Part shown: positions 1 through 41,183 of the stretch, one piece after another
Layout of the letters: every line of letters starts with the position of its first letter
How positions within the stretch are numbered: the first letter of the stretch is position 1
Source of the DNA: an uncultured Desulfobacterales bacterium
GTDB taxonomy: Bacteria; Desulfobacterota; Desulfobacteria; Desulfobacterales; Desulfococcaceae
Direction: 5' to 3'
Assembly: GCA_964346545.1 (NCBI GenBank)
Contig: CAYFVR010000001.1
Location: 11,440-52,622, forward strand
DNA: 41,183 bases
The notes under the pieces: generated by a model
The model's input: the letters and a program-made list of their open reading frames with translations, nothing else
Databases searched by the model: none
What the model was told of the DNA's origin: nothing
Made by a program: the position numbers and the translations under genes

Positions 1-85
1 TATGGAAAGACATCCGCGGCGTCGGGCCTTGGGAGAAGGGCGTCGGGAAAGGAAATTCAAGGAGGAGCCAAGACAAGGTGTGACT

Positions 86-1354
86 ATGGTCAATAAAGTG
101 GCGGTCTACTGGGACTTCGAAAACATTCACGCGTCGCTGTGCACGGTGACCTACGGGCCGAAGTGGTACTACGAGAACCGGTATTCCCGACAGCCGGACA
201 TCGTGGACATCACCTCGATCATGGAATACATCGCCTCGGTCGGCGACATCAACATCAACAAGGCGTACGCCAACTGGAGTTTTTTCTATCCCTACAATTT
301 CATGCTCCAGGAATACGCCCTGGACCTGGTGCAGCTTTTTCCCCGGGGCAGCCACGGCAAAAACGGCGCGGACATCCGCATGGCCATCGACGTCATCGAA
401 GACCTCAACTCCAATCCCCACATCGACACCATCGTGCTGATCGGGGGCGACAGCGACTACATCGCCATCGCCCAGCGGGTGCGCCAAAAGGGCAAGGAGA
501 TCATCGGCATCGGGGTGAAGGAGACCACCAACCAATACTGGATCAAATCCTGCAACCAGTTCAAATTTTACGCCAGCCTCCGGATGAAGTCGGCCTCCAT
601 CTCCAGCATGGAAGAGATGGAATATCAGATCGAGGACCTGGAGGACGCCAAGAACCTGCTCTCCAAGGCGATCACCAAGATCATGTCCGAATCGGGCGAG
701 CCCTTCGCCCGCAAGGCCGCCATCAAACCGATGATGATCCGGCTGGACCCCTCCTTCGACGAGACCAATTTCGGCTTCACCAATTTTTCCTCGTTTCTGG
801 ACGCCTGCGATTTTCTTTCCATCGTCCAAGGGGAACACGATCACCTGGTGACGATGAAAGGCAAGGAAGACTGCGAGGGGTTTTTGGAGGAGCGGGAGAA
901 TATTTCCGACACCGAGGCGATCTACGGGCGGATCTTAAAAAAGCAGCAGATTCGCCTGCCCCAGCCGCAAATCATGATCGAGGGACTGCGGGAAAGCCAT
1001 CGGCTGTTCCAGGATTCCGCCGGCGGCGTGAGTTCCTACGTGGATTTCAAAAACCTGCTCATGCGGCGCATGGAGGAACGGGAATTCTGCGTGACGGAAA
1101 CCGACGTCTCCAAAATCAAGGCGCTGATCTACAAAGCCTTCGGCTTCCGCATCGACCCCAGCCGAAGCCGAATTCTGCTGTCGGAGGACATCGCCTCGGA
1201 ATCCGACCTGCTGTGGCGGGTGTTCCGAATGCTGGTGAAGCGGGTGTCCGACAACATTGACGGGAAGCCGGATACGGGGACGCTTTCGGAAATGCTTTAC
1301 GGGGACGACCAGCATTTGAGCCAGGTGGAGGAGATGATTCGGGCGGTGGGGTGA
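86..1354 (+). CDS. NYN (LabA/Marf1-like) nuclease-domain protein with a C-terminal OST-HTH/LOTUS-like region
   Basis: ORF 2..1354. VAVYWDFENI ... GKNGADIRMAIDV ... IVLIGGDSDYIAIAQRVRQKGKEIIGIG matches the NYN/LabA acidic-residue pattern. The following EPFARKAAIKPMMIRLDPSFDETNFGFTNFSSFLDAC segment looks like OST-HTH/LOTUS. I moved the start to ATG 86 (MVNKVAVYWDFEN) because the 28 upstream codons are R/E-rich and unlike a protein N-terminus. Confidence 0.8.
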   Translation: MVNKVAVYWDFENIHASLCTVTYGPKWYYENRYSRQPDIVDITSIMEYIASVGDININKAYANWSFFYPYNFMLQEYALDLVQLFPRGSHGKNGADIRMAIDVIEDLNSNPHIDTIVLIGGDSDYIAIAQRVRQKGKEIIGIGVKETTNQYWIKSCNQFKFYASLRMKSASISSMEEMEYQIEDLEDAKNLLSKAITKIMSESGEPFARKAAIKPMMIRLDPSFDETNFGFTNFSSFLDACDFLSIVQGEHDHLVTMKGKEDCEGFLEERENISDTEAIYGRILKKQQIRLPQPQIMIEGLRESHRLFQDSAGGVSSYVDFKNLLMRRMEEREFCVTETDVSKIKALIYKAFGFRIDPSRSRILLSEDIASESDLLWRVFRMLVKRVSDNIDGKPDTGTLSEMLYGDDQHLSQVEEMIRAVG

Positions 1355-1468
1355 ATTGGGAATTGAAAATGGATAGTTGATAAAAAGGCAATCCAAGCAA
1401 AACCTCCCTCTTGGTCCCAATCAGAAAATGTACCGAATAAATTGTCTTCCTTTCAAATTATACTTTTT

Positions 1469-1489
1469 TTCAATCCATAATCGATTGAA
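1469..1489. promoter_or_regulatory. Inverted repeat TTCAATC-N7-GATTGAA spanning a CATAAT -10-like hexamer just upstream of brnT; candidate toxin-antitoxin autoregulatory operator
   Basis: Arms at 1469-1475 and 1483-1489 are perfect reverse complements. CATAAT lies at 1476-1481 and TTCAAA at 1452-1457 (18-nt spacer). A second ATTGA-N6-TCAAT repeat overlaps 1484-1499. Confidence 0.3.
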
Positions 1490-1497
1490 TGCAATCA

Positions 1498-1767
1498 ATG
1501 AATTTTGAGTGGGATGAAACAAAGGATTCTACCAATCAGAAAAAACATGGTATCTCCTTTGTGGAAGCCAGCGAAGTGTTTAATGATAATTTATCCTCTT
1601 GTGTTCTCGATCCGGATCACTCTTGCCGAGAAGAGCGATATTTGCTTTTTGGCGTTTCTTCAAAGGGCACTTATCTTGTGGTCTCGTTTACTGAAAGAGG
1701 CGAGGCCATTCGCATCATCTCTGCCAGACGCATGACCAAACAGGAGCGGAAAGCCTATGAACGATGA
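1498..1767 (+). CDS. brnT: BrnT-family (DUF497) type II toxin
   Basis: MNFEWDETKDSTNQKKHGISFVEASEVFND ... RIISARRMTKQERKAYE is the typical BrnT/DUF497 pattern (FEWDxxKxxxNxxKHGxSF ... RIISARxxxxxE). The tracked ORF starts at 1489, but family members begin at MxFEWD, so ATG 1498 is preferred. Confidence 0.85.
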   Translation: MNFEWDETKDSTNQKKHGISFVEASEVFNDNLSSCVLDPDHSCREERYLLFGVSSKGTYLVVSFTERGEAIRIISARRMTKQERKAYER

Positions 1768-1984
1768 AGACACATTGCGGCCTGAATATCCGGCGGAACT
1801 GATCAAGTCCGGGGTACGCGGAAAATATGTCAAAGCCTATCGGGAAGGGACCAATATCGTTGTTATTTCTCCCGAATTGCGCAAACTTTTCCCGGATTCG
1901 GAGTCCGTCAATAAAGCATTGCGTCAGTATGCAAAAGAGCATGGAATGGATGTAGATGGGTCAATTAGGGAAAATGTGGGATAG
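1757..1984 (+). CDS. Putative cognate antitoxin of BrnT (BrnA position)
   Basis: 75-aa ORF overlapping the brnT 3' end by 11 nt, in the toxin-first order typical of brnTA. The pattern LRPEY...RGKYVKAYREGTNIVVISPELRKLFPDSESVNKALRQY is one I recall from small proteins encoded next to DUF497 toxins. The family assignment is not verified. Confidence 0.55.
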   Translation: MNDEDTLRPEYPAELIKSGVRGKYVKAYREGTNIVVISPELRKLFPDSESVNKALRQYAKEHGMDVDGSIRENVG

Positions 1985-2012
1985 CCAGAAATTTCGGAAG
2001 CTTCCGCCCGAA

Positions 2013-2189
2013 ATGAAACATCCAAAGATTGAATCAGCCCATGCAATTGACAACCATACGTTATTGGTTGAATTCGACAACCACCAAAAGAAAAAATACG
2101 ATGTCACCCCTTTTCCACTTCCAAAGCCCACCCTGCAAAGTAGCAATGGGAACGGCGAAAAAGGAATTTTCCACGGGCGTTGGACATGA
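2013..2189 (+). CDS. DUF2442-like small protein, probably degenerate in its C-terminal half
   Basis: MKHPKIESAHAIDNHTLLVEFDNHQKKKYDVTP resembles a DUF2442 N-terminal half (xxIxxVxxxxxxxLxVxFxNGxxxxxDV). After about codon 33 the frame gives PLPKPTLQSSNGNGEK, which is unlike the family. The +1 frame (2029..2316) carries ...FSTGVGHEHRFSFGRIFQPDAGNPTFY, which is vaguely family-like. Confidence 0.35.
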   Translation: MKHPKIESAHAIDNHTLLVEFDNHQKKKYDVTPFPLPKPTLQSSNGNGEKGIFHGRWT

Positions 2190-2312
2190 GCACCGTTTTT
2201 CTTTCGGCCGGATTTTTCAACCCGATGCCGGCAACCCAACATTTTACGGGGCCGGCCTCAGCGAAAACCGGGAATCGAAGCGACGGCGAACCATAAACCA
2301 AAAGGGTGGTTT

Positions 2313-3227
2313 ATGACAGACTTATTTTACATCACATTTCCTGTTTCGGGAGTGACAACATGGGCATTCCTTCCGCCGCTGGCGGCTTTTGTCGTATCTT
2401 TTTTCACATCCATGGGCGGAGTATCCGGCGCTTTTCTGCTATTGCCGTTTCAAATGAGCGTATTGAACTATACGGCCCCCTCCGTAAGCGGAACAAACCA
2501 GTTATTCAACATCATCGCAATCCCAAGCGGCGTATGGCGGTACATTAGAGAAAAACGTATGGTATGGCCCCTGACATGGGCCGTGATAATCGGAACGTTG
2601 CCCGGCGTGATAATCGGCGCATGGGTCCGACTGGAATATCTTCCAGACTCAAAAAATTTCAAATTTTTTTCAGCATTTGTACTATTATATATAGGCATCA
2701 AACTGTTCGCGGACGCAATCAAACGGAAAGAGGCGGTTCCCAAAAATGCATCCGGAAAAGGCAAAACAGATTTCACCATCACGGAAATCCGTTTCTCCGT
2801 AAAACAATCGGAATTCCGATTTGGGGGCCAGAAATACATTTTTTCCGTTCCCGGCGTTTTTTCGCTTTGTTTTGTCGTCGGCATAATCGGCGGCATATAC
2901 GGGATTGGCGGGGGAGCAATTATCGCTCCTTTCTTTGTCGCCTTTTTTCATCTTCCTGTTTATGCGGTGGCCGGCGCCGCTCTTATGGGAACCTTCATCA
3001 CATCCATAGCCGGCGTCATTACATATCAGATCATGTCTTATTTTTATTCAGGCATATCGGTCGCTCCCGACTGGTATCTCGGCCTTCTTTTCGGAGCGGG
3101 CGGTTTTGCGGGCATGTATCTCGGGGCAAGATGCCAGAAAAACGTTCCCGCAAACACAATTAAATTTATTTTATTTTCGTGCGTTATGTTTGTATCAATA
3201 AAGTATATGTACGATTACTTTAAATGA
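2313..3227 (+). CDS. TauE/SafE (DUF81) family anion/sulfite exporter-like permease
   Basis: 304-aa polytopic protein. FFTSMGGVSGAFLLLPF ... VSGTNQLFNIIAIPSGVWRY ... IIGGIYGIGGGAIIAPFFV shows the duplicated glycine-rich TM motifs of TauE/SafE. An AAGGGTGG SD lies upstream of ATG 2313. Confidence 0.85.
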   Translation: MTDLFYITFPVSGVTTWAFLPPLAAFVVSFFTSMGGVSGAFLLLPFQMSVLNYTAPSVSGTNQLFNIIAIPSGVWRYIREKRMVWPLTWAVIIGTLPGVIIGAWVRLEYLPDSKNFKFFSAFVLLYIGIKLFADAIKRKEAVPKNASGKGKTDFTITEIRFSVKQSEFRFGGQKYIFSVPGVFSLCFVVGIIGGIYGIGGGAIIAPFFVAFFHLPVYAVAGAALMGTFITSIAGVITYQIMSYFYSGISVAPDWYLGLLFGAGGFAGMYLGARCQKNVPANTIKFILFSCVMFVSIKYMYDYFK

Positions 3228-3395
3228 TATAAATGCTGGCGAGCCCGCTTTCCGCAAGCGTTCCAGTTGTTCGAAATCGCCGAGGCCGACAAGCGCGGCA
3301 ACGGGTTTTCCCCGCCGCGGAATAAGAACGGCGTTGCCCGCCTCCGCTTTTCGGATACATTCCGAGAAATTCGCTTGGCTTCCCCCGCGGATAAA

Positions 3396-3399
<4 letters not shown>
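3195..3399 (-). pseudogene. Phd/YefM-like antitoxin relic, absent from the ORF track, apparently frameshifted at a G5 run and lacking a toxin partner
   Basis: My own minus-strand translation from 3395 gives FIRGGSQANFSECIRKAEAGNAVLIPRRGKPVAALVGLGDFEQLERLRKAG..., ending at TGA 3197-3195. This fits the Phd/YefM core (xANFSExxxxxxxGxxVxIxRxGKPVAxLV...E.L). The frame has no start codon. Removing one G from the run at 3382-3386 would link it to GTG 3399-3397, which overlaps the dapL stop as GTGA, giving MIYPRGSQANFSEC... Confidence 0.45.
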
Positions 3400-4625
<1,226 letters not shown>

Positions 4626-4864
4626 GGCGCGTCCTTTGGCGTCGATGGAGAAATTTGGAATGGCCGTCTTCCGGCGGAATGGAAACGGAGGGGTTATAGG
4701 AAAAGCCTTGCCGGGTGTCAACCGCGCCCCGAAGTCTCCGTTCGGATCGCCATCGTCCGCGATTGATTTGACAAAGAGGCCCTTCTGTATAACCCTATCT
4801 TCAACAAACGGGCCACCGGCCCAAAGATTGAACCGACGGCCTTCGGCCGGAGAGGAGTGTTCCA

Positions 4865-5176
4865 ATGTTCAACGTGACCGACGCGGCCCAAAACCAGGTC
4901 GCGGAGTTTTTCAAGGAAAAAGAACAACAGCCGATTCGCGTCTTCCTTCACGAAGGCGGCTGTTCCGGCCCCGTGCTGGCCATGGCGATGGACAAGGAGC
5001 GCGACGGCGATTCCAAGTTCGAATTCGACGGCGTGGAATTTTTGGTGAATCAGCAGTTCCTGGAGCAGGCGCAACCCATCGAGGTGGATTACAAAACCGC
5101 CGGGTTCACCGTCACTTCCGGGCTTTCCCTGGAAAGCGGCTGTTCCAGTTGCGGCAGCAAAAAAGGCTGCGGCTGA
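4865..5176 (+). CDS. HesB/IscA-like iron-sulfur cluster carrier protein
   Basis: 103 aa. [16 protein letters not shown] ... [13 protein letters not shown] ... [20 protein letters not shown] matches the IscA/HesB fold pattern. The Cys-rich C-terminus is [24 protein letters not shown] lies upstream. Confidence 0.7.
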
Positions 5177-5202
5177 TCGGAAACCCCGTCGTTCAATGAT
5201 TG

Positions 5203-5230
5203 CGGCCCGCTTCGGCGGGCCGTTTTTATT
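5203..5230 (+). terminator. Rho-independent terminator of the IscA-like gene
   Basis: 8-bp GC stem CGGCCCGC (5203-5210) / GCGGGCCG (5215-5222) with a TTCG tetraloop, followed by TTTTTATT. It sits 26 nt after the stop codon. Confidence 0.8.
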
Positions 5231-5247
5231 GGGGGGGGCAAGGCAAA

Positions 5248-5295
5248 CGGACGAACACGGATTTGGCTTGTTCGCGCCAAGTCCGTGTTCGTCCG
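5248..5295 (-). terminator. 14-bp perfect inverted repeat between convergent genes; possible terminator of the rhodanese-ferritin-like gene
   Basis: CGGACGAACACGGA (5248-5261) and TCCGTGTTCGTCCG (5282-5295) flank a 20-nt loop. On the minus strand the repeat lies 46 nt after the stop at 5341 and is followed by TTTGCC. Confidence 0.4.
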
Positions 5296-5340
5296 GGAAA
5301 CCCGCCCGCGGAGCACCCAAAGCCGGAATCGGGACGTTGA

Positions 5341-6162
5341 CTATCCCACGCAGGCAACGATGCCTTCCCCCAGCCGCCGCATGTGGGCTTTTTCGGCCTG
5401 GGCGATGGTCAGAAAGGCCTGGCGGGCTTCGTCGTCCGCCGCGCGGTCGGCCATGTTGCGGTACAGGTCGTAGGCCGAATATTCCACCGTCATCCCCATC
5501 TCCAGCAGAGGAACGCAGGGATCTTCCTGGATTTCCTCCACCTGCTTCAGCATGTCCGTCAAAGGGCGACCGCCTTCCAGAATTTCGCCGTCCAATTCCT
5601 CGAACAAGGTTTCAAAGGGCGGCGGATCGTTCACCAACTTTTTCCAGAAATGATACAAAGTGCGGGCGTGGGCGGTTTCGGCGCGAGACAGTTCGTCCGC
5701 CACCCCGCCGAAGGCTTCGGCCCCGTGCCGATCCACCAGGGCGGTGTAAAAACGGTACGCCCCCTTTTCCAGATTCATGGCCACCCGCAGTTGATCGGCG
5801 ACGCTTTCGGCCCCCGCGAACAGGTCCACTTTGGGGAAATCGGCCAACGTCCGCCCCTCCCAGGCCAGAATCCCGCCGTCCAGATGGCGAATCGGCTTTT
5901 CCGTCACTTCGGCGGCTTCGGCCAAATCGGCCGCGGCCAGAGACCGGCCCCCGACGTGGCAGTAGAAAATCAGCTCCCGATCGTCGGGCAAATCGAACAC
6001 CTGGGTTTGCAGCTCCATCAAGGGAATGAGCCGGGCGCCGGGAATGTGCCGGGCCGCGTACTCCGCCGGCTGCCGAACGTCGATCAGCACGTAATCCCTT
6101 TCCTTTTTCCGCTGGATCAGGCTCCGCAAATCATCCGCGTCCATCGTATGAATCTCGGCCAT
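5341..6162 (-). CDS. Rhodanese domain fused to a ferritin/rubrerythrin-like di-iron four-helix-bundle domain
   Basis: N-terminal part: DYVLIDVRQPAEYAARHIPGA ... IFYCHVGGRS (CxxxxR rhodanese active-site loop). C-terminal part: NLEKGAYRFY, SRAETAHARTLY, MTVEYSAYDLY and AQAEKAHMRRL give an E / ExxH / E / ExxH ligand pattern. The start is set at ATG 6162, with AAAGGAG 5 nt upstream. The tracked GTG at 6180 is less likely. Confidence 0.75.
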   Translation of the reverse strand: MAEIHTMDADDLRSLIQRKKERDYVLIDVRQPAEYAARHIPGARLIPLMELQTQVFDLPDDRELIFYCHVGGRSLAAADLAEAAEVTEKPIRHLDGGILAWEGRTLADFPKVDLFAGAESVADQLRVAMNLEKGAYRFYTALVDRHGAEAFGGVADELSRAETAHARTLYHFWKKLVNDPPPFETLFEELDGEILEGGRPLTDMLKQVEEIQEDPCVPLLEMGMTVEYSAYDLYRNMADRAADDEARQAFLTIAQAEKAHMRRLGEGIVACVG

Positions 6163-6320
6163 GGCCGCTCCTTTCGTCACAAATCGGTTGGGAAAGCGTC
6201 GAATCTCGCCCTAAAACAGGCCCGGCCAAAGCACAAGCGGCGGTCGGCCGGGGGGAAATGAACGGCCCGCGGAACCCTCCGCGAACCGTTTACATGCAAG
6301 ACGGGCCCCGCCCACCGACG

Positions 6321-8405
6321 TTACGGCGCCTGGGCGATCCGTCGGGCCAGGATGGCCGGGTCGGTCACCGGCTGTTCGCAGGCGAAGCCGGAACAGAGGT
6401 AGGCGGCCGCGCCGTTTTCCGTTCCGGGCAAGCCGGCGACAAAGGGCGCGAGGCGGGCCAGGGCTTCGGCGGTTTCCGGCGTGCGGAGCAGCACCGCCGC
6501 TTCGGGGAGGAAGGCGCGATGGACCACGTCGATCATCTCCCGGGTCTCCGGCGCGTCGGCCGGGCCGTCCAGGACGATCTCCCGGGTGGGGTGCAGCACC
6601 CAGTCGGCCCCCATCAAAAAATGGGCGAAGGCCGACGGCTGGCGCTCCAAAACTCCGGCGAAGGCCCGGATCAGCTCGTCGGCCCGGGTTTCCCAACTGG
6701 CCTCTCCGGTGAGGCGGGCCAGCGTCAGCAGGTTGGTCAGCGCCACCGAATTGGCCGAGGGGGTCGCCCCGTCGAAGAGTTCCCGGGGCCGAACCGGCAG
6801 TTCGCCGGTGGCCTCCGCGCCGGAAAGGAAAAATCCGCCCCCTTCCGAATCCCAAAAATCGGCGATCATCCGCTCTTGAAGTTCGATCGCCTTTTCCAGC
6901 CACCGGGGATCGAAGGTGGTTCGGTAGAGTTCCAACAGCCCGTCCACCAGGAAGGCGTAGTCGTCGGCGTGACCGGCGATGCCCGCCTCGCCGTCCCGAT
7001 AGCGGTGGAACAGCCCGCCGTCCGCCGTGGTCATGCGTTTCAACACAAAATCGGCCGCCTTTTGCGCCGCTTCGGTGTAGGCCGGTTCGTCCAGGGAGCG
7101 GCCGCCGAGGGCCAGGGCGCCGATCATCAGGCCGTTCCAATCCGTCAGGATTTTGTCGTCCCGCAGGGGCCGCACCCGCTTCTCCCGATGCTGGAACAGC
7201 GTCGCGCGGGCCGCCTCCCACCGGCGGCGAAACGCCTCGGGGGACATGCCGGCCCCTTCGGACCAGTCCGCCAGGGGCCGGTCCAGGTGGAGGATATTCG
7301 CTCCGGTGCGACGGCCCGTGGCCTCGTCCAGAAAGTTGCCCTCGGGCCGAACGCCGAAGACCCGGCCCCAGAAGGCCGCCTCTTCTTCCCCAAGGACTTC
7401 CCGGAGTTCCGCCTCGGTCCAGACGTAGAATTTACCCTCCTCGCCCTCGCTGTCGGCGTCTTCCGCCGCGTAAAACCCGCCGTCGGGATCGGTCATGTCC
7501 CGCAGGACGTAGGCGAAAATTGATCGCGCCGTTTCGGCGAAATCGGGGCGGGCCGTCACCTGGGCGCCCTCCAGATAGGCCCGGGCCAGCAGCGCCTGGT
7601 CGTAGAGCATTTTTTCGAAATGGGGGAGCAGCCAGCGGTTGTCGGTGGAGTAGCGGTGAAAGCCGTAGCCCACATGATCCCACAACCCGCCCAGGGCCAT
7701 TTGCATAAGGGTCCGGGTCACCATTTCCAGCGACTTGGCGTCCCCCGTTCGACGATGATGGCGAAGCAGCAGCCGCAGCCGATGGGGCGTGGGAAACTTG
7801 GGCGCGGCGTCGAATCCGCCGTTTTCGGCGTCGAAGCTCTCGCCCAGTTGGCGGCGGGCCTGGTCCAGAATATCCGGCGAGAGGGTTCCCTGGGCGTCGA
7901 AGGTGAAGGCGCGGCCCAGATGCGCCGTGATGCTCTCGGCCGAGTCGAGGACCTTGGACCGATCATTTTCCCACAGCCCTTTCACCTGGCGGCAAATGTC
8001 GATGAGACCGGGACTGCCGTGGCGGCTTTCCTTGGGGATGTAGGTGCCGCCGAAAAAGGGCCGCCGATCCGGCGTCATGAAAATGGTCAACGGCCAGCCG
8101 CCCCGGCCGGTCACCATCTGGCAGACCGCCATGTAGACGGCGTCGATGTCCGGCCGCTCCTCCCGATCCACCTTGATGCAGACGAAGGTATCGTTGAGAT
8201 GGCGGGCCGCCTCCGGGTCCTCGAAGGATTCCCGCTCCATCACGTGGCACCAGTGGCAGGTGGCGTAGCCGATGGAGAGAAACACCGGCTTGTCCTGGTC
8301 CCGGGCCGCTTCGAAGGCCGCCTCGGACCAGGGATGCCAGTCCACCGGGTTTTCGGCGTGTTGAAGAAGATAGGGACTTTTTTCGTGTTGCAGGCGATTG
8401 GGCAT
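6321..8405 (-). CDS. DUF255 thioredoxin-fold protein (YyaL/SSP411-like) with a C-terminal (alpha/alpha)6 epimerase-like domain
   Basis: [61 protein letters not shown] is the family-defining N-terminus. AGGAGG lies 6 nt upstream of ATG 8405. Confidence 0.9.
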
Positions 8406-8551
8406 TGCGCCCTCCTTTCATCGGATTCGCGATGGAATCAACATAAGAGACGAAAGGAGGGGACGCAAACGGCGGGATAGCGGGTACCGGCGTTGGGCGC
8501 CGCCGGCGGAACGGGGAAAGAAGACGGACGGATCGATCGGGCCTATTCGGG

Positions 8552-9844
8552 TCAGGAAACGGTGGCGTTCGCTTTCGGTGAAAAATCGGCCTCCGTCTCC
8601 GCCTCGGAGGCATCGGCCGCCGCCTCGGGATCGGCGGAACGGGCGATTTCGGTTTGGGCGCCGGTTTCGGCTACCGATTCCGCCGGCGAATTGGTTTCGG
8701 TTTTGGGATCGGCGTCGGATTCGGACCGCCATTCCTGGGTTTCCGCGAACTTCAAAGTGTTCAGGGCCTGGCCCGCCTTGGGGTGCCCCATTTTCTCCGC
8801 CGTCTGAAAATCCCGCTGGGCCCGCTCCGGCTGCTCCAGCCGGGTGAAGATGACGCCCCGGGCGTAGTATGCCTGAACGGCGCGAGGGTTGAGGGAAATC
8901 GCCCGGGTGAGCAGCCGGATGGCGTCGTGATACGCGCCCGACTCGTACAGCGCCTTTCCGCGCCGAACGTATTCCAGCTCGTTGGCGGGCTTTCGGCCCT
9001 CCGATTTCACGGCGGAACGGAGACGGGCCGACGCCGGCGCCGCTTCCGACGCGCCATCTGAACCGTCGGTGAATTTGGGTCCGGAAGCCTCGTCCGCGCC
9101 GCTCGTCGTCCCCCCGCGAAGGGGGGAACTGCGGGTCTCTTCGGCGCCGCCGGAAGCGGCGGGCTTGGGGACCAGGGATTGGCCGCAATACTTGCAGTCG
9201 CTGGAATGGACCGGAATCCGCTCCTTGCAGGCCGGACAGAGCCGACTTTGGCGGCCGGCCACCATTTGCAGCCGCTCCCGCATTTTTTTGGTGACGGTCA
9301 GATGATATTTGCCCAGAATGGTCTTGAGAAATTCGGCGAACAGCTTTTCGTCGATCTCGTATATTTCGATCTGGTGGTTGATCTCCCGCTCCACGATCCG
9401 GCGGTTTTCGTCGTAGTCCGGCAGGATCAAAGAAAAATCGGCCAGCAGCTCGATGATCTGGCCGTATTTGTCCAATTGCAGATTCTGGATGGCCGCCGAC
9501 GGGGGCATTTCCTTTTTAATGTTCTCGATCTTGAGATAGTCCACCGCGTTTTTGATGAGGGTCTTGGTTCCTTCGCGAATGGTTTTTTCCAGGGTGGCGG
9601 TGTCGTATTCGTTTTTGATCCGGCGGATTTTTCGCTCGTACTGGTTCTTAAGGGTTTGAATTTTCCGGACGTGCTCTTTCTCGATCCAGGCGCGGGTGTT
9701 GAGAAAGGCCACCAGCAGAAACACCAAAAAGACGAAAAAGCTGAGCAGAAAGGTGATGGCGGGCGTGAAGACCTGAAAGGCGGAAAAGGTGATCAAGGCC
9801 ATGCCTCCAAGCCCCAGCACCACCAGATTGGCATAAATGTGCAT
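8552..9844 (-). CDS. Membrane protein with two N-terminal TM helices, a coiled-coil region, a zinc ribbon and TPR repeats, ending in an acidic tail
   Basis: The start is set at MHIYANLVVLGLGG (ATG 9844). The 67 upstream tracked codons are R/P-rich. Motifs: CPACKERIPVHSSDCKYCG (CxxC-N10-CxxC), then YESGAYHDAIRLLTRAISLNPRAVQAYYARGVIFTRLEQPERAQRDFQTA (TPR). Confidence 0.7.
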   Translation of the reverse strand: MHIYANLVVLGLGGMALITFSAFQVFTPAITFLLSFFVFLVFLLVAFLNTRAWIEKEHVRKIQTLKNQYERKIRRIKNEYDTATLEKTIREGTKTLIKNAVDYLKIENIKKEMPPSAAIQNLQLDKYGQIIELLADFSLILPDYDENRRIVEREINHQIEIYEIDEKLFAEFLKTILGKYHLTVTKKMRERLQMVAGRQSRLCPACKERIPVHSSDCKYCGQSLVPKPAASGGAEETRSSPLRGGTTSGADEASGPKFTDGSDGASEAAPASARLRSAVKSEGRKPANELEYVRRGKALYESGAYHDAIRLLTRAISLNPRAVQAYYARGVIFTRLEQPERAQRDFQTAEKMGHPKAGQALNTLKFAETQEWRSESDADPKTETNSPAESVAETGAQTEIARSADPEAAADASEAETEADFSPKANATVS

Positions 9845-10164
9845 ACAAATTCCCCGTCTGAGGTCGGGCGCGGGACGAAGCCGCCCGCGCCGAAAACCGT
9901 CTGTTTGGGATGCCCGAAGTGCGCGCCGAACCGGTCGGATTCCGTTGCCCGGAAAAGCCCTTTTTGGGGACGGAAGGCAATATTTTACGAGAATACCAAG
10001 CGTTTCCGGGGTATGCCGGGGCACCGTTTCCCGTGTTTCCAACACGCGCCGACATCGACGTTTCGCCTTCCCTATACGTCGAAGGACCGGGGTTCATCAA
10101 TGGGGCGGGCCGGGTAATCCCCGGTAGAAATTGGCGACTCGGAACGGGAAACCTCTATCAAATA

Positions 10165-10218
10165 GGGGAAATCGGGAAGAAATCCATCGTTCACTTTGAA
10201 ATTCCAAGTGAACGATGG
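10165..10218 (-). terminator. Candidate intrinsic terminator downstream of tex
   Basis: Perfect 13-bp stem CCATCGTTCACTT (10184-10196) / AAGTGAACGATGG (10206-10218) with a 9-nt loop. On the minus strand it is followed by ATTTCTTCCCGATTTCC. It lies about 130 nt after the tex stop. Confidence 0.4.
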
Positions 10219-10348
10219 CGCCGGATTGACCAAGGGCATAGGCGATTCGGAACTGCAAAACTTCCCTTAAAAAACATTGCAGCGCCACAAATTTTACTCG
10301 TTCCCAGGCTCCGCCTCGCAACAAGTTGGATTTGTTGCGGTTAGAGAA

Positions 10349-12631
<2,283 letters not shown>

Positions 12632-12784
12632 GGGGTGTCCTTGGGGTTTCGGGGGTTCGCGTTTGGGATGATTCGGGTGTTGGGAATTTCGGTTCGCGTT
12701 TTTGCGTATGGCGTCTTCCCCCTGGGAGCGACGAGTTGCACGCGTCGCCTCGGGCGCACAATGGGTAAGGCAATTTGATGAAAG

Positions 12785-12809
12785 CCGATCATGAAACCCG
12801 ATCATGAAA
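12785..12809. repeat. Two direct copies of CCGATCATGAAA (period 13) in the tex / UPF0175 divergent intergenic region
   Basis: Copies at 12785-12796 and 12798-12809 are identical, separated by one C. They lie about 155-180 nt upstream of the tex start. Confidence 0.6.
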
Positions 12810-12884
12810 ACGGTGTGGAAGGTTCGGAGATATAGGCGGGGCGAGGGATTCTGTCAAGGAAGTGGGTGGAACGATTTCAGGTAG

Positions 12885-12955
12885 GGTGGGCAAAACCCCG
12901 CCCCAAGGCGGCCATGGAAACGGGAGAGGCTTCGGGGTTTTGCCCACCTTTTTCC
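12885..12955 (+). terminator. Terminator-like hairpin with no upstream plus-strand gene
   Basis: 16-bp perfect stem GGTGGGCAAAACCCCG (12885-12900) / CGGGGTTTTGCCCACC (12933-12948) with a 32-nt loop, followed directly by TTTTTCCGGTTT. On the plus strand only about 250 nt of the tex upstream region precede it. Confidence 0.45.
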
Positions 12956-12975
12956 GGTTTGCCGGCAGACCTTTA

Positions 12976-13004
12976 TTGACTCCGGAAACCCGGGTTTGTA
13001 TCGT
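12976..13004 (+). promoter_or_regulatory. Candidate sigma70-type promoter for the UPF0175 gene
   Basis: TTGACT (12976-12981), 17-nt spacer, TATCGT (12999-13004). It lies about 125 nt upstream of ATG 13131. Confidence 0.35.
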
Positions 13005-13130
13005 CTTTATTACCCATCGGATTTCACGGAATGGCCGTCTTCCAACAGGTGAATCCGGGAGGCGTTTTCCCGATGAAGCCGGAAAACCCCGGTAAAACGG
13101 GTTATTCCAAAACGCCACGGGAGTTTTCCC

Positions 13131-13388
13131 ATGCAAATGAAACGCATTTCCTTCGATATCCCGGCCGGGGTACTGGCCGGCCTCCGTTTCGACGAGGACC
13201 GCTTCTGCCATGAACTCCGTGTGGCGGCGGCGGTCAAGTGGTATGAGCAAGGAATGGTCAGCCAGGGGCGCGGGGCGGAAATCGCGGGGCTTTCCCGTGC
13301 GGAATTCATCGAGGCGCTTGGACGTTTCGGGGTTTCGCCGTTCCAGGTGGAGACCGAGGAATTGGTGCGCGAGGTGATGGATGGGTGA
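13131..13388 (+). CDS. UPF0175-family small protein (antitoxin-like), with no toxin partner recognised
   Basis: ISFDIPAGVL...ELRVAAAVKWYEQGMVSQGRGAEIAGLSRAEFIEALGRFGVSPFQVETEEL fits the UPF0175 pattern (LAxxLYExGxxSxGxAAExAGxSRxEFxxxLxxxGV). I could not read a PIN/DUF3368-like ORF downstream. Confidence 0.7.
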   Translation: MQMKRISFDIPAGVLAGLRFDEDRFCHELRVAAAVKWYEQGMVSQGRGAEIAGLSRAEFIEALGRFGVSPFQVETEELVREVMDG

Positions 13389-13466
13389 ATCGGCCATGAT
13401 TAGATTGCTTCAGTGGCGGCTTCCCAATTTTTCAACCAACCCCTCCTTAACGCGGAGTCCGCCCCA

Positions 13467-13495
13467 TTGACCCCACCCCCCAATTCTGCTATGAA
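13467..13495 (+). promoter_or_regulatory. Candidate sigma70-type promoter for the lipoprotein/DUF350/SpeE-like operon
   Basis: TTGACC (13467-13472), 17-nt spacer, TATGAA (13490-13495). It lies about 65 nt upstream of ATG 13561. Confidence 0.35.
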
Positions 13496-13560
13496 AATTT
13501 CCAATCGCGGTTGTCTCCCCCGCCGCGCAAGCCAACCGAATTTTCATCGGAAAGGACGGC

Positions 13561-14262
13561 ATGAACAAACTCCGGCCCCTTTTCGCCGTTGCCATTCTTC
13601 TCGCCTTGCTCCTTCCGCTTTCCGGCTGCGGCGGCCGGGACCAGCTTCCGCTGGACTGGCTCCGCAAACGCCTTCAGGACGTGGACACCTACTCCGTCAT
13701 CCTGGAGGACATGAAGCGGGAAGGCAATTTTTTCACCAGCCATCACCATAAATATCGCGTAATTCAAGATGATTACGCATGGTCCACCGACTGGATGAAA
13801 GTGCCGGAAAAATATTACCGGCGCTACGAGCCCATGCTGGGCATGGTGGTCGCCGGCCGCAAGGAAGGCGAACCCATCGCCGCCGCCGCGCCGCCGGGAT
13901 ATCAATACGTGAACAATCCGCGCTATGGACGCTGGCGAACCGACAACCGAGGCCGCTCTTTTTGGGAATTCTATGGGCAGTACGCCATGATGCGAAACCT
14001 GATGGGCGGCTGGTACCGCCCCATCTACCGAACCGATTACGACGCCTACCGAACCGCCCGGAGCCGGAACGTGCCTTTTTTCGGCAAAACCCACACCTAC
14101 GGCACGGCCGGGACGGTGACCAAGCAGGCCAATCCCGACTTTTTTCAGCGGCGAATGGCCCGGGAACGGGCCGGCAAAACTTCGTTCGCCCAAAAAGTCG
14201 GCCGACGCATCGGGCGCACCCGTTCCAACGTGCGGGGCCGCTCCGGCGGACGGGGGAAATAA
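13561..14262 (+). CDS. Lipoprotein, possibly DUF1190/YjfM-like
   Basis: Signal peptide with a lipobox: MNKLRPLFAVAILLALLLPLSGC. The aromatic/Arg-rich body includes SFWEFYGQYAMMRNLMGGWY, and the tail is basic (RTRSNVRGRSGGRGK). The DUF1190 resemblance is from memory only. Confidence 0.6.
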   Translation: MNKLRPLFAVAILLALLLPLSGCGGRDQLPLDWLRKRLQDVDTYSVILEDMKREGNFFTSHHHKYRVIQDDYAWSTDWMKVPEKYYRRYEPMLGMVVAGRKEGEPIAAAAPPGYQYVNNPRYGRWRTDNRGRSFWEFYGQYAMMRNLMGGWYRPIYRTDYDAYRTARSRNVPFFGKTHTYGTAGTVTKQANPDFFQRRMARERAGKTSFAQKVGRRIGRTRSNVRGRSGGRGK

Positions 14263-14265
14263 TCC

Positions 14266-15129
14266 ATGGATTACATCGACATAACGCTCCTGGACGATCT
14301 CCTGTCGGCGCTGATCCTGATCGCCGGCTTCTACTTGCTCTTCTTCGTCGGCAAGCTGGTGAACGACCTGCTGAACAAGGACTACAAGCTCACCTACGAG
14401 CTGGTGGAGCGGGACAACCCGGCCCTCGCCGTGGCCGTGGCCGGCTATTATCTCGGCCTCGTCTTCGCCATCGGCGGCGCGCTGGCGGGCCCCAGCCGCG
14501 GGATCGTGGAGGACCTGATCGATCTGGGCATCTACGGCGCCCTGGCCATCGTTTTGCTCAACCTGTCCTGGTTCCTTTGCGACCGGCTCATCCTCCGAAA
14601 GTTCAAGGTGACGGACGAACTCATCCGGGATCGCAACACCGGGACCGGCGCCGTCTCCTTCGGCGTCAGCGTGGCTTCGGGTCTCATCGTTTACGGCGCT
14701 GTGACCGGCCAGGGCGGCACCATCTGGACCGCCATCGGTTTCTGGGCCGTGGGCCAGTTGATCCTCGTCGTCGCCGGGCTGGTCTACGACCGGATCACCC
14801 CCTACGACGTCCACGCGGAGATCGAGCGGGACAACATGGCGGCCGGCGTCAGCTTCGGCGGGGCACTGGCGGCCATGGGCGTGGTGGTGGGCTTCGCCGC
14901 GGCCCGGGATTTCACCAGCTGGGCCGACGATCTGCCCGGCTTCGCGCTCATCGCCCTGTGCGGCCTCGTCATGCTGCCGCTGGTTCGGTTTCTGACGGAT
15001 CGGGTGCTGCTGCCCACCGTCAAGCTCACCGATGAAATCGTCAACCAGGAAACCCCAAATTCCGGGGCCGCCTTCATCGAGGCGCTGTCCTACATTTCCG
15101 GAGCCTTCGTCATCAGCTGGTGCCTCTGA
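14266..15129 (+). CDS. Membrane protein with four DUF350 repeats
   Basis: Four copies of the DUF350 motif: YKLTYELVERDNPALAVAVAGYYLG, FKVTDELIRDRNTGTGAVSFGVSVA, PYDVHAEIERDNMAAGVSFGGALAA and VKLTDEIVNQETPNSGAAFIEALSY. Each copy is followed by a TM helix. Confidence 0.8.
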   Translation: MDYIDITLLDDLLSALILIAGFYLLFFVGKLVNDLLNKDYKLTYELVERDNPALAVAVAGYYLGLVFAIGGALAGPSRGIVEDLIDLGIYGALAIVLLNLSWFLCDRLILRKFKVTDELIRDRNTGTGAVSFGVSVASGLIVYGAVTGQGGTIWTAIGFWAVGQLILVVAGLVYDRITPYDVHAEIERDNMAAGVSFGGALAAMGVVVGFAAARDFTSWADDLPGFALIALCGLVMLPLVRFLTDRVLLPTVKLTDEIVNQETPNSGAAFIEALSYISGAFVISWCL

Positions 15130-16709
15130 ACCCCGCTCTTCCCGATCCCGTCCGGAACGTCATGGCGCCCGGACGGGGAACCATTTTAAAAATTGCCCTC
15201 TTCGCCACCGGCTGCGCCGGGATCGTGGCCGAGTTCGTGCTGTCCACCCTGGCCACCTACCTGATCGGCAACGCCATCGTCCAGTGGACCCTGGTGATGT
15301 CGCTCATGCTGTTCTCCATGGGGCTGGGCAGCCGAATCAGCCGGAGCTTCCGGTCGGACCTGATCGACGCCTTCATCTACGTCGAAATCGCCCTTTCGCT
15401 GCTCTGCGCCGCCTCGGCCATGCTGGCCTACGGCCTGGCCGCCCTCACCGAGTACGTGGAAGTGATCATCTACCTCCAGGCGGGCGCCATCGGAGTGCTC
15501 ATTGGTTGCGAAATCCCGCTGGTGACCCGGATCAACGAGACCTTCGAAGAGTTGCGGGTCAACATCTCCGGGGTCATGGAAAAGGACTATTACGGCGCGC
15601 TGTTCGGCGGGCTGATCTTCGCCTTCGTGGCCCTGCCCCATCTGGGGCTCACTTATACCCCGGTGCTGCTGGGAACGGTCAATTTTCTCGTGGCCGCCCT
15701 GGTGCTGTGGCGATTTTTCCCCCTGATCCGACGGCCCCGAACCCTGATATCGGCCTTCGTCGTCGCCGGTGCGACCCTGGCGGCGGTGGCGGCGCTCTCC
15801 CGCCCGGTGATCACCTACGGGGAACAGCGCAAGTATCAGGATCAGGTGGTCTACGCCCGGCAGACGCCGTACCAGAAAATCGTGATGACCCGCTGGCGGG
15901 ACGACTACTGGCTTTTTCTCAACGGCCAGCAGCAGTTTTCCACCGTTGACGAGGAAAAATACCACGAGCCGCTGGTTCATCCGGCCATGGCGGTCCCGCC
16001 CTCGGTTCGAGACGTGTTGATCGTGGGGGGCGGCGACGGCCTGGCGGCACGGGAGGTGCTCAAGTATCCGGGAGTGGAGCGGCTCGCCCTGGTGGACCTG
16101 GACCCGGCCATGACGGAACTGGGCCGAAGCCATCCGCTGCTGCGATCCTTCAACGACGGCGCCCTGCTCGACCCCCGGGTGCGAATCGTCAACCGGGACG
16201 CGGCGGAGTTTCTGGAAACCCGGCGAGAACGGTTCGACGTGATCCTGATCGATCTGCCCGATCCGGATTCAATCGAGCTGATGCACGTCTATTCCCGCAA
16301 GTTCTACCGGATGGCCCACCGCCGGCTGAACCGAGGCGGCGTGCTGGCGGCGCAGGCCACCAGCCCGTTTTTCGCCCATCGGGCGTTTCTGTGCATTCTC
16401 AAAACCATCCGGGCCTCCGGCTTTTCCGCCCTGCCCTACCGCAACCCGATTCCCACCATGGGAGAATGGGGCTGGGTGGTCGGGATTCGGACGGAGGACG
16501 GCGACCGGGAAACCCTGCGATCCCGGCTGCTGACGGCGGATTTTGAAAACATATCGACGCGGTTTGTCAACCACGACGCCATGATTTCCATGCTTCACTT
16601 TGGAAAAGGGGTGATCGAGGAAGAACAATTGGCCAAGGTGGCGATCAACACCGAGTTCCACCCCATCCTCTTCCGCTACTACCTGACCGGAACCTGGGGG
16701 GTTTACTGA
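15120..16709 (+). CDS. Membrane-fused spermidine synthase-like aminopropyltransferase (polytopic N-terminal domain plus SpeE-like C-terminal domain)
   Basis: The N-terminal part of roughly 200 aa reads as multiple TM helices. The C-terminal part has VLIVGGGDGLAAREVLKYPGVERLALVDLDPAM ... FDVILIDLPDPDS ... YSRKFY, the SpeE/methyltransferase-fold motifs. GTG 15120 overlaps the upstream stop by 10 nt. ATG 15162 is the alternative start. Confidence 0.8.
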   Translation: MPLNPALPDPVRNVMAPGRGTILKIALFATGCAGIVAEFVLSTLATYLIGNAIVQWTLVMSLMLFSMGLGSRISRSFRSDLIDAFIYVEIALSLLCAASAMLAYGLAALTEYVEVIIYLQAGAIGVLIGCEIPLVTRINETFEELRVNISGVMEKDYYGALFGGLIFAFVALPHLGLTYTPVLLGTVNFLVAALVLWRFFPLIRRPRTLISAFVVAGATLAAVAALSRPVITYGEQRKYQDQVVYARQTPYQKIVMTRWRDDYWLFLNGQQQFSTVDEEKYHEPLVHPAMAVPPSVRDVLIVGGGDGLAAREVLKYPGVERLALVDLDPAMTELGRSHPLLRSFNDGALLDPRVRIVNRDAAEFLETRRERFDVILIDLPDPDSIELMHVYSRKFYRMAHRRLNRGGVLAAQATSPFFAHRAFLCILKTIRASGFSALPYRNPIPTMGEWGWVVGIRTEDGDRETLRSRLLTADFENISTRFVNHDAMISMLHFGKGVIEEEQLAKVAINTEFHPILFRYYLTGTWGVY

Positions 16710-16989
16710 TTTTTTCATCGTTTTCCCGAAGTGGGGCGATTCCCCATCGTCGCTACATCGTTATCCCCATATCCGCGCCGGACGGGTATTTATGGCGGAT
16801 TTTCACGATGAAATCCCTTGACAACACTATGCTTTTCTGAATAGGAAAGATCATCTTGGATTTTCCACCCCCGGCCGATCTCCCCCACGCGGAACCTCGC
16901 CGGGAGAGGGACCGGTTTCGCACGATCCTCGCCAAACACCGTCAAACCAGATGGTCAACCCCAATACCAGCATGAAAACGGAGATTCTT

Positions 16990-19104
16990 ATGGGCGAAGC
17001 ACGATTCAACCAGCGGCGGACGTCGTCGACGTCACGGAAATGGGTATTGCTTCTTTGCATGGGGCTATTACTTTTCGGTTGCGCCCACATGCCTTCTCCC
17101 CAGGAGATGGAAGCCGAGCGGGAGGCCAACGCCCGTCAGGACGTGGAAGCCATCAAGCCGGCCATGGGATACGGCAATTTCGGAGAAGCGCCGTTGACCC
17201 TGGAAGACTGCATCCGGTACGCCCTCGACAACAATCTGGAGATGCGCATCGCCCGGTTGAACGAGGAGATCGCCGACCAGGAAAGCCTGGTGGCCAAACT
17301 CCAAATGCTCCCCAGCCTCTCCGCCGACGCCACCTACAAGCGGCGGGACGTCCTTCGCAAGAGCGACGCCTACAACTGGCTGCTCGACGAGGACCAGCCG
17401 GATTTCACGGTGTCGGAGCTGAAGGACAACACTCGGGCCAACCTGACCCTCACCTGGAACATCCTGGACACCATGATGGCCTACGTCCGGGGCAACGCCT
17501 CGGAAATGCAGGAAGAGGTGATCCGCCGGGAACGGGCCCGCCAAGCCCAACAGCTGGCCCTGGACGTGACCCGGGCCTATTGGCACGCCGCGGCGGTGGA
17601 AGACGCTCTGGATTACGTCCACGTGGTGGAGGCCAATCTGAAGCAGGTAAAACGCAACATGGACCAGGCCGTGGCCCGGGGCAGCTACGACAGCATGGCC
17701 GCCTCGGACGCGGAGCTTCGGCTCAAGGAATTGGAGCTGACCATCCGCCAGCTCCAGGCCAACCTCTCCAGGGAACGGCTCCAGCTCGCCCAGCTCATGG
17801 GCCTCAACCAGAACGTCCAGTTCACCCTGGCCCGGCCGCCCATCAAGCCCATCGTCGCCAACCTTCCCCACACCAAGGAGTTGAACATCGACCGGCTGGA
17901 AGAATACGCCCTGCTCCACCGGCCGGAGCTGTTCGCCAGCGACATGCAGGTTCGCATCCAGAAGGAGGAGGCCAAGAACAAGGTTCTGGCCATGTTTCCC
18001 GGAATTTCCATCTTCGCCGGGGGCCATTACGAGGACAACCGGCTGTTGCTTCAGAACAACTGGGCCACCGTCGGCGCCGGCATTGGTTGGGAATTGCTGG
18101 ACCTGCCGGCCAAATTCATGTCCTACAAGGGACAGAAGAAGGCCATCCAGATGGCCGAGGCCCAGCGGCTGATGTCCACCGTGGGCGTCATCACCCAGGT
18201 CCACATCGCACTGCTCGACTACGCCATCAAGGTGGACCGGTTCCGCCTGCTGGACGAAACCTACGCCTTGGCCAACAACCTCTTCGACATGGCCCAGACC
18301 AAGAACCAGGCCGGCCGCCTGCCGGAACTGGCGGTCACCCAGCGCCACCTGGAGGAGATGGCGGCCAAACTTCGACGGGACGAGGCCGTGGTGGACATGC
18401 TGGTGGCCCACAAGCGGCTCTGCGTCAGCATCGGCATGGATCCCCTGGAATGCGATCAGCGGGGAATGCTGGCCTCGGCCGGCGGGAGCGGCGCCGGGCT
18501 TTCCGGGAACGTTCGGGAGCTGAACTACACCGCCACCACCGGCATGAGAAAATGGCGCAGCACCGAGACTGGCTACATCCACATTGGTCCCACGCCGCCG
18601 GAAATCGACCCCATTAGCGGTTTGGGTCCGGAATACTTTGTGGAGGTGACCAACGGCCAAGAGAGCGACGCGATTATGGCTATCACGGGCACGGAATCGG
18701 GCATGATTTCCGGAACAAGTTCGGGTCCCATCGAGGACGCCGACCTGGATACCTGGGGCGTAACCCCGCCGGTTTCCACCCGCGACGGCGGCATGAGTCG
18801 AAGTTCCGACGGCGCCCCCGGCTACGCCGGTCCGGCGGCCGACCGCTTCCTCTGGCAGGTGCAGATGGGCGCGTTCTCCGAGCCTTCCGGCCCCACCAAG
18901 CGAATGAGCGAGGTGGAGGCCCTGAACCTCCGCATGCTCGACACCCGCGACACGGCCATCACCACCGCCCGGGTGCAGGGAAACTTGTTGAATCGGGTTC
19001 GCGTCCGCGGTCTGACCCAGGCGGAAGCCCAGGAACTGGCCCGCGAGCTGCGGGGCCGGGGCGTGGACCATTGGGTCATCGCGCCGGGAAGCGTCCACTG
19101 GTAG
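16990..19104 (+). CDS. TolC-family outer-membrane factor lipoprotein with a C-terminal SPOR (peptidoglycan-binding) domain
   Basis: The start is set at ATG 16990 (GGAG at 16980-16983, 6-nt spacer), giving MGEARFNQRRTSSTSRKWVLLLCMGLLLFGC (lipobox-like). LTLEDCIRYALDNNLEMRIARLNEEIADQE and a duplicated coiled-coil architecture indicate an OEP/TolC fold. The last 85 aa (18847-19101) are FLWQVQMGAFSEPSG...LLNRVRVRGLTQAEAQELARELRGRGVDHWVI, which fits the SPOR pattern (VQxGAF ... RVRVGxxxxxxEAxxxxxxL). Confidence 0.8.
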   Translation: MGEARFNQRRTSSTSRKWVLLLCMGLLLFGCAHMPSPQEMEAEREANARQDVEAIKPAMGYGNFGEAPLTLEDCIRYALDNNLEMRIARLNEEIADQESLVAKLQMLPSLSADATYKRRDVLRKSDAYNWLLDEDQPDFTVSELKDNTRANLTLTWNILDTMMAYVRGNASEMQEEVIRRERARQAQQLALDVTRAYWHAAAVEDALDYVHVVEANLKQVKRNMDQAVARGSYDSMAASDAELRLKELELTIRQLQANLSRERLQLAQLMGLNQNVQFTLARPPIKPIVANLPHTKELNIDRLEEYALLHRPELFASDMQVRIQKEEAKNKVLAMFPGISIFAGGHYEDNRLLLQNNWATVGAGIGWELLDLPAKFMSYKGQKKAIQMAEAQRLMSTVGVITQVHIALLDYAIKVDRFRLLDETYALANNLFDMAQTKNQAGRLPELAVTQRHLEEMAAKLRRDEAVVDMLVAHKRLCVSIGMDPLECDQRGMLASAGGSGAGLSGNVRELNYTATTGMRKWRSTETGYIHIGPTPPEIDPISGLGPEYFVEVTNGQESDAIMAITGTESGMISGTSSGPIEDADLDTWGVTPPVSTRDGGMSRSSDGAPGYAGPAADRFLWQVQMGAFSEPSGPTKRMSEVEALNLRMLDTRDTAITTARVQGNLLNRVRVRGLTQAEAQELARELRGRGVDHWVIAPGSVHW

Positions 19105-19141
19105 TCTCCGAGCGGTTCGGGCGGGCCTGAACGGCTCGCCG

Positions 19142-19174
19142 CCGGCCGGAGCGGTGGCCCACCGCTCCGGCCGG
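19142..19174 (+). terminator. GC-rich hairpin between the OMP gene and the giant gene; partial terminator or processing/stability element
   Basis: CCGGCCGGAGCGGTGG (19142-19157), one C, then CCACCGCTCCGGCCGG (19159-19174) form a near-perfect 33-nt palindrome 38 nt after the stop. No immediate T-run follows; the nearest is CCGTTTTCTCGCATTTTCG about 20 nt downstream. Confidence 0.4.
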
Positions 19175-19289
19175 ACGAACGCCCCCGAAATCTCCGTTTT
19201 CTCGCATTTTCGCACCGCTTGGCCGCGCCGCCCCTTTCGGCAACCCGTCTGCGAACGTTCGGCCCCACCGTCTCAGGGAGGTTATCAGG

Positions 19290-22200
19290 ATGTTGAACCT
19301 AATGAAGCTGGAAAATCGGATTGTGCTGGACGCGGCGGGCATGGACGCCGCCATGGACCATGCCGCCGACGGACCGGATGACGTCGGACCCAATCCGGAC
19401 GCGGAATCCGCCTCAATTCCCGACGCCCCCGACGTACATGCCGGCGCCGTCGCCGAAGTCGCCACCATGCTGTCCGCCGACGAAGGGGACGCCGCCGACG
19501 GAAGGCCGGAAGACATCGGCCCGATTCTCCGCCCCGCCGAGGGCTCCGACCCGTTGAACGTCGTGCTGATCGCCGACAATCTCCCGGATTTGCAAACGCT
19601 AAGGGACGCGATTCATCCCGACGCCAAAGTCATCGAATACGACGCCGACGCGGAATCGGCCCAAGAGGTGGTCGCTCGCGTGACCGCCGTCGCCGAATCG
19701 AACGGGTCGATTGAATCGCTGACCTTGTTGTCCCACGGCGGCAGTGGCTTTTTCCAGCTCGGCAACGAACGCATAACTACGGACAATCTCTCCGACAACG
19801 CGACCGCATGGAGAGCGCTGGATGAAGCCATGGAAGATGGCGGCCAGATTCATCTGATGGGCTGCAACGTGGCCGAAGACTCGGAAACCGGTCTGACCTT
19901 GCTGAACGGGGTGGCCGAGGCCACCCAAGCCACCGTTTTTTCCTCCAACGACATCACCGGCAAGGGGGGCGACTGGGAGCTGGAGACCGCTTCGGACGAG
20001 GCGCCCGGTCGGGCCGATCTTCCGCTGGACGTCGCCCTTCTGGGAGATTACGCCGGCCAGCTTCAGGACCCGCCGGTACAGTTCGTGCCGCCCACGGAAG
20101 TTTTCGGCCGGGAGGACGCCCGATCGGGCATCGTCATCACCCTGTTCGTTCGGAATGATGTCGATCCGGATTCCCTCCAAATCCAGGCAACCCCCGCCGG
20201 GGGAGACGACGTTATCCGACTGTCCGACATCGATCAGCCCGAGTTGGGCAGTCAAGTGCCTTATAACCCGCAACCCGGTCAGGTCCGGCCCCCCGCCGGC
20301 TACACCGGCTTCACCTGGGTGGCGTTCTACTCGCCTCAGGCCAACCAGTTTCACCCCAACGGCGATGAAACACCCATTACCGTTAGCGTCCAGTCGGGGA
20401 ACGGCGGCCAGGCGGTGGACGCAACCGAAACGTACACGCTGACCGTTGATCCCCTGAACGACGCGCCTTTTCTCAGGGAAGGTCTCGAAAGCACGGGGGA
20501 CTTCGTCGATGATTTCCGGAACGTTGGCACCATCGACATTGGCACTGTCGAAGAGGACGCCACCGATCCCGCAGGGATTCCACTGTCCACGCTCATCAAT
20601 CCGGCCATCTTGGACGTGGACGACGGTGATCCCACCGGCATTGCCATTATCGGAACGGATGTCGGCGGGGGCGGTGTCTGGCAGTTCAACAGCGGCGGCG
20701 GATGGGTGGATGTCGGCCCGGTATCCGCCGAAAGCGCGTTGGTGCTGGCGTCCAGCGTCCAGGTTCGCTTCCTCCCGCAAGGCCAATGGAGCCAGGAACA
20801 AACCGAGGCGACACTTGAATTCCGGGCCTGGGACCAGACCGACGGCAACGCCTCCGGCGCAACCGGGGTCAACACCGAGGTCGGCCCCCGCCCCTCCGAG
20901 CCGGGTGACACCGCGGCCTACAGCAAGGCGACCGGCAATCTGCGCGTCGAGGTCACCCCGGTGAACGACGCTCCGGAACCGCCAACCGTTGAAATCGACG
21001 ATCCCTACATCGAAAACGGGTTCGTGACGCCCGACCAGACCGGCGTCCCCAAGGAACTGGGCATCACCCTCGGCGAAGACCCCGACGACACCGATTTCAC
21101 CGAGGTGGTCGTGGAAATCACCGACGGCTTCCAGAACGATTCCCGGGGCGTGGACGTTCTTTTCTTGGCGGGGAGCCTTCCGTCCACCATCCAGGCCCAG
21201 GTCGAAACCGGGCGGGTGGTGTTCACGCCCGCCGACGGACTGGAATCGGCGCCGATTTCGGATTTTCAATTGGCCGTGGACCAGGTGCGGTACGAACATG
21301 CGGGCGGCCCCGATCTCCTGGGTCCGGGCGAGGAAGCGAGCGCCCTGAACGGCGACGATCCCATCGAGCGTCCCCGCGCCATCGAAGTCACCGTTTCCGA
21401 CGCCAACGCCAGCGAAGCCGACAACGGCATTCAGGATTCCACCGGCGAGGGAGAACTCCCGGTGGACGCGGTCAACGACGGGCCCGACGCCGAGCCGGAA
21501 AGCGACGAGCTGGTCTATTCCCTGAACGTGAACCAGCCCACCCGTCTTGCGCTGGTGGACAATACCTTCACGCTGGAGGATGTGGACGACGTGGATTTGG
21601 CCACGTCCAACCTGCCCCGGGGGGTCGGCGAAATTCGGGTGCGGATTGAAGATGGCTACACCGCCGCCGTGGACGAACTGGAATTTGACGGCGCGGGCTT
21701 CAACGACGTTTCCGTCAGCGTTCAGGAAGGGGGGCGGACCCTGGTGCTGACCCCGACCAACGGCCAGGCATTCACCCTTTCCCGCGCCGAAGACGTGGCC
21801 CGCCAAGTATCCTACGTCAACAACGCCGCCGACGCGGCCCAGGCCAACGAAGACGCGGATCGGGTCGTCGCCATCACCGTCACCGACAACAATTCCGGCG
21901 GCGAGGGCGACTTTTCGGAACCCCAGATTCCCGCGCCGACCGATCCGCAATTCGTGGACGGCCCCAAAAGCGACACGGTCACCCGAACCATTCAAATCGA
22001 CGCCGACGCGCCGCCCGAACTCGATTTCGGGGACGGCATCTTCGAGGACAACGGGAATCCCAACGATCCCTTCTTTTCGCCCCGGACGCCCGACCAGGTG
22101 GAAGGCTTCACGGTCCAAGACATCGTCGCCAGCTTCAACCTGCCCAACCAGCCGCCCAACCAGGGGGTCGAGGCGCTGGCCATCACGGCGGTGGACGACG

Positions 22201-24674
22201 CCAACGGCCAGTGGCAATTTCTCGATTCCACCGGCCAGTGGGCGCCCATCGACAACGGCCAGCTCGACGAGGCCAACGCCCTGTTGCTGGGTCCCACGGA
22301 CCAGATTCGGTTCATTCCGGACGAAAATTTCAACACCGACGAGGAGCCCGGCGCCGTCACGCCGACCATCACGGCCAAGTCATGGGACACCGCCGAATTC
22401 GCCGGCACCCCGGGGACTTTCGTGAACACCGTGGGCGACAACGTCGCCTTCAGCCAGGAAGGCACGGGCGAGTTGCCGGTGCTGGCCGTCAACGACCGGC
22501 CGGACATCGTTTTGGGTCCCAACCTGGACCCGGACAACGACGACGTGGTGAACGAACAACAACGGCTGGACGAGAGCGGCCGAATCACCTTCACCGGCAT
22601 CACTCTTCAGGACATCGACCTGGCCAAGGGGGAGGAAGACGGTCCCAATCCCGGCCAGATCGACCTGACGGTTTCGGTGGATCGGGCCAGCAGCCAAGTC
22701 TTTCTGGACAGTCTGGCCGGCGTCACGATTATTGGCGGAGCCAACGGCTCCCAGACCGTGACCATCCGGGGCGATTTGGCCGACGTCAGCTCCGCCATTC
22801 AGACCGGCCTTCGCTACGAGGCCGACCTGAACGAGCTGAACAACGCGGCGTCGGATCAAGCCTACGACACGATTAACATCACCTCCAACGACCTGGGCAA
22901 CGCCGGTCTTCCCGGTTCGCTCCAGGACGCGGACAACATCCAGATCGCCCTCTTCCCGGGGGACGCCCCGCCAGAGATCGACCTGGACGAAAACGACGAC
23001 GGCGGCGCCGACCCGGAAAACGACATCCCGCCGGCGGGTCCCCAGGCCCCGGGGAACGAGGACACCGGCAACTACAACGTCTTCTTCATCGAAGACAGCG
23101 ACTGCACCCCGGTGCTCATCGCCGACGAAGACATCCTGATCGCCGACGACAATGGCCTGATCCAGCGCATGACCGTGGAGTTGACAAATCGGCTGGATTC
23201 CGGCGGCCCGGCCTCCCCGCCGCCGGAACAGGGAGGGCAACTCTTGGCGCTGGACCAGAACGCCGAGTCCGGACTGCTGGAATCCCTGGGCTTTAGTCAG
23301 GACGTACTGGACGCCGTCAACGCCGATCCAAACACCAATATCACGGTGAACGTTGCCCAGCAGACCAACGCCGCCGGCCAGGTGGTGGCCTTGACGCTGG
23401 AATTCCAGGGAATCGCGTCCACCGAGGCCTATCAGCAAATCCTGAACACGGTCACCTACGACAACGACTCTCAAAACCCCAGCGACACCACCCCCGCCGG
23501 GGAGAGCGTGCGCCGGGTGGCCGCGGTGACGGTGACCGACGTGCCCATCGACGGCGAGGGCCCGGGCCAGAGCAGCACCGCCTTTTCCCGAATCGCCATC
23601 ATCCCCGTCAACGACGCGCCGGTCAACCAGGTTCCCGGTGAAATTATCGTTCCCTCCGGCACCATCGTGGACATCGGCGGCCAGCTCGACGTGGGCGACG
23701 TGGAAGGGCCGGCGGAGATGTCCGTCAACCTGGGCGTCATCTTCGGCGTCTTGAACGTCGCGGAGGGCCAAGGCGTCCAGATCGACGGCAACGGCACGGC
23801 GGACCTGACCCTGACCGGCTCCATCGAAGCGGTCAACGCGGTTCTGGATTCGCTGTCCTACGCGCCGCCGGCGAATTTCACCGGCGAGGACACCTTGACC
23901 GTCACCTCCAACGATTTCGGATACGAGGGAATCAACCCGTCCTTCGTGGGAAGCAACGGCGTCCGTTGCGTGGTTGCGCCTTTCGACGAGGCGGGAAATC
24001 CCATCGTGGACGAACGCGGCGACCTCGTCCCCGACGGGCCCGACGAAAAAACTCCCAACGATCGGGACGCCCTGACCGACGTGGACACCATTCTCATCCG
24101 GGTGGCCCAATCCGATCCGGACACCCTGCCGGAACCGCCGACGCCGCCCCCGAGCCCGCCGCTCCAGCCCATCGCCCCGCCGGACGCCGACGGTCCCGAC
24201 GGCATCAGCCCCGGCCCCGTCAATCTCCCCGGCATGGTGGGCGTAACCGGCGGGCAGGCCGGCATTTCGGCCCGCGGCATCGGCCCCGGCGGCGAGGGCT
24301 TCATGGACTTCTGCTCCATCGAGGAGGCCCTGCGCAGCCATCTGGGCTGCCGCTTCGCCAACACCCTGAATCCGGAATCCCAGTTCAGTTCCCTCTCCTG
24401 GGGCGACATGACCGACCTGGGCTGGAAGCCGCCCTCGCTGTATCTGGACGAGGAGTACGACCTGTATTCCCAGCTCTTCATGGAAGAGCCGGGCGACCCG
24501 GGCTTCAACGTGGAGGCGGGCGCCTTCGGCGTGGACCTGGGCGGCCTGCCCGAAACGCCGGAGCGGGTCTTCCGGGAAGGCCAAAACCGGGAAACCTTCA
24601 ACGAGATGGAACCCAACGAAATTCGCGAAGCCTTTTTCGCCAACCGGAAAAACCTTGATCGAACCGGACGATAA
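19290..24674 (+). CDS. Giant (1,794 aa) acidic surface/secreted-type protein with an LExR-IxL N-terminal motif, a DUF4347 domain, multiple cadherin-like/VCBS-like modules punctuated by xVNDxP, a Pro-rich linker and a distinct C-terminal domain
   Basis: GGGAGG lies 8 nt upstream of ATG 19290. The N-terminus MLNLMKLENRIVLDAAGMDAAMDHAAD has no hydrophobic signal peptide. The DUF4347 region (about 19551-19986) reads NVVLIADNLPDLQTLRDAI...VIEYDAD...IESLTLLSHGGSGFFQLGNERIT...IHLMGCNVAE...ATVFSSNDITGKGGDWELE. N-D-x-P boundary motifs (LNDAP, VNDAP, VNDGP, VNDRP, VNDAP) occur near 20457, 20964, 21474, 22491 and 23609. The Pro linker is at about 24126-24200. Confidence 0.9.
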   Translation: MLNLMKLENRIVLDAAGMDAAMDHAADGPDDVGPNPDAESASIPDAPDVHAGAVAEVATMLSADEGDAADGRPEDIGPILRPAEGSDPLNVVLIADNLPDLQTLRDAIHPDAKVIEYDADAESAQEVVARVTAVAESNGSIESLTLLSHGGSGFFQLGNERITTDNLSDNATAWRALDEAMEDGGQIHLMGCNVAEDSETGLTLLNGVAEATQATVFSSNDITGKGGDWELETASDEAPGRADLPLDVALLGDYAGQLQDPPVQFVPPTEVFGREDARSGIVITLFVRNDVDPDSLQIQATPAGGDDVIRLSDIDQPELGSQVPYNPQPGQVRPPAGYTGFTWVAFYSPQANQFHPNGDETPITVSVQSGNGGQAVDATETYTLTVDPLNDAPFLREGLESTGDFVDDFRNVGTIDIGTVEEDATDPAGIPLSTLINPAILDVDDGDPTGIAIIGTDVGGGGVWQFNSGGGWVDVGPVSAESALVLASSVQVRFLPQGQWSQEQTEATLEFRAWDQTDGNASGATGVNTEVGPRPSEPGDTAAYSKATGNLRVEVTPVNDAPEPPTVEIDDPYIENGFVTPDQTGVPKELGITLGEDPDDTDFTEVVVEITDGFQNDSRGVDVLFLAGSLPSTIQAQVETGRVVFTPADGLESAPISDFQLAVDQVRYEHAGGPDLLGPGEEASALNGDDPIERPRAIEVTVSDANASEADNGIQDSTGEGELPVDAVNDGPDAEPESDELVYSLNVNQPTRLALVDNTFTLEDVDDVDLATSNLPRGVGEIRVRIEDGYTAAVDELEFDGAGFNDVSVSVQEGGRTLVLTPTNGQAFTLSRAEDVARQVSYVNNAADAAQANEDADRVVAITVTDNNSGGEGDFSEPQIPAPTDPQFVDGPKSDTVTRTIQIDADAPPELDFGDGIFEDNGNPNDPFFSPRTPDQVEGFTVQDIVASFNLPNQPPNQGVEALAITAVDDANGQWQFLDSTGQWAPIDNGQLDEANALLLGPTDQIRFIPDENFNTDEEPGAVTPTITAKSWDTAEFAGTPGTFVNTVGDNVAFSQEGTGELPVLAVNDRPDIVLGPNLDPDNDDVVNEQQRLDESGRITFTGITLQDIDLAKGEEDGPNPGQIDLTVSVDRASSQVFLDSLAGVTIIGGANGSQTVTIRGDLADVSSAIQTGLRYEADLNELNNAASDQAYDTINITSNDLGNAGLPGSLQDADNIQIALFPGDAPPEIDLDENDDGGADPENDIPPAGPQAPGNEDTGNYNVFFIEDSDCTPVLIADEDILIADDNGLIQRMTVELTNRLDSGGPASPPPEQGGQLLALDQNAESGLLESLGFSQDVLDAVNADPNTNITVNVAQQTNAAGQVVALTLEFQGIASTEAYQQILNTVTYDNDSQNPSDTTPAGESVRRVAAVTVTDVPIDGEGPGQSSTAFSRIAIIPVNDAPVNQVPGEIIVPSGTIVDIGGQLDVGDVEGPAEMSVNLGVIFGVLNVAEGQGVQIDGNGTADLTLTGSIEAVNAVLDSLSYAPPANFTGEDTLTVTSNDFGYEGINPSFVGSNGVRCVVAPFDEAGNPIVDERGDLVPDGPDEKTPNDRDALTDVDTILIRVAQSDPDTLPEPPTPPPSPPLQPIAPPDADGPDGISPGPVNLPGMVGVTGGQAGISARGIGPGGEGFMDFCSIEEALRSHLGCRFANTLNPESQFSSLSWGDMTDLGWKPPSLYLDEEYDLYSQLFMEEPGDPGFNVEAGAFGVDLGGLPETPERVFREGQNRETFNEMEPNEIREAFFANRKNLDRTGR

Positions 24675-24679
24675 TCTTC

Positions 24680-24708
24680 GGGCGGGCCGGCGATCCACCG
24701 GCCCGCCC
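24680..24708 (+). promoter_or_regulatory. Intercistronic GC hairpin between the giant gene and the M50-adaptor gene
   Basis: GGGCGGGCCGG (24680-24690) and CCGGCCCGCCC (24698-24708) form a perfect 11-bp stem with a 7-nt loop and no T-run. The hairpin fills most of the 48-nt gap between TAA 24674 and ATG 24723. Confidence 0.5.
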
Positions 24709-24722
24709 ACCCGCCTCGCGCC

Positions 24723-26912
24723 ATGACCAACGACGCCGATTCCCCCCGCCAAAATCCGGCCGGAGCCGCGCCTTCCGCTCCCGCCACCCTGGAAGACTAC
24801 CTGGAAACGCCTTGGCGGGGGTTGCGCCCGGATTTGAAACTGTTCCCCGGCCCGGTGGAATACGACGGCCAGCGTTCCTGGGTGCTGGAAGACCCGGTGC
24901 GGGGCAACACCTATCGGCTGGGCCACGCCGAAGGCGAATTGATCTACCGCCTCGTCGCCGGCCGCTCCCCCGAGTCGGCCCTTCGCCACCTGTACCAGAC
25001 CACCACCCTCCGGCCCACCCCCGCGGACGCGATCGCCTTCCTGACCATGCTCCAGCGGGAGCGGCTGACCCGGCTGCCCGCCGACTTCGTCGAAAAATCG
25101 GCCGCGGCCGGCGGCGACGCGGGCGAGCCTTCGGCGTTGGACCAACTTCGTCAAGGAAGCATCTTTTTCCGGATTCCCCTGCTCCGTCCCGACGGATTCC
25201 TCTCGCGAACCGTCCGCTGGGCGTCCATGCTCTGGTCTCCCCCCCTCCGCTGGTTCTACCTCCTGTGCGGGCTGACCGGCCTGGCGCTCACGGCGCAGGA
25301 GATCGAGGCCTACCTGGGCACGGTCAACTACCTGTTCACCCCCCGGGGCGGGCTGGCGTTCCTGGCCTGCCTCGTCGCGCTCAAAATCGGCCACGAATTC
25401 GCCCACGCCTACGCCGCCAAGGCCATGGGGCTCCACGTCCGAAGCATGGGAATCATGCTCATCGTCGTCTGGCCGCTGCTCTACACCGACACCACCGACG
25501 CCTGGAAACTGCCCGACCGCCGGCGGCGCATGGCCATCAGCGCCGCCGGGGTGACGTTCGAACTGGCGGTGGCCGGGGTCGCCCTGTTGCTCTGGGCCAG
25601 CGTCCCGGACGGGATCGCCCGCAGCATCTTCTTTTTCCTTTCCAGCGCCTCCCTCATTTCCACGGTCCTGATCAACCTCAACCCGTTCATGCGCTACGAC
25701 GGATACTATCTGCTGATGGACCTGTGGGGCATCGACAACCTGCGGCCCCGGGCCTTCGCGGTGCTGCGCCACGGCGCCCGGCGGCTGCTGCTGGACTGGA
25801 AGGCCCCGTCGCCGGAAATTCATCCCCACCGGCGGGCCATGCTGGTCTACGGCTTTTTCGCGGCCCTCTACCGGCTCTTCATCGGGGCGACCATCGCCCT
25901 TGCGGTCTACCACCTGCTGTTCCCCGCCCTGGGGCTGGCGGTCTTCCTGCTTCAGCTCTGGCTGTTCCTGATTCGGCCGGTCATCGGGGAGGTTCGCGCC
26001 GCATGGCGGGGCCGGCGCCACTGGGGCTCCCGCTTTCGGATCGCGGCCAGCGGCCTGGGATTCGCCGGCCTGCTGGCCCTTCTGGTTCTGCCCCTGCCCC
26101 GCTTCGAGACGGTTCCCTCCCTGCTGCTGTTCCAGGAGGCGATCCGGGTGGAAGCCCCGTCCCCCGGGCGGCTCTCCGAGGCGCTCCCCGCCGAGGGACG
26201 AACCGTGACCGAGGGCGAACCCCTGGTTCGGCTAACCAGCGACACCCTGGCCTTCGAACGGGAACAGGCCGAATTCGATCTTCAAAAGGTCCGGGCCGGC
26301 ATCCGGAATCTGGGGACCAGCCCGGAGCAGGTCGCCTACGGCCGCTGGCTGGAGGCCGAGGCGGAGCGACTCCAGAGCATTCTGGACAAATATCGGGAGG
26401 CCATGGCCCAGATGGAAATCCGGGCGCCCGCCGAAGGCCGGATCGTGGACGTCAACCCGGATCTGTACGCCGGGGCCTTTCTGCGCCGGGGGGTTCACCT
26501 GTTCACGGTGATGGCGCCGTCCCGTCACGAGGTCAAGGCCTTCGTCCACGAAAAGGCCATGCCGGACCTTCGAGTGGCGGCCATCCGCGAGGCGACCGTC
26601 CGCCTGCCCGCCCCGGAGATCCCGGCCATCCGGGTCCGGCTGGCGGAGCGGAGCCGGTTTCCGGCGCATCGCCTGCCCAACCAAAGTCTGTTTGACATCG
26701 CCGGCGGCCCTATTGTATCCGTGGAAGATTCCCTGGGACGCCGGCCCCGGGACGCCTATTTCACCCTGACCTTCGAGGTGCCGGACCCGCCGCCGGGCCG
26801 CTTGGCCCATGGGCTTCCGTCCCGGATCTGGCTGCGAACGGCGGGGCGGCCGCTCTTGGTCCGCGCCGCCGCCGGCATTTGGCAACCCCTCTCCGAGCGA
26901 GGACTTTTCTGA
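24723..26912 (+). CDS. Fusion protein: cytoplasmic N-terminal domain, polytopic M50 (site-2-protease-like) zinc metalloprotease, and a C-terminal HlyD/membrane-fusion-protein-like periplasmic region
   Basis: HEFAH (25392-25406) sits inside a TM segment (LACLVALKIGHEFAHAYAAKAMG), and NLNPFMRYDG (25674-25703) is the NxxPxxxxDG second M50 motif. After further TM helices come lipoyl/beta-barrel-like adaptor motifs: IRVEAPSPGRLSEALPAEGRTVTEGEPLVRL, coiled-coil FEREQAEFDLQKVRAG...LEAEAERLQSILDKYREAMAQMEIRAPAEGRIVDV. Confidence 0.8.
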   Translation: MTNDADSPRQNPAGAAPSAPATLEDYLETPWRGLRPDLKLFPGPVEYDGQRSWVLEDPVRGNTYRLGHAEGELIYRLVAGRSPESALRHLYQTTTLRPTPADAIAFLTMLQRERLTRLPADFVEKSAAAGGDAGEPSALDQLRQGSIFFRIPLLRPDGFLSRTVRWASMLWSPPLRWFYLLCGLTGLALTAQEIEAYLGTVNYLFTPRGGLAFLACLVALKIGHEFAHAYAAKAMGLHVRSMGIMLIVVWPLLYTDTTDAWKLPDRRRRMAISAAGVTFELAVAGVALLLWASVPDGIARSIFFFLSSASLISTVLINLNPFMRYDGYYLLMDLWGIDNLRPRAFAVLRHGARRLLLDWKAPSPEIHPHRRAMLVYGFFAALYRLFIGATIALAVYHLLFPALGLAVFLLQLWLFLIRPVIGEVRAAWRGRRHWGSRFRIAASGLGFAGLLALLVLPLPRFETVPSLLLFQEAIRVEAPSPGRLSEALPAEGRTVTEGEPLVRLTSDTLAFEREQAEFDLQKVRAGIRNLGTSPEQVAYGRWLEAEAERLQSILDKYREAMAQMEIRAPAEGRIVDVNPDLYAGAFLRRGVHLFTVMAPSRHEVKAFVHEKAMPDLRVAAIREATVRLPAPEIPAIRVRLAERSRFPAHRLPNQSLFDIAGGPIVSVEDSLGRRPRDAYFTLTFEVPDPPPGRLAHGLPSRIWLRTAGRPLLVRAAAGIWQPLSERGLF

Positions 26913-26913
26913 C

Positions 26914-27717
26914 ATGGCCCGTTTTCGGCTGACGCCGCACCTTGTCCGCGCCCTTATGGCGCTTCTTCTCTCCATTCCCGCAACCGCTTTCGCCCAAGAC
27001 GCCCCGGCCCCCGGGGAATCCCCCGCGGATTCCATGGCGCCGGCGGAGCCGCCCGGCGTGTTCAAGCCCTTCCCCGTGGTGTTCGAGGCCCGCCAGAAGG
27101 CGGTGCTTTCGGCCGAGCGGGCGGGCGCCCTCACCAGCCTCAAGGCCGACGTGGGCGACACCGTCAAAAAAGGCGCGGTGATCGCCCAGGTGGACGTGGG
27201 GGAGGCCGCCCTCCGAAAAAAACGGGGGGAAGTGGCCCTCGGCCATCTGGAAAAGCAAATTCAGGAACTGACCCAGCTCAACCAGCGGGGACTGGCCACC
27301 AACGAGGAGGTGCAAAAGGTCCGCATGGAGCGGGACGTGACCCGGGCCGACGTGCAGATCTACAAGCGGCAGATCGCCCAGTCCACCATTCGCGCGCCGT
27401 TCGCCGGCATGGTGGTCCGCCGTCACGTGGAGCCCCACGAGTGGGTCACCGCCGGCCAGCCGGTGTTGGACATGGTCAATCTGGACCGCATCCGGGCCGT
27501 CGCCAACCTGCCCGCCCACATCGCCGTGCGGCTCAAGGCGGGCGACATCCACACCCTGTACATCCATGATCTGGAAGCCGAGATGAAGGGCACGGTGGAC
27601 GCCGTGGCCCCGGAGGTGGACGAGCGAAGCAATACCGCCCAAGTCATCTGGAGCGTGGACGCCGGCGGCCGACGGCTGTTGCCGGGCATGAAGGGAGAGG
27701 TCCGGGTTGAGCCGTAA
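26914..27717 (+). CDS. Periplasmic adaptor (membrane fusion protein, HlyD/RND-adaptor family), Sec-exported
   Basis: ATG 26914 lies 1 nt after the upstream stop. The signal peptide is MARFRLTPHLVRALMALLLSIPATAFA-QD. Motifs: AERAGALTSLKADVGDTVKKGAVIAQVD (lipoyl-like), a coiled coil, then TIRAPFAGMVVRRHVEPHEWVTAGQPVLDMVNLDRIRAVANLP. Confidence 0.8.
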   Translation: MARFRLTPHLVRALMALLLSIPATAFAQDAPAPGESPADSMAPAEPPGVFKPFPVVFEARQKAVLSAERAGALTSLKADVGDTVKKGAVIAQVDVGEAALRKKRGEVALGHLEKQIQELTQLNQRGLATNEEVQKVRMERDVTRADVQIYKRQIAQSTIRAPFAGMVVRRHVEPHEWVTAGQPVLDMVNLDRIRAVANLPAHIAVRLKAGDIHTLYIHDLEAEMKGTVDAVAPEVDERSNTAQVIWSVDAGGRRLLPGMKGEVRVEP

Positions 27718-29131
27718 ACCGCCGGAAATCGGGGAGACCATCGGGGGCGCGGCCCCCGACGGAACGAGCGCGGCGGGACGAAGCGTCCCGCCGGCCGCGG
27801 GGGCGACCCGGGAGCAGGTGCTGACCCGGTTCATCCGGATGTGCACGGCCGTCTTTTCCACCCCGGTCTCCCAAGAGGCCGCCGCCATCGCCGTCAACCG
27901 GGTGTCGGAGCTGACCCGGGTGGATCGGGCGGTCCTGGTCCGGCTGGACGGAAAGCCAACCATCGCCGCCGTCAACGGCGGCGGCGCGGCGGCCCAGGAC
28001 AGCGCTTTCGCCGACGCGGTGGAAACGGCCCGAAAACGGTTCGGCCGCCGGCCCGAGGCGGTGGTGGTGCCGGTCGTGTCCGACGCCGAACGGGAATCGG
28101 CCCCCTCGCTCCACGCCGTTCAGCGGGCCATGGGCGGCGCCCAGATTCTGTGGCTGCCGCTCTGGCTCTCCAGCGATCAGAGCGTCCCGCCGCGCCAAGC
28201 CCTGTGGCTGGAGCGGTGGCACGGCAACCGCTGGGAGCGGGGCGACGTGGAGCTGTTGCAGCACGCCGCCCTCTTTCTGGGCCACGGTCTCCTCCGGTCC
28301 CGGACGCGGCCCAAGGCGCGGGGCCGATACCTTCGGCTGGGGCTTCTGGCCGCGCTGCTGCTTTTTCTGGCCATGCCGGTCACCTCTCGGGTCACCGCCC
28401 CCGCTCGGGTGGCGCCCGACCGTCCCCACCATATTTTCGCGCCCATGGACGGCATCATCAAGGAGTTGCTGGTGCGGCCCGGCCAATGGGTGGAGCCCGG
28501 CGACGTGCTCTACCGCTACGACGCCCGGGTGCTGGACAAACGGCTGGACGAGGCCTTTCGCCAGGTGGCGGTGGAACGGGCCAAGCTGGCGCGGCTCCAG
28601 GGCGCGGCCCACCGAGATCCCGAGGCCCGGGCCGAACTGCCGGTTCAGGATTTGGAGGTCAAGCGGGCCGAGGCGGAAACCGTCTTTTACGCCCAGCAGC
28701 AGGATCGGGCCGACGTGCGCACCGCCCAGCCCGGCGTCGTCGTGCTGGACGATCCCGACGCCCTGATCGGCGCGGCGGTCCAGACCGGCCAGGCGGTCAT
28801 GAGCGTGGCCGACCCGGCCCAGACCAAGCTGCGGCTCCGGGTGCCCGCCGGCGACGTGGGCTTTCTGGAGGAAGGCGCCCGGGTCTCCATCCGGCTGGAC
28901 AGCAATCCGCTTCGGAACCTGCCGGCCATCATCACCCGGATCGGCTTCGAGGTCCGCCTCTCCGAAACCGGGACGCCGTCGGTGGCCGCCGACGCCGTCT
29001 GGGTGGGCGACCCGCCCGACGCGCAGCCGGGCCAGAAAGGCACGGCCCGCATCTTCGGCCCCTCCACCGTCATGGCCTTTCAAATTCTGCGCAAACCGTT
29101 CATCGCGCTCCGATCCATCACCGGCTTTTGA
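27707..29131 (+). CDS. HlyD-family adaptor with an N-terminal cytoplasmic GAF-like domain and one TM helix
   Basis: TTG 27707 follows a GGGAGAGG SD and overlaps the upstream stop by 11 nt. The N-terminal part of about 190 aa (FIRMCTAVFSTPVSQEAAAIAVNRVSELTRVDRAVLVRLDG ... QILWLPLW ... WERGDVELLQHAALFLGHGL) reads like a GAF fold. The TM helix is LRLGLLAALLLFLAMPV. Adaptor motifs follow: IFAPMDGIIKELLVRPGQWVEPGDVLYRYD ... DVRTAQPGVVVLDD ... GQAVMSVADPAQTKLRLRVP. Confidence 0.75.
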   Translation: MSRKPPEIGETIGGAAPDGTSAAGRSVPPAAGATREQVLTRFIRMCTAVFSTPVSQEAAAIAVNRVSELTRVDRAVLVRLDGKPTIAAVNGGGAAAQDSAFADAVETARKRFGRRPEAVVVPVVSDAERESAPSLHAVQRAMGGAQILWLPLWLSSDQSVPPRQALWLERWHGNRWERGDVELLQHAALFLGHGLLRSRTRPKARGRYLRLGLLAALLLFLAMPVTSRVTAPARVAPDRPHHIFAPMDGIIKELLVRPGQWVEPGDVLYRYDARVLDKRLDEAFRQVAVERAKLARLQGAAHRDPEARAELPVQDLEVKRAEAETVFYAQQQDRADVRTAQPGVVVLDDPDALIGAAVQTGQAVMSVADPAQTKLRLRVPAGDVGFLEEGARVSIRLDSNPLRNLPAIITRIGFEVRLSETGTPSVAADAVWVGDPPDAQPGQKGTARIFGPSTVMAFQILRKPFIALRSITGF

Positions 29132-29139
29132 TCGGCCCT

Positions 29140-29175
29140 CCCGTTCCAGCCCCCGTTCCAGCCCCCGTTCCAGCA
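29140..29175. repeat. Three tandem copies of a 12-bp unit CCCGTTCCAGCC in the gap upstream of the cyclase gene
   Basis: Copies at 29140-29151 and 29152-29163 are identical. The copy at 29164-29175 ends in A. The repeat lies 9 nt after the stop at 29131 and 50 nt before ATG 29226. Confidence 0.8.
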
Positions 29176-29225
29176 ATGGGACCGGCCTTCCCGCGCCGCC
29201 CGCCGCAACGGAACGACGCGCGCCC

Positions 29226-31778
29226 ATGAAGCGGTTTTCCCGGCTCCGGAGGCGGCTGTTCAAACCGACCTCCCTCCGTCACAAGCTCCACCTGATCGTG
29301 GGGCTCTTTTTTATCTTTCCGGTGCTCGGCTTTCTCTATTTCGCGGCGCGCCACGATTTCCTGCAAGACGCCTACCTGCCGCTGTTTTTCCTGGGGCTGC
29401 TCACCTTTTCCCTGCTGGGCATCTTGATGCTGCGGCGGCTTTTCGACGAGATCGCCGGCTTTTCCCGCCAGGCGGCCCGTCGGCTTGAATCCGAGGAGGC
29501 CGCGGCGGACCCCGACGAACTTCACGGGCTGGTCCACGCCTTTTCGGCCATCGAGCGGAAGTTTTCCGCCGCCATGAGGCGGCTGGAAAAAAAGACCACC
29601 GACATCGCGGTGCTCAAGGAGCTGTCCGACCTCTGCTACGTGACCTTCGACCCCGAGGAAATTCTCTACGTCACCCTGGAACGGGCCCTGGTGCTGACCG
29701 AATCGGAGATCGGCTCCGTTCTGATTCTGGAGCGGGGAGAGCCCAAGACCTTCGTGGTCAAGGCCTGCATCGGGCTGGGCGAGCGCGTCCGCATCGGAGA
29801 CCGGCTCCCCTTCGACCAGAGCGTGGCCAAGTACGCCGTGATCAACAAATCCCCCCTGATCGTGGAGGACATCGAACGCGACACCCGGTTCGGCCGGGCC
29901 AACCGCCCCCACTACGGCACCAAATCCTTCGTCTGCATGCCCATCAAAACCAGCAAGGACATCGCGGGCGCGCTGACCATTTCCCGAAAAAACGAAGACC
30001 GGGGCTACACGCCGGAGGACGTGGAGGCGCTCGTTCCGCTGTTGAGCAACGCGGCCTTCACCTACGAAAATCTTCGGCTGATCAAGGAAAACGAGCGGTG
30101 GTCCCGTCGGTTGCGGACCATGGAGAAGGTGTTCGGCCTCATCAACTCCAGCTTTCGGGGACGAGAACTGATCGGCGCGGTGCTGGGCGAAATCCACGCG
30201 GTGCTTCCCTTCGCCTACGCGCTGATCCTGCTGCGGGAACCGGGCCGCACGCATCGAATGCAAATCCACGACATGGCCGGAAGCGCCCCGGGCGGGCTGG
30301 TCCGGGGCGGCGGCCTGGGAGTTTCCGGCTCGGTCATGGAGCGCGTGCTGGGACGGAAGACCTTCCGGATCGTCGAGGACACCCGGAAGCTGGACGGCGA
30401 AACCGACCGGGCCATCCTGCCGCCCGGAGATGCGGCGGCGGGCCTGCTGGCCCCGATCACCGAGGACGGATCGGCCGTGGGGGTGCTGGTGATGGGCTTC
30501 GAGTCGTCGGCGGACATGGCCGAGGCCCGGGAGGCGGCGAGCTGGGCGGCGGGCGGCGTCTCCCTGGCGGTGGAGCGGGACCGGCTGTCGGCGGGCCTGA
30601 TCCGGCGGGACCGGGAGCTGGACTCGATCCGGCAGATCGGCCGGGCATTGGCCTCCTCCACCTTCGACACCCAAAAAGTCTTGAGCTACACCATGGACAT
30701 GATCCGGGTGCTCATCAACGCCGAGGCGGGCGCGCTGTTTCAGGTGGAAAACGCCGAGCTGGTCAGCGCGGCGCTGTTCAACATCGATCTGGGCGATCTG
30801 GACGCCATCCGCCTGCGGCCGGGCCAAGGGGTGGCCGGCGTCGTGGCGGCCCGGGGAGAGCCGTTGATCGTCAACGACCCCGACCGGTCCCCCCATTTCC
30901 ATCCCCAGGTGGACGATCTCACCGGATTCCGCACCCGCTCCATCCTCTGCGTGCCGATCATCTCCCAAGGCAGAGTCATCGGCGTCATCGAGGTGCTGAA
31001 CAAGTTGAGCGGGGATTTCACGCTCAAGGACCGGGACCTGCTGGTTTCCATCGCCGCGTCGGTCAGCATCGCCATCGAAAACGCGCGGCTGTACAAGGAA
31101 ACCGTGGCCATGGCCGAACACGAACGGGGCATCCGGCGGGTGTTTCAGAAATTCGTCCCCCGCCAGATTCTGGATCAGATTCTTCACGGCGCCGAGGGCG
31201 GCCAGACCGGGCTGAACGAACTCAAAACCGTCACCCTGCTCAACATCGACATTCGCAAATCTTCGGATTTCGTCCGACGGGTGGGCCCCCAGAAAACGGT
31301 GGCGCTGCTCAATCATTTCTTTTCGGTGATGGGGGAAATCGTTTTCGCCCACAAGGGCATCGTGGACAAATACCTGGGAGACGGCTTTCTGGCGCTGTTC
31401 GGCGCGCCGGTCTCCAGCACCCGGGACGCCGAAAACGCGGTGAGCGCGGCCCTGGAGATGAAAAACGCCATGGAGCGGGTCAACGCCCACTGCCGCGAGA
31501 CCTACGGGGAAACCGTGACCATGGGCATCAGCGTCCATACCGGAGAAATGGTGGTGGGAAACATCGGGTTTGAAATGAAGATGGACTACACGGTGATCGG
31601 GGACCCGGTGAACATCGTTTTCCGCCTCCAGGAGCGGACCCGGCCCTTTCCCGACGGCATTCTCGTCACGGAAAACGTCTGCCGGGCCGCCCTCTCCCCC
31701 CTGGAGGTGGAACCGGTTTCCGAGCCGCTGGCCGGCCTTCGGATCTTGGAGCTGAAGGGCCGGCGCGGCGGCGGATAA
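29226..31778 (+). CDS. Membrane-anchored 3xGAF class III adenylate/guanylate cyclase
   Basis: Two N-terminal TM helices (LIVGLFFIFPVLGFLYF, LPLFFLGLLTFSLLGILML) are followed by three GAF-like blocks. The third reads GQGVAGVVAARGEPLIVNDPDRSPHF...TRSILCVPIISQGRVIGVIEVLNK. The cyclase domain (about 31130-31700) has TLLNIDIRKSSDF ... IVDKYLGDGFLALFGAP ... GISVHTGEMVVGNIG ... DYTVIGDPVNIVFRLQE, so the metal Asp residues and the K, N and R positions are present. Confidence 0.9.
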   Translation: MKRFSRLRRRLFKPTSLRHKLHLIVGLFFIFPVLGFLYFAARHDFLQDAYLPLFFLGLLTFSLLGILMLRRLFDEIAGFSRQAARRLESEEAAADPDELHGLVHAFSAIERKFSAAMRRLEKKTTDIAVLKELSDLCYVTFDPEEILYVTLERALVLTESEIGSVLILERGEPKTFVVKACIGLGERVRIGDRLPFDQSVAKYAVINKSPLIVEDIERDTRFGRANRPHYGTKSFVCMPIKTSKDIAGALTISRKNEDRGYTPEDVEALVPLLSNAAFTYENLRLIKENERWSRRLRTMEKVFGLINSSFRGRELIGAVLGEIHAVLPFAYALILLREPGRTHRMQIHDMAGSAPGGLVRGGGLGVSGSVMERVLGRKTFRIVEDTRKLDGETDRAILPPGDAAAGLLAPITEDGSAVGVLVMGFESSADMAEAREAASWAAGGVSLAVERDRLSAGLIRRDRELDSIRQIGRALASSTFDTQKVLSYTMDMIRVLINAEAGALFQVENAELVSAALFNIDLGDLDAIRLRPGQGVAGVVAARGEPLIVNDPDRSPHFHPQVDDLTGFRTRSILCVPIISQGRVIGVIEVLNKLSGDFTLKDRDLLVSIAASVSIAIENARLYKETVAMAEHERGIRRVFQKFVPRQILDQILHGAEGGQTGLNELKTVTLLNIDIRKSSDFVRRVGPQKTVALLNHFFSVMGEIVFAHKGIVDKYLGDGFLALFGAPVSSTRDAENAVSAALEMKNAMERVNAHCRETYGETVTMGISVHTGEMVVGNIGFEMKMDYTVIGDPVNIVFRLQERTRPFPDGILVTENVCRAALSPLEVEPVSEPLAGLRILELKGRRGGG

Positions 31779-31812
31779 TCCCAATACCGCTCAATTCGCC
31801 GGCAAATGGTAG

Positions 31813-31831
31813 GGGCGTATCGCATACGCCC
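31813..31831. terminator. Short hairpin between convergent genes (cyclase / TIGR00300-like)
   Basis: GGGCGTAT (31813-31820), CGC, ATACGCCC (31824-31831). The 8-bp stem is followed by TTGG. The T-tract is weak. Confidence 0.3.
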
Positions 31832-31908
31832 TTGGTCAATCTGGCGCGATTGTCCGTTTGAAATCCCAAATTGACCGGCATTGCGGTTAATCCAAAAACG
31901 CCGCGCCC

Positions 31909-33015
31909 TCAGCCGGTCGAACCCTTCTCCAGCCCCCGGGCCACGTTGACCACGAAATCCTGGACGTTGGTGAGAATGGAGCGGGCGGTGAGGGAGCCCC
32001 GGTTGGCCAGCTTGTTGATGGCGAACTCGGACATGTCCACCGAGTAGAAAAAGACCGGCCGCACTCCGCCGTCGGGAAGAACGTGGTAGCTGGGGGTCAT
32101 GTTGCCGGCGGCGATGGCGTGGAGCTGGGTGGCCAGGGAGATCACGGTGGTGGCGCGACGAATCAGCGCCCGCATCCGGTCCTGGGCCTGGTAGACGTCG
32201 GCGATCACCTCGGGCAGGGGGCCGTCGTCCCGAATGGAGCCGGCCAGGACGTAGGGCACGTCCCGCTCCACGATGGCCCGCATGACGCCGTCCCGCACGC
32301 GCCCCTCGCGGATGGCCGTTTCCATCCCGCCCAGCCCCCGCACCCGGTTCAGGGCGTCCAGATGCTTGTAATGGCCCATGGCCACGGTTCGTTTTTCGTA
32401 GATTTGCTGCCCCAGGGCGGTGCCGAAAAAGGCGGCCTCCAGATCGTGGGTGGCCAGGGCGTTGCCGGCCAGCAGGCCGTCCACGTGTCCGCCGGTCACC
32501 AGCCGGGCGAAGGCGCTCCGGGCGTCGTGGTCGAAGACCACCGCCGGTCCCAGGACCCAAACCACGAAGCCGTTCTCCCGCTCGTGCTTCAGCACGTCGT
32601 AGAGTTCGTCGTAGTCGATGGAAAAGGCGGTTTCCCGGGTGAGCTGGCTCCGAAAGGCGAATTTTTCGGCCACCCGATCCGGAAACACGAAGGCCTCGGT
32701 GTGGACGTAAATCCCCTCCTCCGCGTTTTCCCCCCGGCCGCGCGCCACCGGGTCGCCCTTCCGGAGATTCCGGAACTCGGTCACCGCCAGCCCACCGTCG
32801 GGCCGGCGGACCACCACGCAGTCCATCCGGGACTCCCCCGCCAGCCGCCAGTCGCCGGGCGCCACCTGATAGTATTCGGGATAGACGGAGGTGCCGTGAT
32901 AGTCCGCCGGGGCCACGCCGTCCGCCGGACAGGGCTGGAAATCGACCGCGGGAGCGTCCGCGAAGGGGGGCGCGGAAAAATCGGGCGGCCGGTATTCGGG
33001 CAGTTGAAACGACAT
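31909..33015 (-). CDS. Conserved protein, possibly TIGR00300 / LOR-SDH N-terminal-like family (archaeal-type ornithine cyclodeaminase relatives)
   Basis: The 368-aa ORF has clean coding character. VWVLGPAVVFDHDARSAFARLVTGGHVDGLLAGNALATHDLE ... VLAGSIRDDGPLPEVI ... resembles what I recall of that family. The assignment is from memory and needs an HMM search. Confidence 0.4.
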   Translation of the reverse strand: MSFQLPEYRPPDFSAPPFADAPAVDFQPCPADGVAPADYHGTSVYPEYYQVAPGDWRLAGESRMDCVVVRRPDGGLAVTEFRNLRKGDPVARGRGENAEEGIYVHTEAFVFPDRVAEKFAFRSQLTRETAFSIDYDELYDVLKHERENGFVVWVLGPAVVFDHDARSAFARLVTGGHVDGLLAGNALATHDLEAAFFGTALGQQIYEKRTVAMGHYKHLDALNRVRGLGGMETAIREGRVRDGVMRAIVERDVPYVLAGSIRDDGPLPEVIADVYQAQDRMRALIRRATTVISLATQLHAIAAGNMTPSYHVLPDGGVRPVFFYSVDMSEFAINKLANRGSLTARSILTNVQDFVVNVARGLEKGSTG

Positions 33016-33069
33016 CGATCCTCCTTTTTGGGTGGGTTCCCGGCCGCGACCGCCGAAAAAAAGGGGGCG

Positions 33070-33795
33070 TTACAGCAGCCGGGTGGCGTTGACCTCCGGA
33101 AGGCCGGCCGCCCGGATTTTTCGGACCACGGCCTCCACGTCGTAGGCCACGAACCGAACCTCCAACGTCCGCTCCCGGTCGTCCCAAATGACGTATTTGG
33201 CCCGGTTGTCGCCGTCCCGGGGCTGGCCCACGCTGCCGGCGTTGACGATATGGCGGAGGTCCGGGTCCAGCGGGACGATTCCCCGGCGCAGCCCCTGGAA
33301 GTCCAGGGCGGTTCCGTTCCAGGAAACCAGGTCCAGCTCGTGGGTGTGGCCCACGAAGATCAGCGGTTCCGGAGCCAGCCGCAGGCCGCGGCGGTAGCCC
33401 CGCATGGACATCTGGAACAGGTAGAGGGTGGGCGACCGGGGCGGGAAGCCGTGGACGAAGCGCAGCCCCCAAAGAACCTTGAAATTGGGAAGCCCGGCGA
33501 CGTATTCCCGGGCTTCGGGGGACAGGGCGTCCCGGGTCATTTCCACCGAGCGGCGGGCGGCGGGATTGAACCAGCGGCGCAGCCGGACGTTCCGCACCGC
33601 CAGCTCGTGGTTCCCGGCCACGGAGGGGATCTCCCGCGCCCACAGCAGGCGCACCACCGCCTCGGGATCGGGGCCGTAGCCCACGTTGTCGCCCAGGGAG
33701 GCCATGGCGTCGATCCGCAGGCCGTCGGCGTCGGCCAGAACCGCCTCGAATGCCTCCAGATTTCCGTGGATGTCGGACAAAACGGCCAGACGCAA
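33070..33795 (-). CDS. Metallophosphoesterase (calcineurin-like, YfcE/MJ0936-type)
   Basis: MRLAVLSDIHGNLEAF ... ASLGDNVGYGPDP ... VAGNHE ... FVGHTH ... INAGSVGQPRDGD are the canonical DxH / GDxxxxG / GNHE / GHxH motifs. Confidence 0.85.
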   Translation of the reverse strand: MRLAVLSDIHGNLEAFEAVLADADGLRIDAMASLGDNVGYGPDPEAVVRLLWAREIPSVAGNHELAVRNVRLRRWFNPAARRSVEMTRDALSPEAREYVAGLPNFKVLWGLRFVHGFPPRSPTLYLFQMSMRGYRRGLRLAPEPLIFVGHTHELDLVSWNGTALDFQGLRRGIVPLDPDLRHIVNAGSVGQPRDGDNRAKYVIWDDRERTLEVRFVAYDVEAVVRKIRAAGLPEVNATRLL

Positions 33796-33804
33796 CGGCG
33801 ACTC

Positions 33805-34587
33805 CTATCGCATCGTTTGCAGGTACCAGGCGATCAGGTCGGTCCCGAAAAAAACGTGAACGACGGCGCCGCCGGCCAGAAAGGGGCCGAAGGGCACCGC
33901 CAGCTTGGCGCCCTTGCCGGTGCGGATCATGATGGCGATTCCGGCGACCGTTCCGGCGGCCGAGGCCAGAAAGACGGTCACCACCACTCCCTGCCATCCC
34001 ATCAAGGCGCCGATCATGCCGATCAGCTTGACGTCGCCGCCGCCCAGCCCTTCCACGCCCCGAAAAAAATAAAAATATTCCCCCACCAGGTAGAGGGCCC
34101 CCGGGCTGGCCAGCGCGCCGATCAGGGCGTCGGCCCGGGACACGTCGGGCAGGGCCATGCCGGCGAAGAAAAAGAAGAGGATTCCCGGGAGCGTGAGCGC
34201 GTCGGGAATGATCTGGTGATCGAAATCGATGAAGGTGACCACGACCAGCACGGCCAGAAAGGCGAAAACCACCGGCGCGGCGGGCTGGACACCGAACCGG
34301 AGCACGGCGGCGGCCGCCAAAAAGCCGGTCAGCAGCTCCACCAGCGGATACCGGATCGAAATGGGGGCCTTGCAGGATCGACATTTCCCCCGCAGCCAAA
34401 GCCAGCTCAAGACGGGAATGTTGTCGTAGAACCGCAACCGATAATCGCAGCGAGGACAGGCCGAGGGCGGAGAGACGATGGAACGGGAGGCCGGCAGCCG
34501 ATAGATGCAGACGTTGAGAAAGCTGCCGATGCACAATCCGAACACGAAGGCCAGGGCGGCGGCGGCCGAAAGAAAAGTCATGAACAC
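33805..34587 (-). CDS. pilD: Type IV prepilin peptidase / N-methyltransferase (peptidase A24)
   Basis: GSFLNVCIYRLP ... CPRCDYRLRFYDNIPVLSWLWLRGKCRSCKAPISIRYPLVELLTG (CxxC...CxxC) ... FIDFDHQIIPD ... GLGGGDVKLIGMIGA contains both catalytic Asp contexts. Confidence 0.9.
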   Translation of the reverse strand: MFMTFLSAAAALAFVFGLCIGSFLNVCIYRLPASRSIVSPPSACPRCDYRLRFYDNIPVLSWLWLRGKCRSCKAPISIRYPLVELLTGFLAAAAVLRFGVQPAAPVVFAFLAVLVVVTFIDFDHQIIPDALTLPGILFFFFAGMALPDVSRADALIGALASPGALYLVGEYFYFFRGVEGLGGGDVKLIGMIGALMGWQGVVVTVFLASAAGTVAGIAIMIRTGKGAKLAVPFGPFLAGGAVVHVFFGTDLIAWYLQTMR

Positions 34588-34791
34588 ATCCCGGGAATGG
34601 GGAAACGATTTCCCTATCCCTTACCCGGTATGGGCGTCGGAAATCAAGGGGGAACTACGCGGCCCGCCGGGGAAAACCGCTTGCCGGGCCGGGAAAATGT
34701 CTTACCATAGACCGTCAGTCGTTTTCAGAAAATCGGGCGGCGGAATCCCAAGGGAACGCGGCTCGGAAAAGACCGAAATTCGGGAGAAATT

Positions 34792-37266
34792 ATGGCGGAA
34801 ACCGACAAGGACGATCTGATCAGCATCATCGAGGAAGAGGAAATCGCCGGGGACATTCCCGACGTGATGCCGCTCATGCCGGTGCGGGACGTGGTCATCT
34901 TCACCGACATGCTGCTGCCGCTCTTCGTGGGCCGAAAAAAATCGGTTCGGGCGGTGGAGGAGGCGGTGGCCAAGGACAGCTTCCTCATGCTGGTCACCCA
35001 GAAGGATCCCGGGGTGGAATCCCCGAAACCGGAGGATATCTTCGAGGTGGGCACCGTGGGCCGCATCCTGCGGATGCTCAAGCTGCCCGACGGCCGCCTC
35101 AAGGCCCTGGTGCAGGGGGTGGCCAAGGCGAAGGTGGAAAAATATACCCGCAAGCGCTCCTGGTATCAGGTCCGCGTTTCCCTCGTCGAAGAGCCGGAGA
35201 CGACGGAACCGGACCTGGAAACCGAGGCCATGATGCGCAACGTGCGGGATTATTCGGAAAAAATTCTTTCCCTTCGCGGGGAAATGAGCAACGACGTGAC
35301 CACCATCCTGGAAAGCATCGAGGAGCCCGGCCGACTGGCCGACCTGGTGGCCTCCAACCTGCGGTTAAAGCTCGAAGAATCCCAAATGATTCTGGAGCTG
35401 CTCGATCCGCTGGAGCGGTTGCGCAAAGTCAACGATCTGCTGTCCCGGGAAGTGGAACTCTCGGCCATGCAGGCCAAAATCCAAAGCGACGTCAAGGACG
35501 AGATTTCCAAAAGCCAGCGGGATTATTTCCTGCGGGAGCAGGTGCGGGCCATCCACAAGGAACTCGGCGAGATGGACGACCGGGGCCAGGAGGTGGACGA
35601 GTACGCCCAGCGGATCAAAAAAGCCAAAATGCCCAAGGAGGCCAGGGAAGAGGCCGAAAAACAGCTCCGGCGGCTGGAGCAGATGCATCCGGAAGCCGCC
35701 GAAACGACCATCATCCGAACCTATCTGGACTGGCTGGTGGAACTGCCCTGGAAAAAATCGACCAAGGACCATCTGGACATCGCCAACGCCAAAACGGTGT
35801 TGGATCGGGACCATTACGGCCTGGACCGCATCAAGGACCGGATCCTGGAATACCTCAGCGTCCGCAAGCTCAATCCCGAGATGAAAGGGCCGATCCTCTG
35901 CTTCGTGGGCCCCCCCGGCGTGGGCAAAACCTCCCTGGGGCGCGCCATCGCCCGGGCGCTGAAACGCAAGTTCCACCGCATCTCCCTGGGCGGGGTTCGG
36001 GACGAGGCGGAAATCCGGGGCCACCGGCGAACCTACATCGGGGCGCTTCCCGGCCGGATCATCCAGGGGCTCAAGCAGTGCGGCACCCGAAACCCGGTTT
36101 TCATGATGGACGAGATCGACAAGCTGGGGGCCGATTTCCGGGGCGATCCTTCTTCGGCCCTGCTGGAGGCGCTGGACCCGGAACAAAACGACCAGTTCAG
36201 CGACCATTACCTGAACCTGGCGTTCGATCTGTCCCAGGTGATGTTCATCCTGACGGCCAACGTCGGCGACACCATCCCCTCGGCCCTCTACGACCGCATG
36301 GAGGTGATCCGCATTCCCGGCTACACCGAGGAGGAGAAGACGGTGATCGCCCATCGTCACCTGATCCCCCGCCAGCTCAAGGAAAACGGCCTCAAGCCGC
36401 GCAATCTTTCCATCAGCGACGGCGCCCTGGCCCAGATGATCACCGAATACACCGCGGAGGCGGGCCTGCGGAATCTGGAGCGGAAAATCGGCGCCATCTG
36501 CCGGAAGACCGCCCGGCGCATCGCGGAGGGAAAAAAGGGCAAGATGGCCGTCACCCGCGCCAACATCCACAAATTCCTGGGGGTGCCCCGATACTCTCCG
36601 GAAATGGACAAGGACGAAAGCCAGATCGGCCTGGCCACCGGCCTCGCCTGGACCGAAGTGGGCGGCGAGGTGCTCTACATCGAGGCCTCGCTGATTCCCG
36701 GCAAGGGCGAAATGCTCATCACGGGGCAGCTGGGCGAGATCATGCAGGAGTCGGCCCGGGCCGCGGTCACCTACGCCCGTCGCCGGCTGACCAGCTTCGG
36801 CCTCAAGGAGAACCATCTGGACAACCTGGACCTGCACATCCACGTGCCCGCCGGCGCGATTCCCAAGGACGGACCTTCGGCCGGCATCGCCATGGCCACC
36901 GCCCTCATCTCCATCCTGCTGCAACGGCCCATCAGCGCCGACGTGGCCATGACCGGGGAAATCACCCTCCGGGGCCGGGTGCTGCCCATCGGCGGGCTCA
37001 AGGAAAAGGTGCTGGGCGCTTTGCGCGGCGGCATCCGGACCATCGTCATCCCGGAGAAAAACCGAAAGGAGCTGTCGGAACTTCCGGCCCGCCTCCGGCG
37101 AAAGGTGGAATTCATTCCCGTGGGCCACATGGACGAAGTGCTGCCCGTGGCCATTCCGGAAACCAAGGGCCGCCGGATTCCGAACCGACCGGTTCGCCGA
37201 CCCCGGGCGGCGCCCCCGCGCCGGGGCATCCGGGGTCCGTTCCGCCCGGGAATCCGAACCCCATGA
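34792..37266 (+). CDS. lon: ATP-dependent Lon protease (LonA)
   Basis: LON N-domain (MPLMPVRDVVIFTDMLLPLFVGRKKS), Walker A GPPGVGKTS, and the protease site HIHVPAGAIPKDGPSAGIAMATAL with a downstream Lys (TGEITLRGRVLPIGGLKEK). Confidence 0.97.
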   Translation: MAETDKDDLISIIEEEEIAGDIPDVMPLMPVRDVVIFTDMLLPLFVGRKKSVRAVEEAVAKDSFLMLVTQKDPGVESPKPEDIFEVGTVGRILRMLKLPDGRLKALVQGVAKAKVEKYTRKRSWYQVRVSLVEEPETTEPDLETEAMMRNVRDYSEKILSLRGEMSNDVTTILESIEEPGRLADLVASNLRLKLEESQMILELLDPLERLRKVNDLLSREVELSAMQAKIQSDVKDEISKSQRDYFLREQVRAIHKELGEMDDRGQEVDEYAQRIKKAKMPKEAREEAEKQLRRLEQMHPEAAETTIIRTYLDWLVELPWKKSTKDHLDIANAKTVLDRDHYGLDRIKDRILEYLSVRKLNPEMKGPILCFVGPPGVGKTSLGRAIARALKRKFHRISLGGVRDEAEIRGHRRTYIGALPGRIIQGLKQCGTRNPVFMMDEIDKLGADFRGDPSSALLEALDPEQNDQFSDHYLNLAFDLSQVMFILTANVGDTIPSALYDRMEVIRIPGYTEEEKTVIAHRHLIPRQLKENGLKPRNLSISDGALAQMITEYTAEAGLRNLERKIGAICRKTARRIAEGKKGKMAVTRANIHKFLGVPRYSPEMDKDESQIGLATGLAWTEVGGEVLYIEASLIPGKGEMLITGQLGEIMQESARAAVTYARRRLTSFGLKENHLDNLDLHIHVPAGAIPKDGPSAGIAMATALISILLQRPISADVAMTGEITLRGRVLPIGGLKEKVLGALRGGIRTIVIPEKNRKELSELPARLRRKVEFIPVGHMDEVLPVAIPETKGRRIPNRPVRRPRAAPPRRGIRGPFRPGIRTP

Positions 37267-37949
37267 AGCTGCTGGCCGTCGACACCGCCACTCCGAGCCT
37301 GAGCGTGGCGGTCACCGACGGCGAAGAACTTCGGGCGGAAATCACCCTCCGCCGCCGCCAGACCCATACTCGAACGCTGATGCGCCAGCTGGAATCGGTT
37401 CTGGAACTGGCCGGGATGGCGCCCGCGGAACTGGACGGGCTGGCGGCGGTGGCCGGCCCGGGCAGCTTCACCGGGCTGCGCATCGGCCTGAGCGCCGTCA
37501 AGGGGCTCGCCCTGGGGCTGGGGAAGCCGGCGGTGGGCGTCTCCGCCCTGGAGGGGCTGGCCCGACAGCTTCCCGGCGTCTCCGTCTCGATTCACGTCCT
37601 GATCGACGCCCGCAAGGGCCAGGTCTACCGGGGGATGTTCCGGTGGGCGGAGGATCGGCTGGTCTCGTTGGCGGAACCGGCCGTGCTGAGTCCCGAAGCG
37701 GCGGCCGCGGAAATGCGGGGAGCGGCCATGCTGGTGGGGGACGGGGCCCGGCTCCACCGGGAACGGCTGGCGCGTCGCGTCGGGGCGCGGTTTCGCGTCG
37801 CCCCCCCCGGCGTCCACACCCTTCGGGCGTCCACCGCGGCCCGGATGGCCCGGGAGAAGATTGCGGCGGGCGCCTCTTGCGATCCGGCCGAGCTGGTTCC
37901 CCAATATTTGCGTCCCTCGGACGCGGAATTGGCGCGAACGGACGGGTAA
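37263..37949 (+). CDS. tsaB: tRNA t6A37 biosynthesis protein TsaB
   Basis: MKLLAVDTATPSLSVAV ... LDGLAAVAGPGSFTGLRIGLSAVKGLALGLGKPAVGVSALE. The start overlaps the lon stop as ATGA (37263-37266). Confidence 0.9.
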   Translation: MKLLAVDTATPSLSVAVTDGEELRAEITLRRRQTHTRTLMRQLESVLELAGMAPAELDGLAAVAGPGSFTGLRIGLSAVKGLALGLGKPAVGVSALEGLARQLPGVSVSIHVLIDARKGQVYRGMFRWAEDRLVSLAEPAVLSPEAAAAEMRGAAMLVGDGARLHRERLARRVGARFRVAPPGVHTLRASTAARMAREKIAAGASCDPAELVPQYLRPSDAELARTDG

Positions 37950-37956
37950 GTTTTCA

Positions 37957-37986
37957 TTGACACCGGCTTCGGCCTTCGGTTATACA
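37957..37986 (+). promoter_or_regulatory. Candidate sigma70-type promoter for psd
   Basis: TTGACA (37957-37962), 18-nt spacer, TATACA (37981-37986). It lies about 40 nt upstream of ATG 38025. Confidence 0.35.
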
Positions 37987-38024
37987 GGCCGAACGACTTG
38001 AGATGAAAGGGTTCTCTTTCCGAA

Positions 38025-38702
38025 ATGTCCAAATTTTTCTGGGCCGATCCGCCCGGACAACGGGCCTTTCCGGTGGCCAAGGCGGGAATTCCGCTAATCG
38101 CCGCGGGCGCGTTCGTCACGGCCGTTTTCGCCCTGCTGGAATTGACGGTCCCGGCCCTGATCGGGCTTTTCGGCACCGCCTGCGTTTGCGCCTTTTTCCG
38201 GGATCCGGATCGGGCCATCCCCGCCGAGCCGGGCGCGGTGGTTTCTCCGGCCGACGGAAAGGTCATCGTGGCGGAGCGGGTGAACGACTGCCCCTTTTTG
38301 GATGGGCCCCGTTTCAAATTGAGCGTCTTCATGACCGTTTTCAACGTCCACGTCAACCGGATTCCGGTGGCGGGCACGGTGGAGTCGGTCCATTACCATC
38401 CCGGCAAATTCGTTTCGGCCAATCTCGACAAGGCCAGCCGCGAGAACGAACACAACGCGGTGATCGTGACGTCCGACGAAGGCGGGGCGTCCATCTGTTA
38501 CGTGCAGATCGCCGGCCTGGTGGCTCGCCGGATCATCTCCTGGGTGCAGCCGGGCGACCGCCTCGCCCGCGGCCAGCGTTGCGGGCTGATCTGCTTCGGC
38601 TCCCGGCTGGACGTTTACCTGCCGCCGGACGCCCGGCCGGCCGTGACGATCGGCGAAAAGGTGCGGGCCGGCACTTCGATTCTGGGCCGCCTGTCCGAAT
38701 AA
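38025..38702 (+). CDS. psd: Phosphatidylserine decarboxylase proenzyme (short, archaetidylserine-decarboxylase-related type)
   Basis: FFRDPDRAIP...VVSPADGKV ... RLSVFMxVFNVHVNRIPVAG ... HPGKF ... ENEHNA ... IAGLVARRI ... GLICFGSRLDVYLP. The FGS motif is the self-cleavage site context. Confidence 0.9.
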   Translation: MSKFFWADPPGQRAFPVAKAGIPLIAAGAFVTAVFALLELTVPALIGLFGTACVCAFFRDPDRAIPAEPGAVVSPADGKVIVAERVNDCPFLDGPRFKLSVFMTVFNVHVNRIPVAGTVESVHYHPGKFVSANLDKASRENEHNAVIVTSDEGGASICYVQIAGLVARRIISWVQPGDRLARGQRCGLICFGSRLDVYLPPDARPAVTIGEKVRAGTSILGRLSE

Positions 38703-38810
38703 AAACATTTCGGGATCGACATTCCACGGGCGACCGCCGCGGCACTTGGCCGTTGGACGGCCGCCCGGTATTTTAGGAGGCGGAGTCATCCCGTCTCCGG
38801 GAGAACGCAC

Positions 38811-39884
38811 ATGTCCAACAAATCCTACCGAATCGCCGTGATTCCGGGCGACGGCACGGGCCCCGAGGTGGTGGCCGAGGGCGTCAAGGCCCTGAACGCC
38901 GCCGCCGAAAAAGAGGGATTGTCCCTGAGCTACGCCGAATTCGATCTGGGCGGCGAACGCTACAAGCGCACCGGAGACATCCTCCCCGACTCCGTGATCG
39001 CCGAACTCGGCCAATTCGACGCCATGTACCTGGGCGCCATCGGCCATCCCGACGTGAAGCCGGGGATCCTGGAAAAGGGCATTCTCCTCAAGCTCCGCTT
39101 CCACTTCGACCAGTACGTCAATCTGCGTCCCATCAAGCTGTACGAAGGGGTGGAGACCCCGCTGAAGGACAAGGGACCGGCCGACATCGATTTCGTGGTG
39201 GTGCGGGAAAACACCGAGGGCCTTTACGCCGGGGCCGGCGGCTTTCTCAAGATGGGCACGCCGGACGAGGTGGCGGTGCAGGAATCGATCAACACCCGCA
39301 AGGGCGTGGAGCGCTGCGTTCGATACGCCTTCGAATACTGCCGCCGCCGAAACCGCCGCAAGACCCTGACCCTGTGCGGCAAGACCAACGTGCTGACCTA
39401 CGCCTTCGACCTGTGGGAGCGGACCTTTTACGAGGTGGCCCGGGAATACCCGGACGTCAAGACCGACTACGCCAACGTGGACGCCATCTGCATGTGGATG
39501 GTCAAGAACCCGGAATGGTTCGACGTGATCGTCACCGACAACATGTTCGGCGACATCATCACCGACCTGGCCGCCATGATCCAGGGCGGCATGGGCATCG
39601 CCGCCGGGGGCAACATCAACCCCGAGGGCGTCTCCATGTTCGAGCCCATCGGCGGCTCCGCGCCCAAGTACACCGGCAAGGGGGTCATCAACCCGGTGGC
39701 CGCCATCTCCTCCGCCCAGATCCTGTTGGACACTCTGGGCGAGCCCGGCGCGGCCGCCCGGATCGAAGCGGCGGTGGCCCGGGTGCTCCGAAACGACATC
39801 CAGCACGTCGGCGCCGGGCGGATGGGCATGTCCACCGCCGAAGTGGGCGACCGGGTGGCCGACTACATCGCCCGGGGCGATTGA
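38811..39884 (+). CDS. Isocitrate/isopropylmalate dehydrogenase-family enzyme (3-isopropylmalate / tartrate / D-malate dehydrogenase subgroup)
   Basis: YRIAVIPGDGTGPEV ... FDQYVNLRP ... FVVVRENTEGLYAG ... NMFGDIITDLAAMIQGGMGIAAGGNINPEG ... MFEPIGGSAPKYTGKGVINPVAAI. The substrate cannot be called by eye. Confidence 0.85.
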   Translation: MSNKSYRIAVIPGDGTGPEVVAEGVKALNAAAEKEGLSLSYAEFDLGGERYKRTGDILPDSVIAELGQFDAMYLGAIGHPDVKPGILEKGILLKLRFHFDQYVNLRPIKLYEGVETPLKDKGPADIDFVVVRENTEGLYAGAGGFLKMGTPDEVAVQESINTRKGVERCVRYAFEYCRRRNRRKTLTLCGKTNVLTYAFDLWERTFYEVAREYPDVKTDYANVDAICMWMVKNPEWFDVIVTDNMFGDIITDLAAMIQGGMGIAAGGNINPEGVSMFEPIGGSAPKYTGKGVINPVAAISSAQILLDTLGEPGAAARIEAAVARVLRNDIQHVGAGRMGMSTAEVGDRVADYIARGD

Positions 39885-40067
39885 CCGTCCGGCGACGACT
39901 TCCGCCGTTCCCGCCGGTTCTCGTACCGTCCGGGGCCAGGCGACCAATTTTAATTGACCGCGGCCGACGATTCCCCCCCATGGGCGGAACCGCCGGCCGC
40001 GCGGTTTCCGCAACTCCCGATGGCGACCCAAAAAGCCATCGGGACGAGCGTACTCGGGAGTTTTCCA

Positions 40068-40535
40068 TTGAACAAGGTACCCATGACCCCAACGGGCTAT
40101 CAGACCCTCAAAAGCGAACTTGAAAATTTGAAATCCGTGGAGCGTCCCCAGAACATCCAGGCCATCGAAGAGGCCCGGGCCCACGGCGACCTGTCGGAAA
40201 ACGCGGAGTTCGACGCCGCCAAGGATCGTCAGGCATTTTTGGAAGGGCGCATCAGCGAGTTGGAATACAAGTTGAGCAACGCCGAAATCATCGACCCGGC
40301 CAAGACGTCCAAGGACAAGGCGGTGTTCGGATGCACCGTGATTCTGGAAAACATCGAGACGGGCCAGGAGGTGAAATACCAGCTGGTGGGCCCGGAAGAG
40401 TCCAATATCGAGGCGGGACGCATTTCGGTCTCCTCCCCCCTGGGCAAGGCCATGCTCGGCAAGGAGCCCGGCATGGAGGTGGTGCTTCAGGCCCCGGGCG
40501 GCACCCGCCGCTACGAGCTGATCGAAATCCTGTAA
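40068..40535 (+). CDS. greA: Transcription elongation factor GreA
   Basis: PMTPTGYQTLKSELENLKSVERPQNIQAIEEARAHGDLSENAEFDAAKDRQAFLEGRISELE is the GreA coiled-coil N-terminus. The C-terminal part has VSSPLGKAMLGKEPG. TTG 40068 (GGGAG 7 nt upstream) gives the usual xxxxPMT N-terminus. ATG 40083 is the conservative alternative. The tracked 39954 start is unlikely. Confidence 0.9.
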   Translation: MNKVPMTPTGYQTLKSELENLKSVERPQNIQAIEEARAHGDLSENAEFDAAKDRQAFLEGRISELEYKLSNAEIIDPAKTSKDKAVFGCTVILENIETGQEVKYQLVGPEESNIEAGRISVSSPLGKAMLGKEPGMEVVLQAPGGTRRYELIEIL

Positions 40536-40550
40536 TTCGGAGGAATATTC

Positions 40551-41129
40551 ATGGCGCGCATTACCATCGAAGACTGCCTGAACCGGGTGCCCAATCGCTT
40601 CGTTCTGGTGCACATGGTGGCCCAGCGGGTGCGGGAGATCCGCGAAGGGTCCGAGTATCTGGTCAGCTCCCCCAAAAACGAGGACATCGTGGTGGCCCTT
40701 CGGGAAATCGCGGCCGGCAAGGTGTTTTTGCGGCGGCGGCGATCCATGGACTCCCCGATCCCCGAATCCACCGCCCTCTCGGCCAAGCCGACCCCGCCCT
40801 CCCGCATCGCGGCCGCGGAGCCCGCCTCCCTGAAGGCCCTGGACGCCGCCGTCCCGCCGTCCGAAAAGGTGGCGGAGGAGGAGGCGCCCCAGGCGGAGGA
40901 CATGGGGACCGTCGGCGAGCCGACCGATCCGACGCCCGAGGCCCGGGAACCCGAAGCCCAAGAGCCCGAAGCCCCGGAACTCGAAACCCGGGAGCCCGAG
41001 CCCCCGGAACCCGAAGCTCAGCAGGCGAACGCCCCGGAGCCGGACATCCAGGAGCCCGACGCCCAAGAGGCGGACGCCCAGCCAAGCGATCGGGAGCCGC
41101 CGACAGCCGAGTCCGCCGAAACGGAATAA
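40551..41129 (+). CDS. rpoZ: RNA polymerase omega subunit with a roughly 120-aa acidic Pro/Glu-rich C-terminal extension
   Basis: MARITIEDCLNRVPNRFVLVHMVAQRVREIREG is the RpoZ core. From about 40760 onward the sequence is low complexity: EPEAQEPEAPELETREPEPPEPEAQQANAPEPDIQEPDAQEADAQ. Confidence 0.9.
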   Translation: MARITIEDCLNRVPNRFVLVHMVAQRVREIREGSEYLVSSPKNEDIVVALREIAAGKVFLRRRRSMDSPIPESTALSAKPTPPSRIAAAEPASLKALDAAVPPSEKVAEEEAPQAEDMGTVGEPTDPTPEAREPEAQEPEAPELETREPEPPEPEAQQANAPEPDIQEPDAQEADAQPSDREPPTAESAETE

Positions 41130-41183
41130 AATGAAGGGTTCCGCCTACCGCACCCTTCGGCGGGACATGGGCCGGGCCCTGCA

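Follow-up and report, generated by a model that had tools for sequence, protein, structure and literature searches.

The window analyzed here, a 41,183-nucleotide stretch of DNA from an uncultured Desulfobacterales bacterium, contains six co-directional genes, all on the + strand, in which a TolC-family outer-membrane factor (OMF) and three adaptor-type proteins accompany a giant acidic protein and a nucleotide cyclase. An ORF check of the window recovered all six genes where the original prediction had placed them; Pfam and NCBIfam searches bore out the composition and main domains that it had proposed, with the M50, HlyD, and TolC assignments all confirmed. The genes and their parts are as follows:

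16951..19104, + strand: TolC-family OMF, a lipoprotein (Pfam OEP, 139.7 bits)
19290..24674, + strand: presumed cargo, an acidic giant of 1,794 aa (DUF4347, 101.5 bits; sequence read)
19308..19340, + strand: LEPR-like leader motif LENRIVLDAAG, aa 7-17 of the giant (common to giants of related loci)
19554..20057, + strand: DUF4347 domain, aa 91-256 of the giant, with a predicted caspase/legumain/CPD-like (clan CD) fold (Pfam PF14252, 101.5 bits)
24723..26912, + strand: 729-aa fusion protein with an RRE-like domain, then an M50 intramembrane metalloprotease, then a periplasmic adaptor (Pfam, NCBIfam)
24789..25112, + strand: predicted cytoplasmic RRE/PqqD-like domain, aa 23-130 of the fusion (AlphaFold β3-α3; profile match)
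25191..26087, + strand: polytopic M50/S2P core, aa 157-455 of the fusion, with HExxH at 224-228 and NxxPxxxxDG at 318-327 (Pfam, alignment)
26094..26897, + strand: periplasmic membrane-fusion/adaptor part, aa 458-725 of the fusion, with an α-hairpin at 507-562 (Foldseek, profile)
26914..27717, + strand: Sec-exported periplasmic adaptor, MFP4 (NCBIfam RND_mfp, 149.5 bits)
27707..29131, + strand: GAF-TM-adaptor, MFP5 (Pfam HlyD_3, 60.5 bits; GAF, 17.1 bits)
29226..31778, + strand: membrane-anchored GAF-GAF class III nucleotide cyclase (GAF_2, 124 bits; Guanylate_cyc, 62.8 bits)

The OMF has an alternative start at 16990 instead of 16951; numbered from the latter, its sequence reads as a lipobox, LFGC, at L41-F42-G43-C44. 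Its C-terminal extension, which matches SPOR weakly (19.9 bits against a Pfam cut-off of 21), is clade specific. OMF orthologues occur in 55 of 80 related genome loci, the ~700-aa form mainly in the Desulfobacterales clade and also in Azospirillum (L048), and forms of 500-650 aa in most other clades. The HlyD/MFP adaptor and TolC-family OMF expected of a type I secretion system (T1SS) are thus both at hand, the latter with its OEP match and the former with HlyD_3 matches in three proteins (67.5, 60.5, and 40.4 bits), and a co-encoded HlyB-type ABC transporter is missing from the window and from 78 of the 80 loci. The claim that the window encodes no ABC, RND, or MFS pump held up: none of these was found among its other ORFs in Pfam scans, which likewise revealed no MacB-type inner-membrane transporter, so the window has none of the RND, MFS, or MacB transporters that define a tripartite efflux pump. 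A tblastn probe with an ABC ATPase was negative across the window, and Walker A and LSGG motifs are absent from all six locus proteins. The sole polytopic inner-membrane protein of the locus is the M50 protease fusion.

This fusion, modeled by AlphaFold with a mean pLDDT of 88.9, combines three parts. Its core matches Peptidase_M50 (PF02163) at 32.2 bits, above the cut-off of 27.2, and H224, E225, H228, N318, P321, and D326 are invariant in 55 aligned homologues, with N320 and G327 at least 90% conserved; both catalytic motifs, HExxH and NxxPxxxxDG, are therefore intact, as originally claimed, and the protein has the features of an M50/site-2 protease. Similarity to the NCBIfam models daptide_HExxH (NF041824; 148.5 bits, cut-off 300) and YydH/LiaK (NF058609; 24.5 bits, cut-off 225) shows that the core is related to RiPP leader proteases, and because both scores lie under the equivalog cut-offs, the fusion falls outside the daptide and epipeptide protease families proper. 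JGI names it a “putative peptide zinc metalloprotease.” The cytoplasmic N-terminal domain, which the original prediction overlooked, comprises strands 39-42, 53-57, and 62-66 followed by helices 68-79, 83-93, and 100-112 in the AlphaFold model. A family profile of this domain run against the whole PDB gave weak matches only, to TfuB1 (6jx3_B, E = 0.0064) and TbiB1 (5v1u_A, E = 0.012), and Pfam PqqD was matched weakly (E = 0.079) by one of 18 fusion family members; from fold and profile together, the domain appears to resemble the leader-binding (RRE/PqqD) proteins of lasso-peptide systems. The periplasmic part matches HlyD_3 at 40.4 bits; its top Foldseek matches are MacA, ZneB, MexA, and AcrA (E = 1e-13 to 1e-9), and its profile finds MacA in the PDB at 5e-15. 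M50-adaptor fusions form a large family, with about 6,000 clusters at 50% identity (E ≤ 1e-30).

The giant protein starts with a leader and an acidic linker, continues with DUF4347 and VNDxP-type repeat modules, and ends, after a Pro-rich linker, in a two-Cys domain (aa ~1640-1794) that is kept only among Desulfobacterales relatives; Asp and Glu make up 18% of its residues. Neither a signal peptide nor a TM segment was found along its whole length, and because the entire protein contains no hydrophobic segment, it must lack a Sec signal. Nor does it carry the RTX GGxGxD repeats that usually accompany the uncleaved C-terminal signal of T1SS cargo, Pfam giving no HemolysinCabind/RTX match, although a cryptic C-terminal signal could escape computational searches. 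What it does have is a motif at its extreme N terminus, overlooked by the original prediction, of the form LExR(I/V)xLDGA, apparently a variant of NCBIfam LEPR-XLL (NF012209, a 24-aa N-terminal motif with a cut-off of 17 bits). The same motif occupies the extreme N terminus of 34 giants among the 80 loci, across phyla, with the consensus LExR(I/V/L)x(L/F)D(G/A)A or LEPRxLLSA; the R-hydrophobic-x-L/F-D core and its position are shared. The window giant scores 13.6 bits against NF012209, under the cut-off, and the giants of L058 (22.6) and L080 (18.7), both beside the same machine, pass it. Among metagenomic DUF4347 giants, those with the leader motif have the machine in the available flank in 13 of 22 cases, the sequenced flank of the remaining nine excluding the downstream side, and those without the motif in one of 11, this one continuing a motif-bearing ORF across a frameshift (Fisher p = 0.009). 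The LEPR-like motif, and not DUF4347, therefore appears to track the machine.

DUF4347 itself is of interest for its fold and an invariant His-Cys pair, neither of which figured in the original prediction. The AlphaFold core (aa ~91-230) has block-mean pLDDT values above 90, with one block at 87, and the model's best Foldseek match is 9qpe_G, Tce1 (E = 5e-6), with legumain and caspases next; His149 (SHG) and Cys192 (GCNVA) are invariant in the family alignment, so that the Pfam match, the caspase-like α/β fold, and the His-then-Cys order expected of clan CD are all found. Tce1 has been described as a putative Cys protease like the CPD of TcdB/MARTX (PMC13323088). Judged from its model, the caspase/CPD-like domain would be as good a candidate for a release step as the M50 protease.

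Of the two separate adaptors, MFP4 has a signal peptide that reads as ending ...TAFA-QD and is kept in most of the 80 loci. MFP5, whose TTG start overlaps the MFP4 stop, has a single TM helix (209-227), with a cytoplasmic GAF-like region before it (aa ~40-195) and a periplasmic HlyD part after it. Its GAF match in the window is weak (17.1 bits against a Pfam gathering score of 22.4), so the earlier GAF call shares the fate of the SPOR call on the OMF in falling under the cut-off, but unlike the latter it is backed at the family level: 14 of 18 MFP5 orthologues match GAF at E ≤ 1 (best, 1.6e-5) and eight match GAF_2, which argues that a cytoplasmic GAF-like domain is conserved family-wide. The adjacent cyclase has two N-terminal TM segments and the Guanylate_cyc domain (PF00211, aa 666-819) of a class III enzyme; the Lys of its DKYLGDG motif and the Asp of IGDPVN suggest ATP specificity, going by the general class III pattern. 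A cyclase of this type adjoins the machine only in the two closest relatives (L001 and L002), and cyclases of other architectures do so in about three to four distant loci, including L033, L067, and L069; overall, adjacency is seen in six of 81 sequences (the window and five of the 80 loci). The cyclase is thus a lineage-specific accessory, not a core part. Cyclases of three architectures adjoin the cassette in independent lineages, and class III cyclases have been recruited beside it several times independently. This repeated recruitment, like the family-wide conservation of the GAF domain, had been overlooked.

Across the 80 loci, the M50-adaptor fusion is accompanied by a TolC-like channel and two more adaptors, in two gene orders, in Desulfobacterota, Alpha-, Beta-, Gamma-, and Zetaproteobacteria, Planctomycetota, Magnetococcales, and Legionellales. 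Genes in these loci were called crudely, by taking the longest ORFs and ranking them on GC3; independent, PGAP-annotated examples are an E. coli IncF plasmid (NZ_CP081687.1) and an Azospirillum brasilense plasmid (NZ_CP059452.1), both with the order giant-TolC-MFP-MFP-M50MFP and with giants that begin with the leader motif followed by DUF4347. The cassette was found on E. coli IncF plasmids in 24 of 5,426 complete genomes; on pMSR-1, the machine adjoins a 492-aa protein without the leader. The only recurrent neighbors of the fusion are the OMF, the two MFPs, and the giant, which lies beside the machine in at least 49 of the 80 loci and is found wherever the flank permits; cargo sizes in the family range from 1,800 to 4,500 aa. 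Besides a failure of HMM searches to confirm the M50, HlyD, or TolC assignments, the original prediction had named two patterns that would tell against it, routine linkage to an ABC exporter and M50-HlyD fusions distributed independently of giants. Neither is seen: giants co-occur with the fusions, and an ABC ATPase was detected by tblastn within 10 kb in only two loci (L060 and L061), several kilobases outside the cassette. No RND, MFS, or MacB cluster is conserved among the neighbors in the 80 loci. The searchable literature yielded no description of the cassette, which apparently represents a widespread family undescribed so far.

The core of this family consists of the OMF, a soluble periplasmic adaptor, the GAF-TM-adaptor, and the fusion of RRE-like domain, M50 protease, and adaptor, and it is co-inherited with giants that bear a leader motif at their extreme N terminus and lack a Sec signal. 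On balance, we favor the view that the six genes specify an envelope-spanning machine that has no ABC component and is dedicated to a single giant cargo, and that the locus belongs to a large conserved family. In function, it reads best as a machine that exports and processes LEPR-type giants under the guidance of their leader and possibly under cNMP control. We posit that (i) the RRE-like domain of the fusion binds the leader of the unfolded giant as an added β-strand, the way lasso-peptide B1 proteins bind their leaders; (ii) the M50 active site removes or processes the leader at the inner face of the membrane, much as the C39 domain does in bacteriocin exporters and M50 proteases do for daptide and epipeptide RiPPs; (iii) the three adaptor-type proteins surround the inner-membrane part and dock onto the TolC-like channel, and the cargo would therefore exit without a periplasmic intermediate; (iv) the GAF domain of MFP5 gates assembly or transport upon binding a small ligand, here probably cAMP or cGMP from the adjacent GAF-cyclase; and (v) the caspase/CPD-like DUF4347 domain of the cargo trims or frees the giant after export. 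Energy for translocation could come from the proton-motive force, from an extracellular-folding ratchet, or from an unlinked ATPase. No NTPase, RND, or MFS component linked to the core was found, and we know of no precedent for a polypeptide of 1,800-4,500 aa crossing the inner membrane without an energy-coupling component.

This demand for energy, set against six proteins devoid of NTPase motifs, speaks for a T1SS whose ABC exporter, or some other transporter, is encoded elsewhere and powers export together with the OMF and adaptors, with the M50 fusion as an accessory leader peptidase and adaptor, an option that the original prediction had left room for; the pairing of OMF and MFP is also the layout of T1SS and tripartite systems. 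We nevertheless consider such an arrangement unlikely. T1SS loci of giant adhesins normally hold the ABC, MFP, and OMF genes together, a co-location that is absent here; 78 of 80 loci have no ABC ATPase within 10 kb and the two matches lie outside the cassette, which moves as a self-contained, ABC-free unit on E. coli IncF and Azospirillum plasmids. The giants have an N-terminal leader and no RTX/HemolysinCabind match, and three MFP paralogues together with a polytopic fusion would probably crowd a conventional ABC dimer.

Less probable still is a Lap-like retention and release device, the working hypothesis of the original prediction, in which the giant would stay anchored in the channel, on display at the cell surface, until the M50 protease cuts it loose in the manner of LapG, with GAF/cNMP signaling in place of LapD/c-di-GMP. 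The locus does combine a giant repeat protein with an OMF, adaptors, and a nucleotide-signaling input, and the leader, linker, and folded DUF4347 could plug the channel as the LapA retention module does. Yet BTLCP/LapG and LapD-like genes are absent from the scanned window ORFs, and because leader-to-DUF4347 linkers vary from about 30 to 280 aa, spanning of the envelope cannot be general to the giants. LapG acts in the periplasm, whereas the M50 active site and the RRE-like domain would, by the AlphaFold model, face the cytoplasm and membrane; indeed, the RRE-like domain and the LEPR-like leader suggest, by analogy with PCAT/RiPP proteases, that a leader is recognized and processed on the cytoplasmic side rather than that the giant is cut for release in the periplasm. 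Lap-like release would also leave pump-free export unexplained.

The JGI name, the NCBIfam similarity to daptide and YydH/LiaK proteases, and the RRE-like domain could instead denote a YydH/daptide-like system that processes and exports a small leader-bearing peptide, or adaptors of a small-molecule efflux pump, that merely adjoin the giant genes. We hold this to be very improbable, since the loci share neither a conserved small precursor gene nor a modification enzyme or pump, the giant is the only recurrent neighbor, and the leader-like motif is on the giant itself. Regulated intramembrane proteolysis, with an S2P-type M50 protease cutting a membrane regulator amid unrelated envelope proteins, accounts for the M50/S2P catalytic motifs and is scarcely credible given that sigma and anti-sigma factors and PDZ/CBS domains are all absent and that the adaptor fusion and the strict OMF/two-MFP synteny across phyla favor a transport-type assembly.

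Returning to the dedicated ABC-less machine, a new export route for very large bacterial proteins is possible because the cassette lacks any known transport motor. In its boldest form, which we offer as a tentative proposal and rate as conceivable rather than probable, this would be a new class of one-step diderm secretion in which a LEPR-type leader is the signal, an oligomer of the RRE-M50-adaptor fusion is both gate and leader peptidase with no ATPase, transport is driven by the proton-motive force or by extracellular folding and gated by a second messenger through GAF, and LEPR-XLL proteins find their way out of the cell. Giant proteins that are displayed at the surface or secreted shape how cells adhere, prey, and enter symbiosis, and the LEPR-type motif is now linked to a specific gene set, widespread across many phyla, that amounts to the outer half of a tripartite system with an intramembrane protease in the transporter's place. 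Should export by the cassette be real, the rule that an ABC, RND, or MFS motor is needed in every TolC-dependent system would no longer stand, and leader recognition of the RRE type would reach beyond peptides to proteins of megadalton scale. Since the cassette is present in E. coli IncF plasmids and in A. brasilense, the question of export is open to direct genetics.

The cassette shares features with several known systems and is congruent with none. Giant-adhesin T1SSs (LapA/LapBCE, SiiE/SiiCDF, and MpIBP) likewise place a TolC-family OMF and HlyD/MFP adaptors beside a giant, acidic, repeat-rich, Sec-independent cargo, and both are presumed to export it in one step via a trans-envelope duct. 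The cassette differs in that an ABC exporter is absent from it and its surroundings, its adaptor paralogues number three where a T1SS has one, its inner-membrane component is an M50 metalloprotease, and the targeting-like motif lies at the extreme N terminus rather than the C terminus; the window cargo, moreover, has no RTX repeats. PCATs and RiPP M50 proteases (YydH, LiaK, and daptide MpaP-type) similarly couple a membrane protease to the export of a leader-bearing substrate; the latter are homologous to the M50 core of the cassette (148.5-bit match to NF041824), and RiPP systems characteristically contain an RRE/PqqD-like domain for leader binding. Here, in contrast, the cargo is a protein of 1,800-4,500 aa, not a peptide, and the protease is fused to a periplasmic adaptor, not to or beside an ABC transporter. 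The Lap system (LapA-LapG-LapD) is conceptually alike in combining a giant surface protein, N-terminal-proximal proteolysis, and an inner-membrane component that senses a second messenger in the cytoplasm, but the cassette has no homologues of LapG (BTLCP) or LapD (HAMP-GGDEF-EAL), its sensor would be a GAF-like domain on an adaptor, its messenger is probably a cNMP, and its protease is intramembrane and predicted to face the cytoplasm, with a putative clan-CD-like protease domain on the cargo itself.

DUF4347 has in common with the CPDs of MARTX, TcdA, and TcdB and with the T6SS effector Tce1 (PA0256, PDB 9qpe), itself annotated as DUF4347 and its best structural match, a fold class and a His/Cys pair; unlike in these proteins, it lies near the N terminus of a giant repeat protein with another export route. 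The closest counterparts of the cargo are LEPR-XLL giants such as Cag_663 and Cag_665 of Chlorobium chlorochromatii, which are very large, carry the same kind of extreme N-terminal motif, of which the window leader (LENRIVLDAAG) appears to be a divergent variant, and have no recognized export signal; their genes flank a TolC-like gene. [quoted passage not shown] No export machine assigned to the LEPR-XLL motif was found in the searchable literature; in the boldest form of our proposal, the cassette described here would be the missing export route of the LEPR-XLL giants, including some of the largest bacterial proteins known.

The original prediction had placed six co-directional genes at 16990-31778; all six open reading frames are there, on the + strand, their domains are backed by Pfam and NCBIfam, and the nearest homologs assign the window to Desulfococcaceae/Desulfobacterales. 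Successive genes are separated by 185, 48, 1, -11 and 94 nt. The first product, the outer membrane factor (OMF), had been read as a TolC-family lipoprotein ending in a SPOR domain: the TolC assignment holds (OEP, 139.7 bits) and a lipobox, LFGC, can be read from the sequence, but the C-terminal SPOR match is weak and stays below the Pfam cut-off (19.9 vs 21 bits). The acidic 1,794-aa giant, presumed to be the cargo, has no Sec signal, as anticipated, and zero hydrophobic segments, and carries DUF4347 at aa 91-256 (101.5 bits); its C-terminal ~150 aa (aa ~1640-1794; window 24210-24671) form a domain with two conserved cysteines, CS[IL]EEAL..LGCRFA, which is common to Desulfobacterales cargoes only. 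The proposed fusion of an M50 protease with an HlyD-like adaptor (M50-MFP, 729 aa) is likewise real, with Peptidase_M50 at 32.2 bits (cut-off 27.2) followed by HlyD domains, as is the Sec-exported adaptor MFP4 (RND_mfp, 149.5 bits). The next adaptor, MFP5, does have a ~200-aa cytoplasmic N-terminal domain followed by one TM helix, but the GAF match claimed for that domain is weak. The last gene encodes a TM-GAF-GAF class III cyclase (Pfam/NCBIfam).

The locus is one instance of a conserved cassette and no peculiarity of a single genome. Full-length homologs of the M50-adaptor fusion are found throughout public data: searched with a profile, 1.84 billion representative proteins contain 5,999 clusters of the family at E<=1e-30, and the best 150 are all ~700 aa long and match end to end; a one-genome-per-species scan found at least 583 relatives, of which the best 80 loci were examined with 10-kb flanks. 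These 80 loci, from Desulfobacterota, Alpha-, Beta-, Gamma- and Zetaproteobacteria, Planctomycetota, Magnetococcales and Legionellales, were compared by running tblastn with the proteins of the window, by crude gene calling and by all-against-all clustering. Adaptor paralogs accompany M50-MFP in 80/80 loci, a TolC-family protein in 55/80 and a giant belonging to one cluster in 49/80, with further giants in other clusters; loci without one of these neighbors are mostly contig-end cases. The Desulfobacterales/Gamma clade, including the window, has the order OMF-giant-M50MFP-MFP-MFP, and all more distant lineages have giant-OMF-MFP-MFP-M50MFP. Homologs of the M50 protease show no variation at HExxH, P321 and D326, and N320 is kept in at least 90% of them.

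The cassette also resides on plasmids, among them an IncFIA/FIB plasmid of E. coli:
44829-64580, plasmid NZ_CP081687.1 (PGAP; loci L201/L203): E. coli plasmid cassette
Its five cassette genes encode a 4,459-aa "Ig-like domain-containing protein," a TolC family protein, an RND adaptor, HlyD and HlyD (the M50 fusion), and a transporter is absent; the giant is an Ig-like/DUF4347 protein, and IS elements border the cassette. At >=99% identity, it recurs in 24/5,426 complete E. coli genomes, mostly on plasmids and in 4 places on chromosomes. An Azospirillum brasilense plasmid (PGAP) carries a 3,399-aa "DUF4347 domain-containing protein," TolC, an adaptor, HlyD and HlyD, again with the transporter absent. 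Azospirillum cassettes are followed by genes that could specify cargo-modifying enzymes or be unrelated neighbors; they are listed here for locus L048 and have equivalents in other Azospirillum loci:
13233-16394 (-): serralysin-like RTX metalloprotease (~1,050 aa)
18477-21533 (-): double glycosyltransferase (~1,020 aa)
12306-13211 (+): FkbM methyltransferase
Further relatives reside on the Cupriavidus metallidurans CH34 chromid and on M. gryphiswaldense pMSR-1, where a complete OMF-MFP-MFP-M50MFP set (L205, 8493-16079) follows a 492-aa ELWxxDGT-repeat protein; this protein has neither leader nor DUF4347 and could be what is left of a cargo gene that has lost its 5' end; the plasmid is conjugative.

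Giants beside the machine bear the motif LExR(I/V/L)x(L/F)D(G/A)A ~5-30 residues from the start codon, as in MLNLMKLENRIVLDAAG in the window, MALEPRFMFDAAG in A. brasilense and ...FALESRQLFDGAA in E. coli. Judged by profile matches, this leader is probably a variant of the NCBIfam "LEPR-XLL domain" (NF012209): the window giant scores 13.6 bits, under the cut-off of 17, the giants of two other loci (L058 and L080) score 22.6 and 18.7, and canonical "LEPRxLLSA" leaders occur in L160 and L196. A reverse test started from metagenome contigs fetched by a degenerate DUF4347-core DNA pattern (true DUF4347 in 66/120 loci), with leaders typed by a broad regular expression taking in both "LDGA" and "LEPRxLLSA" variants. 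A TolC, MFP or M50MFP gene lies in the visible flank of 13/22 DUF4347 giants with the motif, the contig stopping before the downstream side in the remaining 9, vs 1/11 giants that have DUF4347 at the very N-terminus and no motif, despite 3-10 kb of upstream sequence (Fisher p = 0.009); the lone motif-less positive continues, after a frameshift, an ORF that does bear the motif. Because of this difference, the machine appears to be tracked by the leader rather than by DUF4347, as far as the available flanks show. A sequence word search with the giant's N-terminus returned 16 short fragments only. Micavibrio and a related alphaproteobacterium (L039 and L042, 243-6052) encode two tandem ~950-aa cargo paralogs with the leader LEKRLMLDAS and no DUF4347 detectable by tblastn; thus, cargo need be neither giant nor DUF4347-bearing.

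The AlphaFold model of M50-MFP (mean pLDDT 88.9) has three parts:
aa 23-130: cytoplasmic N-terminal domain, three strands then three helices (AlphaFold)
aa 157-455: polytopic M50 core (AlphaFold)
aa 458-725: MacA/AcrA-like adaptor with alpha-hairpin (AlphaFold; Foldseek E down to 7e-13)
In the Foldseek search with the whole model the adaptor part dominates the matches, which carry no information on the other two parts. A profile of the N-terminal domain retrieves from the entire PDB only two matches, TfuB1 (E 0.0064) and TbiB1 (E 0.012), which are both lasso-peptide RiPP recognition elements (RREs) that bind leader peptides; the N-terminal domain of one family member touches Pfam PqqD. The modeled domain may be RRE-like: the E-values are weak, but specificity and topology agree. 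The NCBIfam families closest to the M50 core are RiPP leader proteases, daptide_HExxH (148.5 bits) and YydH/LiaK (24.5 bits), both under their cut-offs.

What the cassette lacks is a motor of any kind linked to it. The claim that the window encodes no ABC, RND or MFS transporter proved correct when its other sizeable ORFs were all scanned: they are NYN/LOTUS, TauE, aminotransferase, rhodanese-rubrerythrin, DUF255, TPR, Tex, DUF350, spermine-synthase-like, ArgZ-like, metallophosphoesterase, prepilin peptidase, Lon and isocitrate/isopropylmalate-type dehydrogenase genes. Neither Walker A nor an ABC signature motif is present in the six locus proteins. In the 80 loci with 10-kb flanks, a tblastn probe for ABC ATPases gave matches in L060 and L061 only, several kilobases beyond the cassette; the probe works, since it picked up unrelated ABC genes in other fetched loci. 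All three findings that the original prediction named as fatal to it were looked for: linked ABC exporters are not routine, M50-HlyD fusions are not distributed independently of giants, and the HMM assignments do not fail. Searches of openly accessible full text found no description of an M50-adaptor/TolC system or of a function for the LEPR motif; apparent matches in reviews of tripartite pumps proved to be residue numbers or DOIs, and a Blastomonas paper had no bearing on the system. According to the one paper found to discuss LEPRxLL giants, two such proteins of Chlorobium chlorochromatii, Cag_663 and Cag_665, flank a TolC gene, lack known transport signals and are exported to the partner cell, by a route that the authors guess to be a sap-like T1SS (bioRxiv 10.64898/2026.03.19.712371). 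A conventional T1SS with an unlinked ABC component would share the OMF and adaptors of our cassette and place its motor elsewhere in the genome; we regard it as unlikely, if a serious contender.

The cassette may also respond to signals. The cytoplasmic domain of MFP5 is conserved family-wide, with a GAF match in 14/18 orthologs (best E 1.6e-5), and on these matches GAF is probably best described as a core feature of the machine and the cyclase as an accessory. The GAF-cyclase of the window adjoins the cassette only in the two closest relatives; class III cyclases with other sensor domains adjoin it in a planctomycete (L033, GAF-cyclase) and in two other Desulfobacterota (L067 and L069):
L067, 12174-14471: CHASE2-adenylate/guanylate cyclase
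L069, 981-3278: CHASE2-adenylate/guanylate cyclase
FecR-domain proteins are encoded between giant and OMF in five loci (L046, L058, L061, L062 and L067), and FecR proteins and CHASE2-cyclases in or beside the cassette, seen in several unrelated lineages, may point to sensing outside the cytoplasm. Since class III cyclases have been recruited repeatedly and independently, a real link between cNMP signaling and the machine is suggested. DUF4347 has an invariant His (SHG) and Cys (GCNVA) in its alignment and a confidently modeled core (AlphaFold), for which Foldseek ranks PDB 9qpe chain G first and then legumain and caspases 3, 6, 7 and 8. That chain is Tce1, a T6SS effector of P. aeruginosa described as a putative cysteine protease; its His/Cys pair can be superposed on the self-processing domain of TcdB/MARTX (PMC13323088). 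In its model, the DUF4347 of the giant has a protease fold. A Lap-like retention/release device, as first proposed, overlaps in part with the reading that we favor, but Lap components are absent, and we consider it quite improbable.

The composition and conservation of the cassette, its linkage to leader-bearing giants, its intact catalytic motifs and the lack of a linked motor are direct observations, and the reading toward which we lean, by a modest degree, is a leader-guided export/processing machine for giants. We posit that the N-terminal leader would be captured in the cytoplasm by the RRE-like domain and processed at the M50 site, with three adaptor-type proteins and the OMF building the duct. 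The GAF domain would gate the process on a small ligand. In the window this is probably a cNMP made by the neighboring cyclase, in which the Lys/Asp specificity residues, as judged by eye, suggest cAMP as the product. DUF4347 could then trim or release the exported giant. A variant with the acidic linker running the full length of the duct and the leader held in the cytoplasm was dropped because linkers can be as short as ~30 aa. A peptide or efflux system that has the giants as mere neighbors we find very hard to credit, and S2P-type signaling, to which the M50 protease might point, is highly improbable.

Other genes of the window deserve mention. Directly upstream of the OMF, 13561-16709 (+) encodes a 233-aa protein without Pfam match, a double DUF350 membrane protein and a 529-aa spermine/spermidine-synthase-like protein; this triad (clusters c17, c5 and c4) holds the same position in ~11 Desulfobacterales loci, is absent in other phyla, and could be either a conserved operon in its own right or an accessory of this clade. 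Downstream, 31909-34587 (-) encodes a protein with an ArgZ-like arginine dihydrolase C-terminal domain, a metallophosphoesterase and a prepilin peptidase (A24); the overlapping long ORF 32083-34710 (+) is probably spurious because it has no Pfam match and a lower GC3. A rhodanese + rubrerythrin/ferritin-like fusion (5341-6180, -) adjoins a DUF255 thioredoxin-like protein (6321-8405, -). The left end (1-3000), with an NYN-LOTUS/OST-HTH protein (2-1354), several small ORFs and a TauE/SafE exporter, has a G+C content of 0.48-0.52 vs ~0.65 elsewhere and could be foreign DNA.

Among known systems, the outer half of the cassette most resembles T1SS/tripartite systems, but their defining ABC (or RND/MFS) component, which we looked for, is missing, and the RTX repeats of the usual T1SS cargo are absent from the window cargo. 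At the inner membrane it is most like PCAT/RiPP leader-protease systems, yet its M50 protease falls under the NCBIfam equivalog cut-offs for RiPP proteases. The locus proteins belong to Peptidase_M50, OEP, HlyD/MFP, DUF4347 and class III cyclase families, and the cassette is a member of neither group of systems. That it represents a categorically new secretion system is a tentative proposition, which we think rather less likely than not; conservatively, it is placed among TolC-dependent trans-envelope systems.

Follow-up and report, generated by a model that had tools for sequence, protein, structure and literature searches.

Closest described systems

Outer-membrane factors (OMFs) such as OprM, CusC/SilC, OprN, CmeC and TolC are built from two OEP repeats that form a beta-barrel and an alpha-barrel with an equatorial belt and have HlyD-type adaptor genes nearby, and OMFs that are lipoproteins have, in addition, an N-terminal lipobox cysteine. 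Their C-terminus is situated in the equatorial domain (review PMC8277102). SPOR domains have been described in quite different proteins (i.e., RlpA, FtsN, DamX, DedD, and CwlC), where they share an RNP-type fold, a QxGAF motif in beta-1 and an RVRV basic patch in beta-3, and where they are located at the C-terminus behind a disordered linker. Other wall-binding modules are known from trans-envelope machines, i.e., the AMIN domain of the PilQ secretin and the OmpA-like domains of MotB, Pal, and TagL of the T6SS. In the SPI4 type I secretion system of Salmonella, the exporter of a giant adhesin, the wall-binding subunit SiiA is said to fix or position the machine.

The window analyzed here, a stretch of 41,183 nucleotides from an uncultured Desulfobacterales bacterium, encodes an OMF that shares with these OMFs the repeats, the fold, the lipobox cysteine and the adaptor genes nearby, but that carries an extra C-terminal extension of ~220 residues ending in a SPOR domain. 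This domain possesses the fold, the QxGAF motif, the basic patch and the C-terminal position of the known SPOR domains. However, whereas FtsN, DamX, and DedD are anchored in the inner membrane, RlpA is a lytic enzyme and CwlC an amidase, the SPOR domain occurs here on an integral outer-membrane channel. The logic would be the same as for PilQ, MotB, Pal, and TagL, with a wall-binding module positioning a trans-envelope machine. It would differ from SPI4, where wall binding is the task of a separate subunit, a MotB-like protein of the inner membrane, in that the SPOR domain forms part of the TolC-type duct. No description of an OMF with a peptidoglycan-binding module, or of a gene module combining an OMF, a DUF4347 protein and an M50-HlyD protein, was found in the open-access literature searched, although this does not prove novelty.

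The outer-membrane factor and its TolC-type body

The longest open reading frame of the OMF gene (16951..19104, + strand) encodes 717 amino acids, to which the residue numbers used here refer. The true start is likely the ATG at 16990 (M14), which is preceded by GGAG at a distance of 6 nt and is nearly invariant in an alignment of 54 homologues. From there a lipoprotein signal peptide (MGEARFNQRRTSSTSRKWVLLLCMGLLLFGC; 16990..17082, + strand) extends to the lipobox LFG-C, the cysteine of which (Cys44, 17080-17082) is invariant in the homologue alignment.

The body comprises residues 84-494 (17200..18432, + strand), as delimited from the secondary structure of the model and from Foldseek matches, and has a mean identity of 0.67 to its homologues. 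The Pfam OEP family (PF02321) matches it in two stretches (E 1.2e-40), and the predicted structure, that of a monomer, contains two OEP repeats, each composed of a beta-hairpin, a 72-residue helix and a 36-residue helix. A Foldseek comparison of the full model with the PDB yielded 44 matches at E<=1e-3 with TM up to 0.74, which are OMFs without exception (TolC, SilC, OprN, CusC, OprM, CmeC, VceC, and MtrE). The fold is thus predicted to be that of an OMF protomer with a beta-barrel, a long alpha-barrel and an equatorial domain. The last body helix (residues 459-494) measures 36 residues, i.e., it is of half length like in known OMFs, and in the model it stops at the periplasmic equatorial level. 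The protein scores far below the cut-offs of the NCBIfam subfamilies TIGR01844 (type I secretion TolC; 53 bits vs. 225) and TIGR01845 (NodT efflux lipoprotein; 38.9 bits vs. 210). It is, therefore, a member of the OMF superfamily that falls outside both of these curated subfamilies.

Identity of the C-terminal domain

The first-pass annotation had read positions 18847-19104 (residues 633-717 plus the stop codon; FLWQVQMGAFSEPSG...VDHWVIAPGSVHW) as a SPOR domain fused to the C-terminus of a TolC-family OMF, and both parts of this reading hold, with the tail and the OEP repeats residing in one open reading frame in the window as well as in homologues. On the basis of the Pfam match of the tail, the family profile and the fold matches, we place the domain at residues 627-712 (18829..19086, + strand). 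The Pfam SPOR family (PF05036; gathering score 21 bits) covers residues 635-710 with 19.9 bits in a scan of the whole protein, just under the cut-off, and with 25.5 bits (25.5-25.6; E 1.7e-5), above it, when the tail is searched in isolation. Individually, 32 of the 36 aligned tails of the family match SPOR, the best with E 1.5e-9, and the sole significant match of the tail family profile in the PDB is the SPOR domain of CwlC (1x60, E 4e-7). The AlphaFold model of the tail (pLDDT 86.3) has a beta-alpha-beta-beta-alpha-beta topology (E7-14, H18-29, E40-47, E50-60, H62-74, and E80-82), and Foldseek ranks the SPOR domain of RlpA as its closest match (6i09/6i05; TM 0.75, rmsd 2.4 A), with that of CwlC also retrieved and that of FtsN at rank 14. 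An exhaustive search of the protein universe with the tail profile retrieved 3,626 ordinary SPOR proteins, and among the best 150 representatives ~10 were OMFs. A homologue search restricted to the tail region returned the five closest relatives, few 5-residue words being shared. These results confirm that the tail is a genuine SPOR domain. Compared to the known SPOR domains, that of the OMF, known from sequence and model, has a slightly longer insert between alpha-1 and beta-2. Two other SPOR proteins (L001 and L002) are encoded in the genome.

In RlpA, the side chains of Q270, R302, R309, and R311 touch the denuded glycan, and the beta-1 glutamine (Q270 in RlpA, Q251 in FtsN) contacts both NAM and NAG (PMC6895207). 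In the SPOR HMM alignment, the RlpA stretches LQVGAF and ILHRVRL pair with vQvGaF and llnRvRv of the OMF family, and Q270, L307, R309, and R311 align with Q638 (18862-18864), L680, R682 (18994-18996), and R684 (19000-19002) of the OMF (all + strand), which are its predicted glycan contacts. All 54 homologues have Q638 and R684, and R682 is shared by at least 90% of them. The counterpart of RlpA R302 is V676, with R675 adjacent and no conserved arginine in register, and this contact is only partly matched; the basic patch on the sheet (R302/R309/R311 in RlpA, R285 in FtsN) is provided by R682 and R684. From these residues we infer that the tail binds the glycan of peptidoglycan. Two gammaproteobacterial species have lost the QxGAF motif and kept the tail, which suggests that canonical glycan binding is dispensable in some lineages.

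A composite spacer

The stretch between body and SPOR domain, 70-139 amino acids long across the family, had been described in the first-pass annotation as a ~130-residue linker rich in Gly, Ser, Thr, and Pro. This is correct for its disordered last part, but the spacer as a whole is composite. It starts with a flexible, poorly conserved segment (residues 495-529; 18433..18537, + strand; pLDDT 47-57) with an identity of 0.28 and a gap fraction of 0.24. This is followed by a small folded, rubredoxin-like module (residues 530-568; 18538..18654, + strand), modeled as three short strands with a pLDDT of about 80. The Pfam rubredoxin-like family PF21349 reaches only E 0.15 in the OMF of the window. 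Most homologues read WxCxxCGY...PPxxCPxC here and carry a precomputed PF21349 assignment. In this genome the module reads KWRSTETGY...EIDPISG, the four metal-binding cysteines being replaced (S537, T540, D553, and S556) and the CxxC...CxxC site being absent; the complete motif is present in the homologue P0002, which is 91% identical, and at 20 of the 36 species loci. The disordered linker proper comprises residues about 569-626 (18655..18828, + strand), with pLDDT values of 34-39 over residues 570-621, a GSTP fraction of 0.50, an identity of 0.17 and a gap fraction of 0.41.

Conservation of the fusion and its genomic context

The OMF reading frame runs on into the SPOR tail in 87 of the 91 homologues, and the same holds for 36 of the 38 species-representative loci. 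The homologues come from numerous independent assemblies, among them complete genomes of Desulfonema, and a second assembly (P0001) carries the same open reading frame as the window with 2 residues different. The first-pass annotation had considered that a frameshift might have joined a separate SPOR gene to that of the OMF. The sole hint of such a sequencing or annotation error is the long, low-complexity spacer between the domains, and with the same in-frame architecture recurring in this way we reject it as vanishingly improbable. The identity of homologues to the window amounts to 0.49 for the SPOR domain vs. 0.17 for the linker, and purifying selection acts on the SPOR tail. In a tree of the bodies, the SPOR-tailed OMFs are monophyletic (28 of 28; support 0.95). 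Many of their carriers are Desulfonema or Desulfococcaceae relatives, but the clade also includes Thauera species and Gammaproteobacteria MAGs and is, therefore, not made up solely of Desulfonema-type filament formers.

The OMF gene is followed by a gene for a giant protein of 1794 amino acids (19290..24674, + strand) containing a DUF4347 domain (PF14252, E 5.2e-29), which we presume to be the cargo or a partner of the module; in most related loci a DUF4347 homologue is likewise found immediately 3' of the OMF gene. Next comes a gene for an M50 metalloprotease fused to a HlyD-type adaptor (24723..26912, + strand; Peptidase_M50 and HlyD_3), which combines an NF041824-like HExxH protease with an RND_mfp match and is conserved downstream in related loci. 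It is followed by two genes for HlyD-type periplasmic adaptors (26809-27717 and 27707-29131, + strand; HlyD_3 and HlyD_D23), which also match RND_mfp and type_I_hlyD and are conserved in related loci as well. The partners of the OMF in the window are thus an M50 protease-adaptor fusion and two adaptors, and a domain search of the four genes following the OMF gene revealed no ABC, RND or MFS domain. Nearly all SPOR-tailed OMF loci adjoin a DUF4347 giant and the M50-HlyD/HlyD/HlyD genes. The first-pass annotation had asked whether such OMFs always neighbor M50-HlyD genes: the fusion does travel with these genes in nearly all loci with enough flank, but not always, since one SPOR-tailed OMF (P0070) lies away from the module genes, between lnt and polysaccharide genes.

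Wall-binding tails on other outer-membrane factors

Two other kinds of OMF resemble that of the window in that a TolC-type body is followed by a peptidoglycan-binding domain at the C-terminus. In the sister clade, an OMF encoded beside a DUF4347 gene (L010 / P0242-P0244) has a tail of a different fold, an OmpA domain (PF00691, E 4.7e-18), at the same position as the SPOR domain, and a distant OMF (P0093) has a SPOR domain behind a different, Ig-like spacer (He_PIG). Both fall outside the SPOR clade in the body tree, i.e., these tails were gained separately, and wall attachment consequently looks like the selected trait. The rule that each OMF beside a DUF4347 giant has a wall-binding tail does not apply, however: the tails of L008 and L011 are short, that of L009 comprises ~110 amino acids without a recognized domain, and several longer paralogues likewise have no recognizable domain. 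Several OMFs of the sister clade that lie beside DUF4347 giants thus lack a recognizable wall-binding tail. Modules of this kind can, therefore, do without a tether.

Possible role of the SPOR tail

We consider it likely that the SPOR domain tethers the outer-membrane duct to peptidoglycan, the duct being part of the module formed by the OMF, the DUF4347 giant, the M50-HlyD protein and the two HlyD adaptors. The OMF would be exported, lipidated at Cys44 and assembled into a TolC-like trimer. The last helix of the body would end at the periplasmic equatorial belt, at about the depth of the sacculus, and from there the spacer of ~130 residues, i.e., the flexible segment, the knuckle that in this genome is the Cys-less rubredoxin-like module and the disordered linker of ~55 residues, would hold the SPOR domain. 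A trimer would present three such domains, which may bind glycan strands from which the peptides have been removed by amidases, using the conserved Gln638 and the basic patch of Arg682 and Arg684. As the genome encodes one Amidase_3 protein, the cell has the means of producing denuded glycan. Binding would fix or position the duct on the cell wall, and its purpose may be the bracing of a duct that handles a 1794-residue protein, its placement at sites rich in denuded glycan, or both.

Septal targeting of the duct by the SPOR domain is plausible. The chief function of the tail might even be to bring the duct to cross-walls or division septa, and export of the giant protein would then be specific to new poles or junctions between cells, as might be the case in filamentous bacteria of the Desulfonema type. 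Members of the genus Desulfonema glide as filaments, and many of the carriers belong to Desulfonema or are relatives in the Desulfococcaceae; the predicted contact residues are conserved and, according to the literature (PMC6895207), every SPOR domain characterized so far binds denuded glycans, which are concentrated at the septal ring. The carriers, however, also include the Thauera species and the Gammaproteobacteria MAGs, and in two species the tail is degenerate and lacks the key glutamine. Furthermore, the corresponding place of the OMF is occupied in the sister clade by an OmpA-type domain, and domains of the OmpA family bind peptidoglycan anywhere on the sacculus and are not septum-specific. 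These three observations favor wall attachment in general. Integral outer-membrane proteins diffuse little after insertion, and septal enrichment would thus need capture at the moment of insertion. Recruitment to the septum as the main role of the tail, therefore, seems to us rather unlikely.

We give still less credit to the idea that the RNP/SPOR fold has been reused for a protein-protein contact, i.e., for docking an adaptor, the M50-HlyD protein or the giant, instead of for peptidoglycan binding. Such a role would be in line with the borderline Pfam score of the whole protein, with the lineages that have kept the tail despite the loss of QxGAF, and with the presence in the module of three adaptor-type proteins. 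It is, however, not only the fold but also the glycan-contact residues that are invariant in about 50 diverse homologues, and the tail profile retrieves ordinary SPOR proteins in large numbers. The unrelated OmpA fold at the same position in the sister clade is also hard to square with a specific protein contact, and we regard this role as very unlikely.

If the tail is indeed a tether, a more far-reaching interpretation may be formulated, although we consider it speculative and, on balance, quite doubtful. The wall-binding tails would then mark these TolC-type ducts as the load-bearing anchors of an apparently pump-less machine for the export and retention of giant proteins, in which the DUF4347 giant would stay threaded in the duct and any pull on it would be passed on through the duct to the sacculus. 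Since SPOR prefers denuded glycan, these anchors would moreover be concentrated at the cross-walls of filamentous bacteria of the Desulfonema type, possibly for filament cohesion or gliding traction.

Implications

TolC-type ducts are usually seen as being held solely by the outer membrane and their adaptors, whereas the entire clade described here has retained a peptidoglycan-binding domain in covalent linkage to the duct. An outer-membrane channel thereby joins the protein types that carry SPOR domains. The OMF-SPOR fusion, with its small and soluble tail, provides a handle on a widespread, undescribed export system. The occurrence of the SPOR tail throughout the clade, together with the separately gained tails of its relatives, suggests that in this class of module there is selection for attaching the duct to the cell wall or positioning it there.

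The OMF Body and Its Lipoprotein Anchor

The longest ORF at 16951..19104 (+) of the window encodes a lipoprotein outer-membrane factor (OMF) of the TolC family with a length of 717 aa. It begins 13 codons (16951-16989) before a conserved start ATG at 16990 (+), i.e., M14, which is nearly invariant in homologues and has GGAG 6 nt upstream. Starting at this ATG yields a standard lipoprotein signal peptide, with the mature OMF beginning at Cys44 of the lipobox LFGC, which is invariant in homologues; given this cysteine and the conserved start, the mature protein is a lipoprotein OMF. A Pfam scan detected two OEP repeats (PF02321, E 1.2e-40). The similarity of the body to the NCBIfam TolC/NodT subfamilies is weak (53 and 39 bits vs. 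cut-offs of 225 and 210), which places it among the divergent proteins of the OMF superfamily. For the full-length model (pLDDT 76.7) the best 44 Foldseek matches are, without exception, OMF structures, directly followed by SPOR structures. The last element of the body in this model is a 36-residue helix (residues 459-494), and in known OMFs a half-length helix of that type stops at the equatorial belt (reviewed in PMC8277102).

Identity of the C-Terminal Tail

The 3′ end of the gene (18847-19104, +; the last 85 codons and the stop), the translation of which agrees with that quoted in the first-pass annotation, had been assigned there to a SPOR domain, and profile matching bears this out. PF05036 (SPOR) spans residues 635-710 with 19.9 bits in a scan of the whole protein, slightly below the 21-bit cut-off, and the tail scanned alone reaches 25.5 bits (E 1.7e-5). 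Most of the aligned family tails (32 out of 36 in alignment A1) individually match Pfam SPOR as well, the best with an E of 1.5e-9, and in the PDB the tail profile has a single significant match, to B. subtilis CwlC (SPOR domain, 1x60, E 4e-7). The domain occupies residues 627-712 in the full-length model. An AlphaFold model of the tail (pLDDT 86.3) shows the order beta-alpha-beta-beta-alpha-beta, and its top three PDB matches with Foldseek are the RlpA SPOR structures 6i09 and 6i05 (with and without denuded glycan; TM 0.75, rmsd 2.4 Å) and CwlC SPOR, with FtsN SPOR at rank 14.

The side-chain contacts of RlpA with denuded glycan are Q270, R302, R309, and R311, with a hydrophobic contact from L307, and these contact residues have been equated with Q251, R285, and W283 of FtsN (Alcorlo et al., 2019; PMC6895207). 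When the family profile is aligned to RlpA by HMM, vQvGaF pairs with LQVGAF and llnRvRv with ILHRVRL; therefore, Q638, L680, R682, and R684 of the window OMF correspond to RlpA Q270, L307, R309, and R311. Neither Q638 nor R684 varies among 54 homologues, and R682 is conserved in at least 90% of them. RlpA R302, however, has no in-register match: V676 is aligned there, with R675 adjacent. The tail profile recovers 3,626 proteins at E<=1e-3 among 1.84 billion representatives; the tail is therefore a regular SPOR domain, not a look-alike restricted to this family. Four independent lines of evidence (family, profile against the PDB, fold, and binding-site residues) show that the SPOR identity of the tail is real.

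Conservation of the Fusion

Approximately 90 full-length homologues with 34-92% identity are known, from Desulfonema magnum, D. limicola, D. ishimotonii, Desulfococcaceae and Desulfobacteraceae MAGs, Gammaproteobacteria MAGs, and Thauera. An HMM built from the tail matches 87 of 91 homologues; the four non-matching entries are truncated or fragmentary. We surveyed 40 species-representative loci, 38 of which contain the 3′ end of the OMF gene, and in 36 of these 38 the SPOR tail lies in the OMF frame. Complete genomes and numerous independent assemblies show the same in-frame architecture, so that the tail is not a separate ORF joined by a frameshift and the chance that the fusion is an artefact is negligible. 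Identity to the window is 0.67 for the body, 0.49 for SPOR, and 0.17 for the linker, as expected for a domain that is under selection and attached through an unconstrained spacer.

The two exceptions, both from Gammaproteobacteria MAGs within the SPOR-tailed clade (L049:9680-12028 and L050:9779-12031; coordinates after a handle count within that locus), have a tail whose relationship to the others is still recognisable: the second half of the domain (LYRMRAT...GLTE.EAR.LC) is preserved and the beta-1 QxGAF motif is lost; these tails probably represent decayed or repurposed SPOR domains. At another locus, from a MAG (L044:9812-12047, the place of G045:C30), the OMF gene is split over two frames with an in-frame TAA, the SPOR tail still being legible; either the gene is a pseudogene or, possibly, the assembly is wrong here.

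The Spacer

The spacer had been described as a Gly/Ser/Thr/Pro-rich linker of ca. 130 aa. This holds for part of it only: the full-length model contains disordered stretches after the body helix (residues 510-519) and at residues 570-621 (pLDDT about 35), but also a small, three-stranded folded module at residues ~530-566 (pLDDT about 80). In most homologues this module reads WxCxxCGY...PPxxCPxC and carries a precomputed Pfam rubredoxin-like domain (PF21349); the CxxC...CxxC pattern occurs in 20 of the 36 species loci. In other subclades the module is absent and the spacer is long and rich in Gly/Ser/Asp. In the window all four module cysteines are substituted (S537, T540, D553, and S556; residues 534-557, window 18550-18620), while P0002, an OMF 91% identical to that of the window, retains all four. 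The OMF of a second assembly (P0001), which differs by two residues from that of the window, has the same Cys-less module, which is, therefore, not a read error. The presumed metal site seems to have been lost completely, and recently, in a module still predicted to fold.

Other Wall-Binding Tails

An order-level genome scan revealed a paralogous OMF class (33-36% identity, alignable over the body only), members of which also adjoin DUF4347 giants; SPOR was not found in these members. One of them, P0242 (L010:1688-3568, −), encoded beside a DUF4347 gene, has a C-terminal OmpA-family domain (PF00691, E 4.7e-18) in the place that SPOR occupies in the window OMF. Among its relatives P0243-P0246, the two close ones have the same domain and the two more distant ones a degenerate version. 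Other OMFs of this class have tails that are short or without assigned domain; the ~110-aa C-terminal tail of the one at L009:8464-10266 (+), also beside a DUF4347 gene, gave no Pfam match and, by eye, bears a faint resemblance to small modules of the wall-binding or LysM-like kind. A distant OMF, P0093 (741 aa, 27% identity), belongs to a 90% cluster of 131 member sequences and is encoded on a contig too short to include neighboring genes; at its C-terminus it has an Ig-like He_PIG domain and, after it, a SPOR domain (23 bits).

In a phylogeny of the OMF body (FastTree, 438 match columns) the SPOR-tailed OMFs form one clade (28/28, support 0.95). Its sister clade (support 0.99) includes the OmpA subclade (support 1.0). 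The tree indicates that SPOR was gained once, long ago, in the window's clade and then retained, and that wall-binding tails arose separately at least twice elsewhere. P0093 falls far outside both clades, so it gained its SPOR separately.

Neighboring Genes

Downstream of the OMF gene, on the same (+) strand, are genes for a DUF4347 protein (1794 aa), an M50 metalloprotease fused to an HlyD-type adaptor, two more HlyD-type adaptors, and a GAF-cyclase. In Desulfonema magnum, one Gammaproteobacteria MAG, and Thauera, the OMF gene is followed by the same series of genes. Of the 40 surveyed loci, 36 have one or more of them, and the remaining four are short or cut contigs. The association with M50-HlyD genes raised in the first-pass annotation is thus very strong but not absolute, because the gene of P0070, a divergent SPOR-tailed OMF, is flanked by lnt and polysaccharide genes instead. 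Upstream of the OMF gene on the Desulfonema magnum chromosome (L004:7183-9471) we observed ~20 tandem units of 118 bp (96-98% identity), each with an inverted repeat (CCGGAGTGC...GCACTCCGG), which the gene caller called as a ladder of ~47-aa ORFs.

A Putative Peptidoglycan Tether

The OMF fold and the SPOR domain are well known, as is the general principle that trans-envelope machines can carry a wall-binding module. Examples are MotB, TagL, the AMIN domains of PilQ, and, in the giant-adhesin T1SS of SPI4, SiiA. In the literature searched we found no peptidoglycan-binding domain described for the TolC-type duct itself and no paper in which SPOR is fused to a protein of the TolC family, and the parts covered of a large review from 2021 on tripartite pumps and T1SS (PMC8277102) do not mention a peptidoglycan-binding domain on the duct. 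Some homologues are already tagged with both Pfam domains in sequence databases. The module around the OMF (i.e., the DUF4347 giant, the M50-HlyD fusion, and the two HlyD adaptors) is more novel than the OMF-SPOR fusion itself.

The best-supported reading, which we consider probable, is that the SPOR tail acts as a peptidoglycan tether for the duct; we infer glycan binding, the trimer, and this purpose. The C-terminus of the OMF would exit in the periplasm at the equatorial belt, which in E. coli lies ~5 nm below the outer membrane, close to the sacculus. The body-to-SPOR spacer, 70-139 residues long across the family, would give the three SPOR domains of a trimer reach to the glycan strands. 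Denuded glycan can be made, since the genome has a gene for an Amidase_3 enzyme. Reuse of the tail for protein contacts instead of wall binding seems highly improbable.

The first-pass annotation went further and proposed that export is localised to septa or cell-cell junctions. Those SPOR domains that have been characterised concentrate at septa, so some enrichment at division sites can reasonably be expected as a secondary feature, but septal targeting specifically, which is a narrower form of the tether reading, is rather unlikely given that the sister clade has an OmpA-type tail, that Thauera is among the carriers, and that two tails are degenerate and without QxGAF. For the same reasons, wall attachment is the safer common denominator for the tails of these OMFs.

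Follow-up and report, generated by a model that had tools for sequence, protein, structure and literature searches.

A site-2-protease core fused to an RRE-like domain and a periplasmic adaptor is tied to giant proteins with a LEPR-type N-terminal motif

Why should an intramembrane protease be joined in a single polypeptide to a periplasmic adaptor, and which substrate might the two parts share? The question is raised by one open reading frame (positions 24,723–26,912) in a 41,183-nucleotide stretch of DNA from an uncultured Desulfobacterales bacterium, the whole of which was analyzed and is referred to here as the window; all features described below lie on its plus strand. The 729-residue product, an RRE–M50(S2P)–PAP fusion protein, was confirmed to consist of three parts, namely a cytoplasmic N-terminal domain, an M50/site-2-protease core with seven transmembrane (TM) helices, and a periplasmic adaptor (PAP). 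Its AF2 model has a pLDDT of 82. A PDB search found no solved structure with such a fusion, and a literature search found no description of this RRE–M50–PAP/outer-membrane factor/giant-protein system. The system, for which we found no published account, is so far undescribed. Automatic annotation labels the protein "HlyD family efflux transporter periplasmic adaptor subunit".

The seven-helix membrane domain occupies residues 173–455 (25,239–26,087), as delimited by Pfam PF02163, NF041824 and the AF2 helices. An earlier note on this DNA had described a catalytically intact M50 protease with both active-site motifs in hydrophobic segments, and both motifs are indeed present and intact. HEFAH (residues 224–228; 25,392–25,406), the zinc-binding and catalytic motif comprising His224, Glu225 and His228, lies inside a predicted hydrophobic helix (AF2 helix 207–234). 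NLNPFMRYDG (residues 318–327; 25,674–25,703), in which Asp326 is the presumed third zinc ligand, begins at the cytoplasmic end of AF2 helix 298–318 and extends into the next loop. A re-entrant β-hairpin was modeled at residues 242–255. Pfam Peptidase_M50 (PF02163) matched the protein with a score (32.2 bits) that exceeds the gathering cut-off (27.2), and weak PDB profile matches at the HExxH helix were obtained with RseP (8.7e-4) and MJ0392 (3e-3). In the 18 homologues used for testing invariance (29–58% identity), His224, Glu225, His228, Asn318, Asn320, Pro321, Asp326 and Gly327 are all invariant; the motifs are thus features under selection and not products of chance, while proteolytic activity itself is inferred. 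The best NCBIfam match of the core was the daptide_HExxH family NF041824 (E = 2.7e-43, residues 123–416), but only profile positions 77–362 were covered. Because the score of 148.5 bits falls below the equivalog cut-off of 300, the fusion is, on this profile evidence, a relative and not a member of the daptide intramembrane metalloprotease family. A second RiPP protease family, YydH/LiaK, was matched at E = 1.8e-5.

Seven TM helices were predicted for the fusion, with 18 Lys and Arg residues on the predicted cytoplasmic loops versus 2 on the periplasmic ones. Because of these helices and the positive-inside count, the adaptor domain is assigned to the periplasm; the same count places the N-terminal part in the cytoplasm, as had been supposed. 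This N-in/C-out topology is a prediction, not an experimental result; it puts the adaptor part where it had been anticipated earlier. The PAP/MFP domain itself spans residues 460–729 (26,100–26,909) and was recognized by Pfam, PDB profile search, AF2 and Foldseek. Its model comprises lipoyl strands, an α-hairpin (507–528 and 534–562) and a β-barrel. Pfam HlyD_3 scored 40.4 bits (cut-off 22.2), and HlyD_D23 reached 20.7 bits on residues 475–626, below its cut-off of 30. Profile comparison of the C-terminal 265 residues with MacA, ZneB, EmrA and MexA gave E values of 3.5e-16 to 1e-6, and the predicted fold matched MacA, AcrA, MexA, ZneB and EmrA in Foldseek with E values of 2e-13 to 5e-9 and a probability of 1.0, MacA, AcrA and MexA being the closest. 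The suggestion that the C-terminal part of ~260 residues is HlyD-type therefore holds, since Pfam, sequence profiles and the predicted fold all give a periplasmic-adaptor fold.

The N-terminal RRE-like cytoplasmic domain was delimited at residues ~35–115 (24,825–25,067) from the AF2 model, Foldseek and conservation. The model, with a pLDDT above 93 over residues 30–120, contains strands at 39–45, 51–57 and 62–66 and helices at 68–78, 83–93 and 100–112. The stretch SWVLEDPVRGNTYRLG (residues 52–67), which the earlier note had read as β-hairpin-like and followed by helices, forms strands 2 and 3 of the modeled three-stranded sheet, with three helices after it. The best seven PDB matches of the model in Foldseek were all RREs (TfuB1 6jx3, TbiB1 5v1u/5v1v and CteB 5why), with probabilities of 0.77–1.0 versus 0.23 or less for the next ones. 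Their E values are modest (5.6e-3 to 0.4), and the TM scores are 0.58–0.69 relative to the lasso-B1 targets, a range from which CteB 5why was left out because its RRE is a small part of a 418-residue chain. Arg35, Gly49, Asp57, Pro58 and Glu70 are invariant in this domain, as is Leu115 at its C-terminal edge. A Pfam search that included PqqD/RRE models gave no match to residues 1–170 even at E ≤ 10. An RRE fold is thus supported at the level of predicted structure, and the idea of an RRE/PqqD-type domain stands on that footing alone, without a sequence-profile match. RREs bind RiPP leaders by strand addition. For the present domain, leader binding is inferred only from the conserved N-terminal motif of the neighboring giant proteins.

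Several neighboring genes encode proteins that could act with the fusion. A TolC-like outer-membrane factor (OMF) of 717 residues (16,951–19,104; Pfam OEP, E = 1.2e-40), encoded in the same operon, carries a lipoprotein-type signal (LLFGC) and, at its C-terminus, a weak SPOR-like extension. It is followed by the reading frame of a giant 1794-residue repeat protein (19,290–24,674; Pfam DUF4347), the candidate cargo or substrate. On the other side of the fusion gene, the ATG of a small PAP gene (26,914–27,717; 267 residues; Pfam HlyD_3 and HlyD_D23; RND_mfp, E = 1e-43) lies one base past the fusion gene's stop codon, and its product carries a cleavable Sec-type signal peptide (ATAFA-QD). A mid-size PAP of 474 residues (27,707–29,131) consists, according to domain searches and topology prediction, of a ~200-residue cytoplasmic domain with a weak GAF match, one TM helix (~208–226) and a PAP domain. 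Domain and profile searches found no transporter gene (ABC, RND or MFS) across the 41-kb window.

The fusion family comprises 1801 clusters at 50% identity (E ≤ 1e-30), with relatives in at least 594 species genomes, and nearly all of the top 150 are 690–750 residues long. Carriers include Pseudomonas, Azospirillum, rhizobia, SAR11, Nitrospira, Planctomycetota, anammox bacteria and sulfate reducers. The set of OMF, small PAP, mid-size PAP, fusion and giant was seen in Desulfonema, Gammaproteobacteria, Desulfovibrio and other loci. In 46 loci the flanks reach 8 kb or more on both sides; among these, the small PAP gene adjoins the fusion gene in 44 and the mid-size PAP gene in 45, and an OMF gene and a LEPR-bearing giant gene are nearby in 33 each. 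About a quarter of these loci have no LEPR giant within 10 kb; in several of them, the giant gene runs past the end of the available DNA. Besides the fusion, the conserved module comprises the small PAP, the mid-size PAP, a giant protein with cadherin/Ig repeats and, in most cases, a TolC-like lipoprotein. When the ORFs flanking 86 related loci were clustered all against all, no further conserved gene and no ATPase or pump emerged. The other flanking genes are only lineage-specific, such as those for a GNAT protein, a phage-tail-collar protein, a sulfotransferase and a PEP-utilising enzyme in Pseudomonas. The dedicated ABC transporter that type I secretion requires is accordingly absent from the 41-kb window, and no conserved ATPase flanks the 86 related loci. 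The proposed coupling to a TolC-like channel and a giant protein gains support from a gene neighborhood that is conserved in over 80 loci across many phyla and from the conserved motif at the giants' N-termini, with cleavage and transport remaining inferences.

In the window giant, this leader motif is LENRIVLDAAG at residues 7–17 (19,308–19,340; NF012209 and a custom HMM). The leader region reads MLNLMKLENRIVLDAAG and the wider stretch MLNLMKLENRIVLDAAGMDAA, a candidate RRE ligand for which there are no binding data. A DUF4347 domain with conserved SHG and YGC motifs follows at residues 91–256 (19,560–20,057; Pfam, E = 5e-29). The window giant has no Sec signal peptide, nor do the giants in general, and the orthologous giants carry cadherin, Big, BNR and laminin-G repeats of extracellular type. 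Neither the window giant nor any of five complete orthologues gave a match to HemolysinCabind (RTX) or to a type I target domain; C-terminal signals that stay uncleaved are poorly defined, however, and are not excluded. Candidate substrates of the module range from 800 to more than 3000 residues.

The LEPR-8K model NF012209 scored the window giant at 14.8 bits (E = 0.016), just under its cut-off of 17. The custom leader HMM gave 24 bits, placing it in a continuous series with canonical LEPRMLFDGA proteins; leader scores of 19.7–35.9 bits compare with a best non-leader score of 6.3 among annotated ORFs and 11.8 in a six-frame scan. The Leu, Glu, Arg, Asp and Ala residues of the leader are invariant (alignment A3). 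A regular expression for the leader matched 36 times within the first 80 residues of large ORFs versus twice in 690,000 other residues. In the six-frame scan, all 47 strong matches start very long reading frames, with the exception of one cut by the locus edge, and the motif was found at the start of no small ORF. In a reverse test, the RRE–M50 core occurred in 20 of 44 LEPR-bearing DUF4347 loci versus 0 of 36 without LEPR (p = 6e-7), and, among loci of at least 12 kb, in 16 of 27 versus 0 of 9 (p = 0.002). The fusion is tied specifically to the LEPR-type N-terminal motif of the giants. DUF4347 as the determinant of the linkage was ruled out by the 36 loci that lack the motif.

In the fusion, an RRE-type domain at the N-terminus precedes the M50 membrane core, a domain order shared with MpaP/DapP and EpeP/YydH. 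The founding daptide protease, MpaP, joins an RRE to an intramembrane site-2 protease, and EpeP, an M50 protease for epipeptides, is thought to cleave and export its own peptide. MpaP/DapP is also the best sequence match of the fusion at family level (NF041824), and by analogy with MpaP the RRE would be expected to bind a leader motif at the substrate's N-terminus, with the protease removing the leader. The fusion differs from MpaP/DapP, however, in an additional TM helix and the fused 265-residue adaptor, and from the daptide and epipeptide systems in its Gram-negative hosts, the OMF alongside, candidate substrates far from short peptides in length, and the lack of linked modifying enzymes. 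Colicin V (CvaB–CvaA–TolC) is an established case in which removal of the leader takes place at the inner membrane and is coupled, via a periplasmic adaptor, to export that depends on TolC. The CvaB protease is a cytosolic C39 cysteine peptidase, whereas the fusion contains a membrane-embedded zinc M50 protease; peptidase-containing ABC systems join the protease to the transporter and have double-glycine leaders, whereas the fusion joins it to the adaptor and the module's leader is LE(P)RxxxDxA. Unlike CvaB–CvaA–TolC, the module has three different adaptors and no nucleotide-binding domains or ABC gene.

Type I secretion of giant adhesins, established for LapA (LapEBC and LapG/LapD) and SiiE (SiiCDF) (review PMC8277102), likewise involves a repeat adhesin that lacks a Sec signal, an OMF and adaptor dedicated to it, and a dedicated protease that targets an element at its N-terminus. 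Those systems have the ABC transporter that the present module lacks, and LapG is a periplasmic cysteine protease, whereas the fusion is an inner-membrane M50 protein with a cytoplasm-facing site. In the module giants scanned, RTX repeats were not detected, and the N-terminal motif differs from the LapA/SiiE type. RseP, SpoIVFB and MJ0392 resemble the fusion in having HExxH and NxxPxxxxDG motifs within membrane helices or at their cytoplasmic ends, as well as a re-entrant β-hairpin after the HExxH helix. Sequence similarity to them is very weak (E ~1e-3), though, and the fusion has no PDZ or CBS domains; its accessory domains are RRE and PAP, and its context is unrelated to sigma-factor signaling. 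MacA, AcrA, MexA, ZneB and EmrA resemble the adaptor domain in their lipoyl, α-hairpin and β-barrel fold and in having an OMF alongside. In tripartite efflux systems the inner-membrane partner of the adaptor is a pump, whereas here it is a covalently attached protease, and three paralogous adaptors are encoded together. A 2026 preprint on Chlorochromatium giant proteins deals with ordinary type I components and not with this system. Occurrences of "M50" in efflux reviews turned out to be residue numbers or DOIs, not the peptidase family.

Based on these data, we propose a mechanism, which we hold with moderate confidence, in which the RRE binds the leader, the M50 site processes it, and three adaptors couple this step to an outer-membrane channel for giant adhesin-like proteins. 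The gene set probably serves to process and export giant surface proteins with a short N-terminal tag, without an ATP-driven pump alongside. The fusion would be the inner-membrane subunit of a dedicated two-membrane TolC-type apparatus that recognizes and processes the leader. First, the cytoplasmic RRE-like domain would grip the LEPR-XLL-type motif of the giant (MLNLMKLENRIVLDAAG in the window), probably by strand addition. The N-terminal region of the giant would then be offered to the M50 zinc site near the cytoplasmic membrane face, where the leader would be cut. Finally, the fused adaptor, together with the two separate adaptors, one soluble or signal-anchored and the other with a cytoplasmic sensor-like domain, would bridge the periplasm to the lipoprotein TolC-like channel. 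Leader processing would in this way be physically coupled to the docking of the giant or to its passage. Experimental evidence of binding, cleavage or export is lacking; that the RRE binds the leader, that the leader is cut, in which direction transport runs and what drives it are all inferences. Because no energy-transducing component is encoded, export by the module alone has no known mechanism, and site-2 proteases are, to our knowledge, not known as protein-conducting channels. Energy might come from an unlinked transporter, from the proton-motive force, or from the cadherin/Ig repeats, whose folding outside the cell could act as a ratchet.

The missing energizer would be explained if the module released or retained its giant instead of exporting it, a possibility that we consider unlikely but still worth keeping in sight. 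An unlinked type I ABC transporter would export the giant C-terminus first, and the RRE–M50–PAP protein would hold the N-terminus and cut it to release or mature the adhesin. The sensor-like cytoplasmic domain of the mid-size PAP and the GAF-cyclase gene next to the module in this clade would fit this explanation, and N-terminal retention elements on giant adhesins are an established type I theme (LapA/LapG). Nevertheless, the module brings an OMF and three adaptors of its own, the hallmark of a conduit complete in itself; the scan of five giants detected neither RTX repeats nor type I C-terminal target domains, and no ABC gene is conserved nearby in the 86 loci. Such a device would be the counterpart, on the cytoplasmic side, of the LapG/LapD control of LapA.

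We rank the remaining alternatives lower. Maturation and export of a small RiPP- or bacteriocin-type peptide, as with EpeP/YydH and MpaP, would make a short precursor the substrate and the giant gene an unrelated neighbor; it is suggested by the two best NCBIfam matches, both RiPP proteases (2.7e-43 and 1.8e-5), and by the fact that RRE domains are otherwise known from RiPP pathways. Because the six-frame scan found the leader motif only at the starts of very long (or edge-cut) frames, a small-peptide substrate was ruled out; the flanks also lack conserved RiPP-modifying enzymes, and across phyla the position of the giant genes varies together with that of the module. We consider this explanation very improbable. 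Little more can be said for regulated intramembrane proteolysis, in which the M50 site would cleave a regulator anchored in the membrane, for example an anti-sigma factor in the manner of RseP/SpoIVFB, while the adaptor senses the state of the envelope or channel: the catalytic core is of the site-2-protease type, but the module has no conserved ECF sigma/anti-sigma gene nearby, its fusion presents an RRE-like domain to the cytoplasm in place of any PDZ or CBS domain, and the tight link of OMF, PAPs and giant would go unexplained. We give it equally slim prospects. That the adaptors and OMF merely serve an unlinked RND, ABC or MFS pump in small-molecule efflux, with the M50 part as a membrane anchor, seems hardly credible. 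The automatic annotation and the nearest folds (MacA, AcrA and MexA) point that way, but the catalytic and RRE residues, none of which an anchor needs, have stayed invariant across deep divergence, there is no linked pump gene, and the association is specifically with LEPR-bearing giants.

The proposed coupling of leader processing to an outer-membrane channel can be taken one step further, although only tentatively and with more doubt than belief. The module may represent an unrecognized secretion pathway, widespread in Gram-negative bacteria and without an ABC transporter, in which an RRE reads the LEPR-XLL leader, a zinc protease admits or primes the protein, a TolC-type duct provides the exit, and the drive is something other than a dedicated ATPase. 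If this were true, RRE domains would extend from small-peptide natural-product pathways to protein secretion, and leader recognition by an RRE would not be restricted to RiPP biosynthesis. It would also give a function to two annotated but unexplained features, the LEPR-XLL motif of very large proteins and the HlyD/site-2-protease fusion family with its thousands of members. The question raised is how a TolC-type assembly with three adaptors works when its sole multi-pass inner-membrane part is a protease and there is no pump. These predictions are directly testable because several of the carriers are culturable, genetically tractable Pseudomonas species, among them P. thivervalensis DSM 13194, P. 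mediterranea CFBP 5447, P. citronellolis and P. nitroreducens.

Two further elements of the locus may bear on its regulation. An 11-bp hairpin made of G and C only (24,680–24,708; RNA fold −30.3 kcal/mol, z = −2.1) lies in the 48 nucleotides that separate the fusion gene from the giant gene, and may be an attenuator or an RNA-processing site. A gene for a GAF–GAF–adenylate/guanylate cyclase, identified by domain search, occupies positions 29,226–31,778; it is also found 3′ of the module in Desulfonema and may encode a lineage-specific regulator.

The fusion is encoded by a single open reading frame (ORF) of 729 amino acids on the forward strand (24723-26912), in which the earlier note had placed both M50 motifs exactly: HEFAH at 25392-25406 (residues 224-228) and NLNPFMRYDG at 25674-25703 (residues 318-327), also on the forward strand. 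In Pfam, both Peptidase_M50 (32.2 bits) and HlyD_3 (40.4 bits) score above their gathering thresholds of 27.2 and 22.2, respectively, and HlyD_D23 spans residues 475-626. The best NCBIfam match was daptide_HExxH (NF041824; E = 2.7e-43, residues 123-416), at a score below the equivalog cut-off of that model, and RND_mfp covered residues 475-627. Across 18 homologues sharing 29-58% identity, the catalytic-motif residues H224, E225, H228, N318, N320, P321, D326 and G327 are invariant, as are R35, G49, D57, P58, E70, L115, P156 and L160 of the N-terminal part. This invariance, together with the domain matches, indicates that the M50 motifs are real, conserved and under selection. The fusion meets the tested criteria of the M50 and HlyD-type periplasmic adaptor families.

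An AlphaFold2 model built on the 18-homologue alignment (mean pLDDT 82.4) places three strands (residues 39-45, 51-57 and 62-66) and then three helices (residues 68-78, 83-93 and 100-112) in the N-terminal domain. The first two membrane helices follow (residues 173-192 and 207-234), the second of which carries HExxH, consistent with membrane embedding of this motif. A β-hairpin (residues 242-255) sits where site-2 proteases have their re-entrant hairpin; beyond it lie helices 266-293 and 298-318, with NxxPxxxxDG beginning at the cytoplasmic end of the latter, and three last membrane helices (residues 370-398, 401-429 and 437-455). From residue 460 the model shows strands, a helical hairpin (residues 507-528 and 534-562) and a β-barrel. 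The loops contain 18 Lys and Arg residues on the predicted cytoplasmic side versus 2 on the opposite side; therefore, the N-terminal 170 residues are predicted to be cytoplasmic and the C-terminal 265 periplasmic, with the zinc site close to the cytoplasmic face. The C-terminal part resembles the adaptors MacA, ZneB, EmrA, MexA and AcrA by sequence profile (E = 3.5e-16 to about 1e-5) and by predicted fold (E = 2e-13 to 5e-9, probability 1.0). The proposal of the earlier note, a cytoplasmic N-terminal part of ~170 residues and a periplasmic HlyD-type adaptor of ~260 residues, is therefore upheld by these predictions.

The same note had tentatively likened the N-terminal part to RiPP recognition elements (RREs). 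When this domain was modeled alone (pLDDT >93 over residues 30-120), its best seven PDB matches were all RREs, namely those of the lasso-peptide B1 proteins TfuB1 (6jx3) and TbiB1 (5v1u, 5v1v), crystallized with leader peptides bound, and that of CteB (5why). Probabilities were 0.77-1.0 and TM-scores relative to the lasso-B1 targets were 0.58-0.69, while matches beyond the top seven had probabilities of ≤0.23. With modest E-values (5.6e-3 to 0.4) and no Pfam profile match, the domain is assigned as RRE-like on the basis of predicted structure. A direct precedent for this arrangement is the daptide protease MpaP, a member of the NCBIfam family that the fusion matches best: it reportedly carries an RRE at the N-terminus of an intramembrane site-2 protease and cleaves off the leader peptide. 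Another M50 protease, EpeP, is thought both to cleave and to export its peptide.

Close full-length homologues are found in Desulfobacterales (Desulfococcaceae metagenome-assembled genomes, 86-90% identity; Desulfonema ishimotonii, 58%), with more distant ones in Gammaproteobacteria and Desulfovibrio. A search restricted to residues 1-460 (the RRE and M50 parts) against 1.84 billion cluster representatives yielded 1801 clusters at E ≤ 1e-30; of the top 150, almost all measure 690-750 residues, the size of the full three-part fusion. A scan of one genome per species identified at least 594 carriers, including many Pseudomonas species, Azospirillum, Rhizobium, Neorhizobium, Pelagibacteraceae, Nitrospira (including Ca. 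N. defluvii), Planctomycetota, Scalindua, Halomonas and Hyphomicrobiaceae. In neighborhood maps (five loci from protein look-up and an ORF/phmmer map of 86 loci), the same set recurs throughout: a small adaptor, a mid adaptor and the fusion, usually with a TolC-like outer-membrane factor (OMF) and a very large gene, in an order that varies between clades. At least 8 kb is available on either side of the fusion in 46 loci; the small adaptor adjoins it in 44 of these and the mid adaptor in 45, and the OMF and a leader-motif giant gene were each found in 33. For several of the others, the fetched DNA stops short of the OMF or of the start of a giant gene.

In the window, the fusion gene sits within a run of genes on the forward strand: the OMF (16951-19104; 717 residues, unusually long, with a lipoprotein signal and the lipobox LLFGC), the giant (19290-24674; 1794 residues, with DUF4347 and no Sec signal), the fusion, the small adaptor (most likely from ATG 26914, one base past the fusion stop codon, with a cleavable signal peptide), the mid adaptor (27707-29131; 474 residues, with a cytoplasmic domain of ~200 residues and one transmembrane helix) and, last, a GAF-GAF-cyclase (29226-31778).

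Giants beside the module carry cadherin-like, Big, BNR, laminin-G or pentaxin repeats; some have DUF4347 and others lack it, and those scanned showed no RTX repeats. Despite these differences they have an N-terminal motif in common: MLNLMKLENRIVLDAAG in the window giant, KLEDRIVLDGAA in Desulfonema, SLEPRMLFDGAVA in Pseudomonas, ALESRIMFDGA in Nitrospira, ALEPRLMLDGAAV in SAR11, QLEKRIVFDGAAV in Scalindua and ELEQRIAFDAAGA in rhizobia. The motif corresponds to LEPR-XLL of NCBIfam NF012209; the window giant scores 14.8 bits, below the cut-off of 17. A regular expression for the motif matched 36 times within the first 80 residues of large ORFs versus twice in 690,000 other residues, and a motif HMM gave 46 matches at 19.7-35.9 bits, the next best scoring 6.3. 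In the reverse direction, we examined 80 metagenome loci retrieved by a DUF4347 pattern. The LEPR motif stands at the N-terminus of the DUF4347 protein in 44, and the fetched DNA of 20 of these contains an RRE-M50 core; none of the 36 loci without the motif does (Fisher's exact P = 6e-7). Restricting the comparison to loci of at least 12 kb gave 16/27 versus 0/9 (P = 0.002). These counts tie the fusion to the leader motif; DUF4347 was rejected as the determinant of linkage given its LEPR-less loci.

Having demonstrated the domain architecture, topology, conservation and genomic linkage of the fusion, we propose as the best-supported reading that its cytoplasmic RRE would bind the LEPR-type leader of the giant, that the M50 site would process the giant's N-terminal region and that the fused adaptor, with the two other adaptors, would link this processing to the TolC-like channel. 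Leader binding and cleavage are inferred, as are the transport direction and the energy source. The main rival explanation is that an unlinked type I ABC transporter exports the giant, with the fusion complex merely retaining and releasing its N-terminus. Peptidase-containing bacteriocin exporters and LapA-type adhesin systems, like the module as proposed here, tie leader or N-terminal processing to a TolC-dependent route; the ABC transporter that defines type I secretion was tested for in the module and is missing. Clustering of all other flanking ORFs revealed no additional widely conserved gene, in particular no ATPase. The protease core is related to the RRE-S2P leader peptidases of RiPP pathways without being their equivalog; the fusion has a periplasmic adaptor in addition, and its substrates appear to be giant proteins.

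Three further explanations fit poorly. Against a small-peptide RiPP exporter stands a six-frame scan, in which each of the 47 strong motif matches begins a very long frame, save one whose frame is clipped by the locus edge, and no small ORF begins with one. A signaling site-2 protease would share the intact M50 motifs, and the adaptors adjoin the fusion in nearly every full-flank locus; an efflux accessory would share the adaptors and OMF, and the entire 41-kb window encodes no ABC, RND or MFS transporter. We rate the proposed RRE-leader-processing system as a variation on known kinds, namely tripartite TolC-dependent assemblies and RRE-S2P leader peptidases, and consider a separate secretion pathway without an ABC transporter rather unlikely. 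Thousands of these fusion proteins are already deposited in databases with generic labels ('HlyD family efflux transporter periplasmic adaptor subunit', 'putative peptide zinc metalloprotease protein', 'site-2 protease family protein'). We found no paper on the fusion, the module or the role of LEPR-XLL; most subscription journals lay outside our coverage, and this absence is not proof.

Several features of the proteins merit description. Fusion residues 262-277 (25506-25553, KLPDRRRRMAISAAGV), a cytoplasmic segment past the β-hairpin, faintly resemble LEPR, and in several orthologues the LEPR HMM gives the corresponding segment 2-6 bits; the resemblance is probably due to chance, but a pseudo-substrate role cannot be excluded. 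In the giant, DUF4347 (19560-20057, forward strand; residues 91-256) has a conserved 'SHG' and, ~40 residues on, a nearly invariant 'YGC', followed by 'TGADVAAS.D.TG..GGDW.LE' in two alignments. In their spacing, the His and Cys are reminiscent of the catalytic pair in caspase/CHAT-type cysteine peptidases, and by this analogy the domain might cut itself. A profile match was obtained to PDB 9qpe chain G, named 'DUF4347 domain-containing protein' (E = 1.8e-4), and the DUF4347 protein PA0256 of P. aeruginosa is listed as a putative Hcp-dependent T6SS effector. The C-terminal ~130 residues of the giant (24200-24674, …DPGFNVEAG…FNEMEPNEIREAFFANRKNLDRTGR) are kept in Desulfobacterales orthologues (D. 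ishimotonii; locus L009 135-509) and are not conserved in giants of other clades; they might serve as an anchor or a second signal. Near its C-terminus the OMF weakly matches SPOR (E = 9e-4), a feature that would attach the channel to peptidoglycan.

At the gene level, a perfect 11-bp hairpin of G+C only (24680-24708; −30 kcal/mol, z = −2.1), with no T-run after it, lies within the 48 nt that separate the giant stop codon from the fusion start codon and could set the ratio of cargo to machinery expression. The mechanically listed small-adaptor start at 26809 gives a 104-nt overlap with the fusion gene; starting at ATG 26914 instead yields a typical signal peptide (MARFRLTPHLVRALMALLLSIPATAFA-QD) and is more likely. 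The TTG start of the mid adaptor (27707) overlaps the small-adaptor end by 11 nt, which suggests translational coupling. The mid-adaptor cytoplasmic domain (27707-28330) has a weak GAF match (E = 0.009), not seen in Pseudomonas or SAR11 orthologues, and in both the window and D. ishimotonii (L001 16085-18625) the module is followed by a GAF-GAF-adenylate/guanylate cyclase gene, which hints at cyclic-nucleotide control in this clade. Upstream of the OMF gene, the window (14266-16709) and Desulfonema (L001 262-2656) both encode a DUF350 membrane protein and a spermidine-synthase-like protein whose N-terminus is long and extended; neither belongs to the wider module. Pseudomonas loci carry GNAT acetyltransferase, phage-tail-collar-domain and sulfotransferase genes between the fusion and the LEPR giant and a PPDK_N and PEP-utilizing-domain gene upstream of the small adaptor; these extra genes (P. 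thivervalensis, L076 5074-7509 and 12098-14973, and the other Pseudomonas loci) are lineage-specific and may modify the cargo. An insertion of an IS605-family OrfB/TnpB gene (L001 14783-15955) separates the mid adaptor from the cyclase gene in D. ishimotonii.
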